DNA of 64,000 nt from Chiloscyllium plagiosum (GCF_004010195.1 NC_057755.1:11676580-11740579), one strand, 5' to 3'. Shown: positions 1 to 64,000, numbered from the stretch's first letter. Translations and numbers: made by a program. The notes: a model not told the origin generated them from the letters alone.

Positions 1-318
1 GAGGTAAGTTCTTTATATATCAATCACTTACCTTCCCGACCAGCTCTGCGCTCCAACCTCACTTCCGCCCAGCTCGCGCCGCTCTCTGCTGAGAAAAGAC
101 CGTTGGCGTCGAGGTAAGTTCTTTATATATCAATCACTTACCTTCCCGACCAGCTCTGCGCTCCAACCTCACTTCCGCCCAGCTCGCGCCGCTCTCTGCT
201 GTGAAAAGACCGTTGGCGTCGAGGTAAGTTCTTTACATATCAATCACTTACCTTCCCGACCAGCTCTGCGCTCCAACCTCACTTCCGCCCAGCTTGCGCC
301 GCTCTCTGCTGTGAAAAG
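1..318 (-). repeat. 110-bp GC-rich tandem repeat (about 2.9 units, cut by window edge); possibly LINE 5'UTR monomers
   Basis: Near-identical units start at 1, 111 and 221; the third ends at 318. On the - strand each unit has GGCGGAAGTG and AAG|GTAAGT. Confidence 0.9.
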
Positions 319-3300
319 CAGATATGATTTAAATTGGAGGCACGAGGAGGATCTGATAACTGAACAGACGCCCATTGCACTTTGGCTAAAAGACCGCAGA
401 TTTCTCCACCACTCCTTGGCGGCAGCTCCCCCAAGTTTTAGTGGGTCCCTCAGCACATAATCCAGGACATTGGAATGTGTCAATCTACAAAACCCAGTCA
501 AGGTCTACAACTTCCTCTGAAAGACCAACACATTTTGGGCAGACCAAAGAGCATCTTTCAATGAGTTAATGGTCTGCCAGGCGCAGTCGACATTTCGCTT
601 AGTGTGCATCATAGGGAACAGTCCGTATAGAACAAGTCTCACACCACAAAGCTGCCCAGAACAAATCTTGTCAAGAACCATTGCATCTCTCTCCAGATCT
701 TCTTTGCAAGGGCGTATTCCAATAGGATACATGTGACACCTTGTAGGGCAGTGTGAGGTAACGCACTAGGTATACATGAAGGAACTGGTGGGCAGTGGCC
801 TTCTCACGACCAGCTACATTATGTCTTGATACTTGTTGGATAGTTTTGCTGATGAGGCATTCTGCCAAATGACATTGACAGTGTGCTCAGGCCAAATCTG
901 ACGGAATCCACCCTTCCCTTTTCCTGTAGGGTCTTGAGGACACTGCTGGATTTGTGGTTGAAGGTGTTTTCTTTGCAAATTACTCCACAAAGGACAGGTG
1001 ATACAGAATGGTCCACACACTTGAAGCATTCCGCAGCAATGAGACCAGTCCCATCCTTTGCAACACTGGAGATAGGAAAAACCTCAGTATGTAGTGACAC
1101 TTGGTGTTTGCATACCGAAGGTCTACACACAGCTTGATGCAGCTGCACACAGTGGTGTCCATCAAAATGAGGCCTCCGCTGGGTATGTTCTTCACCCCTT
1201 TCTTATCCAGAGTTTTGTACATGGTGTTCCTTTGGCCAATAGTCCACCTTAGACCTCCAGATGAAGTGGTAGATGGCTCAGGGGCTTGAAAATGCACGCG
1301 TTCTAGGAATGGGGCAGAGCTGTGGAATGCACAACAACACTGAGTGTATCTCACACCTGCTGGGAGATACAGATTTGGTCAGGGTGAATCAACAATCCTA
1401 GAGCAGACCTGACCCTGTTGGTAGTGACCTTAGATAGGATTTTGTAATCTGTATTCAGTAGTGAAATTAGTCACCAATTTTTAATCTCCTTCCCTCCTCC
1501 TTCTGCTTGCAGATTAGGGTGATGATACCTCTCGTCATGGATTCACCCATGCTACCTGCCAGGAGTATACTGTCGTACACTTCCAGCAGGTCCTGGCCAA
1601 TCAAGTCCCACAGAGCAGAAATCAAACCGTTACATGTGAGAGTTTTATTCATTTTTGAGGACTCATGCATCTTGGTCAGCTCATCCAGAGATTATGGCTG
1701 GTACAGCCTCGACTATATTCTGTCATCTAAGACCTCCAGGAAAGAGGACAGGAATGACAGGGAGGCTGTGCTGTCTATGAGCTTCTTGTCATACAATCTG
1801 GCATAAAAGGATTTGCTAATCCTCAGGATGGCACGGTGGGTGGCACGGTGGCACAGTGGTTAGCACTGCTGCCTCAGCGCCAGAGACCCGGGTTCAATTC
1901 CCGCCTCAGGCGACCGACTGTGTGGAGTTTGCACATTCTCCCCGTGTCTGCGTGGGTTTCCTCCGGGTGCTCCGGTTTCCTCCCACACTCCAAAAATGTG
2001 CAGGTTAGGTGAATTGGTCACGCTAAATTGCCTGCAGTGTTAGGTGCAGGGGTAAATGTAGGGGAATGGGTCTGGGTGGGTGCACTCTGGCGGGTCCATG
2101 TGGACTTGTTGGGCCGAAGGACCTGTTTCCACACTGTAAGTAATCTAATCTAATGTCAGACTAAGATGATCTTACCGAGCCATCTTCTTCCTTCAGGCTG
2201 CTAAGCACAGGGTTCTTCTTGTGCACCTTCTGAAAGAAGAAACGTGAACATGTGTCATCCTGCTCTATAATGTGGACCTTGGACCAGAAAATTATCTTGG
2301 AGGCATCCGAGGCAAAAAATGAGGTTTGTTGGCTCTTCGCTTCATGGAAATCCTCTGTGACATCAACCCATCGTCTGCAGGTGTAGGTTCTGCATGCTTT
2401 TTTGGTGTTGGTGAAGTTAGATAGTTTTCCCCTCCTCTCTCTCTCTCTCTCACCTTCTGAACACCTTTGAGGATAAAGAGCCTCTTAATGTTCTCTTCGA
2501 TTGTTTCACACAAGTTCATTGGAGACTCACAGAGGTGCTTCACAGTTCTCTGACCTGTGTAATCTCTTTTGAGCTCCTCAATGTTTTCCAGGGTCAACAG
2601 TTTCATGTTCAACTTCCACATTCCCGTGCCAGCCCGCTGATCATCCTTCAGGTGTCAGTCCACTTACGGGAGGCAGTGGCCAGTGAAGAACACTAGCTTG
2701 CCGTTTGTGGATATGACCAAGGACATGTGGGACGCAAATAAGAAATCTGTCCTTGAGTGGATAGACCTGTCTGGCCGTGACCAGGTGCTTCACAGTTCTC
2801 CAAACTCTTTTGAGCTCCTCAAAATTTTATGGAGTCAACAGTTTCACGTTCAGCTTCCATGTTCCCTTGCCAGCCCACTGGTTGTCTTGCAGGTGGCATT
2901 CCACCAGCAGGAGGCAGTGATCAGTGAAGAACACTGGTTTGATGTTGGCAAATATGACCAAGAACATGTGGGACACAAACAGAAAATTTTTCCATGTGTG
3001 GATAGACCTGTCTGACCTATGTTGCACACAATCTGCAGGGGTGCTGAAGATGTTATGCAGCTTGGCAACTTTAACTGTTTCCATCAGGAATCTGGATGTG
3101 ATGCCTGGTTTGCTGTCAGCCTCTCCAGATCATTCATCTCTGGCCAGAATGACAAGCCTGGATATCGCCAGCAGCAGTGAGTGCTGCTGCAGGGGGACGG
3201 CCAGCCGCTCACTCTTGACCATTGGGGTGTACACGTTAGTTAGCCTCAGGGGAGCATTTTTGAACATAACATTTGCTACTAGGAGGTGTCCACACTCCAC

Positions 3301-3355
3301 CTCTTTAACTTCAGAGATGGTGAGCTTGTCTCCTCACAGCAAAATACCTTGGCCA
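319..3355 (-). mobile_element. Decayed L1/Tx1-clade LINE ORF2 (endonuclease, RT fragments, C-terminus)
   Basis: Minus-strand peptides: LRLTNVYTP, FFTDHCLL, GTWKLNVKLL (APE domain); WDLIGQDLLEVY...GIITLICK (RT start); AWQTINSLKDALWSAQN (C-terminus). Many stops and frameshifts; SINE inserted at about 1830-2153. Confidence 0.8.
1830..2153 (+). mobile_element. tRNA-derived V-SINE (shark HE1-like)
   Basis: Head TGGCACAGTGGTTAGC (A box) and GGTTCAATTCC (B box), V-like core GTGTCTGCGTGGGTTTCCTCCGGGTGCTCCGGTTTCCTCCCA, CR1-like tail, (TAATC)n end. Confidence 0.9.
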
Positions 3356-3475
3356 GATTAGTCAACATAGAAACACATCTCGTAGTTGATTTAATGCTAC
3401 ACAATCTAATATGGACAATTTTAAAATGCAACATGAGAGTTCATAGAATTACTTGCAGCCATTCTCCTACAGTCT

Positions 3476-4862
3476 TCTCACTGCGTCACTTTCTCCATGC
3501 CTACGGTGTGGGCAAACTGTTGCACACTCACAGAGGGTGGTGGTGGAGGGATGTTTTTCAGACTGGAGGCCTGTGACCAGTGGATTGCCACAAGGATCGG
3601 TGCTGGATCCACTACTTTTGCCATTTATATAAATGATTTGGATGTGAGTATAAGAGGTATAGTCAGTAAGTTTGCTGATGAGACCAAAATTGGAGGCATA
3701 GTGAACAGTGAAGAACGTTACCTCAGATTACAACGGGATCTTGATCAGATGGGCTAGTGGGCTGAGAAGTGGCAGATGGAGTTTAATTTAGATGTTGTAT
3801 TTTGGGAAAGCAAATCTTAGCAGGACTTATACACTTACTGGTAAGGTTCTAGGGAGTCTTGCTAAACAGAGAGACCTTGGAGTGTAGGTTCATAGCTCCT
3901 TGAAAGTGGAGTCACAGGTAGATAGGATAGTGAAGAAGGTGTTTGGTATGCTTTCCTTTATTGGTCAGAGTATTGAGGACAGGAGTTGGGAGGTCATGTT
4001 GCGGCTGGAGAGGACACTGGTTCGGCCGCTGTTGGAATATTGCGTGCAATTCTGGTCTCCTTCATATCGGAAAGATGTTGTGAAAGTTGAAAGGGTTCAG
4101 AAAAGATTTACAAGGATGTTGCCAGGGTTGGAAGATTTGAGTTATAGGGAGAGATTGAATAGGCTAGGGCTGTTTTCTCTGGAGCATGGAGTCTGAGGGG
4201 TGACCTTATAGAGGTTTATACAATCATGAGGGGCATGAATAGGATAAATATACACAGTCTTTTCCTTGGGTTGGGGGAGTCCAGAACTAGAGGGCATAGG
4301 TTTAGGGTGATATAAAAGAGACCTGAGGGGCAACTTTTTCACTCAAGAGGGTGGAACGTGTATGGAATGAGCTGCCAGAGGAAGCAGTGGAAGCTGGTAC
4401 AATTGCAACATTTAAAAGGCATCTGGATGGGTATATGAATAGGAAGGGTTCGATTTTTTAGATTCCCTACAGCGTGGAAACAGGCTCTTCAGCCCAATAA
4501 GTCCACACCAACCCTCGGTAGAGTTAACCCACTTCCCTCTGACTAATGCACCTAATGCTATGGGTAATTTAGCATAGCCAATCCACCTGACCTGTACACC
4601 TTTGGACTGTGGGAGGAAACAGGAGCACCTGGAGGAAACCCACGCAGACACGGGGAGAATGTGCGAACTCCACACAGTCACCCAAGGTTGGAATCGAACC
4701 CAGGTCCCTGGCGCTGTGAGGCTGCAGTGCTAACCACTGAGCCACCATGCTGTTTGGAGGGATATGGGCCAGGTGCTGCCAGGTGGGACTAGATTGGGTT
4801 GACATGGATGAGTTGGACCAAAGGGTCTGTTTCTGTGCTGTACATCTCTATGACTCTATGAC
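3476..4862 (+). mobile_element. CR1 LINE 3' part (RT C-half and tail) with nested SINE
   Basis: YINDLD, SKFADETKIGG, LVRPLLEYCVQFWSP; tail CTCTATGACTCTATG. Confidence 0.9.
4451..4752 (-). mobile_element. HE1-like V-SINE inserted in CR1 3' end
   Basis: Reverse complement of the SINE at 1830; CR1 sequence resumes on both sides. Confidence 0.85.
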
Positions 4863-5139
4863 ACTCTCCACACTAAGGTCGTCATCCTGTTCCTCCCTGG
4901 GGGATTGTCCTGATCAGCATCGTCAGGGTGAGTACAAAGCCAGAAAGATCCAGTTCTGAGTCTGCCAAAGGGACTGTTATGGTCTGCTTCTGATCCATGA
5001 ACTCCCACATCCCTTTGATTCTCCATCTCTATTTTATTTATTGAGTTCTTAGTATATATTTTTTTCAAAGTTTGTAAGCTGTATATATTTCCCCTACTTA
5101 CCTTCAACCTGAAAGTAACCTTCAAGAGATAGTCAAATT

Positions 5140-5400
5140 AGCAGCTATTACCACAAAAGAACATCTTGATTTTGTGGATGTTATATAAATGGATTGTGAC
5201 AATCCGGCTCTTGTGTTCAGAGAGAATGAACAATGCTGCCACAGACAGGACAGAGCAGGGACTCTCAACACCTTTCTCCTTAAATACCTTCAGGAGACAC
5301 TCACATTGTTTCACGCTCCTGAAAGTCACGTCAAAGAAGTCCCCTTTGTTAGGGGCTCCCAATCCTAGGCTTCATTTTATCCTGTAGAAAGGTCTTACAA
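5140..5400 (-). mobile_element. Tx1-like ORF1 fragment
   Basis: GDFFDVTFRSVKQCECLLKVFKEKG...RIVTIHLYN resembles Tx1/L1 ORF1. Confidence 0.55.
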
Positions 5401-5455
5401 GCTATGAACCAAAAAAGCAAGTAAAAAGCATCTGCTCCCCTTTGCATGGAATTAA

Positions 5456-5662
5456 GTCAAAAAGTGTGGTGCTGAAAAAGCACAGCAGGTCAGGCAGTAT
5501 TCAAGGAGCAGGAGAGCCGACATTTCCTTCATCAGGAATGTAGGGTTTATACCCAAAATGTCAACACTCCTACTGCTTGCATGCTGTCTGACCTGCTGTG
5601 CTTTTTCAGCATCATACGTTTCCACTCTGATCTCCAGCATCTGCAGTCCTCACTTTCTCCTA
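5456..5662. repeat. Palindromic Penelope-derived terminal repeat
   Basis: GCTGAAAAAGCACAGCAGGTCAGGCAG is mirrored by CTGTCTGACCTGCTGTGCTTTTTCAGC; same family as the Penelope termini at 29400-29500 and 60140-60225. Confidence 0.7.
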
Positions 5663-6423
5663 GTGTGATGTGATGACTCACACTCAGGATTATTCATCAA
5701 ATGTTTACCGATTGAAAATTCCTACCTAAAAGTAGTCAATTTATTTTGGAATTCATGAACTAGGATTGCTCAAGTAGAGCCCATAATTCACATATTATCT
5801 ACCAGTGTGTCAACCAATCAGGACCTTTTTCTCCACTAGTTAGAATCATTATAATGGTGTAAGTTAAGCATTCTTGCATTTGCCCTAATGATGGTGAAAT
5901 GAAATGAAAAGCTTCAGAAACATATTTCGGTTTGAAGCATCGTTCATATTTTGAATTGCCAAGCAACTGATTCATTAAAATCTTTTGTCCGCTGTCTTGC
6001 TAATGAATACCAGTAACTTTGTAATTACAATGCTAGATTAACTGTTATATGCTTAACTGTTTCCTGTCTTCACCTTTTCTTAAAGATAAATGTTACATTT
6101 GACATTTTCAATCCAGTGGAATCTTTCCAGAAACTGGGAACTGGAAAAAGTTACAGCCAATGTCTTTCCGTTACATTTTTAAGATAGTAGGATGTATTAT
6201 ATCAAGTCCAAGACACATATTATCCTTTAGTCCCATTAATTTTCCAAGCAATTCTTTCATAGTCATAGTAATTGTTCTAAGTTACTACTCTCCTCTTGTT
6301 TTAAATGTTCTACAGCTCTTTGAGTGATTTTGGTGTCACATGAGGACAGAGACAAACGAAATGTATTCAAACTGTATGCCATTTTCTTGGTTTCCATCAT
6401 GAATTCCATGGTCTTATCCCGCA

Positions 6424-6650
6424 AGGCAAAAGTAAGGACTGCAGATGCTGGAGATCAGAGTCAAAAAGTGTCTTGCCGGAGAAGCACAGACAGTCAGGCA
6501 GCATCTGAGGAGCGGGAAAATCGACATTTCGAGCACAAGCTCTTCATTAGGAATCCTGATGAAGAGCTTATGCTCGAAAAGTCGACTCTTCTGCTCCTCA
6601 GATGTTGCCTGACCGGCTTTGCTTTTCCAGCACCATACTTTTCGACTCTT
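6424..6650. repeat. Palindromic Penelope-derived repeat with hammerhead-like core
   Basis: About 100-bp arms inverted around ~6552; CTGATGA-A-GAGC-TTAT-GCTC-GAAA at 6556-6579. Confidence 0.8.
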
Positions 6651-7096
6651 GTCCTCCAAGGCACCAATGTTTAGCTTAGATAGATCACCACACCTCAAAA
6701 GAGTTAAATAGTTTAAAAATTGTGCAGAATTTCCCAATTTATAGATTTTCAGACATAGAAAGTACAGACCAGATTTCTGTACTTAACATGAATGACTATT
6801 TGTGAGAAAAAAGTAGACTCAAAGCTTCATGTAAACAATTATGAACCAATGGCATATAGCTCTACCAAATAAAACCCCAATTGTTTATAAACCACCCTCC
6901 TCTATCTCTCACACATATGTACATGCAAAGATAAAGAAACTCTGATGTTATGGTTTAAGGGAAAACTGGGAAAGCAGTTCAGCGATCTCTGTTCCCAGGA
7001 TCTGCTGATATGATTCTTGTGCTGATCAGAATGCTGCTTCTCAGTCTTCCTTCTTGGTTTGCAGCAGGCACAGGTGGCTGGTTCACACATGTAAAG

Positions 7097-7200
7097 AGTT
7101 TCTGACTTCTTACTTAGAGTTCACAGCTGACAGCAACTCAGCTGGTTTAGTTTCTGACTTCTTAGTTAGAGTTCATAGCTGACTGCAACTCAGCTGGTTT
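7097..7200. repeat. 52-bp tandem duplication
   Basis: AGTTTCTGACTTCTT...CAACTCAGCTGGTTT starts at 7097 and again at 7149. Confidence 0.9.
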
Positions 7201-7559
7201 TCTTCAGGCTTAAAATGGCATTTACAGCAGAAAACAGAGAGTGATCCTGGGCTGGTAGCAGACTGAAGGCTTCTCATTATCCGCTTCATAGCCCTAAACT
7301 GTTCAGCTACCAAGTGATTGTTGATATGCAGTTGTTTTCTTCGAAAACTGGTCACTCGTGCATAGACCAAGCATCTACTTACCAACCAAAGCTCCATTTA
7401 TACACAACCCTCTAGCTACAGTTAGTCTGCAAAATACACTTTAACTATTGCTGGAACCAGCAGCTGTATAGACAATGTTTACAATGATTGTCAGTTTATC
7501 TGCTTTCAAAATACGCAGCAATCTTTCAACAATCTCCTTTCACTCCAAAATTAAAAATG

Positions 7560-8855
7560 AAGAAAAATAAGAAAGACAGATCTTTACATGCCTCCATCCA
7601 TAAAACATCGAAACATCATTCAGAAATGTATTTCATTACAAAATATTTGATACATGACATCTGGAAAATATAGGAGAAACCAATACTTGTTTATTAATTA
7701 AGATTGCCTCTCATTCTGCTGATCATAACATTTTTGTTTGTTTCTTGAACAAATTTGATAAAGGCACAGCTATCATGCTAAAATTACACAAACATTTCCA
7801 GTAAAATCTACGCATTCCTAAAAACTAATGTTTTTTCATTTACTATATACTATAGCATCATCTAAATAAACTACACAGTTGTAAACCATAACTACAACCA
7901 GATTCACAAGCCTCTGGAATGTAATTGAGGTGTTTTTTTAAAACCCAAACAGCATCAACTGAAATTGGTATAATTTATATGGTGTAACAAAAGCAGATTT
8001 TTTTAATCTCTTGATTTTCTTGGCATTTATTAGTACTCCTTCATCAGATTAATTTTAGAAAGGAATGAGACACTAACAACCCTTGCAATGCAGCAGTCCA
8101 GCTGTGGAACTGGATACAAACCACATTCACCTTTCTATAATCTCTGCAAGTCTAGTTGATCCATCTAGTTTAGTGAACTCAAACTGCTGTGACTAAATTT
8201 AATTAAGTGCTTTTCCAGCATATTCTGAATCTCTGTTTCCATCTGAACTTGTTTCTCTGGGCTCAACCAATAAGGATGTTAGTTATGATGCACATAACCG
8301 ACTCTCCCATGTCCATATCACATCGAGCTAATGTAGCACATCCAGGTATGTCTCCACAGATGACTATGTGCTTTCTCAGTAATCTTACAAGATATTACTA
8401 TTGTCCTTTCTCTAAAAATGAAAACTGAATGTTTACCTGTTCCGGTATTTCCATGTTAACTAATTGAATTATAGGAGGTTCATTTTGAGAACTGTCTGCA
8501 CCAACTTACTATCATGAAAACCATCATCTTCCACTAATCCACTAATACTTGTTCCTATTTGTGCTCTTTTGACAATACTTTTCAGTATAACATAAATGAT
8601 TCTTCTTCTTATAATTCAAAATTATTTATCAGATAAGTCACCCTTATGCATTGTCAACTACATAACTACCATGTATGAACAAATGAGCTTTGTTTTTTTT
8701 AACATAAGGTAAAGGTAACGGTGTCAATATTTCATCTTCCTTGTTCAGAATACATTGTAATTGGTAGCCCATAAAACTTTAAACTTTTCTAAGACTGCCC
8801 TGGCTGTTATCATCCTTAAGGAATAGCTTCTGCGAACTGTGTCATCATATTCATA
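7560..8855 (-). mobile_element. Highly decayed Ty3/gypsy (Gmr1-like) pol remnant, IN followed by RT
   Basis: Manual minus-strand translation: TQFAEAI..RMITARAVLEK..YGLPITMYSEQG (integrase, ~8850-8740), then HPYWLSPEKQVQMETEIQNMLEKHLI, DYRKVN, YPVPQLDCCI..SKINLMK (RT, ~8290-8035). Left boundary uncertain. Confidence 0.7.
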
Positions 8856-9124
8856 GTTGTAAGTGAAACATCTGTACAGAAGCTAACATCTCATTACCAA
8901 GTCACCCTTTATTTACATGTGTACTGACCAGTCAGCTCCAAGCCAGTCTCTCGACTGAGGAGATCTTCTGATGCTCCTATTCATATCTGTCAGCCAGTGC
9001 TCCCTCATTAGCCCAGGTCAACAACCCCAATCAAGGATCTCATAGTCAATAAGATCCAGCTGGCCCTGGATCCAAAGAATATCTCTGCGTTTTGGAGGTC
9101 AGCATGCAAACCACAACCAATTGG

Positions 9125-9607
9125 GACCATGAGATGTGCAGTGCACTCTGGGATTTGGGGACTGACAGGCAGATCATTCCGGGGTTTGGGTTTTGTCAGA
9201 GATGGCATCAATTTGGCATCTGACAACATTGATGAGGGGGTCACTCCAGGGTTTGGGAAGGAGTGGGGATTCCTCAAGGACTGTGAGGAGGCAGGGTGGA
9301 CATCACTCCGTGATTTAGGGATGGAGGAGTGCATATGGGGATTTAGGAACAGGGATGAATCATTCTGGGGTTTGGGTACTTTGGATAGGGAGGGGGCCAG
9401 AACTGGGATGAAGGACGTAGAAAAAGCATGTCACTCTAGGTTTTGAAGACTGGGGAGGGGGTGTACTTCGGGATTTTGGGTCAGTGGGAGGGGGGGTGTA
9501 ACTTCAAGGTTTGAAGACCAGGGGGAGTTATTACTCTGGGGTGGCGTTATCACTCGAGGGATTGGGAACTGTGGAGGGGAGGGGGGCGTGGGTTTGGGTG
9601 ATGAAGG
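9125..9607 (+). repeat. Degenerate G-rich tandem-like repeat (left part)
   Basis: Recurring TCACTC(C/T)-GGG(A/T)TTTGGG-ACTG-GGGAGG motif every 30-40 nt; continues after the ERV. Confidence 0.7.
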
Positions 9608-10299
9608 TGTGGGATATAGGTAAATTAAAGTTTCTTCTGCAGATCTGCAATTATAATTTCTGATACAAAGTAAATGAACTCACACCAGTGTGTAATTGTT
9701 TTAGCCAAGAGCTGAGTCAACAAGAATGGAAACTATGTGGAGGAAATATATAATTGTTTTTGTATTAGCTAAAAATTGTATGCCAGCATGAAACGTGATT
9801 GCAAAACAATGGTAGATATTATGGGCAAATAGATAAGGTGTTGTGAGGGGATGAAGTTAAGCCAGATACGCCTGTACAAACATCTGTTTCCCACTTTGTA
9901 TGGAGACATAGGAACAAACCCTAATTAAAGAGGTCATAAAGATCAGAGTGGTCTCCGGAAAGGCCCAGATGGAAAGAATATGCCTAACGATGACCTGTAG
10001 TGGGATGACGTCAAACGACCTTATGAGGCCAGAGATAAGCATTCTATCACGGACAAGGCCGGATAAGCAGGGGTGGTGGGATCAATCTTAGGGAAGTGAA
10101 TGATGTAAATGGGGGGGGAAACAATGAAATAAGAAAAAATATGTAGGGACCCAAATTATATAAATTTCGAGTTTGTTGAATTTGGTGTGTTTTTGTCCCT
10201 GCCTTGTGGACATTACACCCACTTGCAAATGTAAAATAAAGGACACTGCTGATTCAGATTTTCGTCTCGGACTGCAATTATTGAAGTGAGTGAGCTTTG
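9608..10299 (+). repeat. ERV 5' LTR
   Basis: 9842-10299 matches 14248-14684; TATATAAA 10157-10164, AATAAA 10235-10240. The 9608 start is inferred from the TSD and terminal TG. Confidence 0.85.
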
Positions 10300-10393
10300 G
10301 CACAGGGTCTTTTGAAAGTACATTTTGTGACAAAGGCATGGCCAGACATACAGAGAAAGATACAGAAGATAGAAGGATGGAGTGAAAAACAAT

Positions 10394-10410
10394 TGGGGGC
10401 TGTCCGGGAT
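10394..10410 (+). promoter_or_regulatory. Primer binding site, tRNA-Pro
   Basis: TGGGGGCTGTCCGGGAT versus the canonical tRNA-Pro PBS TGGGGGCTCGTCCGGGAT (one base missing). Confidence 0.9.
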
Positions 10411-10704
10411 TTTCTTCCATCGCTGGGGGGAGTGGCTGGCCTTGGACACTGGGAAGACGCGTCCCATTCCCAACTGAGGAGCGGTCTCGTGTCCCGGTTT
10501 GGTCTGCTCCCTTGGTCGACTGGTACGGATCCCACAAGAGAGACATCTGAATCAGACAGTGATGGGAGGTTGATAGAAAATACGGCAAAAAGGGGCCAGG
10601 CAACTCTGTGCACAGACGAGGTAAGAAAATTGACTTTTAAGTATTGCCTTGGTGGCCGGGATTGAGTTTTAGTAGTTAATAAGGGACTAACGAAGGAACT
10701 CAAT

Positions 10705-10981
10705 ATGGATTGTGCCGTGGGTAAGGAAAAAGCCTCCGGGAAAACAAAAGAAGAACGAGGCAATGGAAATGGAGGAGGGGTCCCTTATAACATACCTCCA
10801 GAAAGTCCTTTGGGCAGGATGTTGTGGAATTAGAGAGATAATACTTGTACAAGGGAGAAAGATGATTAAATATTGTTGCTTTGTATGGACTAAGGAATCC
10901 ATTCTTTATCCCGCCGTCTTCTGGCCAAAGTACAGGTCGGACGAAGACTGGGTTTGTAAACATCTGAATTTATATGTCAAT
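10705..10981 (+). pseudogene. gag: ERV gag matrix region
   Basis: ATG 10705 MDCAVGKEK...IPPESPLGRML, then a stop and frameshift, KMIKYCCFVW...WPKYRSDEDWVCKHLNLYVN. Confidence 0.8.
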
Positions 10982-11740
10982 GTGTGAGAGAGAGAGAATG
11001 AAAAGAGCTGTACAGCTGGTAGAAAGTTTAACCCTTTGTGATTTGGTTTGAATGAACATTTGTTTGTTGGTGATTGAATGTTTGTGCTTTATTCCCTGGA
11101 GCTTGAGTTCCAGGACTGTTTTGAATCTGGCTTTTATTGTGGAAACTTAACATGATTTCTTTTAAGGTTAAGGATTCTATAGAGATTATGAAAAAAAGAA
11201 TGATAACGCCTGTTCTTTTTATAGGTCATGACTGCCTTACTGTCAGTTTCTAACTAATCTCTTTTATCTTTACATAAAAGCGATTTATGGAGGACAGTTG
11301 AAGTTTCAGTTCAACATTAGATTGTAGTAAAAACAAAATTCTATAGTTAATATCTGTGACCTTGCATTCGGCCATTGTTCATGCATTAGAAGTTTTTTTT
11401 TAAATTTGAATAAACAAATTCTTTTAAGGCAGCTCTGATTATTTTACGACCTATAGTATTGCAATTGAGCAATGATTGGTCAGGACTACTTAAGAAAATT
11501 AATTTTGGATTTAAATTAATGGACTAAAACTGGGTAATTACAGTGAATTTTAAAATTGGGAATTGTATGCATTTTACATTTTAAATATTAAATACTGAAT
11601 AAATGAACGTAAATATATAAATATATTTACAAGTTAGGAACAGGCTTTAAAAGTTAGTCAAGCATGAATTGATGAATTGGTGTTTGAAGTTGTGGGGAGC
11701 TAGAAATATTGCAATATTTCTTTAAAAAAAAAGAAAAAGG

Positions 11741-12430
11741 GGATGCTGGACAGGGAGAGGTGAAGTTTCCCCTCAGAGACCCCCAGTGGGAAAATCAAAA
11801 TCCGGAGCATAGAGAAGAAATGAGGGAATTGAAAGACCTGGTTCTAAAAGGAATAAGAGGGGCAGTTCCGAAGTCACGGAATTTGACTAAAGCCTTTGAA
11901 GTTAGACAGGAGAAAGATGAGACTCCAGCTTTCTTGCAAAGATTAAGAGACTCAATGTGGAAATATTCTGGAATGAACCCTGAGGACCCAATGGCACAGG
12001 GTTTTTTGAAAGTACATTTTGTGACAAAGGCATGGCCAGACATACAGAGAAAGATACAGAAGATAGAAAAGTGGAGTGAAAAACCATTAGATGAATTGTT
12101 AAGAGAGGCATAGAAAGTGTTTGTAAAGAGGGAGGATGAGAGACAAAAACAGAAGGTGAAAATGATGGCAGCTACAATTGATGAGGTAGTTAAGAAAAGA
12201 ATGGAACCAATAGTGAGCAACTGGAGTGGCGGGTAGCAGCATGTAGGACAGAGAGAGAGAGAAGGCAAGGGGGAGCATTTGATAGAGGGTATGAGCGACA
12301 GGGGCAGAGATGGAGGTCTCCACAGGCAGGATGTTATTATTATGTGAAGATAGGGCATTTTAAACGGGAGTGTCCTGATCTACAAAGGGAAGAAAGGGCA
12401 ATTCCACTTATGAATTTTGATGAAGAATAG
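11741..12430 (+). pseudogene. gag: ERV gag capsid/nucleocapsid
   Basis: MHR-like VRQEKDETPAFLQRL, VHFVTKAWPDIQRKIQK; premature TAG 12111-12113; mutated zinc knuckle CYYYVKIGHFKREC; gag stop TAG 12428-12430. Confidence 0.88.
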
Positions 12431-13650
12431 GGGTGTCAGGGGTTCCTGCCCTTGGGGGGGGGGGCACCAGGAACCCTTGATAAACCTGAAGGTGGGACCC
12501 TATATGGATGGGGAAGTCTTCCTAGTAGATACGGGGGCAGCACGGTCATCGCTGAATTTTAAACCAAAGAAAGTAGAAATGTCAACACGGTCAATTACTG
12601 TTTCGGGGATAAAAGGGGAAGGATTTACTGTTCCAGTATTTGAACCTATGATAATAGAAGGTCCTAAGGATAGGGTCACAGGGGAACTGCTGTATATCCC
12701 TGATAGAGGAAGTAACTTATTAGGGAGAGACTTAATTATCCTCTTAGGACTGGAGATTGGAATTCAGGAAAAAGAATTAGTTGTACAAATGGCAATGTTG
12801 TTAGAGGATGTGGAGAGAGAGATAGACCCTATTTTATGGGCTATAGAAGGGAATCGTGGAAAACTACAGATCCCTCCCCTTCTAATAAATTTAAAACGGA
12901 AAAGGGACGTTGTCTGTGAGCGACAATATCCTATTTCCATAGAAGGTAAACGAGGACTGAAGCCAGTAATTGAAGGACTGATTAGAGATGGACTGTTGGA
13001 GCCATGTATGTCTCCTTATAATACCCCAATTCTACCAGTGCGGAAATTTGATGGAACTCATCGATTGGTGCAGGATTTGAGAACATTAAATCGAATAGTA
13101 CAGATCAGGCACCCAGTGGTGCCAATCCCCTATACGTTATTAAGTAAGATCCCCCATAACCACAAATGGTTTAGTGTGATAGATTTAAAGGATGCCTTTT
13201 GGGCTTGTCCCTTGGCGGAGGAAAGATTTGGGACTATCCCCCTTTGAAATCTTATTTGGATTACCTTATCTGGGATCGAATGGAGAATTGCCAATTCCCG
13301 AAACTAAAGATTTGTTTTTAAAGAAGTATATACTGGGCTTGTCCTCCTCTTTGTCTTTCCTCGGGAAACAGGGTTTATTGGCACAGACTCCACCCCTTGA
13401 ATTCACCGTTCACCCCATCCAGCCGGGAGATTGGGTCTTAGTAAAATCATGGACAGAGACTAAATTGCAGCCGGACTGGGAAGGGCCGTACCAGGCTCTT
13501 TTGACTACTGAAACGGCAATAAGGATGGCGGAGAAAGGCTGGACTCATTACACTCGGATCAAAGGGCCTGTGGACCCTCCAGTTGAGGAAGAAGTCTGGA
13601 CAGCCCAATCAACGCAAGACCCGCTGAAACTCAGACTAAAGAGATTTTGA
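12431..13650 (+). pseudogene. pol: ERV pro-pol: protease and RT N-terminus fused by deletion to integrase C-terminus
   Basis: FLVDTGAARS, NLLGRDL, SPYNTPILPV, RLVQDLR, FSVIDLKDAF; jump at ~13222 to GLSPFEILFG, QPGDWVLVK, WEGPYQ, WTHYTRIK. Confidence 0.92.
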
Positions 13651-13671
13651 GTAACTGATTATACAGTGGCG

Positions 13672-14247
13672 ATGCAAGCGCGGGGTTATTTCTGTAAGAT
13701 TGTATATTAAGTCTTTTTGTGCTTCAGCATGATGATTAGAATACTGGGAATGCTTAGAGTTATGATCCCTCTTAGTATTGGGATTTTGTCAAATATCATT
13801 TTCATATGTATTATTAACGGTTCCTGAGTCTGATAATCCACAAGTAATAGACACTGATGCATGCAGCTTATTAAATTGTGGGGATGTAGATAATCAGAGA
13901 CAGTACCGCAGCTCTGAGATACATCTTAAGTCCTATGGGGATGGTACTTGGTATAATGGTCTCGTCACAGTACACTGGGCCCCCTTCCGGCCAGCTCGCA
14001 ATTGTCCCGATAAAAAGTGTAACCCAATATACCTAACAATAAGGAAAACTACATGGCATGAAGCAATTCTGGGGGGTGGGGGGGGGCATCTATGAGATAC
14101 AAGTGAAACATTTGGGATCGAAATGAAAGCAAATGGGAAGGATTTCTTGGACTGTTGTTTTTGAATTAGCGTAGGACAGGGAAAACGGGTAGAATTAGTG
14201 GATAATAAGATACAACCTTTCACCCCTCCTGATGATCCTAAAGGTGT
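13672..14247 (+). pseudogene. env: ERV env SU N-terminal remnant
   Basis: Lies between integrase and the 3' LTR; hydrophobic leader-like stretch and Cys motifs DACSLLNCG and CPDKKCNPIYLTI; truncated. Confidence 0.65.
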
Positions 14248-14693
14248 TGTGAGGGGATGAAGTTAGGCCTGTACAAACATGTTTCCCACTTTGTATGGAG
14301 ACACAGGAACAAACCCTAATTAAAGAGGTCATAAAGATCAGAGTGGCCTCCGGAAAGGCCGAGATGGAAAGAATATGCCTAACGATGACCTGCAGTGGGA
14401 TGATGCCAAACGACCTTATGAGGCCATTCTATCACGGACAAGGCCGGATAAGCAGGGGTGGTGGGATCAGTCTTAGGGAAGTGAATGATGTAAATGGGGG
14501 GGAACAATGAAATAAGAAAAAATATGTAGGGACCCAAATTATATAAATTTCGAGAGTTTATTGAATTTGGTGTGTTTTTGTCCCTGCCTTGTGGACATTA
14601 CACCCACTTGCAATTGTAAAATAAAGGACACTGCTGATTCAGATTTTTGTCTTGGACTGCAATTATTGAAGTGAGTGAGCTTTGTTTCTCACA
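14248..14693 (+). repeat. ERV 3' LTR (first ~230 nt missing)
   Basis: Matches 9842-10299 and ends TTTCTCACA before the TSD; TATATAAA 14540-14547, AATAAA 14620-14625. Confidence 0.9.
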
Positions 14694-15320
14694 AAGGGAT
14701 CACTCTGGGATATTTGGGACTGGGAGGGGGTCACTGCTCCACTGTTTGTGGATGGTGAGAGGTGAAGCAGATCAGTCCAGGGTTTGTGAATGGGGTGTGG
14801 GGTAATGGGAATCACTCAGGGTTTGGGACTGCACGCAGTGATCATTCCATTATTTAGGGATGTGAGAGTGGGGAAATCACTCTGGAATATGGAGAGATCT
14901 TGCAATCTCATGCTTGGTATCTTGGGGATCACTCCAGGATTTGAGGAATGGGTGGGGGGAGCTACCACTTCAGCATTTGGGAAATTATTTGGGGCATTGG
15001 GGACTATGGTGGGGTCTCTCTTGGATTTGGGGATTGGGAACTGTGCTGGAGTGAAGCCATTCTGGGATTTGGAGCCTTGCGTTGAGGGAGGGGAGAAATC
15101 ACTGTATGATCTGGGGACTTTGTGGAGGAGGTTTGGAGAGAGGCGATATCATTCTGGGCTTTAATGTCTGGTGAGCAGATCACTCTCGGGTTTGAGAGGC
15201 ATTGGGGAGGGAGGATCACTGATATTTGGGGACTCGCGGGTGGGTCATTCTGGGGTTTCGGAACTGGGGGACGCCTCACTGCAGGGTTTTTGGTGCAGGG
15301 GGTCACTGCGGGGTTGCTAA
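14694..15320 (+). repeat. Degenerate G-rich tandem-like repeat (right part)
   Basis: Same GATCACTC..GGG(A/T)TTTGGG motif as 9125-9607. Confidence 0.7.
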
Positions 15321-15337
15321 ACATCACCAATTTGATC

Positions 15338-15830
15338 AACGCCCTTTCCGACGCCTCACTCAACGTGGACGACCGAGTTGAACATTCCCACAACGTGTTG
15401 ACGTACGTGCGTACGTAGGCAGCGGCGTGTTGACGTTGTTAGACGCTCCCTCCTGTTTCCCCCCCACCCTCACCCCCACCACACACCGGTGAGTATTGTT
15501 GTTGTGGCTTTTCTGTCGGCCTCTTCGTTCATCTCGGTTCGGTGGGTATTTCCGCCGCCACATCCTTCTGGGATGGCTGGGTTGTCAGTACGTTCCTGAC
15601 TTTTTCTGCTTTTCAGCCCGAAGTTGCCCTCCGTCCCGATTTAAAGCATTAACACAGAGCCCGAGGGAAGAGGCCTCACCGGCCTGGGCTGTTTACCCAA
15701 GGGCTTGGGGAAAGAGAGAGAGAGAGAGAGACAGGGATGTTTGCCCCCGGGCGGGGAGGACGAGGGATATTTACTCGGACGCAGTGGTGGGGAGGAAGAA
15801 GGTGTACCGGCGGCGGCGGTGATTTTGAGG
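15338..15830 (+). promoter_or_regulatory. CpG-rich promoter region of CCAR1
   Basis: Strong local CpG enrichment in an otherwise CpG-poor window, upstream of the first coding exon. Confidence 0.7.
15400..15488 (+). other. CCAR1: Probable non-coding exon 1 of CCAR1 (start approximate)
   Basis: Strong donor CCG|GTGAGT at 15488/15489 inside the CpG-rich region; the TSS cannot be fixed from sequence. Confidence 0.55.
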
Positions 15831-16544
15831 GATGTAGAGATGTGTTTATTGGGGGAGGGAGGGTGGAGGTGCTTGAGAGCTGTTTAATCTCGGAGGAAAG
15901 AGAAAAGACGAGTGTTAACTCTAAAGGGAGGAGGGGAGGTAGAGGGTGGGGAATTAGAGATGTAATGGGAAGGGGGGGGGGACAGAAACAATGATTGGCT
16001 GGAGAACCTCCCCCCCAAGGGTCCGCGGATAACGTGTTTGGTCTAGTGTGGTGGAAGTGGGTAGCTGTTTACCCAGGAGGCAGGGACAATGTATTTTCTT
16101 GGATTGGGTCTTTGGGGTGGGGGGGTGATTGGCGGGTGGGTAGTGGCATCGTGTTTACCTTGGGGCCTGATTGAGGCTTGGTGAAAATTGAGACGAAAAA
16201 GATGTGATGGATTTCTGTTGAAATTAGGGGGTCTGTAGCAGTTGAAATGAAAAGTTATAAGGTTGGAGTTCAGAGATGTTCTACGCCAAAAGGCAAAGGG
16301 TTTGGCAATGACTTACAGGAAAGACATGCATAGAGAAGTCCACGACAGTGTTTTGGAGAAACAGTGCCTCATTTTTGGGATAATTTTGCAGCCTTTTCTA
16401 CTCAGTATTGAGTTCACTTATTTCAGACAGTGAACTCTGTCCTTCCTTTTTAATGTTCTTTATCCCAATGTCTATCTTATTTCAGATTCTTGCTTACAGT
16501 TTGAGCTGACCTTGATTCTGCTATTTACCTGTGATTTGTTATTT

Positions 16545-18310
16545 CCTTACAATCATAAGAAATAGGAACACATTCAGACTATTTTTTCACTCAAGTCTGC
16601 TCCATATCATGGTTGATCTGTTTCAGACCGCAACTCCTCATTTGTATCGGCTCCTCATCGTAGCCCTCAACTCCCTGATAATTTTTTAAAAAATTGATCT
16701 TGTCTTTTAATATTTTTTGCATCTAGTGTCCACAACATTTGGATAGAGAATTCCACACATTCAGATCCTTTGGAGAAGAGATTACTTTTTGTCGCAGTTT
16801 TAAACAAGTGTTCATTTATTCTGTAACTGTGCCATCAAATTGCGATGTTTTCCACTGGTGAAAACATCTATCCTGTCAAACCATCTTGGAATCTTGAATA
16901 TTTAATTCTTTAAAATCTTAATGAATAGAGGCCTGACCTTTTAGCTATTTTTATAAAGTCAACCTCTTCTTCCCAGGGATCAGCCTAATTGTTTCTTTTC
17001 AATTGCTTACAATATAATATTCATTGTTAAATACTGGAACCAAACTGTATACAGTATTCCAGGTGTCACTTGTAACAAGACTTGCGTATTTTTCATCACT
17101 ACTGCCTAGTAACGTCAAAATTCCATTTGTCACCTTAATGACTTGCTGTGCTTGCAAGATGACATTTTGTGTTTCATATACAAAATTACCTAGATCCTAC
17201 TATTTTGTACTGTTTTGGAGTTCATACCTATTAAATAGACTGCTTTGTGATTCTTCCTACCAAAGTGCGAAATCTCACACTTATTAAACTGTATATTCGT
17301 TGTGCCCACATCACAACATACCAATAGTAAATTTGGATACATTACACTACTCCTTTCTCCAGGTTATTAATATGGGTAGTAAATAAATTGTGGCTTGATG
17401 ACTGATCCATGTCACTAACATCTTTCCAACCTGAAGAAGACCAGTTATTAACTCTACTTGTATTCTCAAAGAACCCCAGAAAATTTGTCAAACAGATTTC
17501 CCTTTCACAAAGCTATGTTGACTCTATTCAATTGTTTTCTAAGTATTCTGCTATTTCTTCCTTAATGCACCCTAGTGTTTTCTGAGTGATATATATTAAG
17601 CTAACTGCCCGATAATTTTCTATTTTGTACTTTCCTCTCTTAAATAGGGGCATTACTTTGATTTTCCAATGCTCTGGAACCCTCCTGAAGTCTAGTGAGT
17701 TCTGCAATATTTTGATCAACTACAGCCACTTTCTTTAAAACCCTTGGATGGAGGCCATCAGATCCTGGGAACTTGTCTGCCTTTTGTCCCATTAGTTTAT
17801 CTGATACTTTGTCATGACAGAGACTTTGAAATATTTCCTCCCATTAGCACCTTGTTATCTGTTTGCTTTAGAATGTTTATAATGTCCTCCATCATGAAGA
17901 CTGTTGTAAAACATACCTTTAAGTTATCTGCCAATTAGCAGTTCTGCACTTACATCCCCCCGGGTCCCATACTTTAGCTACACTTTCTTTTTAATCTACT
18001 GTGGAAACTCTTGGCTGTTTACTTTTACGTTTCTTGCCAATTTACTTGCATAATCAATTTTCTCCTTTCTCATCAAATTTGTGGTCATCTGATTCCTAAA
18101 GTAATTTTGTTGCCTAAAGCATTTCCAATCCTCTGGCCTATCACTAGTTTTTGGTGCTTTGTATGCCTTACTTTTTGAATGAACACACTCTTTGATCACC
18201 TTTAATAACCTCGATTGTTCATCATTCTTAAGTACCTTTTGATCGGAATTCATTTTTGCTGAGTGCAATAATGTATCTGCTAAAGTGTCTGCCACTGCTC
18301 ATCTGCTGAC
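16545..18310 (-). mobile_element. Old decayed CR1 LINE
   Basis: Minus strand VPEHWKI..MPLFKRG..ENYRAVSL, KIDYASKLARNVK, and CR1 3'UTR-like sequence near 16550-16700. Confidence 0.7.
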
Positions 18311-19270
18311 TGTGCCACTCCCTTTTGGTTCCACTTCTCTTCAATTCCAAAGAAAAGTCACATTGGACTCTCTCTGTAGTTGCTGTCCGACCAGATGGGT
18401 TATTGCAGCACTTTATTTCTGGTAGTTATGTTTTATGCAAGAAGCAGTACGTCTGAAGATTATAACTCACCCTCGGTTGGTGCCAAAGGTTCAGATTTTG
18501 ACTTTCACCTGGCAGGGTTACCATCAGCCATACTATCAAAATCTCATGCCACGCCGCCACAATCCAGAGCCCTATTACAACTGAGCACCTCAGACAAAGC
18601 CAATTTCTTCCTCTCAATAATGATTACCTATTGCAATGTTTAAATCCGAAAGCAAAACTTAGAGCGTTTGGAAAATGAATACATTACTTTATGTATTTAT
18701 TCTGATAGCCTTGTGTGGAAAGTATTGACTCTTAAGAATTTTATTTCTCTTCATCTCATTTTCTCCAGTGCCTTTTATAAAATATTATTTTTACTCAATC
18801 TTTTCATGTTATGACACAGCTCTGGGTCAATTGGGACTTGAACATTCATGGGGATACAACTACTGCACACCATATTAAACTCTCAACTTCACTTTTAATT
18901 ACATTATTCTGTTGTGATTTTTATTTCTTTTCTATGAAGTGAAAACTAATAGCGTGATAATTGAACACATTTATTCTTGATTGACCATTACAGCCTTGGC
19001 CACATTCTGCCTCCGACTGGACAACATTCCCCTTCACAACCTTACCGCCCCTATTTCGGCAGAGATCATTATACTCAGTTGTAAAGGTCACCCATTCAAA
19101 CCATTCTGAAAAGATTGAACTTTGACAGCAGTTTCGTTTGCATTGTAAATGCTAGGAAGTGTTAATGATTATTTAATATGAATATAGTTAGACATTAATC
19201 TTTGCCATGTACGTTTTTAAGTCCTAGACAACTTGAACTTGATAAGTGTGAGGCTGTTGATTTTGAAAGA

Positions 19271-19340
19271 ATGGCTCAGTTTGGAGGACAGAAGAATCCC
19301 CCATGGACCACCCAATTTTCTGCTGCTGTTACACAGCCAG
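19271..19340 (+). CDS. CCAR1: CCAR1 first coding exon (exon 2; acceptor probably 19227/19228)
   Basis: MAQFGGQKNPPWTTQFSAAVTQP matches the CCAR1 N-terminus; donor CAG|GTCAGT; phase 1. Confidence 0.95.
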
Positions 19341-20227
19341 GTCAGTCTTTCTCAGTACTGCTGTTTATTCTGTGTAATCATATCTCTCTCTTAAGCTGAG
19401 CAGTATGTGTTCAGTCCCAGACAGTGCACAATTGTCATCTGAGCACCAGGTCACCTTCAGAACCCAAAACAAATGTGGGCTGAAATTTTCAGGGCAGTGG
19501 CAGTGGTTTTCAAATTGCCACTGCACTCAACTTCCCCCAGTTGGACACTGCTGTGCATTTCTAGCAGGTCTACTGATCCCAGTTTTCTCAGTTGAGGTGA
19601 ACAGGACACCGCCCCTTCTATGGCATTTGTTACACTACAAGAACTGTAGCAGTTCAAGAATACAGCTCACCACTGCCTTCTTGAGTATTTAGAGGAGGTC
19701 AGTGAATGCTGATCAAGCTAGCAATGGGCATATCCCACGAACAATTTAAAATAAACGCATATTTCAGAGGGTCCCAAAGAGTGGGGAAATTGACCTTACA
19801 AGTTGAAACAGAGGTCAGCATTTCAGGACCTCATGCACATCTTCAGTTATATGTCCTATCCCCTAATCGCAGATCAGAGGTTTTGACCTGTTGTGTGTAT
19901 CTCGGGAATTGTGTCTGCTAACAAGCTTGTTAAAGAAAAGCACTAAATGCTGGAAGTTCTCAGTAAGTCTATCAGCGTCTGTGGAAAGAGAATAAGGGTG
20001 AAACATGTACTGTTTCCTATCCACAGGTGGTGCCTGACCAGGTGAGTATTTCCAGCATTTTCTTCTAATTCAAATTATCAACATCTGCAGTATATTGCTT
20101 TTAAATGATGCCTTCTTATTCACATGATCACACATGCTATTTCATCCTGATTCAGCTATGATCTTGGTAAAACTGCTGGACAAAGCCTTACCATTGCTGT
20201 CATGTATGAATTTATTGTCTCCATCAG

Positions 20228-20391
20228 GTGCCCTTGGTGTTCAGCCATCGCTGCTAGGTGCCTCTCCAGCTATGTATACCCAACAGCCAGCTCTGGCTGC
20301 GGCTGGCCTCACCACCCAAACACCTTCAGGCTATCAGCTTACCCAGTCAGCAGCCTTACAACAGCAGGCAGCAGCTGTTGCATTGCAGCAG
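20228..20391 (+). CDS. CCAR1: CCAR1 exon 3
   Basis: (G)ALGVQPSLLGASPAMYTQQPALAAAGLTTQTPSGYQLTQSAALQQQAAAVALQQ; AG/GT bounded; phase 1 to 0. Confidence 0.95.
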
Positions 20392-21003
20392 GTATGCTTG
20401 ACCACTCTCTTAGTGTCATGAACAGATATGCAGAGAGATCCTGTGCTCTCCTTTGATCAATGCAGTTTAGACATGATACAGTTATGTTGTTCTGTAATCC
20501 TATTGGTTAATCCAACTGATAAAATTTCAGCTGCCTAATTAACCAATGGGTATGAATTCTGGCATTTTTTAATCATGGATTTATTTTTAATACAGTGAAT
20601 TGTATTGTAGATCAGAGGCGTACTGGCAAATGTAGCTTTAAAACCAATGTTTGTCATTGTGAATCAGGGAATCCAGGAGTGCATCTCAAAATCTGAATGT
20701 TTTAATGGTACCAGTGCTTGAAGAAAAGATTAAGAGTTTCTTCTCTGAATTAAAGATGCGCAGGTTAGAAGGATTTGCCATGCTAAATTGCCTATAGTGC
20801 CCACGGGTGTGGAGTTATGGGGATAGGGTGAGGGGATGGGTTTGGGTGGGGTCCTTTTCAGAGAACCGCTGCAGGCCAAATGACCTCTTTCTACGCTGGA
20901 GGAAGCCAGCCAAATGGCCTCATGTGCCATAACAATTCAGTGATTGTATAAATAATCGCGCAAGTAACGAATCTAATTACCAGCTTCACCTTGTTCGATG
21001 GGT

Positions 21004-21312
21004 TAGATTAGATTAGATTACATTACAGTGTGGAAACAGGCCCTTCAGCCCAACAAGTCCACACCGACCCGCCGAAGCGCAACCCACCCATGCCCCTACA
21101 TTTACCCCTTACCTAACACTACGGGCAATTTAGCATGGCCAATTCACCTGGCCTGCACATCTTTGGACTGTGGGAGGAAACCGGAGCACCCGGAGGAAAC
21201 CCACGCATACATGGGGAGAACGTGCAAACTCCACGCAGTCAGTCGCCTGAGGCGGGAATTGAACCCGGGTCTCTGGCGCTGTGAGGCAGCAGTGCTCACC
21301 ACCGTGCCGCCC
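21004..21312 (-). mobile_element. HE1-like V-SINE
   Basis: Full reverse-complement copy with (TTAGA)n tail. Confidence 0.9.
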
Positions 21313-22002
21313 ACTAATTAGATTAGAAACTGTAGACATCACATGTTAGTATAGTCAGAAACTTACAGTATTTTTAGGTTGTTGTGTTGCTTATATAACT
21401 ACATTGCAAGAGGGAGATGAGTAGATTACCCTTTCCAGAAGAAGGTGTACAAAGTTAAAAATCCCACAACATCAGGTTATAGTCCATCAGGTTTATTTGG
21501 AAGCACTAACTTTCAGAGCGCTACTCCTCCTCCATCAGGTGGGTGGTACAATTACTGCTGGCTGAGACTTCTTTTTGGTTATATTTTTATTTAGCTTATT
21601 TTTGGTTGGAATCACTAAAGTGAGCAGTGGTGGACGAAGGGTGAGAGAATTCTGGGAAGAATGAGCCATTGAGATGTAGTTAGGTAAATGTACTCATAAA
21701 TCAAGGGGCACAGTGTAGCAGGAAGTGTGACATTACCTCCTAGTACATAATTTATAGGGAGAAAGTATGCTCACTGAAACTGTATTCTTCATTTTTTGTT
21801 TAAAGAAATAATCTCATGGGCTGCAGATAATTTAAATTATCAAACATATGCAGCTGCTCAGGTGAGCAACTCGCCTGCACACACCACAGAAAAATGACAG
21901 GGAACATTGCTGATGGTGGTGTCCTGTCACTGGAAGTGATGAGTGAGAGATATGAGGTGGTGAATTGAATAAGTGAATTGGAATTGTATGCTAAATCTCA
22001 CA

Positions 22003-22100
22003 GTCGAGAGTGTGGTGCTGGAAAAGCACAACAGGTTAGGCAGCTTCAGAGGAGCAGGAGAATCAACGTTTCGGGCATAAGCCCTTCATCAGGAATGAGG
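22003..22100 (-). mobile_element. Penelope-derived terminal fragment with intact hammerhead-like core
   Basis: Minus strand reads CTGATGA-A-GGGC-TTAT-GCCC-GAAAC-GTT (22092 to 22065). Confidence 0.75.
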
Positions 22101-22889
22101 CTTTTATGCTAAATCTCACGGTATTAAATGTTGAGATTTTACTGTAGGTTTACAATTAGTGAAAGCATTTCTGCCTTTATTGCCACATTATGTTAATTAC
22201 TTCGGGATCTTGTGTAAAGTCTCAAATATTAGTGAAATGGGTTATATATAATGTCCTTGTTTCTGATCTATGTTTCTGCTCCATAATCTGTATTGCTGTA
22301 TTTCTCACTTTTGTACTTGGTGACAATCACCAACATTACCATCTTTTCCTGTTGAGGTGCTTTGCTCTGCCTTTGGGGTCAGGTCCAATGCTGAGAGTGC
22401 TGAATTCCAGGAGTTTCATGACAAAGTGCTCACGGCAAGCTGAATTTGTATTTTTTAAACATTCACGAATGGGACGTGGACATTGCTGGCTTGCCACTAC
22501 TTTTTATTGACTGTCCCTAGTTGCCCTTGAGAAGGTGGTGGTGAGCTACCTCCTTGAACTGCTGCAGTCCACACTTCTTGACTTCTGTTATTTGTGGAGT
22601 CTTTGGAGAAGGAATATTGGGACAAGAGAAGACCGTTTGGCTCCTTAAGTATGTTCTGCTATTTGGTGAGTTCATGGCTAGCCAACAGCCCAACCTGACA
22701 TACCATTGACCTGTGCCCTTTAAAATCAAATTTTAAATGAATGTTGATCCATCATTAATTGCTAATTTCAGAAGAGTTGAAGTTTCGACCATTGTTTGTA
22801 GAAGTGTTTGTTAACTTCACCCCTGAAAGATTTGGCTTTTTGTTTAGATAATGCCTCTGAGTTCAAGACTTCCCAACCCAATCGTACAA

Positions 22890-23360
22890 ACGTAGAAACA
22901 TAGAAAATGGGATCAGGAGTAGGCCATTCAGCCCTTTGACCATGCTGCATATTTTTATATGGTCATGGCTTATCATCTTACTCTATATGCTGTTCACGCT
23001 TTTACTGCATGCCCTTTAAGCCCTTTTCTCCAAAAGCTACGTCTAAATCTTTGAAAATGTTCAATGTTTGATCTCAACTGTTGTTTTTGGCAGAGCTGAC
23101 GACTCTCTGGGTGTAGAAATATTTACTCATCGTAGTCCTAAAACCTTAAGTTGGGACCCTAGTCCTGGACTCTGTAGTCATCGAGAACATACTTGCTGCC
23201 TTTACCCTGTCTCGTACTGTTAGAGCTTTATAGGTTTCTGAGATCACACCTCATTTTTTGAAATAACAGTAAATATAGTCCTGGCTGATTCAATTTCTCT
23301 TCATAGTCTACCCTGCTATCTCAGGAATCTGTCTGTGAAACCTTTGTAGCACACTTTCCA
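22890..23360 (-). mobile_element. Old CR1 3' end
   Basis: TAGAAACATAGAAA tail and AGGAGTAGGCCATTCAGCCC, typical of a reverse-oriented CR1 3'UTR. Confidence 0.65.
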
Positions 23361-23361
23361 T

Positions 23362-23897
23362 GTATGTAGGTTTGCTCGCTGAGCTGGAAGGTTCATTTTC
23401 AGACGTTTTGTCACCATACTAGGTAACATCTTCTGTGAGCCTCCACTGCTGATGATTCCTGCTTTTTATTTATATGTTTGGGTTTCTTTTGGGTTGTTGA
23501 TGTCATTTCCTGTTCTTTTTCTCAGTGGGTGGTAGATTGGGTCGAAGTTAATGTGTTTGTTGATAGAGTTCTGGTTGGAATGCCATGCTTCTAGGAATTC
23601 TCGTGCTTGACTCTGTTTGGCTTGTCCTAGGATGGATGTGTTGTCCCAAATGAAGTGGTGACCTTCCTCATCTGAATGTAAGGATACTAGTGAGAGAGTG
23701 TCATGTTGTTTTGTGGTTAGTTGATGTTCATGTATCCTGGAGGCTAGTTTTCTGCCTGTTTGTCCAATGTAGTGTTTGTTACAGTTCTTGCACAGTATTT
23801 TGTAAATGACATTAGTTTTGCATGTTGTCTGTATAGGGTCTTTCAAGTTCATTAGCTGCTGTTTTATTGTGTTGTTGGGCTACCATGATGCCAGGGG
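23362..23897 (-). mobile_element. Penelope-like element 3' end: GIY-YIG endonuclease and terminal repeat
   Basis: ORF 23466-23852: NVIYKILCKNCNKHYIGQTGRKLASRIHEH...REFLEAWHS...IN. Confidence 0.9.
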
Positions 23898-24095
23898 ATG
23901 TTGTGAAACTTGAAAGAGTTCAGAAAAGAATTACAAGGATGTTGCCTGAGGGATCATTTTGCTCAGAATAACTCTGTCAGGAGAGGTTTTCTTTGGCTTT
24001 AATTTCCTTGATCATTTCTGTGTGAAGAGACAGCAGCGAATAGAAATGATTCCATTGCTTTTTGATTTTCACAATGTTGTCAATTTGTTTTCCAG

Positions 24096-24140
24096 CAATA
24101 CCAGCAGCCCCAGCAGACCATTTACAGTGTGCAGCAACAG
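24096..24140 (+). CDS. CCAR1: CCAR1 exon 4 (45 nt)
   Basis: QYQQPQQTIYSVQQQ; TTTTCCAG| and CAG|GTTTGT; phase 0/0. Confidence 0.92.
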
Positions 24141-24629
24141 GTTTGTGCCATTTTGCTTTTGAGAAAAGTTTGGCTGGAGTGAGTGGAGCAGATTGCCGTT
24201 ATTAATGTTATACAGATTAATGTTATACAGATTGCCGTTATACAGATGTCCTTATTTACTGCGATTGACCTTGCTTTGCAATTAAGTTTTACCTGAGCAT
24301 TCTTGTTGATTTAATAATTTGTGAAAATTGATAAACAGTTGTGAATTATAAATATTTTCTATTCATAAAGTGCTCATAAAATGTGTATGATATGATCTGT
24401 ATCCCTCTATTCCCTGTCTGTTCATGTATTTGTCTAAATTCCTCTTAAATGTTGCTGAATTAACTGTTTCTACCATCTGCCCTGGCTGCATGTTCCCAGA
24501 ACCTACTACCCTCTGTGTACAAAAAAAAGTCTTACACATCTCTTAAATTTTCCCTTTTAATCTTAAACCTACAGCCCTAATATTTGACGTTTCCAGCTAT
24601 GAAAAACACTGACTATCCACCTTATCCAT

Positions 24630-25100
24630 GATGTGGAGGTGCTGGTGTTGGACTGGGGTGGGCAAAGTATAAAAATCATATAACACTAAGTCATAGTCCA
24701 GCAGGTTTATTTGCAAGTACTCGCATTCGGGGCGCTGCTCCTTCATCAGGTAGCTGTGGAGTAGGATCATAAGACACAATTTATATCAAAACATCACAGT
24801 GTTATGCACCTGAAATGATATATTGAACAAACCTAGATTGCTGTTAAGTCTTTCATCTTTTCAGATGGGTTGCAGCATTCTGTTCATTAATACATAAATC
24901 CCAGAACTACCCTCAATCACATTCTTGCGATAACTTCAGGTTTTATTTGAAAAAAGGACATCTCAGCTCAGACAATGCATTAAAGTTTGGGATACAGGCA
25001 GACTCTAACCTCACACCTTTAGTACATTGTCTGAGCTGAGATGTCACTTTTCAAAGTAAACTGTTAAGTTATCTCAAGAATGTGACTTGAAAGAAGTTCT
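24630..25100. mobile_element. Penelope-derived non-autonomous repeat with internal palindrome
   Basis: Minus-strand CTGATGA-A-GGAGC-AGC-GCCCC-GAA at 24749-24726; inverted arms ACATCTCAGCTCAGACAATG / CATTGTCTGAGCTGAGATGT within 24900-25100. Confidence 0.6.
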
Positions 25101-25109
25101 ACAAGAGAT

Positions 25110-26882
25110 CAGTGAGGTCCTCAATGTTTACCATGGAGACATGAACACTTCAGAATTAGCGAAAGGTAGTGGTCATATCTTGGGGGCCGTCCATATCGCA
25201 GTTATATGGTCCTGACCAGATATATCCACAAACGTGGCAAGAGGCTAGTGAAGAAATTGCAGGGGCCCTGGCTGATATATTTGCATTATCATTAGCCACG
25301 CATGAGGTCCCAGAAGACTGGAGAATAGCAAATGTTGTGCCCTTATTCAAGAAGGAACTGCAGACCAGTAAGGCTAATGTCTGTGGTAGGTAAGTTACTT
25401 GAGAAGATTCTGAGATAAAATATAAATGCATTTGGAAAGACAAGGAATGGACAGCATGGCTTTGTCTATGGGAAATCATGCTTCATAAATTTGTTTGAGT
25501 TCTTTGATAAAGTGACCAGGAAGGTTGATGAAGGTGGTAGACGTCTATACGGACTTTAGTAAGGCCTTTGATAAGTTTCAACATGGGAGGCTGCTCTGGA
25601 AAATTAGATTGGATGGAATCCAAGGGGAGGTGGCAAGCTGGACACTCAATTGGCTTCATGGTAGGAGGCAGAGGGTAATAGTGGGAGGATGCTTGTCAGA
25701 CTGGAGGCCTGTGACTCGTGAAGTACCTCGGGTCAGTCCTGGGCCCGTTGCTGTTTGTTATTTATATCAATGATTTGGATGAGAATGTCCAAGGCATGGT
25801 TAGTAAATTTGCAGATGATGCTAAAATAGCAGTATCGTGGACAGTGAGGAAGGTTGTCAGAAACTTCAGCAGGACCTTGATCAGCTGGGAAATTGGGCCA
25901 AGAAATGGCAAATAGAGTTTAATATAGATAAGTGTGAGGTCTTGCATTTTGGAAAGTCAAATCAAGAAGGGAGTTTCTTGGTGAATGGTAGGGCCTTAAG
26001 GTGTATAGTGGAACAGAGGGACCTTGGAGTTCAGATTCACAGTTCTCTGAAGGTGGAGTCACAGGTAGACAGGGCAGTGAAGAAGGCTTTTGGCACACTG
26101 GTCATTGAGTATCAAAGTTGGGAGGTTATGTTGCAGTTATGTAGGATGTTGGTGAGGCTGCACTTGGAGTATTGTGTTCAGTTTTGGTTACCTTGCTTTT
26201 GGAAGACTGTTATTAAACCGGAAAGAGTGCAGAAGATATTTACAAGGTTGTTGCTGGGACTCAAAGGTCTGAGTTATAGGGAATGATTGGACAAGATTGG
26301 ACTCTTTTTCTTTAGAGCGTAGGAGACCAAGAGGGGATCTTATAGAAGTGTATAAGATTATGAGAGGTTTGGATAGGGTGAATGCATTCAGTCTTTTTCC
26401 CAAGGTTGAGAATCAAGAACTAGAGGGTATCAGTTTAAGGTTAAAGGGGAAAGGTTAAAAGGGAAGCTGACAGACAACGTTTTTACACATAGGGTGGTGT
26501 GCATATGGGATGAGCTGCCAGTGGAAGTGGTTGAGGTGGGTAGATTAGATTAGATTACATTAGATTAGATTACATTACAGTGTGGAAACAGGCCCTTCGG
26601 CCCAACAAGTCCACACCGACCTGCCGAAGCACAACCCACCAATACCCTTACATTTACCCCTATTTACCCCTATACCTAACACTATTGGCAATTTAGCGTG
26701 GCCAATTCACTTGACCTGCACATCTTTGGACTATGGGAGAAAACCGGAGCACCCAGAGGAAACCCACGCAGACACTGGGAGAACGTGCAAACTCCACACA
26801 GTCAATCGCCTGAGGTGGGAATTGAACCCGGGTCTCTGGCGCTGTGAGGCAACTGTGCCACCGTGCCGCCCTACCATTTAAA
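25110..26882 (+). mobile_element. CR1 LINE ORF2 (RT) fragment
   Basis: VPEDWRIANVVPLFKK, DFSKAFDK, GSVLGPLLFVIYINDLD, SKFADDAK, HLEYCVQFW. Confidence 0.9.
26543..26871 (-). mobile_element. HE1-like V-SINE nested in CR1
   Basis: Reverse-complement SINE with (ATTAG)n tail. Confidence 0.9.
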
Positions 26883-27799
26883 AACGTTTTTGCGCACTTA
26901 GGTCTAGGTGCATCTTTTATTTTTAACAAAATTTATGCAGATCAATGAAGAGCTACCCTTTTTTCTACTCTTTCTTGGGATGAGGAAATATCTGCCGAGG
27001 CCAGCATCTATTGCCCAATCCTGATTGACCTCAAGAAAATAGTAATGAGCTGCTTTCTTGAATAACTGAAGTTCATGCTTTTGACCCAGCAGCAGTGAAG
27101 GAATGGTGATTATAGTTCCAGGACAGATGATTAGTGACGTGGAGAGAACCTTGCAAATCCTGGTGTTACCATAAATGTGCTGCCTCTTCAAGGTGGTGGA
27201 GGTTGCAGATTGGGAAAGTGCTGTTAAAGGACCCTTTGTGAGTTTTTATAGTGCACCTGCCACTGTGAATTGGTGAGGGAAGTCAATAGCACCACTTATA
27301 ATCAAGCAGACTGCTTTGACCTTGATGATGCCAAATGTCTTGAGATTGTTGGATCTGTACTCATTACACAAATGGGTACATGAACAACATTTAAAAGGCA
27401 TTTGGATAAATGCCTGGATAGGAAAGATGTAAAAGGATATGGGCCAAGTGCAGAAAAATGGGGTTAGCATGGATGGATGTTTTGGTCGGCATGTGCCAGT
27501 TTGGACCAAAAGGCCTGTTCCTGTGCAGTAGGACTGAATGACTCTAAGCAAAATATTCATATAATATCTTGGTCTCTGGTAAATCCCCCTTCAGTACTTG
27601 TTGTTTGCTTCCCTATTTGGGTTTTCAGTTCTCCTGTGAACTGTCTATAGTCAATCTCATCTTCAGCTTATTTTATCTTTTTTGTAATATAGGGACCTCT
27701 TGATTTTTATGCTCTATTTTTGTCTTTCTTGGGAATATATCTTGATTGTACCTGAATCAGCTCCTCTTAAACGATGTTGCATATTTGCACCTCAAATGA

Positions 27800-29500
27800 C
27801 TGATCTCCCATCCACCGCCTCCAACCTCATAGTCCCACAACCCCACACCGCCTGTTTCTACCTCCTGCCCAAATTCCACAAACCTGACTGCCCCGGCCGA
27901 CCCATTGTCTCAGCCTGCTCCTGCCCCACCGAACTCATCTCTGCATACCTCGACACTGTCCTGTCCCCCTTAGTCCAAGAACTCCCCACCTACTTTCGGG
28001 ACACCACCCACGCCCTCCATCTGCTCCATGATTTTCACTTCCCCAATGCCTTATCTTCACGATGGACATCCAGTCCCAATACACTTCCATCCCCCATCAT
28101 GAAGGCCTCCAAACCCTCTGCTTCTTCCTTTCCCGCCGACCCAACCAGTACCCTTCCATTGACACCCTCCTTCGACTGACTGAACTGGTCCTCACTCTTA
28201 ACAACTTCTCCTTCCAATCCTCCCACTTGCTCCAAACCGCATGGGCCCCAGCTATGCCTGCCTCTTTGTTGGATATGTGGAACAGTCCATCTTCCGCAGC
28301 TACACTGGCACCACCCCCCACCTTTTGCTCCGCTACATCGATGATTGTATTGGCACTACCTCGGGCTCCCACGAGGAGGTTGAACAGTTCATCCACTTTA
28401 CTAACACCTTCCACCCCGACCTCAAATTTACCTAGACTGTCTCAGACTCCTCCCTCCCCTTCCTAGACCCCTCCATTTCTATCTTGGGCGACCGACTCAA
28501 CACAGACATTTACTACAAACCGACCGACTCCCACAGCTACCTAGATTACACCTCCTCCCACCCTGCCCCCTGTAAAAACGCCATCCCATATTCCCAATTC
28601 CTTCGNNNNNNNNNNNNNNNNNNNNNNNNNNNNNNNNNNNNNNNNNNNNNNNNNNNNNNNNNNNNNNNNNNNNNNNNNNNNNNNNNNNNNNNNNNNNNNN
28701 NNNNNNNNNNNNNNNNNNNNNNNNNNNNNNNNNNNNNNNNNNNNNNNNNNNNNNNNNNNNNNNNNNNNNNNNNNNNNNNNNNNNNNNNNNNNNNNNNNNN
28801 NNNNNNNNNNNNNNNNNNNNNNNNNNNNNNNNNNNNNNNNNNNNNNNNNNNNNNNNNNNNNNNNNNNNNNNNNNNNNNNNNNNNNNNNNNNNNNNNNNNN
28901 NNNNNNNNNNNNNNNNNNNNNNNNNNNNNNNNNNNNNNNNNNNNNNNNNNNNNNNNNNNNNNNNNNNNNNNNNNNNNNNNNNNNNNNNNNNNNNNNNNNN
29001 NNNNNNNNNNNNNNNNNNNNNNNNNNNNNNNNNNNNNNNNNNNNNNNNNNNNNNNNNNNNNNNNNNNNNNNNNNNNNNNNNNNNNNNNNNNNNNNNNNNN
29101 NNNNNNNNNNNNNNNNNNNNNNNNNNNNNNNNNNNNNNNNNNNNNNNNNNAACCCTCCAACCACACGGGATGAATGTAGATTTCTCCAGCTTCTTCATTT
29201 CCCCTCCCCACCTTATCTCAGTCCCAACCCCCGGATTCAGCACCGCCGTCTTGACCTGCAATCGTCTTCCCGACCTCTCCGCCCCCACCCCCTCTCTGAC
29301 CTATCACCCTCACCCTCACCTCCTTCAACCTATCGTATTCCCAGTGCCCCTCCCCCAAATTCCCTCCCCCTACCTTTTATCTCAGCCCACCTGGCACACC
29401 AGCCTCATTCCTGAAGAAGGACTTATGCCCGAAACGTCGATTCTCCTGCTCCTCGGATGCTGCCTGGCCTGCTTTGTTTTTCCAGCATCACATTTTTCAA
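27800..29500 (+). mobile_element. Penelope-like element (RT, N gap, 3' terminal repeat)
   Basis: [55 protein letters not shown]; terminal repeat with hammerhead-like core at 29411-29438. Confidence 0.9.
28606..29150. other. Assembly gap
   Basis: Run of N. Confidence 1.
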
Positions 29501-29569
29501 GTCTGATGTGATTCAATCCATGCATGTAAAGGGAGTAATGTCTAGATATTTCCAGCGGTCCTTATTGTG

Positions 29570-30466
29570 AACAGGTCTTAAATGATTTTGGAATACAGAT
29601 TCATAGCTCTTTGAAAATGGAGTTGTTGGGAGACATGGTAGTGAAGAAGGTATTGATGTGCTTGGTCATTGCATTGAGTACAGGAGTTGGGAGGTCATGT
29701 TGCAGCTGTACAGGACATTGGTACTTTTGGATTATTGTGTGCAGTTCTGGTCTCTTTGCTATAGGGACAATGTTGTGAAACTTGAAAGGATTCAGAAAAA
29801 ATTTACAACGATGTTGCCAGGTTGAAGGATTTGAGCTACACATCGTTCTGCAGTAACGCCAGTTTCATTAACGCGACTAACAAATTGGTGGCACTTTCTA
29901 AAGCGTGAATGTTTTAAATGTGTGTTGGCTATAACATGATTGCATCACCAACACTTTAAGCGCTGTTTCTGAAGTGCAATTTTACTATACACAGGCTTGC
30001 ACAAGAATGCAACCATCACATTATAGCAGAACTATCTGTAAAGGAAATGGCTGAATAAGCTGGACTATTTTCCCTAGAGCATCAGAGGCTGAAGGTTGAC
30101 CTTATATAAAATTATGAGGGGCATGGATAGGGTGAATGGTCAAGGTCTTTTCCCCAGGGTGAGGGAGTCCAGAACTAGAGGGCATAAGTTGATAGTGAGA
30201 GGGGAAAAAAATTTTAGAAGGACCTAAGGGGCAACCTTTTCATGCAGAAAGTGGTGCGTGTATGGAATCACCTGCCAAGGGAAGTGATGGATGCTGATGC
30301 AACTACAAAATTTAAAAGGCATCTGAAAGGGTATATGATTAGGAAGAGTTTAGAGGGATATGCACTAAATGCTTACAAAAGGTCTCTATTAATTTAGGTA
30401 TCGAGTAGGCATGGAAAAGTTGGACCAAAGGGTCTGGTCCCGATCTGTGCATGTCTTTGACTCTGA
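29570..30466 (+). mobile_element. CR1 3' fragment with nested MITE
   Basis: Similar to 3880-4860; tail TCTTTGACTCTG. Confidence 0.85.
29839..30038. mobile_element. 200-bp Tc1/mariner-type MITE
   Basis: TA|CACATCGTTCTGCAGTAA...TTATAGCAGAACTATCTG|TA: imperfect TIRs and TA duplication; the CR1 host resumes across it. Confidence 0.8.
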
Positions 30467-30781
30467 TCAGTTGTAGGGTTATAGTATCTTTGGAGTACAG
30501 AAAGAAGCCCTTTTGTCTATTCTGTCAGCACTAGTCATTTCCTCTTCCCAGCACTTGGCCCATAGCCTTGTAATCCAGGTTTAAATTTTACATTTGAATG
30601 CTGTAAATTGGCAACAAAAACAGAAGTTGCTGGAAAAGGTCTGCAGATCTGGCAACATCTATGAAGAGAAATCAGAATTATCATTTTGGGTCTGGTGAGC
30701 CTTCCTCAGAACCTTAGGTCCAGTTGTGAAGAAGACTCACTGGACCTAACACATGAACTATGATTTCTCTTACAGATTTCT

Positions 30782-31040
30782 CAGCACGAGGGGACATAGC
30801 TTTAAATTGAGGAATGATGTCAGAGGCAGTTTCTTTACTCAGTAGTAGGGGCATGGAACGCACTGCCTACAACAGTAGTAAACTTGCCAATTTTAAGGGC
30901 ATTTAAATGGTCGCTGGATAAACATATGGATGAAAATGGAATAGTGTAGGTTAGATGGCCTTCTGATTGGTTTCATAGGTTGGCGCAACATCGAAGGCCA
31001 AAGGGCCTGTACTGTGCTGTAATGTTCTATCTATTCTATG
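30782..31040 (+). mobile_element. Short CR1 3' end inside a palindromic Penelope-derived repeat (~30612-31085)
   Basis: GGGCCTGTACTGTGCTGTAATGTTCTAT tail; the flanks are inverted arms. Confidence 0.7.
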
Positions 31041-31175
31041 TAGGTGCTGCCAGACCTGCTGGGTTTCCTCAGCAACTTTTTGTTGTAAATTTTACTAGGT
31101 CTGCTGATACTTTGGCATTCACCTTTTTCTGGGTTTTAAGATATCTATATTTGGCCTGATTTCATTTAAAATTAG

Positions 31176-34100
31176 CTCAGCAGGGGGATGGGAACGTGAG
31201 GTGTAGTTGCATAGAACATAGACCATAGAACAATACAACACAGAACAGGCCCTTCGGCCCACGATGTTGTGCCGAACATTTGTCCTAGCTTAAGCACCCA
31301 TCCATGTACCTATCCAATTGCCGCTTAAAGGTCACCAATGATTCTGACTCTGCCACTCCCACAGGCAGCGCATTCAATGCCCCCACCACTCTCTGNNNNN
31401 NNNNNNNNNNNNNNNNNNNNNNNNNTCTCCAAAGCTTCCGCATATTTCCTAAAGTGAGGCGGCCAGCACTGCACACAGTACTCCAAATGTGGCCGAACCA
31501 AAGTCCTGTACTGCTGTAACATCACTTCACGACTCTTGAATTTAATCCCTCTGCTAATGAACGCTAATACCATAGGCCTTCTTACAAGCTCTATCCACCT
31601 GAGTGGCAACTTTCAAAGATCTATGAACATAGACCCCAAGATCCCTCTGCTCCTCCACCTTACTAAGAACCCTACCGTTAACCCTGTATTCCGCATTCTT
31701 ATTTATCCTTCCAAAATGGACAACCTCACACTTGGCAGGATTGAACTCCATCTGCCACTCCTCAGCCCAGCTCTGCATCATATCTAAGTGCCTTTGCAGG
31801 CGACAACAGCCCTCCTCACTATCCACAACTCCACCAATCTTCGTATCATCTGCAGTGCACAGAAGGATGAGAGTAGGGAGGACAGGGACAAGATTTCACG
31901 GTCACAGGAATGTGTTGGCTGACAGCAAGCTGGTTTACTTCAACGCCAGAAGTATCCGGAATAAGGTAGGTGAGCTTGCAGCATGGATAGGTACCTGGGA
32001 CTTCGATGTTGTGGCCATTTCGGAGACATGGATAGAGCAGGGTGAGGAATGGGTGTTGTAGGTTCCAGGGTTTAGTTCTTTCATTAAGAACAGGCAAGGC
32101 GATAAAAGAGGGGGAGGTGTGGCCTTGTTAGTCAAGGATAGTATAATGGTGGCTGAGAGAACTTTTGATGAGAACTCATCTACTGGGGTAGTGTGGGCTG
32201 AGGTTAGAAACAAGAGAGGAGAGGTCACACTGCTTGGAGTTTTTTATAGGCCTCCGCAGAGTTCCAGTGAGGTGGAAGAGAGGATAGGCAAAATTATTCT
32301 GGACAGGAGTGAAAGGAACAGGGTGGTCATTATGGGGGACTTTAACTATCTCAACATTGACTAGAAATGCTATAACTCTCGTACATCGGATGGATCAGTT
32401 TTTGTCCAATGTATGCAGGAGGGTTTCCTGACACTATGTCGAAGAGCCAACAAGAAGAGATGCCACACTTGATCTTGTGCTTGGTAATGAACCAGGCCAG
32501 TTGTTTGATTTAGTTGTGGGTGAGCACTTTGGAGAGAGTTACCATAATTTAGTTATGTTTAGTTTAGCAATGGAAAGGGGTAGGTACATGTCACAGATCA
32601 GGAGTTATCGATGGGGCAAGGGTAATTATAATCCGATTAGGCAAGAATTAGGATGCATAGAATGGGGTAGCAAAATGCAGGGGATGCAGACAATGGAAAT
32701 GTGGAGCTAGTTTGAGGAACAGATATTGCGTGTCCTTGATAGGTATGTCCCTGTCAGGCAGGGAGGAAGTGATAAGGTAAGGGAACCGTGGTTTACTACA
32801 GAAATTGCATCTCTTGTTAATCGGAAGAAGGAGGCTTATGTGTTGACGAGACAAGATGGTTCAGATGAGGCAATGGAGAATTACAGATCAGCTAGGAAGG
32901 GTTTAAAGAGAGAGTTAAGAAGAGCAAAGAGAGGACCTGAGCAGTCTTTAGCAAATAGAATAAAGGAGAACCCTAAAGCTGCTTATAGGTATGTGAGGGA
33001 TAAAAGGATGACTAGGGTGAATAAAACGATGAATAGGCCCAGTCAGTGACAGAAGTGGGAAGTTGAGTGTGGACCCTGTGGAGAGTGGAGAGAAAGCATT
33101 TCTCATCGGCTTTCACCCAGGAAAAGGAGAATATTGTAGAGGAGAAAAATGAAATATGAAATATTAGACTAGAAAGGATCGAGGTTAGTTACGAACAGGA
33201 AAGTAAACAAGACCCCTGAGCTGGATGGGATTTATCCGAGGATTCTTTGCGAAGCTAGGGGAGAGATAGCAGAACCTTTGGCTTTGATATTTGAGTCATC
33301 ATTGTCTACACGTTTAGGACCTGAGGACTGGAGGATTGCAAATGTTGTGCCCTTGTTCAAGAAGGGCAGTAGAGATGACCCAGGTCATTATAGACCAGTG
33401 AGCCTTACTTCTGTTGTAGGAAAGATTTTGGGAAGGATTATAAGAGGTAAGATTTATAATCATCTAGCAAGCAACAATTTGATTTCAGATAGTTTCGTCA
33501 AGGGCAGGTCGTGTCTCACAAACCTCATTGAGTTTTTTGAGAAGGTGACCAAGCAAGCAGATGAGGGTAGGGCAGTTGACCTGGTATGCATGGACTTCAG
33601 TAAAGCCTTTGATAAGGTTCCACATAGTAGCTGTTGGAGAAAATACATGGGATTGAGGGTAATTTAGCAGTTTGGATTAGAAACTGGCTTTCTGAAAGAA
33701 GGCAGTGAGTGGTGGTTGATGAAAAATATTCAGCTTGGAGTCCGGCTACTAGTGGTGTGACACAAGGATCTGTTTTGGGACCACTGCTGTTTGTAATCTT
33801 TATAAGTGACTTAGACACAGGCATAGATGGATGGATTAGTAAATTTGCAGATGACACTAAAGACGGTGGAGTAGTGGACAGTTTGGAAGAAGGTTACAGG
33901 TTGCAGGGGCACTTGGATAAACTGCAGAATTGGGCTGAGAGGTGGCAAATGGAGTTCAATGTAGTTAAATGTGAGGCGATGCACTTTGGGAAGAATAACA
34001 GGAAGGTGGAGTACTGGGTCAATGGAAAGATTCTTGTAGTGTGGATGTGCAGGGGGATCTTGGAGTCCATGTACATAGATTCATGAAAGTTGCCAACCAG

Positions 34101-34727
34101 GTTGATAGCACTGTTAAGAAGGCATACGGTGTGTTAGATTTCATTGGTAGAGGGATTGAGTTCCGGTGTTGCAATATCATGCTGCAACTATACAAAACAC
34201 TAGTGCGGCCACACTTGGGAATATCCTGTACAGTTCTGGTCACCATATTTCGGGAAGGATGCGGAAGCGTTGGAAAAGGTGCATAGGAAACTTACCATGA
34301 TGTTGCTGACTGGAGGGAAGGTCTTACGATGAATGGCTGAGAGACTTGGGTCTGTTCTCATTGGAAAGAAGAAGGCTAAGAGGGGATTTGATAGAGACAT
34401 ACAAGATGATCAGAGAATTAGATAGGGTAGACAATGAAAGTCTTTTTTCAGGGGATGATGATGTCAGCTTGTACTTAGGGGTGTAATTACAAATTGAGGG
34501 GTGATAGATTAAAGACAGATGTCAGAGGCAGGCTCTTTACTCAGAGAGTGGTAAGGGCGTGGAATGCCCTATCTGCCAATGTAGTTAATTCAGCCACATT
34601 AGTGAGATTTAAACAATCCTTGGATAAGCACATGGATGATGATGGGATAGTATAAGGGGATGAGTTGAGAATAGTTCACAGGTCAGCGCAACATCGAGGG
34701 CCTGTTCTGTGCTGTATTGTTCTAGGT
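31176..34727 (+). mobile_element. Near-complete decayed CR1 ORF2 (APE and RT) with 3'UTR
   Basis: VYFNARSIRNK, VVAISETW, GVFYRPP, MGDFN, GHYRPVSLTSV, DFSKAFDKVPH, QGSVLGP, KFADDTK. Confidence 0.92.
31211..31853 (-). mobile_element. Antisense CR1 3' fragment nested in CR1 (contains N gap 31396-31425)
   Basis: Minus strand WQMEFNPAKCEV, LVRPHLEYCVQ; ATAGAACATAG tail. Confidence 0.88.
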
Positions 34728-34913
34728 TGCATTGTGCACTTTGACTATCTGACTGGCTCCTGAACTCAGTCATGACCACTGAAGTGGAGTCAGTTCTGAT
34801 AGGTGGTCAAGGGAGTACTGTATTTTCAGAGTCTGGAGGTTGATGTGAATGATTTAGAAGTCTTCAGCATTGAGGAATTTGAATGTAAACGTTAACTTTC
34901 TCCTTTTCTTCAG

Positions 34914-34946
34914 CTGCAGCAGCCTCCACAAGCTTTACTTCCCCAA
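34914..34946 (+). CDS. CCAR1: CCAR1 exon 5 (33-nt microexon)
   Basis: LQQPPQALLPQ; strong polypyrimidine tract and CAG|; donor CAA|GTAAGT; phase 0/0. Confidence 0.9.
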
Positions 34947-36044
34947 GTAAGTTTTCAACTTATTTTTGTTACAGCTGAGCTTTGGGCTTTATTCCCAAGT
35001 GAAATTATTTTGTTCATAGCTTGTGTGATTTTGCAACCTTGCCTGTCTGATTTGTGCTTTATTTGAGTTCTGATAGAAATGGTGCCCATGGACTACAGCT
35101 GATACAGTAATAATTTCTCCTCCTTTATATGTTCCTCATGATTTGACATACTACAAAATGTATATCACTCTGCAGAAATAATCTCGTGATTGTATTGTTG
35201 ATAATTAATGATGCAATTAATCAATAATCAATAATAAGTTTATTGATAATGTTAAAGAATTTGAGCCTCAAATTCTTATCCTGCAAATGTGAGCTTCTTT
35301 GGTTTCAACCTCCTTTTTTCAGGAATGTAGAAATTTTAAATCAAAATGCTGTATTGATAAATCCATGGGATGTGTCATCATTTTTTAATTTATTGCTTTT
35401 TGTTTTGTAGTCTTTGTTTAATGTGCAGCACTTTCCCCTTTTTGTAGGTAGAGCAGGGAAAGATTCCCAAGTTTCTTACTGACTAATGTTCCCACTGTCC
35501 AATTCAAGTACTTGCTTGACAGTAAGGATTGACAGGCTATTGAGCAATGGGAGGATTCATGCCCAACTCTGAACCTGTCTAGGCCCAACCACTACATGCC
35601 TACACATTACAGCCAGAGCGCCAGTATTCCCAGGCTGACTGTATTTTTGCTTGTTAACCGAGTATTGTCTATTGCTGAGGTATTACTGCTGAACTGGCAC
35701 AGACTAGTGGTCAAAAGTTTTACCATCCAAACTGGACAACTGTTGTATGCTGTGAAGTGTAATTACCTAATGAGCCCTAAGGTATTTGCAAGTGCAAGTT
35801 ACTTTGCAAGGCGAATAATTGTCACAAGTAATATATCAATCCCACTTGCGTGCAAATTGGTTCATTCAGTATGCAACCTTTTCCTTGATGACAACTGCTC
35901 TGAATGTTAAACAGTATTTGTCATAACTTGTGGAGTTATGCGCAGAGCATGATGTTCTTTGAACATTAAATTTTACAAAAACATTTCTGTTGGTTTGAGT
36001 CTATAACTGTGACCACTTATTCCATGTACTTGTTTTATTTTCAG

Positions 36045-36232
36045 CCAGCAGTGGCTTTACCCACAAGTCTCAATGCCCCACAGACAACAGCTCAAATCAC
36101 CGTGTCTTACCCAACACCGCGGGCTACACAACAGCAGACCCAACCTCAGAAGCAACGGGTCTTCACTGGAGTAGTAACTAAGCTTCACGACACATTTGGT
36201 TTTGTGGATGAAGACGTCTTCTTTCAGCTGAG
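36045..36232 (+). CDS. CCAR1: CCAR1 exon 6 (start of S1-like RNA-binding domain)
   Basis: PAVALPTSL...QKQRVFTGVVTKLHDTFGFVDEDVFFQL; phase 0 to 2. Confidence 0.96.
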
Positions 36233-36999
36233 GTTTGTGTTTAATGTTTAACCTGACAAATTAGAAACTTGAGGAAGTCATTTAGTCGTTTAAACCTGAT
36301 CCACTGGTCAATTAGATCATAATTTATTTATATCCTAACTCCATTTGGTTTGGTTCTGTAACCCTTAATGCCCTTATCAAAGGAAAATGTGAATTTCAAT
36401 TTCAAAATATTCAGTTGACTGTCAGTTTCATCACCTCTTCAAGAGAAACAGTTCTAGATTTCCACTCGTGTTTGTGTGAAGAATGGCTTCCTGGCGTTAT
36501 CTGAGAGTAACCTTACTCTAACTTTAAATTTGCATTCCTTTGTTCACTATGCACTTCACACCAAACACCACGAGAAGAAATGATTTCTGTCCACCTATCC
36601 TGTTGAATCCTTTATCTTAAGTACTACATTAAGATCAGGCCTTAGTTTTCTATTTTTAGGGAATGCAAGATTATTTGATGTAAACTAGTCTCATAATGTA
36701 ACACTGTTCCCCAGATCTGCACCACAGCCCTGCCAAAATCAGTGTATTTTTGAAGTGGAGACACCACTCCAACTGGGAGATCACATCTTTATATAATAGT
36801 GATATCACTTCCTTTATGATGAAGCCAAGTATTGCATTAGACCTCTTAATTAATGTGTATGCTATACTGTCTTTGTTCAGTTTCTTGTAGTTTCACCTTT
36901 GGGAGTTTCTGCTGAGGATCAGGGGAGAAGACACTGACATTCAACAATTGATAGAGATAAATAATTCTTAACAATAACGCATGGGATCAAAGCTCTGTA

Positions 37000-39720
37000 T
37001 TTTCACCAATTCTAATCATCAGTTGGAATGAACGCTTTAATAACCAAATCTTGAATGAGGGCAAAGATGAAGCTAAAGCTTTTGCAACTGTCTCCAGTCA
37101 GGTGTGCCATGTGAATGAACTAATTCGCCTTCCTCTTGGGATCACAGCATCACAGTTACCCGTCTTCAGCAAATTCAAGTCCATGTGATTATCACAAAAT
37201 AACTAAGGGCCTTGGTTCGCAATCATTATAGACCCTGACAACATCCTGCTCTATTACTGAAGACATGTGTTGTGCAAGTAGCTGACCCAGGAAGGTTCCA
37301 GTTCGTCTACGTTATGCTTCTGTCCAGTTATGTTCTGTCCACTAAAAATAGGATAGATTTGATCCAGTCAATGAAATCCAAAATTAAGTAAATCCAGTTC
37401 AGTCTATTGTAAATTATTGGAGTCACAGTGAGTGTGACTGATGCTATAAAGAAACACTTTTGGAGGAATAAGCAGCTTGAGATGCTGAGTTTAGGTTCTA
37501 CTCGGACCACTTGGCTTCTGATCTTGTTACAGCCTTGGTCTAAATATGGACAAAAGAGCTTGAGTCCAAATGTAGGATGGGAGAGACTGCCTAGACAACA
37601 AAGTAGCACTGGACCAAGTTATGGCATTTTTAAAATTTATTCATGGGATGTGGGCATCACTGCTTGGACTAATGTATATTGCCCATCCCTAGTTACCCAC
37701 GGGAATGTGGGCGTAAGCTGTCTTGAACCACTGCAGTCCATTTGCTATAGGTAGAACCGCAAGCAACACTGAAGGAACAGATATGTTTTGATGTCATCGC
37801 AGTCAGTCGGTTGCAAAGAAACTTGCAGTAGAGGTGTTTCCATGTATGTGCTGCCCCTGTCCTTCAGGATTGATGTTTGGTTTGATAGGGGCTAAAGAAC
37901 CTTGATGAATTTGTGCAATGCATCATGTAGATTGTATACACTACTACGGAGCATTAGTGTTGGAGAGAGTGGATTGTTCGTGGATGCGGTGCCAGTCAAG
38001 TGGGCTGCTGTCACCTGGATGGTGTCAAGCACAAGACTTCAGTACTATTGTTGGAGTGTTGTCAGCGCCCATAACCTTTGCAGTAGTAATTAGTGCCTTC
38101 AACTGTTTCTTTATATCACATGGAGTGAATTGAATTGGTCAAAAACTCGCACATATGACTGTAAGGACAGAGATGGATCATTCACTCAACACTTGTGGGT
38201 GAAGATTGGTGCAAGTCCTTCACCTTGATGTGCTGGGTGTGAATATTTGTGGAGCCACCTTCTCCAGGGAGTTGTTCTGTTGTCCACCACCATTCACGAC
38301 TCTCGGTTGCAGGACTGCAGAGCGTAGATCTGATCCCCCTAGCTCAGTATCGCTTACTGTTTATGCTGTTTGGCACGGAAGTAGACTTATAGCTTCATCT
38401 GGTTGACATCCCATTTTTAAGCATTCCTCGTGCTGCTTATGGGATTTTTCTCCTGTGTTCTACATACATTTCTTTGTCTTTGAACATAAGCATCACTGGC
38501 TGGTTCAGCATTTATTCCCCATGTCTAGTTGCCCTGGAGAAGGTAATGGTGAGCTGCCTTCTTGAACCATTGCAGTCCATGTGCTGAAGTTATCCCCCAA
38601 TGGTTTTGGGAATGGAATTCCAGGATTTTGTCCCGATTACTCTGAACAAATCAGGGTTGACCCCACTGGCTCGATAGTAATGGTTAATCAGGGATAACCT
38701 GAGCTATGATGTTGTTTTGCAATTCTGCTGATAGCCTATAGTGCCTTATGCATACCAGTGTTGAACTTTAATCTATCCCATTTGGTAAAATGATTGTGTC
38801 ATATGACATGGTGTTAGGTATTCTCAGTGTGAAGATGGTGCTTCATTTCCACAAGGAATGTGCGGTGGTCACTTTATTAATGTAGTCATGGACTGATACA
38901 GGTGAAGTTGAGGTCAAATGTGATTTTCCTTCTTGTCAGTTCCCTCCCTATCAACTGCAGACCCCATCTAGCAGCAGTGTCCATTAGGATTCAACCAACT
39001 CGATCAGTGGTGGACATTGAAATCCCTAACCAGAGTCCAATTTGTACCCTTACCATCCTCAATGCTTTCTCTAAGCATGGAGGAGAACTGATTCACCAGA
39101 TGAGATTAGGAAGTAGGGCAACATGGTAATTAGCAGGAGGTTTCTTTGCTCATATTTGACTTAGTACCAATTGACTTCATGGGATCCAGAGTCAAAGTTG
39201 AGGACACCCCGATCAACTCCCTCCTGATTATTTACCACTCTTCTGATGGGACAGGACATACTCCCAGGGATCTGAGAGCATTGTATGATGTGGTGCCATG
39301 GATATGACTTTGTCAGGCTGTTGCTTGTCTAGTCTGTGAAGCAGTTCTCCCAATTTTGGCACTAGCCCCCTGATGTCATTAGAACTTTGCAGGGTCAACA
39401 GAACAGATTAATTGTTGTTTTCAGTGCCTTAGTCAGTACTAGGTCGTTCATCCATTATCTTTCAATTTTTTGAGATTTTCCAGCTGTTGATGTGACTGTA
39501 GGCTCATTTTAGGACAGTTTAGCAGACAGTTAAGAAGGACCTGCATTGTTGGGTCTGGAGTCTCAAACCAAGTAAAGAGAGCAGTTTTCCTTCTCCAAAG
39601 GATAAGAGTGAATACGTAAGTTTTTCCAATAGACAATAATATCATGTCATCATGATTTTTATTTCCAGATTTTTATTGAACTCAAGTATCATCATCTGCC
39701 ATGGTGCAATTCAAAACTAG
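37000..39720. mobile_element. Old decayed LINE fragments in both orientations
   Basis: Recurring 3' tail motif (GCATTTATTNCCC...AAGGTNNTGGTGAGCTGCCTTCTTGAACC) also seen at 22480-22570, 27000-27070 and 58860-58950; heavily mutated. Confidence 0.55.
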
Positions 39721-40747
39721 GTCCCTTAAATATCAGCTGAAAGAACTGAAGATGCTGGAAATCAGAAACAAAAACATAAATTGCTGGAAAGGCTCAGCAG
39801 CTGTGACAGCATTTGTGGAAAGAAATCAGAGTTAACATTGTGGTTTCAGTGACCCTTCCTCAGAACAATTCTGAGGCAGGTGTTGTGGCAGATTGTTTTA
39901 TGAAATAATCTCAGGTGCTTCAAGGTACAGGTCAGCTATTGTTGATTGAGCCTACATTGGGAGAACCCACTCCAGAGAAGATTCCGAGTAGCACTCTAAG
40001 TCAATGAGGATTCATCAGATATTTCTATTTTGAAATTATATGTAGACAGTACACTTGGATTTAGGCAAACAGTGTTTTTTTACAAATTCCAAAATGCACT
40101 TATTACCTCTAGCCTCAGTGCATCCTATCTTCTTTTCTGCCGTCCTATCTCTTCTCCAAAGCCTCTGCTTTGTTCTCATCCTTGACTAAACCCTATTACT
40201 TTGTCTTTCTTGTCATGGTAGGGGTCATCTTCTTTTTCCATTTCCAGATAATGCTTCAGAATTAATGCTGGTTCAGCCACGTTGCATTTTCATAGAAACT
40301 CTGTCTGCTGCATAAGTATCTGAACATGCTTATGGAGTTTAATTAACTTATTTAAACTGTACTAATTTCTTAAATAAGAATAAATGGAAGATGAATATTA
40401 AATTATTATTGCTTGTGAAGTTAACTAAAACTATACCTCACTTCAGTTGGAAATTCATTTGGATAACTCACATTATACCCAAATTTCCCCTTAACAAGCT
40501 CAAGTTTGTTATTTAAGACATGAGGAATTTCTTCACCAAAATGTAAGAATTAAGAGCAGGAGTCATCCATTTAACCTTGTTAACCATTTGACAAGATCAT
40601 GGCTGGTCTTGTAAGAGGCTAAACTCTACTTTCCTGTCTGGCCTCCATGATGCTTATCAATGAAAGAGCCTCAGTCTTAATATATTAAATAACACAACCT
40701 TCACTGCTGTCTCGTGTATAAAATTCTGCAAATCGAAACTAAAAATT

Positions 40748-40930
40748 GCCATGGTCTCAGAGAACCATAGGGCTGCTCCGTCATTACAGAGAGATGACTG
40801 GTGCTGGTTTAACTTGAGGGTCACCACACACTACAGGTGAGGAGAATCCTTCGTAGTAACCTCAGCCATTATGGATATTGACTCTGCGCCTTTCCAGCAA
40901 TGTATACACAACAGACAGCCCTGGCTGTCT
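40748..40930 (-). mobile_element. Second tRNA-SINE family, decayed
   Basis: Minus strand GGCTGAGGTTAC...GTGGTGACCCTCAAGTTAAACC...GCAGCCCTATGG; recognised by memory only. Confidence 0.45.
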
Positions 40931-41721
40931 CTTTACCGATTGTGATTGAATCCTAATATCCTTTTGTCATGGACTTCTTTAATGAATGGTCTTTGTCACT
41001 GTAGATAGAATATCCTTTATTGTCACTCCAATGCAGAAACATAGGAATACAGTGAAATGTTTTTGCAATGGCTGCCTCCAATGGCGCCATCTTAGGTACA
41101 ATACCTAAGTACTTGGATATAAACAGGAAGAAAAGGAATAAAAGGAAAATTAGTAGCATGACTTAGTGTCCAAAATAAAGTTAGAAATAAGGTAGTTATT
41201 ATATATTTTTAAAATTGACATTATGTCCCATAAAGAGTTTCAAACAGCAGCACAATACATGGGTCTGACTACCCGCGCCAGGCCCCAGTCCAACAACAGT
41301 CCTGCTTCACCAGCAGTCAGCTGCACCAAGGTACATTGCACTGCAATGGGGTCTCATTCCTCCCCATGCTGCTTCCAGGCCCCCGTTCCTTCCCGCACTA
41401 TTCAGAGACTGCTTCCCTGCACACTATTTCCTGACAAGTTTCTGGATCAGAGATGTCCTGCCAAATGTCACTTAAAAACCAATGCTTGTCCTGTGTTGTG
41501 GTCATTGTGCATTACAGAATCCAGAACCGACTATAAATCTGGATGGTTTAATTGATGCTGATGTTTGAAGAAAAGGCCAAGAGGAGATTTGATTGTTTTA
41601 AAAATCATGGTGATGCAAGAGACAGTAGATTAGGGGAGGATCTGTTCCTGCTCGTAAAAGAATTGAAAAAGAGGGCATTAGTTTTGGGTAATTCGCAAAA
41701 GAAAAATGTATTGAGGTAAAT

Positions 41722-43005
41722 GTTATTCCTCTGGTCAACAAAGAGAATATAGAAATCCCTGGTAATTATAGACCAGTCAGTCTTACATCTGTGGAGGCAA
41801 GGTATTGGAAAGGATTCTGGGTGATGGGATTTATGACTATTTAGAAAAAAGTAATTTGATTAAAGATAGTCAACTTGGCTTTGTGAGGGGTAGGACATGC
41901 CTCACAAGCCTTTTTCAGTTCTTTGAGGATGTAACGAGACAAGTTGACAAATGTTGAACAATGGATGTGGTGTATATGATTTCAGTAAGGCATTTGATAA
42001 GGTTCCCCATGATAGGCTCATACAGAAAGTTAGGAGTTAGGGGATACGGGGGTGGTAGTGGATCGAAAATATTCTGTTTGGAGGTCAGAAACCAGTGGTG
42101 TCTCATAGGGATCTGTTATTGGGCCTCTGCTCTTTGTATTTTTTATAAATGACTTGGATGAAGAAGTGGAAGGGTGGGTTAGTCAGTTTGCCAATTGCAT
42201 TAAGATTGGTGGTGGTGTCGAGGGCTGTTGCAGGCTACCACATGACATTGATAGGATGCAAAGCTAGGCTCAGAAGTGGCAGATGGAATTCAACCTGGAT
42301 AAATGCAAAGTGATTAATTTTGGAAGGTCAAATTTGAATGCTGAATACAGGGTTAAAGATAGGATTCTTGGCAGTTGGAGGAACAGTGGGATATTGGGGT
42401 CACGTACATAGATCCCTCGAAGTCACCACCCAAGTTGATAGGGTTGTTAGGAAGGCGTGTAGTGTTTTGGCTTTCATTAACAGGGGGATTGAGTTTAAGA
42501 GCTGCAAGGTTTTGCTGCAGCTCTATAAAACCCTGGTTAGACCACAGTTGGAATATTGTGTCCAGTGCTGGTTGCCTCATTATAGGAAGAATGTAGATGC
42601 TTTAGCGAGGATACAAAGGAAATTTACCAGGATGCTGCCTGGATTGGAGGGTTGGACCCATGAAGAGAGGCTGAATAAGATAGTGCTTTTCACACTGAGA
42701 GAGGAGGGGTCAAGGTAATGAGAGGCATAGAGTAGATAGCCAGATACTTTTTTCCACAGGGCAGAAATGGTTGTCACGAGGGGTCATAATTTTAAGGTGA
42801 TTGAAGCAAGGTACGGGGAGATGTCAGAGTTAGGTTCTTTAGGCAGAGAGTGGTGGGTGCATGGAATACACTGCCAGCGGTGGTGGTAGAGTCTGGACAT
42901 GCACATGGACGGCAGTAACTCACAGGGTGTGTAGGTTAGTTTGATCTTAGATTAAGATAAATGCTCGACACAACATCATGGGCCGAAGGGCCTGTACTGT
43001 TGTGT
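41722..43005 (+). mobile_element. CR1 RT and 3' fragment
   Basis: GNYRPVSLTS, LVRPQLEYCVQCW, tail GGGCCGAAGGGCCTGTACTGT. Confidence 0.88.
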
Positions 43006-43129
43006 GGTCTAAAATACTTCATACAGCAGGTGGTAAGGAACTAGAATACATTGCTTGGAGATTTGGTGCAAGTAGATACAAATGGTACATTCTGCAACAC
43101 CATAAGAGGTGAGGACATGAGATGATTGT

Positions 43130-43290
43130 TTAAACATCGGGCTACACCACCAGTGCTTTATCCGGAGGCTCGCTGGTGATGTTACCTAGTATGGTGATGA
43201 AATGTCTGAAAATGGACCTTGCAGCTCAGCGAGCAAACCTACATCCAGAACCTCAACCCAAGTTACAGATCTTCTCAAAACTTGCTAACA
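43130..43290 (+). mobile_element. Penelope terminal repeat fragment
   Basis: Reverse complement of 23362-23445 (GATGTTACCTAGTATGGTGA...CAGCTCAGCGAGCAAACCTACAT). Confidence 0.8.
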
Positions 43291-44560
43291 TAAATAATGT
43301 TCAAGGTTGTGGTGAAAGATAGAAGATTGGTACTGAATCATGAAACTCGATTGGAGAGTCAGTGCAGACATAATGGGCTAAATGGCCAGCTTCTATATGA
43401 AACAGTTCAGTGATTCTATAAATGATTGGACAAGTACCAAATCTGATTATCTTGTTTTATGGATCATAAACTGTAAACATCATAGAACTAGTATGTTAGC
43501 ATGACTCTGCATCACAGACCAGCTGTCCAACCAATTGAGGTAACCACCCCTTTGCAGATAAGTGACCCTCTGAAAGAAAACTTTCTCAAGATCATAAGTA
43601 ATCGAACCCCAATACTGATCATTGTGGCACGACACTTACTCTAAAAATGACCCATTTATCACAACTGCTTCCTGCTATTCTCTATGCTAATATATTATCT
43701 CAGCGCCGTAGGTGTTACAGTTCGCTTGGAGAGTTCAACATGTATGCTGCATCCTGAAGCTGTGAATAGTTGATGGGAGAGGATCCAACTTTCTTTCCAT
43801 CACTTAGTTGACCAGACATCTCTCCTGCTCCCACTACCCGCTATTGTTGCTTGTGAGAAAGATTTGCAGATTGCTGTTCAGACTGTTAGGCTGAGTTATG
43901 AATGCTCATGGTGAACCATCAAGGTAGGATTACAGCTTGGATGCTAAGAGGCAGCGACACCACATATTGTGCAACAGAACTTCATGAAAGTCAATGTCAG
44001 ATACCCAGTGACCGATGTTTGTTTCTTCACTCAGTACAAGTGATACTTATTAAAAGAGGCCCACTAGGCACTCCCATTCTTAATCTTTGGTATTCTCAAC
44101 TCCAGGGCGCAGTGAGGCAATGTCAAGACTGAGCAAGGCAAGTTGAGAGATGACTAGGTGGAATTGGATGTTGTCAGTGTACGTTTGAAGCTCTGTATTG
44201 TGACTTAAAGTAATATTGCTGAGTGTAATGTGTAGACTGGACGAAGTGTAGGTAAAGCATGGAAACAGATGACAATTCATGAAAATAACTTGTCACTTCA
44301 AGCGCACACTACCATTCAGCAACTCGCTGCAACCAGTTAAGTGGCAAATTCTTATATATCTGAGCACCATTCAAGGCAAATAATTAATGATCTCTGCACT
44401 GAAGTGTAATGAATGGAAACGGATTGTCTGTTAAAATTCATTTTTTTTGCTATACTTGCCTGTTTCAAAGCTAGCATTGAGTCAAGTTGTTGTTCATTGT
44501 ATGTGTGTTAATCTCTCGTTTTGCTGTAATGTATTGACTGAATGTTTTTGTGTTAACCAG

Positions 44561-44675
44561 TGCTGTGAAAGGCAAGGCCCCCCAGGTAGGAGATAGAGTT
44601 CTGGTTGAAGCTGCTTACAACCCCAACATGCCCTTCAAATGGAACGCCCAGCGAATACAGACTCTACCCAACCAG
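44561..44675 (+). CDS. CCAR1: CCAR1 exon 7
   Basis: (S)AVKGKAPQVGDRVLVEAAYNPNMPFKWNAQRIQTLPNQ; phase 2 to 0. Confidence 0.96.
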
Positions 44676-46285
44676 GTGAAATTAACTGAATGAAACAATT
44701 TGAAAGTTTGATTTAATACTTTGGAACTTATTTGTATATTGTACAATTCAATCCACTCTTTTTTCTGTGCAAGAGGATGTCACTGAACTTGTTCCCTAAA
44801 TCTCATGTGAAAATGCATTTTGCATATCATTCCGATATTTTATGAGGTTCATTTGGCTGCAATTCCACATGTAGTCACACTCTACTGCACTCTGCTACAC
44901 TCTTGGATGAGACAGGCAAATTTAGGCCAGTAACACTTTTTCTTCTTGCAATCAAAGTTTAAGATCCCAGGTACTTTAGAGAATAAAGTCTCTAGATTCC
45001 ATGGCTTTGGCAAATTGAATAAACTTTACTATGGAAAATTAGATTATTAAAATGATCTGTATATACATACTTTAACATCTTGTTACAACATGGCAGTGAA
45101 ACCTTCTGCTAATTAAACCAAACAATCAGAAAACCTCACCTCACCTCATAATCTGTTGAAGTATGACTGACAGAGAACTCCCAAATTCCATTATTTAAAG
45201 AAAAAAAACAATTCATTCCTTGACTCTAAAAGTGAACATTAAACAACTGCTGTTTACAACTGTAAGTCCCCTTTCTCCTAATGACTTATTATCTGCCTCC
45301 AATTCTAAAACAATATACTGTTCCCATAAAAACCTGTATTGAAATTACTTCAACTTAATTTCAAAATCACAAAGCAGCTTTTGTCATCAGTGTCTATCAT
45401 CTTCTGGCTGAAGATTTCCCTGGGTTGTCATCAGTCTTTTGCTGCAAAAATGTTTCATGAGATAGGTATCTTTGATAGAGAGTGTTTTGCTGCCAGTTAC
45501 TCTGTCGATGGAAGTTGGTCTCTCTGCCTAACTGTCAAAAAGCCTGCTTCTTTCACCCCAAACATTGGATCGTCTCATTGGTTTGAGGTTGGCAAAAAGA
45601 CAAAATTCAAACTTGATTGGGTTTTAGTATCCTGGTGCATAATTTAAAATGAATGGTTAGGTTTGAATTGTGGTCAGAACAACTCAGTTATCTAATTGAC
45701 AGCCAAATGTTACATTTTCAGTTTTCCAGTACACTCTGAAACTGCTAGTCAGTCACATGACAGGTGCCTGCAAGTTCTCAGTGCAAAATAGCTTTCACAC
45801 GCATTTAAAGGCACAGTGCATAATTTCATAACACTTCCCCACTAAGAAAAAAATGATGGAAAGATGACATCATTTTTTTTCTAATGCTTAATCCCTTTAC
45901 AATGAAATACATAGGGCATTAATCTAAGTTAGTATTAATTTCTGTATACAAATATATATAAAGTATCTGTTCAATCTTATCTATACTTTATCTGTAAAAT
46001 CCTTGATCACGCAAAGTCTATAGCATAAAACTCCAATGAAATAATCTCCTATTCTTTAAATCGTTCCAAAATATAAGAGGATTGTGACAACTGTCTCCAA
46101 CACATTGTTCGTCACATAAACATTAAAATGTTCTAAGGCCAGTACCAAACTCAGTAAATCCTTTTCGATGGTAGAGTATTTTTTCTATTGGGTGTGGAGT
46201 TTCTTTGAAAAGTAGCCAATTAGCCATTCAATTCCCTCACCGTACAGCTCCAACTCCTATATCGCTAGCATTGATTGCAACTTTT

Positions 46286-46608
46286 TTAGATTAGATTAGA
46301 TTCTCTACAGTGTGGAAACAGGCCCTTCGACCCAACAGATTCGCACCGATCCTTCGAAGAGTAGCCCATTCCAGACCTATTTCCCTCTGACTAATGCATC
46401 TAAGACTATGGGCAATTTTAGCGTGGCTAACTGACCTGACCTGCACATCTTGGGTCTGTGGGAGGAAACCGGAGCACCTGGAGGAAAACCACGCAGACAC
46501 TGGGAGAACGTGCAAACTCCACGCAGACAGTCGTCCGAGGCTGGAATCAAACCTGGGACCCTGGTGCTGTGAGGCAGCAGTGCTAACCACTGAGCCATCA
46601 TGCTGCCC
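46286..46608 (-). mobile_element. HE1-like V-SINE inserted in gypsy RNase H region
   Basis: Reverse-complement SINE interrupting the PNFLKPSKV region. Confidence 0.88.
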
Positions 46609-47552
46609 ACAAACTTTGGAGGGTTTTAAAAAATTTGGTGTAGCTAAAACTGGTTCAGTGGTTAATATCACTTTTAAATTGTCAAATACCTTCTGGCATT
46701 GTTCTGTCCACCGAAATTTTGAGTTCTTCTTCAGTAAATCTGTTAGCAGTGCTACAATGCTGCTGAAGTTAGGAACAAACTTCTGGTAGAATCTGCTTAG
46801 TCCCAAAAATCGAAGCATCCCTTATTCGAGGTTGGTCATGGAAATTCCTTGATGGCCTTTGTCTTGGGGTCAGTCTTCCATGACCGTGTTCTGTCCCAAG
46901 AATGTCACCTCTGCCTTTGTGAATTCTGTTTTGTTTAAGCTTATTACCAGTTTTGCTACTTGTAGTCGTTCAAAGAGCCCTGCCAACTGTACCATGTGAT
47001 CTTTCCATGACTCAGTAAAGTTCACTACATCATCCAGATAGACTGCATAGTTTGTTAACCTAGCCATAACTCTGTTCTCGAGTCTTTTGAATGTGGCTGG
47101 TGTGCTTTTCATTCCTAAAGGCATCATTTTGAATTGAGAGAGCCCATTTGGGGTTACAAATGCAGAAACTTCTTTCGCTTCCTCTGATAAAAGTACCTGC
47201 CAATAATCACGCAGTAGGTCCAACTTTGTGATGTAACTGGCTTGTCCAGCTTTCTCTGTACAGTCCTCCAATCGTGGTATTGGATATGAGTCCGATTTTG
47301 TTATGGCATTGACCTTTCGATAGTCCATACAAGATCATTGAGTCTCGTCAGGTTTGGGAATTAACATGATCGGCGAACTCCACTCACTCTGACTCGGTTC
47401 AATGATACCTTCATTGAGCATCACGCCCACTTCCTTCTGGACCTGCGTGTCTTTGAAAGATTAAATGGAGATGTTGTTTAATCAGATCAGCATTTCCCTA
47501 CTTCTCCCTCACACAATAGCATTAGTCCTCCACATCTTATTCCTGCTTCCTT

Positions 47553-47850
47553 TTGGGTGGCATGGTGGCTCAGTGGTTAGCACTGTAGCATCACAGCACC
47601 AGGGAGCCGGGTTTGATTCCCGCTTCGGGGAGTTTGCACATTCTCCCCGTCTCTGCGTGGGTTTCCTCCGGGTGCCCTGGTTTCCTTCCACAGTCCGAAG
47701 ATGTGCATGTCAAGTGAATTAGCCAGGCTAAATTGCCCATAGTGTTAGGTGCATTAGTCATGGGTAAATATAAGTTATGGGTTACTTTTTGGAGGGTCGG
47801 TGTGAACTTGTTGGGCCAAACAGCCAGTTTCCATACTGTAGGGAATTAAT
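47553..47850 (+). mobile_element. HE1-like V-SINE inserted in gypsy pol
   Basis: GGGTGGCATGGTGGCTCAGTGGTTAGC head, V core and tail. Confidence 0.88.
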
Positions 47851-50800
47851 TTAATATGTCCTCGTATTGCTGCAACAAACATTTCAACTGGGTTCTTTGT
47901 TCCTGAGACAGAGTTCACTAACCTATCCCACTTCTCAAGAACTTCCTCATTGTTTAATGTATTTTGAGGCACATCAAACTCCAAGACATCTAGATTTCAT
48001 TCCTCACTCTGCAGGGCAGTAACTAACACCTGTTTTTCCAGTTCCTTCTCTCTATTATAGTAAGGTTTCAACATATTCACATGACATACCCGATACAGTA
48101 ATTTTTCTATCTGGTATCTTTATTTGATAGCGGCCACTAAACCTGGCTTTGAAGGGATATCCTACCATTGATAACAATACTAATAAGTCATCCCCACGTG
48201 AAAACCTCCAAGTTTTTATCTGCCACCTATGCAATGCCCTCTTCAGGTGCTGTTTAGCTAACTTACCTGTCTGATTTAATCTCTCCCTCACCTCCAATAC
48301 ATAATCTGAGTTTGAGATCTCCAACTTCGGTCCTGTCAACTTTTTAAAAATTAGTTTCACAGGCCCTCTTACTTCATGTCTGAATATTAACTCAACGGGA
48401 GTAAACAGAGTAGATTTGTTTGGCGCATCTCTAATGGAAAACAGTACTAATCATTCAGGTAATCCTGACAGTATGCTGTTATCATAGTCTTCACGGTCTG
48501 ATGTCACCTTTCCAAAGCTCCCTGGGATTCAGGATGATATGCACTTGATTTAAAGTGCTATATGCCTAAGCACTCCATGGATTCCTTAAACAGCCTTGCA
48601 GTAAAATTAGACCCTTGGTCTGACTGAATCTCTCTAGGTTGTCCATACTGCGTGAAGAAAGCTACTAATTCCTCTGCCCCCCTTTTTATATAATACTCCG
48701 TAACGGAATTGCCTCTGAAAATCTGGTAGACAAATCCATTATTTAGTTTTCGGAAGGGAACCTACATAGTAACCCGCTTGAAAGATTCTTTAAATGCAGG
48801 AATTGGCAACAAAGGTGCTGATTTTATTACCGCCTATGGCTTACCTATCATTTGGCATTATAATAGGTACGGCTAAAGTTAATCGCATCCTTGTGCATTC
48901 CAGCCCAATAGAAATTTTTTTTTACCTTAGCCTGAGTCTACTTACATCTAAGTGACCTCCTACTGGTAACTCATGTGCTACACATAATACTTCCTGTCTG
49001 TATGCTACTGGCAGCACAATCTGGTGCACTTCTGCCCATTTCTCCTCCACACTAACCTGCCTTGGTCTCCATTTTCGTCTTAGGATTCTATCTTTAAGAT
49101 AATACCCCTCAGGAATACATTCTGATTTCTTTTCTAAGTATGCATCAATATATACACCTTTTATTGCCTCATCTTTCTGTTGTAAGTTAATTAGCTTTTC
49201 AGGACTAAATACTTCTGCCTGACCCCCTCTTGGACAAGTTTTTCCTACACCACTATATCAAGCAGGATGTCTGCTAACTGAACCTCAACTCTTTCATCTG
49301 TCTCTTTAGTTTCAGCTTTGCATTGTGACTTATAATAATGAGATCTTGTTACTACACAGTCTGGTAAAATTCCAGGGTATTTTTTTTTTAACTCCTCAGT
49401 TCCCTGGTCTTCCTTTGGCTTCTCCACAACAAGGGGTGTCACTCCTACCTTGGATCCTGCTAAATCGTTCCCAAGAACAAACTGTTTTTCTGGAATTGCC
49501 ACTCTGTCAATCACTTCCACTGTTACTTCCCCAGTCTTGATTTGGCTCTCCAACCTGATCTTACATAGGGGAGCGCTAAATTTCTGTCCATCTATCCCAC
49601 AAATTACAACTCTCTCGGGTAACAGGTCAGAAAGAATGCGAATATGTTTGTCTCTGACTAATGGACACTGGTTACAACCTGTATCTCTCAAAATTACAAC
49701 TTCTTTCCCTTCTCCCTCTTCTTTCTAAGTAAACTTTACCCACAGAGTCAAAGTCTTTATGGAGATCAGGGACTAACTCCATACCCAGGCCTTTCCTAGG
49801 TTGTGTACTCTCCTGCAACTCCTCATCTTTTCTTAGGGTTTCCTTTACTACTTTCATTAATGACACTGGCTTAGTCTCTTTTACCACATCTTTTCCCACA
49901 GTGCCTTTCTTTAACGACCAGCACTGTTACTTTACGTATCCCATCTTCTAGCAGTGAAACCACCTTTTACCGGTGCCCCCCCTTAAACCATCGGTACTGT
50001 AATTTTCTGAGTCCCACTCCATCACAGTGAAAATATCTCAGGCCTTTCACCTCCTTTTCACCCTCTTGGGTTTCGTTTTTAACGTGTGGTAAACAATTAC
50101 CAATGTGCTCTAATCTTTGTTTTGTGTATAGGATCTCCCCTGCTCCCAATTTCTATCCCTCATAGGATGAAATTTTTGCTGGAAGTGAAATTTTGCTTCA
50201 TGCGCCAATGCATATTCATCTGCCATCTCTGCTGCTGTTCTCACTTCTCGTACTTTCTGTTCATCCTCATGAATTATCTTCATCTGTGGAAGTGAGTTTT
50301 TGAACTCCTCTAGCAGAATAGTGTCTCTCAGAGCCTCATAGGTCTTACTTATTTTTAAGGCTCACACCCATCTACCAAAATGATGCTGTTTAATTCTTTC
50401 AGGTTCAATATAATTCTGACCTGGTTCCTTCTTTATGTTTCTGAACTGCTGTCTATTCTGGTACCAATTCAAAAGCAATCAAAATAGCCTGTGTGACATC
50501 CACATAATCTCTTGACCCGTGATCTGACAGCGCTGCAAATACCTCACTAGCTTTGCCTACCAGCTCAGTCTGAACTAGTATTACCCACAAGCTCCATCTG
50601 CCTAGCCAATTTTTCACATGAAATACGGAAGGCTTTTTTCTCATCAAAATGTGATAATGTTTTCACATTTGTGCATATCTGCCACCTTCTGTCTTTGTTT
50701 CCATCCTGTTAACTTGAGTTTCCTGACTAATTCTGAACTCCTTAAGTTCGAATTCTCTCTACCTCTCTTTTTCTCTCTCTTCTGTCTTTGCTCAGCTAAG

Positions 50801-51770
50801 AACCTTCTTTCTCCTTTCTTTTGCCTTTCTCTCTTTTCTTTTCCCCTCTCCTTTCTTTTTCCTCTCTCTCTTTTTCTTCTCTCATGGCTCTTCTTTCTTT
50901 TTCTTTATCTTCTAACTCCATTTTCCTCAATTGTAATTGAAGTTTTTCTAACTCGACTGTACTTGTCTGTTTCTCTGACACACCTAAGTGCCTGACTAAC
51001 TCCCTTACAATTTCAGTTTTACTTTTGTCCCTGGTTAGACTCAATTCTAACTGATTTGCTAATTCTAAAAGTATGGCCTTCTGTCTTTATAAACTTTCTT
51101 GGCAAATTTGGGGATCATCTTCAAACCCCAGAACTTTTCAAAAGCCATTTTTCTCTCTTTTAATTTAACCAACCGCAAGTAACCGAAATTAAAAAATTGT
51201 CTCACCCATCTTTTATTTAAAGATCTAGCATACTAATCGACAAGTGTTTAAATCTTTGTGCCCCAAATCTGTTCAAATCTGTTCAAATCTGTCCAAATCT
51301 CAGACCAAATCTGTCCAAACCTTTCCAAATCACGGACCCAAGTCCCCAAACTGTTACAACACGGCAGTGAGCTCTTCTGCAAATTGAACCAAGCACCTAG
51401 AGAAGCTCACCTCCCCATATAATCTGTTAAAGTATGTGTGACAGAGAACTTCCAAGTTTCATTATTTAAAGAAAAAATATCAATTTGTTCTTTAACTCTA
51501 AAAGTAAACATTAAGCAACAGTTACTTAACAACTGAGCCCCCTTTTTCTTAACGTTGTGCTGTTACTTATTATCTGCCTCCAACTCTAAAACAATATGCC
51601 GTTCCCATAAAAACCCATATTAAAATTATATCAACTTAATTTCAAAACCACACAGTGGGTGTTGTCATTGGTTGTCTGTCGTCTTCAGTCTTCTGCTGCA
51701 AAGGTGTTTCATGTGAAAAAGGTACCTTTCGACAGTGTGTTTTGCTGGCAGTTAATCGCTCTGTCAAAGA

Positions 51771-52375
51771 GAATTGAGTTCAGGGGTTGGAAGATCATGT
51801 TGCGCCTGTACAAGACATTGGTTTGGCCACTTTTGGAATATTGCATGCAAATCTGGTCTCCTTCCTATCGGAAGGATGTTGTGAAACTAGAAAGGGTTCA
51901 GAAAAGATTTACAAGGATGTTGCCAGAGTTGGAGGATTTGAGCTATAGGGAGAGGTTGAATAGGCTGGGGCTGTTTTCCCTGGCACGTCGGAGGCTGAGG
52001 GGTGACCTTATTAGAGGTTTACAAAATTATGAGGGGAATGGATAGGATAAATAGGCAAAGTCTTTTCCTGGGGTCAGGGACTCCAGAACTAGAGAACATA
52101 GGTTTAGGGTGAAAGGGGAAAGATATAAAAGAGACCTACAGGGCCACGTTTGCACACAGAGGGTGGTATGGGTATGGAATGAGCTGCCAGAGGATGTGGT
52201 GGAGGCTGATGCAATTGCAACATTTAAACGGCATTTGGATGGATTTATGAATAGGAAGGGTTTGGAGCGATACGGCCCGGGTGCTGGCAGGTGGGACTAG
52301 GTTGGGTTGGGATATCTGGTTGGCATGGATGAGTTGGACCGAAGGCTCTGTTTCCCTGCGGTACATCTCTGTGAC
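51771..52375 (+). mobile_element. CR1 3' fragment inserted in the gypsy 5' LTR
   Basis: LYKTLVWPLLEYC...; absent from the partner LTR (CTGTCAAAAAGCCTGCTTCTTT at ~45532-45553). Confidence 0.9.
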
Positions 52376-52511
52376 TGCTTCTTTATACCCGAAACATTGG
52401 ATCATCTCATTGGTTCGAGGTTGGCAAAAAGAGGTTGAATTTTATTATCCTGGGGCATAATTTAAACAGGTTAGGTTTGAATTGTGGTCAAAACAACTCA
52501 GATATCTAGTT

Positions 52512-52823
52512 TGGGCGGTACAGTGGTTAGCACTGCTGCCTCACAGTGCCAGAGACCCAGGTTCAATTCCCACCTCAGGCGATTATGTGGAGTTTGCACA
52601 TTCTCCCCATGTCTGCATGAGTTTCCTCTGGGTGCTCTAGTTTCCTCCCACAGTCCAAAAATATGCAGGTTAGGGGAATCGACCATGCTAAATTGCCCAT
52701 AGTGTTAGGTGAAGGGGTAAATGTAGGGGAATGGGTCTGGGTGGGTTGCACTTCAGCGGGTCGGTGTGGACTTGTTGGGCCGAAGGGCCTATTTCCACAC
52801 TGTGACTAACTAATCTAATCTAA
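52512..52823 (+). mobile_element. HE1-like V-SINE inserted in the gypsy 5' LTR
   Basis: Full SINE with (TAATC)n tail; absent from the partner LTR. Confidence 0.9.
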
Positions 52824-54579
52824 TTTTTACTGCCAAATGTTACGTCTTCAATTTTCCAGTATACTCTGAAGCTGCTAGTCAGTCACATTTCAGATGCCTG
52901 CAAGCTCTCAGTACTAAACAGCTTTCGCTCTCTCTCAAACGTACAGTACACCTTCAACTTCATAACAATCTAGAATTAACATGACATGAACTGCAGTTAA
53001 ATATTTAATAGAACTCATCAAATAATAAAATGGTCAGGGAAGACCCCACAGATTCCTGTGCAAACCCCCTCCCTACTATAATGACTGAATTCATTAAAAT
53101 GGTGTTTCTCATTCTCATTTTTATAACTCCTTCCTTTAGAACTTCCTCAAAAGTCACACCGTCATGGACTCCCTCCATGATGCACAAGTCTGTTGCTCAG
53201 GTAGCTAAGTTTGGACTGGATTCCCAGGACTGAACTTGAGCATCTACTCTTGGGTAGTCAGCTCGCTTCACTCAACTGACAACACCCATGGGGCTTTTCT
53301 TAACTGCAATATTTCTCAGCTGCACCAAGCAAATACAACTTATGGGCTTCTTTCACCCTCACCTGCAGCTACACTGAAACATCAAGGATTTTCAGGGCGG
53401 GTTAAAAGTCCCAGCTGCCCTGATGTTTCCAGGGCTAATTGCCCATAGCCAACTTCAGTTCTTGTTCAGCATGGAGCCTTTGTCCCTACTGCCAACAACC
53501 TGACTGCTTCCCAGTTCCACATTTATAAACCTTCTGTTAACCTTCAGTTTCCGCAGCACAGCCGCACTGTTTCCTTTAAATAGCTGGGTCCTTCAGCTGT
53601 ATTTTTTTAAAAAATGGCCCAGGCATTCTTTTGCCAAAAGCAAGTTTTCGTAGGTGAGTTCACGTTTTGTAATACCCAGAGTGACATTTGCTGCATGTGA
53701 GTCTAGTTATTGCAAATGAGTCTCAATAAACTGTGAGGAGCCATGATAAATCCAGACCCTACAAATAAATCTGATTGAAAATTTGAACCAAAAAGAGAAA
53801 TTAGTAGGAATGCTTACGGGTTTCTGAGGGGATGGTTTTCGTCAGGCAGCAGCTATGTTGAGTAGAGGCAGGTTATTGTTCAAACTGCTTTGTTCAAACT
53901 TCCTGTATCCAGCATTCTGATTCTGTCCTTATCTGATTTCATTACATAATTCTTCCCCTACTTATGTGGCCTTAATTAGGACATACTACATTCATGCAAG
54001 AAGTACATTATCTGAATGGCTTCAGGTTTTCCTTGATTGCAGTTAGCTAATATTCCTTTGCTGATTGACTTAAAGTTGTTTTTCCAGACTAACACGATCA
54101 CTCATCCCGACCCACCACAGCTGTTTCCACTTGGTTACCGTGGGCTTTCTCTACTCCTTGCCAGACGCAGCCCCTCCTCACCTGACACACCACTCTGCCC
54201 TGTCTGACATGGCCCCTCTCCCCTGACCACTGTATCACCACCCCCCCTTAATCTCCAAGAGTTAAGGTTGATTCACTACCATTCACCTTCCTGATTCTTG
54301 GTGCTCCTCTGATTACTAGCTGCATCTCTAATTTTCCTGGACTTTTTGAGGGCTTTCAGTAGTGAATTCATCCACTAATGCGGGTTATACGGAGCTGGAT
54401 TGAGGAGACTAGCCCTAATCAGGAGTCAAAGGTGTGTTTGCACAGTATGTGTTTGTATAAAATTGTAGATGCATACATGTGAAATTTGTATGAGTATATA
54501 TGTGAATATGCATGCTTGACACTTCTGCCTCGATTGAGGGCAAGTCACTCAATTATTTTTCTTGTATAAAACTTCCTAG

Positions 54580-54757
54580 AGTCAGACTCAACCACTAATC
54601 AAGACGCCTCCAACTGTCATGCAGCCTCTCACACAGCAGCCGTATGGTGTTCCACCTCAGCCACAGTCTCTCTTGCAGGCATCTATGGCTGCTGCTCCTC
54701 TCACTCCTTTGCTGTCAGCACAACCTCAACCTTTGCTCCAGCAACCACAGCAGAAAC
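54580..54757 (+). CDS. CCAR1: CCAR1 exon 8
   Basis: SQTQPLIKTPPTVMQP...QPQPLLQQPQQK; CTAG| and AAC|GTAAGT; phase 0 to 1. Confidence 0.93.
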
Positions 54758-55093
54758 GTAAGTCACCAAAAGATCTGCATTCATAATCATAGTCATTGTA
54801 GATTAAATATATGTCACCCACTAGCCATACAGTGCAATTATAAACTATTATAGATATATAATATGTAATTTAGATTAAATATGGACCATGTATTCACAAT
54901 TTAAACATAAATCACCTACAAAATCTTTATTCACATCATTATGAATGGAACCTGAAACAGCCACAAAGTGCACTTTAGTCTACACACAAGTCGCCTGACA
55001 AATCTGGTTCTCAACTGTTTCTTATCAGACCTCTTTTTTTTAAAATATATTTCTGCACATCTCGTGCAAGACAATTTTTTTTACTTTGCACAA

Positions 55094-55333
55094 ATTAGAT
55101 TAACTTACTTACAGTGTGGAAACAGGCCCTTCAGCCCAACAAGTCCACACCAAACCTCCGAAGAGCAACCCACCCAGAGCCATTCCCCTTCACCTAACAC
55201 TACGGGCAATTTAGCATGGCCAGTTCACCTAACCTGCATATCTTTGGACTGTGGGAGGAAACCGGAGCACCGGGTACAAACTCCACACAGACAGTTGCCC
55301 GAGGCGGGAATTGAACCCGGGTGTCTGGCGCTG
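55094..55333 (-). mobile_element. HE1-like V-SINE, internally deleted and 5' truncated
   Basis: Reverse-complement SINE tail, core and B box. Confidence 0.85.
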
Positions 55334-56072
55334 TTATTAGTTTTCCAATTAAGTATCATTTTTACTTGCTTTAACGTGCGGCTTGTTGCTGATGTTAAGC
55401 AATCAAGATCTAGAGCCATCTTCCATCAGGACATACCTTTGTCACAATCAATGTTGAACAAAAGCTGAAAATGCTTGAAACATTGGTCAGTATCTGTGGG
55501 AAAGAAGTTTCATTGACCTTTAATGTTAACTCTGTTCCTCTCTCAGCAGAAGCTGTCTGACCTGTTAATTTTTCCAATTTTTCAATTTATATTTCCAGTT
55601 TCCAGCACCCTTTGAATTCCCTTTTGGGAATCCTGTCTTCATGTATTTGACAAAATGCAATAGCATGTCTTTAAAATTGAGCATTCCAATGTGTCTGTAA
55701 AATATAGGAGCACCTACTGACAAGGTTCTGAGTGTTTTGAACTGGATAACACTTCATTATGCAGTTTATGGCTGCAGGTTTGCTTCTCGCAGTGCTTCTA
55801 AGAGGGAGCATTTTGGAGAATCAAGTTGGAACATTCCAGAAGAAGGATTTATTGCTTTCACCTTGTTGAAAATTGTTAACAGTGCCTTGCTTATGTTAAT
55901 GCTGCTGCTTGATGATTGCTTCAAATTGTGAAAATCATGTTCCTAGGTCTGGTATCTCACACCATGAGCAGAACAAGCATTGCCAGAACACAGGTCACAA
56001 GTCATTTAAGAAGTGATATTTAATTTTATTTTAAGACAATTGCTCTGAACCTTGCCACTTTTCCTGTTACAG

Positions 56073-56202
56073 CTGGGTTGCTGCAACCTCCTGTACGAGT
56101 CATTCCACAGCCACAAGCTGTTCGAAGGATTGAACCACCATCCAGATTCATGACCCGGAATGAAAGACTTGAAATAACATTAACAAGGAAAGATGATCGA
56201 AG
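56073..56202 (+). CDS. CCAR1: CCAR1 exon 9
   Basis: (P)GLLQPPVRVIPQPQAVRRIEPPSRFMTRNERLEITLTRKDDR; phase 1 to 2. Confidence 0.94.
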
Positions 56203-56847
56203 GTACTGCAGATGACTCAGTGCTTGCAATAAAATCACAATTAAGTCACACTTCGCCCTAGCTTTCCTAGATCTCTTAATTTATTTTTGAATGATGTGGT
56301 AATTAGTTAAATTATTTTTGGATACAGAACATTCTAGAGCTAACCAACCTCAGTTGGGTCAATAATTTGAGCTATAGTTGTGCACATTGATGAAAACAGC
56401 CTCGGATTCCATTTTCAATCACGGCAAGCTCCTGTGTGCAGGATTTGTAGCAAATTCTGCTGTAATACTCCCTATGGAGAAGCAATTTGCTGGCATCGAA
56501 TGGTATTTGGATAATTAGGATAGGGATGCTGGTACCTGTATTTGGGAGACTAAACAGGTCACTTATGGGAAGAAGAATGGAGAATTCGATAATACGTTGT
56601 GCACAGCAGTATTTAACCCCACAGCACATTCTGCAATTTGTGACTCAAGATTTCTTGCACATCGTCAATGCACTTGAAAAACATTTGAATTTTTTCATTT
56701 TATTGTAGGTTTTAAACACAAGTTTTCTTTACATTTGGATGCCATTTAGGGTTGCAAGGCAACTTTCAACTTTTTTAACTCAAATGATGAGCTACAATTC
56801 TGCTTGAATCATGAAATCTTTTGTTTTCAAATTAAATTATTTTGTAG

Positions 56848-57009
56848 TCGTGAAAGAGATCGAGACAGGAGGCGTTCACGTGAACGGTCACCACAACGTA
56901 AACGGTCCCGAGAGCGATCACCACGGCGAGAAAGGGACAGGTCACCAAGAAGGCAGAGACGTGTGGTTCCTCGTTACACAGTTCAGTTCTCCAAGTTTTC
57001 TTTGGATTG
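56848..57009 (+). CDS. CCAR1: CCAR1 exon 10 (RS/RE-rich); gene continues beyond the window
   Basis: (S)RERDRDRRRSRERSPQRKRSRERSPRRERDRSPRRQRRVVPRYTVQFSKFSLD; phase 2/2. Confidence 0.96.
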
Positions 57010-57469
57010 GTATGAATACAACTGATTAGATATTATTAATGACTATTTTTCTGATCATGGCACTGCTTAGTAAACATTGACTAAGTTTTAGTGAGGTTTT
57101 GCCTTTATTGAAGTGACAAATGTTGATAGAGTTTTGCCCATTCTTAACTTGCATAAGAAAGGTGGCAGGTAGACCTCCATAACATCGAAAGTTACGTTCT
57201 TTCTAAATTGTGTCTTTCTCGTGTGTGCAATGCAGCTAAATATTGTGCCCATGCATACAACAGAATTATGGCACTATGCTTAAAAAGTGTGCTTGCATGT
57301 TTCCTTAGTATGTAAATAGAAATAATTCGTGATAAACCTGTCCCATGCCACTTCTAACCAGATGGTGACAACTTCAGTCAGCAGAAATGTTACTCACGAA
57401 TGATTAATAAAATTCATTTCAAATTCCTTTCCAATCTAATTTTTAACTAGTCATACATGGAAAGCACCT

Positions 57470-57542
57470 ATGGGTAATGATGTTTAATCCTATTCCATTA
57501 CTGAAATGATAGTGTGGAGAGAAAAAAAATCACTGAACCCAT
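57470..57542 (+). ncRNA. SNORD98: Box C/D snoRNA, SNORD98 homologue (18S rRNA Gm867 guide, human numbering)
   Basis: Terminal stem ATGGGT/ACCCAT; C box ATGATGT 57477-57483; guide TCCTATTCCATTA complementary to 18S UAAUGGAAUAGGA; D' CTGA 57501-57504; D CTGA 57533-57536. CCAR1 is the known SNORD98 host. Confidence 0.9.
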
Positions 57543-58081
57543 TCAAAATGCCCATGGAGAGTTTTTGGGCCGATGTGTGCTTTTCAATCCGTTCAGGATA
57601 TTTGTTATGTTTATATCACATAATGAGCATGAGGTAGTTGAGCACTTCTGTCCATTACAGTTGCACTGTCCAAGTTCAACACCCACTAACCAGGAAATCA
57701 GAGGCTCTTATTTTTATTCGTATTCTAGTTGCTATATTTCTAGGTTTTAAACTGTTACCCATGAAACTCATTATCCAGTCAGGGCCAACTGCATCTGTCC
57801 TGTCAAATTGTCTAACGTAGATTGGCTGCTGTTGACGAGAAGAATTCTCTCAGCATGTCCATTTGAGCACAGGAATGCCTTGCAGTCAGACATTTTGAAT
57901 TGTAGTCAATGATCTATGTTTTAAGATGTGTGTAGATGATTCCACACAGCTCAGGTTGAGCTACAAAAGTTATGCAATACCACGAGCACTAGGTGTAGTG
58001 CTCCAGTGAAGACATTATTTTAGATGTAAAGCTGTTATCTCAGAAGGTCCTCTAACAAGCCTTTGCAGGTTGAACTTATGA

Positions 58082-58828
58082 ACGTTTGGGGGCAGCTACT
58101 TTACTGGGAGTGTTTTGTAGGCCCCAAAGAGTCAGTGGGAAGTCGAGGAGCAAATATGTGGACCATTCACATAGGTGTGTAAGAGTAATAATCAGGTAAT
58201 TATGTAAGGGGATTTCAACTTTCCCAATGTAAATTGAGGTAGTCATAATGTAAAGGGCTTTAGAGGGGGTGGATTTCTTTGAAATATATCCAGGAGAGGT
58301 TTTTTGTAGAAGGCCCAACAAGAGATGGCACAGTGCTGTGTCTGGTTCTGGGGAAGAAAAAGCCGTACAAGTGTGTTAATAGTGAAGAAGATGGTTGAAG
58401 GTTACAGGAAGATACAGAAAGGCCGGTCAGAGTGGCAGATGATATTTAATCCTGATAAATGCGAGATGGTGCACTTTGGACAAAGAATCAAGATGAGAGA
58501 GTGTTTAAAAAAAATCGCAGGACATTGGGTAGCTTAGAGGAACAGAGGAATCTTGAGGTAATCATTCACAGATTCCTGAAGTCAGCAGATCACTGGAATA
58601 GGTTAATTAACACACCAAGCTTTTTCACTGTGGGTGGTGGAAATCTGAAATGCACTGCCTGGGGAGGTAATGCACACTGGAAACTTTAAATCTTTAAAAA
58701 ATATTTGGATTAAAAAAAATCAAGGATATGGAACAAGTGCAGGAAATTGGAATTGTAGTGGTAGTTATGTCAATCCAGACTTGATGGGCTGAAGGGCTTT
58801 CCTGAGCTGTTTGAATCTATGAATCTAT
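58082..58828 (+). mobile_element. Old, multiply deleted CR1
   Basis: EWQMIFNPDKCEMVHFG; tail TGAATCTATGAATCTAT. Confidence 0.7.
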
Positions 58829-60134
58829 TGTTTTTTTCTTTATTCACTCATGGGTCATGGATGTCCCTGGTTTAGCAAGCATTTCTTGCTCAACCCTACC
58901 TGAGAAGATGGTGGTGAGCAGTTGTGTTGAAACACTGCAGTCCATTTGCTGTAGGTAGTTAGACAATGCCATTAAGGACAGGATTCCAGGATTTTGGTCC
59001 AGCGACAGTGAAGAAATGATGATATATTTCCAAATCAGGATGGTGAGTGGCTTCGAGGAAAGCGTGAAGGTGGTGGTATTCCTGTATACCTGCTGCTCTT
59101 GCCCTTTCACATGGTTGTGATTGTGGGTTTGGAAGGCACTGTCCAAGGATTGTTTAATTTCTATAGTGTATCTTTTGCGAAGTGCACACTGCTGCTATTG
59201 AGTATTGGTGGTGGTGGGAGTGGATGTGGTGCCAGTTAAGTGGGCTGCTTTGTACTTCATGGTGTCAAGCTTTCTTGAGTTTTGTTGGAGCTGCATTCAC
59301 CTAGATAAGTGGGAGCATTTCATCACACTCCTGTTTTGTGCCTTGTGGTAATCCCTGGATGTTAATAGTGAGGGATTCAGTGATGGTAGCACCATTCTTC
59401 TTGGCAAACAGTGTAGCTCTGAATGAGGCAAAATATATATCTATTTCATTGGAGCTGTGGAATTCACCATCTTAATTATGCATTTATCATCTTCTGCCTT
59501 TCTACCCTGCTAATTGTCTAAGAATAACGTCATCACTATAGACCTAATGCTGGAGGTTTATGCTTAGGCAAGAGATGGTGTTTTATGCTTTTAAGATATG
59601 TGTAGGGACCCCACAGAGCTCAGGTTGATCCACAAAAGTTACAAAAGCAGTGAAGTTATGAAAAATCTGTGGTATGACCAAAACAGTTATGGGTGCCATG
59701 TTGCAGGAGGATATCAAGTCATTGTAACGTGCAACAAAGAATGATGAGAATGGTCCCAGGAATGTGCAACTTCAATTATGTAGCTAAATTGGAAACATTT
59801 GGACTACAGATCTCCTTGGAGAAAAAGCTGAGAGGCAGTTTCATTGAGGTGTACAAAATCACTGGGGTTTGGACGATTGGTAAAGCAAAGCTATTCCAAT
59901 TTGTGAAGGGATTGAAAACCAGAGGACACTGCTTAAAGGTAATTGGCAAAAATGCCATTAGGGACATGAATAAAAATATTATCATGCAGCGACTGCTTAT
60001 AACCACTAGCATTGTCGTTGGACTGTTAATCCAGAGACCCAGACAATATTCTGGTGACCAGGCTTCGAATCCCAGCACAGCAGTTGGTGGAAATTGAATT
60101 CAGTACAAATCTGGAATTGAGAGTCTAATATCAG

Positions 60135-62425
60135 TAGATGTGAAGCTGGAAAAGCACAGCAGGTCAGACAGCATCTGAGGAGTAGGCATGTCAAGGTTTT
60201 GGGTTGAAACCCTTCGTCAGGACTGAAAGGGGCAAGGGAGACCAGAAGTACATGGGGTGGGGGGGGGGCGGTGGTGAGGCTGGGGGAAGGTTAGGTGGGA
60301 TGGCAATAGATGGATGCAGGTAGGAGATTATTGTGATTGTTTAGCGGGAAGGGTGCAACGGATAGTTGGACAGGTTAGTTCAGGTCAGGGAGACAAGGAG
60401 GAGGGCAGGACATGAGATAAGGCTGGGGGTGAGGAGATTTGAAGCTGGTGAAGTTAACATTGAGGCCATTGGGCTGGAAGCTCCCCAGGCGAAATATCAG
60501 ATATTGTTCCACCACTCTGGCAGTGGAGGAGACCAAGGATGGATATGTCACCAGGGGAGTGGGAGGGGGGAATTAAAGTGGTTGCAACCAGAAACTTAGG
60601 TTGGTTGATGCGTGCAGATGATGTGCGAACTGGTCGCAGAGTCTGCATTTGGTCTCCCCAATATAGAGGAGACCACATCGGGAGCAATTGATCCATCGGG
60701 TTGGGTGAAAGGCAGGTGAATCTCTACCAGATCAGGAGGGATTGTCTGGAGACTTGGACAGAGATGTAGGGGCAGATGTTGCACCTCTTGTGGTTACAGA
60801 GAAAGGTACCACCTGTGGTGGAGAAGTTGGTGGGGAGTTTAGAGTTGACGAAGGAGTCTTTGAATGAATGGTCCCTGCGGAAAACAGACAGGGCTGCGGG
60901 AGGAAATATCTTTGGGGTTTGATTGTAGGTGGCGGAAATGTCAGAGGGTGATGCATTGGATTTGCAGGTTGGTGTGGCGTTACGTGAGGACTAGGGAGTC
61001 TCTATGCTTATTATTGTTGTGGGGAGGTGGTTTGAGGGCAGAAGCGCGGGAAATGGAGGAGATGCAGTTGAGGGCATCCTTACTTACTGAGGGGAAACTG
61101 CGGTAGTTAAAGTAGATATCTGCGATGTTCTGGAGTAAAACGCCTCATCCTGGAAGCAGATGCGGTGGAGGAATTGAGAGTATGATGTAGCATTTTTGCA
61201 GGAGAGTGGGTGAGAGAAGGTGTAGTTGAGGTAGGTGTGGGAGACCATGCGTTTGAAATAGATGTCAGTGGTGAGTTCCAGAGATGGAGAGGGAGACATC
61301 CAGGAGGGGGAAGATGGTGTCAGAAATGATCCAGGTGGAATTGAGGGCAGGGTGAAAGGTGTTGGTGAATTGTTCAAACTCCCTGTGAGCACAAGGCAGC
61401 ATGACTCAGTCATCAATATAGCGGAGAAAGAGGTGAGGGATGGTGCCTGTGTAGTTATGGAAGAGGAGCTGTTCCTCAAATCCTACAAAGCGTCCAGGTG
61501 TAGCTTAGGCCTGTGCGGGTGCACATGGCCATCCCTTTGTTTTGTAGGACGTAGGGGGAATCAAAGGAAAAATTGTTGAGGGTGAGGACCAGTTCTGCCA
61601 AGTGAATGGGTGTGTGGAATGGGACTGGTTGGTCCTTTGGGAGATGAAGAATTGGTGGGCTTTTAGTCCCTCCCTGTGGGGGATACAGGTGTAAAAGGCC
61701 TGTACATTTATGGAGAAGGTGAGGTGTTGGGGGCAGGAGAATTGAAAGTTTTGCAAGAGATGGAGGGCGTGGGTGGACCAAAAGGGAATGAACAGAGTCG
61801 AGGTGGGAGGAGATGAGCACAGTGGGTCAGGAGCAGACAAAAGACAGTGGTCACCTGGGGCAATTGAGTTTATGGATTTTGGGTAGGAGATAGAAATGGG
61901 CGGTGCAGGGTTGGGGAAATATCAGATTAGAGGTTGTGGATGGGAGATGTCCCAAGTGGTGATGGCCTGGGAGATACTGGCTTGGTGATCAAGGTGAAGT
62001 CATCATTGAGGACATGGTAGGAGGTGGTATTGGCGAGTTGGCATCTGGCCTCAGTGATGTAGAGATCAGTTTGCGCTCCCCTTCTCAGTGGGTTTAATAG
62101 TGAGGTTGGGGTTGGAGTGGAGGGTTGCGCGTTCCGATGAGGAGAGGTTGGCATAAGTGCCAGGGGTGGAGTGATCCACGTGATTGATGTTGTAGCGGCA
62201 GTTTAAGATGAAGTCGTCGATGGAGGGTAGGAGGCTGGGATTTGCCAGAGGCGGGAGAAGGGAACGTTAGAGGATGGGTTGGATTCCTGCTCGAGGAAAT
62301 ATGCGGATATGTGGAGGTGGTGGAAAAAGAGCATAACATCATAACATGAGTGGAATTCGTTCACATGTGGGTGTTGGGGAATGAAGGTGAGCCCTTTGCT
62401 GAGGACTGACCATTGTTGATTATCA
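60135..62425 (-). mobile_element. Decayed Penelope-like element (RT, GIY-YIG, terminal repeat)
   Basis: SVLSKGLTFIP, LAELVLTLNNFSFD, TDIYFKR..SH, frameshifted LYIGET region; homologous to 27800-29500; mutated hammerhead-like core at 60220-60193. Confidence 0.88.
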
Positions 62426-62735
62426 GAAAAACTTATCCAGATCACTAATATCCTTTAGGGAAGGAAATTGCCATCCTTACCTGGTATGACTTACATGTGA
62501 CTGAAATGTGGTTGACTCTTTAACAGTTAGGTGGGCAATAAATGCTGGCCTAACGAGTGACTCTTCTTGTCTGTGAATTAATTTTAAAAAATCTGAAATT
62601 CCCTGTCTTAGTGGAGGCAAATTCAGTCATGGTATTCAGAAAAGAATTTGGATTGTTCCCTGAAATTGAAGTATCGGGAACAAGTAATTGGGTCTCACAA
62701 GATGAATTGCTTCTTCAGAGAGACCATGAGAGGCT

Positions 62736-63045
62736 TATTAGATTACATTACAATGTGGAAACAGGCCCTTCGGCCCAACAAGTCCACACCGACCCGCTGA
62801 AGCGCAGCCCACCCATATCCCTACATTTACCCCTTACCTAACACTACAGGCAATTTAGCATGGCCAATTCACCTGACCTGCACATCTTTGGACTGTGGGA
62901 GGAAACCGGAGCACCCGGAGGAAACCCACGCAGACACGGGGAGAACGTGCAAACTCCACACAGTCAGTCGCCTGAGGCGGGAATTGAACCCGAGTCTCTG
63001 GCACTGTGAGCCAGCAGTGCTAACCACTGTGCCACCATGCCGCCC
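62736..63045 (-). mobile_element. HE1-like V-SINE
   Basis: Full reverse-complement copy. Confidence 0.9.
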
Positions 63046-63967
63046 AACCATCTGCTGCAACCATCCTGTTTTGTGGAATTAGGTCAAAGATCCGCCACAA
63101 TCTCATTGGCAGAACAGCACAAGGGACCAACTGGCTGCCTATTTAATTTTTTCTTGAAAGACATGATGCACCATTTAATAACTGTATGTTTTCATAAACT
63201 AGCAAAAGTTACTTTAAATATTAAAAGGTGCATAATTTACACTTTTTCCAGTTTTTGTATAAAAACATTTGTTATTCCCAAAATAGTTGTTCAACTGAAT
63301 TTGGTTCTTAAATAGAGATTAAGAAATGTGGAACAATAGAAGTGGACAGTAGTCTATCAGGAGAAATCTAATAATTCAAATTCATCTGACACTTGGGTTT
63401 ACATCACCTGTAAAATGAAAGAAATCCTCTTCAATTTGTCCATTGAGAGAAAAAAAGTGCCATTGTAACCAAGCTGCTGCTTGCCTATTAAGAATGAATG
63501 CACAGGATGATGTTAATTGCAGATGTGGTTAGTGTCTCTTTTATGAGCTAAAAAGGAGCAGTAATTAACTGTCTAACTTTGCCTTGTAGAATCTTTGAAA
63601 AACAGAAAGAGGGGTAGCTTGTACTTAAACTCAGAAATTGCTTTATCTATGTTGACAAATTCTGAGAGTGCTCATGCTCAGAATGGCAAATCTTTGAAGG
63701 ATCCAGAGAAAAGTAATGGTTAGTGTCCAGAATGTCATGATCGTCCAAGACTTTGAAATAAAAAAGTGAATTATTAGAGGACACTAAAAAGGAAATCTAT
63801 TGATAAATCTATTCATAGTCACTGTGAAATATGCACCAGTTGATTGTTACAGGCAGACTATTTTGGACATTAGAAATTTAAATATTGAGTATAATTTGTA
63901 GAGCATGTAAGTTCAGATTTAACAGCTTACTATTTCTTTTGGATGGGTTCTTAAGATGAATTGGGAT

Positions 63968-64000
63968 TGGCACAGTGGTTCAGTGGTTAGCACTCTTGCC
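63968..64000 (+). mobile_element. Head of another HE1-like SINE, cut by window edge
   Basis: TGGCACAGTGGTTCAGTGGTTAGCACT. Confidence 0.65.

What the first reader, a model, noticed from the sequence alone, without database searches (positions are those of the whole stretch)
21470..60225. Several distinct Penelope-derived families share one minimal hammerhead-like architecture across CCAR1 introns
Seen: CTGANGA + one extra base + helix II + GAAA + short palindrome recurs with different helix II sequences. Examples: GGGC-TTAT-GCCC (22065-22092 -, 29411-29438 +); GGAGC-AGC-GC(T/C)CC (24726-24749 -, decayed ~21505-21540 -); GTTACC-TAGTAT-GGTGA(C/T) (~23400-23436 -, 43173-43206 +); GGGT-TTCA-ACCC (60193-60220 -); and a decayed CTGAGGA-A-GGGTCAC type (~39830-39866 -, ~30675-30712 -). 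The core is shared while helix II changes but stays paired. Established: Penelope pseudo-LTRs carry minimal type I hammerheads lacking helix III, proposed to act as dimers. Inference: a dense, family-diverse ribozyme-like system in shark introns, including ORF-less carriers. Most copies here have core mutations.
Basis: partly seen in the sequence, partly recalled or inferred. Interest (0 to 1): 0.75.

Follow-up and report, generated by a model that had tools for sequence, protein, structure and literature searches.

The report
Penelope hammerhead stubs, genome-wide background
The tiny self-cutting-RNA (hammerhead) motifs in this gene's introns are the ends of known Penelope-type jumping genes that are just as common across this whole shark-type genome, so they are likely inert passengers here, although the ends of the copies likely record how these elements copy their own RNA.

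Summary
All nine motifs are present. They are the published minimal hammerheads of Penelope-like element (PLE) ends, from four families (Neptune- and Poseidon-type), with compensatory changes between families in helices I, II and III. They are not a CCAR1 system. The gene span has 13 copies against 14.9 expected from 119 sampled 10-kb stretches. Seven of the nine named motifs are antisense to CCAR1 and two of nine keep every core base. The genome holds at least 105,804 exact intact cores. The ORF-less copies look like by-products of insertion, not separate carriers. Their 5' ends pile up at the first base of helix I, often after an extra G (1,956 against 572 expected), not at the cut site. Of 72 head-to-head pairs, 68 have one long and one short end. 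Likely reading: run-off copies of capped, uncut RNA, primed from both DNA strands. Four of four U6 chimeras found join at the predicted cut, so the ribozyme likely does cut sometimes. The scan reported these same footprints before, on other DNA of this and other genomes; the U6 lead came from those notes. No cleavage assay was possible.

The parts
21441..21545 (-). Family B (GGAGC helix II) PLE end stub, hammerhead 21507-21538 with core change; antisense to CCAR1
   Evidence: family match starts 7-15 nt before the core
22002..22105 (-). Family A (GGGC) stub, the only copy passing the full descriptor (22065-22092); 14-bp target-site duplication; antisense to CCAR1
23342..23879 (-). Family C (GTTACC) Poseidon-type PLE 3' fragment: GIY-YIG remnant 23466-23879, TATAAA, mutated hammerhead 23402-23435, tail
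   Evidence: Pfam PF01541 E 1.3e-4
24627..24990 (-). Family B copy with about 236 nt of upstream element sequence and long tail; hammerhead 24722-24749 with two core changes
27688..29507 (+). Family A Neptune-type PLE fragment: broken RT (27688-28600), assembly gap, hammerhead 29411-29438 with full core and one helix II mismatch; the only intact-core copy in CCAR1 sense
   Evidence: RT recognised from motifs, Pfam gave no hit for 3 of 3 pieces
30596..30712 (-). Family D (GGGTCA) stub, decayed hammerhead
39739..39866 (-). Family D stub starting about 4-5 nt before the core, long tail, decayed hammerhead
43130..43282 (+). Family C stub starting about 43 nt before the core; hammerhead 43173-43206 with A6 changed; CCAR1 sense
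60111..61921 (-). Older family A variant (GGGT-TTCA-ACCC) at the end of a broken Neptune-type RT, Cys linker and GIY-YIG body; hammerhead 60193-60220 mutated
   Evidence: Pfam gave no hit for 3 of 3 pieces
5454..5662 (.).
6424..6658 (.). Head-to-head pair of family A ends joined at helix I, one long and one short arm, 7-bp flanking repeat
19934..20102 (.). Old head-to-head pair of family D tails in the intron after the first coding exon
31036..31087 (+). Weak family D tail fragment
   Evidence: E 9.6e-7
55502..55607 (+). Decayed family D copy
   Evidence: E 2.8e-11
19271..57010 (+). Host gene CCAR1, seven coding exons seen in this span; the gene continues beyond the window
57472..57540 (+). 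SNORD98 snoRNA in a CCAR1 intron
   Evidence: Rfam RF00607, 63.1 bits, over the cut-off of 50

Best explanation
These motifs are the hammerhead-bearing ends of four Penelope-like retrotransposon families that are as dense in the rest of the genome as in CCAR1, the short ones are likely run-off DNA copies of the capped, uncut front of the element's RNA, and in CCAR1 they are likely inert passengers. Shown: family membership, genome-wide density, compensatory pairing, two preferred 3' ends about 33 nt apart, a 5' boundary at the first base of helix I with an excess G before it, and one-long-one-short pairs with target-site duplications. Inferred: transcription starts at that boundary (an initiator-like TCATTC or TCAGTT, with a TATAAA or TTTATCT element about 30 nt upstream), so the hammerhead sits in the first 32 or so nucleotides of the mRNA. 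The RT-endonuclease nicks both target strands about 8-18 nt apart and primes at two internal RNA sites 65 and 100 nt past the cut site. It runs to the cap and copies it as a G. The product is then joined to the target (solo stub), to the second cDNA (head-to-head pair), or comes from the downstream repeat and runs on into the ORF (long fragments). The ribozyme is kept by selection on the active master elements and likely cuts a minority of RNAs, as the U6 joints suggest, but cutting is not on the main insertion path.
For: Density: 389 copies in 1,151,670 sampled bases (33.8 per 100 kb) against 13 in the 44,155-base gene span, 14.9 expected. Exact intact cores genome-wide: A 93,494, C 9,810, one B variant 2,154, D 346; reversed-pattern controls 0. 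PLE bodies: GIY-YIG next to 23402; RT, Cys linker and YIGET next to 60193; Cys linker in A and D loci and none in C loci; a C copy runs from the hammerhead into an ORF start. Pairing between families (358 core-anchored copies): first helix I pair C-G, U-A or A-U; third pair G-C, U-A or C-G within C; fourth helix II pair C-G (176) or U-A (33) in A/D; 15.2-16.2 C-G in A, C, D and G-C in B (60 of 63). 3' ends are bimodal in A, B and D. 150 of 389 copies lie in 75 head-to-head pairs. Of 72 scorable pairs 68 are long plus short, 36 expected, P 2e-16. Flanking repeats of 8 bp or more in 43 of 72, against 10 of 212 control spots. 5' ends: 47 of 96 paired A arms and 22 of 100 solo A copies end 25-40 nt before the cut; 0 of 43 solo D copies reaching the hammerhead share upstream sequence. 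G before ATTC: 1,956 (not preceded by G) against 2,129 with A or T, 572 expected from base composition; 12,258 copies keep the templated bases. G in 7 of 8 copies ending exactly there. No spike at the cut: 3 of 171 copies. RNA reads pooled over copies show loose ends at the same boundary (59 and 90 reads) and no listed pile of ends at the cut. U6 3' end joined at the first base after the cut in 4 of 4 hits, four different subfamily tails, and 0 hits with a longer gap. In print: two adjacent internal RT start sites, both strands cut and extended, unprocessed RNA as the main substrate (PMC11167929).
Against: No transcription start was mapped: the library used cannot show it, reads lay in both orientations, and the second run gave 0 reads. 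In many of the 30 G-ATTC loci the G also matches the target duplication or the opposite arm, so it could be microhomology; by eye it is clearly untemplated in only about 5 (L278, L286, L288, L291, L302). Boundary calls from local profiles are good to about 5 nt, and old subfamilies with diverged upstream sequence are scored as short. Family C mostly does not stop at the hammerhead: 10 of 13 solo copies run more than 200 nt upstream. The family A upstream element is not a canonical TATA. Helix I of family A is weak: U-U at pair 3 in 143 of 231 A/D copies. Minimum-energy co-folding gave the full canonical dimer for 0 of 5 motifs. The U6 sample is 4 matches of a 14-base motif, and whole U6 copies were not fetched. 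The background sample is not matched for gene content.
Confidence: 0.72

Rival explanations
1. The copies form a co-opted ribozyme system that processes or regulates the CCAR1 pre-mRNA.
For: One sense-strand copy (29411) keeps every core base. Hammerheads domesticated in introns of amniote genes are in print (PMC6155905, figure legend passage).
Against: No enrichment (13 against 14.9); 7 of 9 named copies antisense; 7 of 9 with core changes; no second intact sense copy of the same family within the coding span to dimerise with; minimal hammerheads are inactive as monomers in vitro (PMC4209133).
Confidence: 0.04
2. The ORF-less copies are independent non-autonomous elements (retrozyme- or SINE-like) that spread from their own templates through hammerhead cleavage and circles.
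For: Family D solos share no upstream sequence in 43 of 43 sampled copies. Animal retrozymes are described as PLE derivatives, also in one cartilaginous fish (bioRxiv 10.64898/2026.07.22.740005). A few same-strand neighbours exist.
Against: Retrozymes are tandem arrays; here same-strand same-family neighbours within 150 nt are 3 against 71 head-to-head pairs. Pair junctions differ from copy to copy. Ends do not fall at the cut site. Some young D copies do carry the upstream promoter-like region and PLE endonuclease.
Confidence: 0.1
3. The short copies are ordinary 5'-truncated insertions of long cDNAs that stall at the folded hammerhead and join by microhomology; the G excess reflects junction sequence and not a cap, and pairs arise by self-priming or fold-back.
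For: The hammerhead region is rich in short inverted repeats; many junctions show microhomology; ends are spread from -37 to -16 and not only at -32. Self-priming on an antisense template was proposed for PLE palindromes (PMC3846280).
Against: A 3.4-fold G excess at one position; promoter-like spacing of about 30 nt in A, B and D; fold-back of one cDNA does not explain why 68 of 72 pairs use two different 3' ends.
Confidence: 0.14

Closest known systems
Minimal hammerheads (min-HHR) in pseudo-LTRs of metazoan PLEs (Cervera and De la Pena 2014, PMC4209133; parts 1-2 of 4 read)
   Same: No helix III, one base between positions 9 and 10.1, G10.1-C11.1, palindromic 15.2-16.2, short helix I, many consensus families per genome, most copies solitary, some pairs on opposite strands.
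   Different: Sharks are not named in the parts read. Counts there are about 4,000 (coelacanth) and 9,000 (Xenopus); here at least 105,804 exact cores, but my patterns do not require helix I, so the numbers are not like for like. Helix II is 4-6 bp here.
Poseidon element PAc of the green anole (Frangieh et al. 2024, PMC11167929; parts 1-2 of 4 read)
   Same: Two RT start sites that define the tail; both strands cut and extended; uncut RNA as main template; ORF starting at helix II, as the sequence of family C suggests.
   Different: In vitro they saw no difference in start site between strands, whereas the genomic pairs here use one site each (68 of 72). They found no RNA ends at the cut site; the U6 joints here suggest some cutting.
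EN+ PLE insertions with inverted 5'-truncated pLTR and one-sided 30-40 bp tail (Craig et al. 2021, PMC8557442; Arkhipova et al. 2013, PMC3846280; passages read)
   Same: Inverted copy at the 5' end, tail often at one end only, target-site duplications of about 8-10 bp.
   Different: Here the commonest form is the minimal one, two arms of about 95-135 nt with nothing between, and the one-sided tail is close to a rule.
Non-LTR retrozymes (Li et al. 2026, bioRxiv 10.64898/2026.07.22.740005; part 1 of 5 and passages read)
   Same: ORF-less, type I hammerhead, PLE pLTR-related, present in a cartilaginous fish.
   Different: Defined as tandem repeats with a hammerhead in each unit; the copies here are solos or head-to-head pairs.
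U6/LINE-1 chimeras made by RtcB ligation (Moldovan et al. 2019, PMC6789731; abstract and opening read)
   Same: U6 3' end with a cyclic phosphate joined to a retroelement RNA with a 5'-OH, then retrotransposed.
   Different: Here the 5'-OH would come from the element's own ribozyme, at one fixed bond.

Membership tests
PLE minimal type I hammerhead | Catalytic core CUGANGA, GAAA and UH kept in the family master | tested here: met
   Exact intact cores in all four families; in the window only 2 of 9 named copies keep it
PLE minimal type I hammerhead | Extra base between 9 and 10.1 and a G10.1-C11.1 pair | tested here: met
   Extra A in A, B, D and U in C; first helix II pair G-C or G-U in 217 of 231, 60 of 63 and 62 of 64 copies (the extra base was part of the search pattern)
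PLE minimal type I hammerhead | Helix III replaced by a palindrome at 15.2-16.2 | tested here: met
   C-G in A, C, D with CpG decay products; G-C in 60 of 63 B copies
PLE minimal type I hammerhead | Short helix I (4-5 bp in the paper) with covariation | tested here: inconclusive
   Pairs 1-2 hold and covary in all families; B and C have 3 contiguous pairs; D about 4; most A copies have U-U at pair 3
PLE minimal type I hammerhead | Self-cleavage as a dimer | not testable with these tools
   Indirect only: 4 of 4 U6 joints at the predicted bond; co-folding uninformative
EN+ Penelope-like element | RT followed by a C-terminal GIY-YIG endonuclease upstream of the pLTR | tested here: met
   Window 23466-23879 Pfam GIY-YIG; 60221-61950 RT thumb, linker and YIGET; A, C and D loci. 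For B, one locus only, link uncertain
EN+ Penelope-like element | Optional 30-40 bp tail and inverted 5' copy | tested here: met
   3' ends at about +64 and +98 (A), +55 and +92 (B), +66 and +98 (D); 75 head-to-head pairs
EN+ Penelope-like element | Intact tandem pLTR-ORF-pLTR master copy | tested here: inconclusive
   None in the 4 candidate loci fetched; one internally deleted direct-repeat C copy with an ORF start
Neptune versus Penelope/Poseidon clade | Cys Zn-finger-like linker between RT and EN (Neptune) or its absence (Poseidon) | tested here: met
   Linker read by eye in A and D translations and absent in C; no tree was built
Non-LTR retrozyme | Head-to-tail tandem units, each with a hammerhead | tested here: not met
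   3 same-strand same-family neighbours against 71 head-to-head pairs in the sample; none in the window
Domesticated intronic hammerhead | Sense-strand, intact, conserved at an orthologous site | tested here: not met
   7 of 9 antisense and 7 of 9 core-mutated; orthologous conservation not tested

The most novel reading that the evidence does not exclude
This genome is a record of about a million PLE insertions showing that the hammerhead occupies the first 32 nucleotides of the capped mRNA, that the enzyme primes both target strands from two fixed RNA sites, one site per strand, and that the ribozyme cuts in the germ line only as a side route, acting as a self-decapping switch whose 5'-OH product can be caught by U6. 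That would explain the inverted pLTR and one-sided tail of the whole class and give the first in vivo trace of minimal-hammerhead cleavage in a vertebrate.
Probability: 0.4. Interest if true: 0.7.

Novelty: new member of a known kind. Interest (0 to 1): 0.4.

Why it matters
As a statement about CCAR1 it matters little: the gene carries the genome's ordinary load of dead PLE ends. The load itself is large, about 1.2 million ends and about 210,000 descriptor-intact cores by extrapolation. It makes two open questions testable from DNA alone: how PLEs build their inverted repeat and one-sided tail, and whether their weak hammerheads ever cut in vivo. The near-strict long-plus-short rule, the G at the helix I boundary and the U6 joints each predict a result for the existing purified PLE enzyme assay. 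The head-to-head pairs also put about 100-bp hairpins into many introns, three of them in this window.

Tried and rejected
Rfam scan: no hammerhead family among 11 hits; the mir-2329 and MIR533 hits are below their cut-offs and reflect long hairpins. Pfam recognised 1 of 7 PLE ORF pieces from the window. Idea that insertions end at the ribozyme cut: rejected, 3 of 171 family A copies end there, two of them arms of one insert. Idea of an upstream AAAAGCC pairing with loop 2 as a conserved tertiary contact: dropped, it is missing from the commonest young subfamily. Search for an intact master element in 4 same-strand candidate loci: none; one was a segmental duplication. Co-folding of 5 motifs as homodimers: no canonical dimer, treated as uninformative. 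Sequencing-run search: no RNA holder listed for the CCAR1 stretch. Lunse et al. on dimer cleavage was not held and is known to me only through the review PMC6765202 (passages). Literature searches: Penelope + shark + hammerhead ribozyme gave 1 paper, where 'shark' is only the name's origin; U6 snRNA + Penelope + hammerhead gave 0; Penelope + twin priming + inverted gave 2 listings on other subjects, not opened; Penelope + pLTR + promoter + initiator + transcription start gave 0; the cap and untemplated-G search listed 10 of 378 papers, none on this point by title. The library lacks most subscription papers, and no supplements were read; those of PMC4209133 may list shark motifs.


Full report
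Observation. A descriptor for a hammerhead without helix III finds 1 strict and 5 relaxed hits in the window, against 0 and a mean of 0.75 in 12 shuffles. Only 22065-22092 (-) passes in full; 29411-29438 (+) has the whole core with one helix II mismatch; the other seven have core changes. The host is CCAR1 on the + strand: seven coding exons between 19271 and 57010 (recognised from recalled peptide motifs), SNORD98 at 57472 and a DBC1 domain 25 kb downstream. Seven of the nine motifs are therefore antisense to the pre-mRNA.

Families. Profiles built from genomic copies sort the motifs into four tail families: A (GGGC helix II, including the GGGT-TTCA-ACCC variant at 60193), D (GGGTCA, tail related to A), B (GGAGC) and C (GTTACC or GTCACC). 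They find 17 copies in the window. Three named motifs sit at the end of broken PLE coding sequence: 23402 after a GIY-YIG remnant, 29411 after an RT remnant, and 60193 after RT, Cys linker and endonuclease motifs. Translations upstream of genomic copies show the Cys linker in A and D and none in C, which by the criterion in PMC8557442 makes A and D Neptune-type and C Poseidon-type; B rests on one uncertain locus. No tree was built.

Structure. In 358 copies anchored on core and tail without asking for pairing (all 306 held sequences, including query-selected loci, so the counts are descriptive), helix II stays paired while changing between families, the first helix I pair is C-G, U-A or A-U by family, the third is G-C, U-A or C-G within C, and the palindrome centre is C-G in A, C and D and G-C in B. 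Within families the changes are mostly one-sided CpG decay. Family A has a U-U at the third helix I pair in 143 of 231 A/D copies. This is the min-HHR of Cervera and De la Pena (PMC4209133), who also report many families per genome, mostly solitary copies, opposite-strand pairs, no monomer activity and low dimer activity.

Is CCAR1 special? No. I took 119 stretches of 10 kb at round coordinates on large contigs (a 120th, the next 10 kb of CCAR1, was kept apart). They hold 68 strict motifs in 1,151,670 called bases and 389 family copies. The CCAR1 coding span has 13 copies against 14.9 expected (P 0.37), 8 antisense and 5 sense, and the next 10 kb has none; the window has 1 strict motif against about 3.7 (P 0.11). 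The sample is not matched for gene content. Exact genome-wide counts of intact cores are 93,494 (A), 9,810 (C), 2,154 (one B variant) and 346 (D), with 0 in reversed controls. Extrapolation gives about 210,000 strict cores (163,000-266,000) and 1.2 million ends.

What the ORF-less copies are. Their 3' ends fall at two places about 33 nt apart in A, B and D, the known 30-40 bp tail (PMC8557442, PMC3846280), which matches the two internal RT start sites of the anole element (PMC11167929). Of 389 copies, 150 lie in 75 head-to-head pairs. Three pairs at stretch edges or gaps were dropped; of the other 72, 68 have one long and one short arm (36 expected, P 2e-16), and 43 have a flanking repeat of 8 bp or more against 10 of 212 control spots. 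The three pairs in the window are all long plus short. The 5' ends cluster at the start of the hammerhead: 47 of 96 paired and 22 of 100 solo A copies end 25-40 nt before the cut, while 41 of 100 solos run more than 150 nt upstream. Family C mostly runs further (10 of 13 solos). At the cut site itself there is no spike (3 of 171). In copies that keep the upstream region, the boundary is the A of TCATTC (A) or TCAGTT (D), an initiator-like word (consensus recalled), with TTTATCT 31 nt or TATAAA about 29 nt upstream; B has TATAAA about 30 nt before its looser boundary. A TATA and initiator-like pair in a pLTR is noted for a rotifer PLE, while Drosophila Penelope has a TATA-less internal promoter (PMC2377424, passages). 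For the main young A subfamily, 12,258 copies keep the templated bases before the A, 1,956 have G there (not preceded by G) and 2,129 have A or T; base composition predicts 572 G. An untemplated 5' G is the mark attributed to cap copying in L1 (PMC9341517, passage). Against this, in many of the 30 loci inspected the G also matches the target duplication or the other arm, and it is clearly untemplated in about 5.

RNA. One single-cell poly(A) run of the same species label laid 1,547 reads on a young A copy at 90% likeness; the second run laid none. Reads came in both orientations and ran on into unlike sequence, so they are mostly host transcripts through many copies. Loose ends pile at the same boundary (59 and 90 reads, heterogeneous flanks), opposite-strand joints start there, and no pile of molecule ends is listed at the cut. 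This confirms the boundary across copies but maps neither a start nor a cut.

Does the ribozyme cut? Earlier notes of this scan pointed to U6 chimeras. I tested this for the A and D tail motif: all 4 matches join the U6 U-tail to the first base after the predicted cut, with four different subfamily tails, and a longer gap reaching the start boundary gave 0. U6 ends in a cyclic phosphate and RtcB joins it to 5'-OH RNA (PMC6789731, abstract), which is the end a hammerhead leaves. Four cases of a 14-base motif is thin, but the position is exact.

Mechanism. Most likely the element is transcribed from a start at the first base of helix I. Its protein nicks both target strands and primes at the two internal sites, one per strand, on capped and uncut RNA. 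Run-off at the cap gives stubs of about 95-135 nt, joined to the target or to each other; priming in the downstream repeat gives ORF-bearing fragments. Selection on master elements keeps the ribozyme, which cuts a minority of RNAs. The copies in CCAR1 are dead products of this process. The start site, cap copying, strand-to-site coupling and in vivo cutting are inferred; density, ends, pairing and family identity are shown.

Earlier findings. I wrote the run-off, start-site and long-short readings in my notes and ran the G test before opening the scan's notes. Those notes show the same readings on other windows of this genome and in other genomes (177 findings hold my search words), so this is a repeat within the scan and not independent support.

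Verdict. The value lies in the genome-wide insertion footprints, which my searches did not find in print but which extend known PLE features and are not a new kind of system. New member of a known kind; interest 0.4.

Noticed in passing
window about 9000-15800 +: Broken endogenous retrovirus-like sequence upstream of the first CCAR1 coding exon: Gag p30 (11688-12113), protease and RT start (12414-13247), MLV-type integrase C-terminus (13189-13650) by Pfam. Described only.
   Followed up: partly
window 46291-49724 -: Decayed LTR-retrotransposon pol fragments (RVT_1 at 46870-47334, E 1e-23) with a SINE inserted at about 46300-46600.
   Followed up: no
window 24958-25044: An 87-nt near-perfect inverted repeat, about 200 nt upstream of the family B hammerhead; weak Rfam mir-2329 hit far below its cut-off. 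Possibly a MITE.
   Followed up: no
window 1-330: Three tandem copies of a 110-bp unit, 89-100% alike.
   Followed up: no
window 3600-4860, 25750-26540, 31450-34600, 42100-42900, 51760-52380: Many CR1-type LINE 3' fragments and a tRNA-like SINE family dominate the repeats (class names recalled).
   Followed up: no
L039 (- strand), L208, L220: Three family A copies continue past the long tail into the element's ORF start; the long end sits at a pyrimidine tract ending in CCTAG or CCTCG, which looks like a splice acceptor. Sense copies might offer cryptic acceptors to host genes.
   Followed up: no
G000:C1, family C matches listed: Many family C cores occur as minus-then-plus pairs 30-1,000 nt apart, so head-to-head pairs in this family have longer arms than in A, B and D.
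   Followed up: no
L272:2067-3348: Family C direct repeats 1.2 kb apart with an ORF that starts inside the hammerhead and an internally deleted body.
   Followed up: partly
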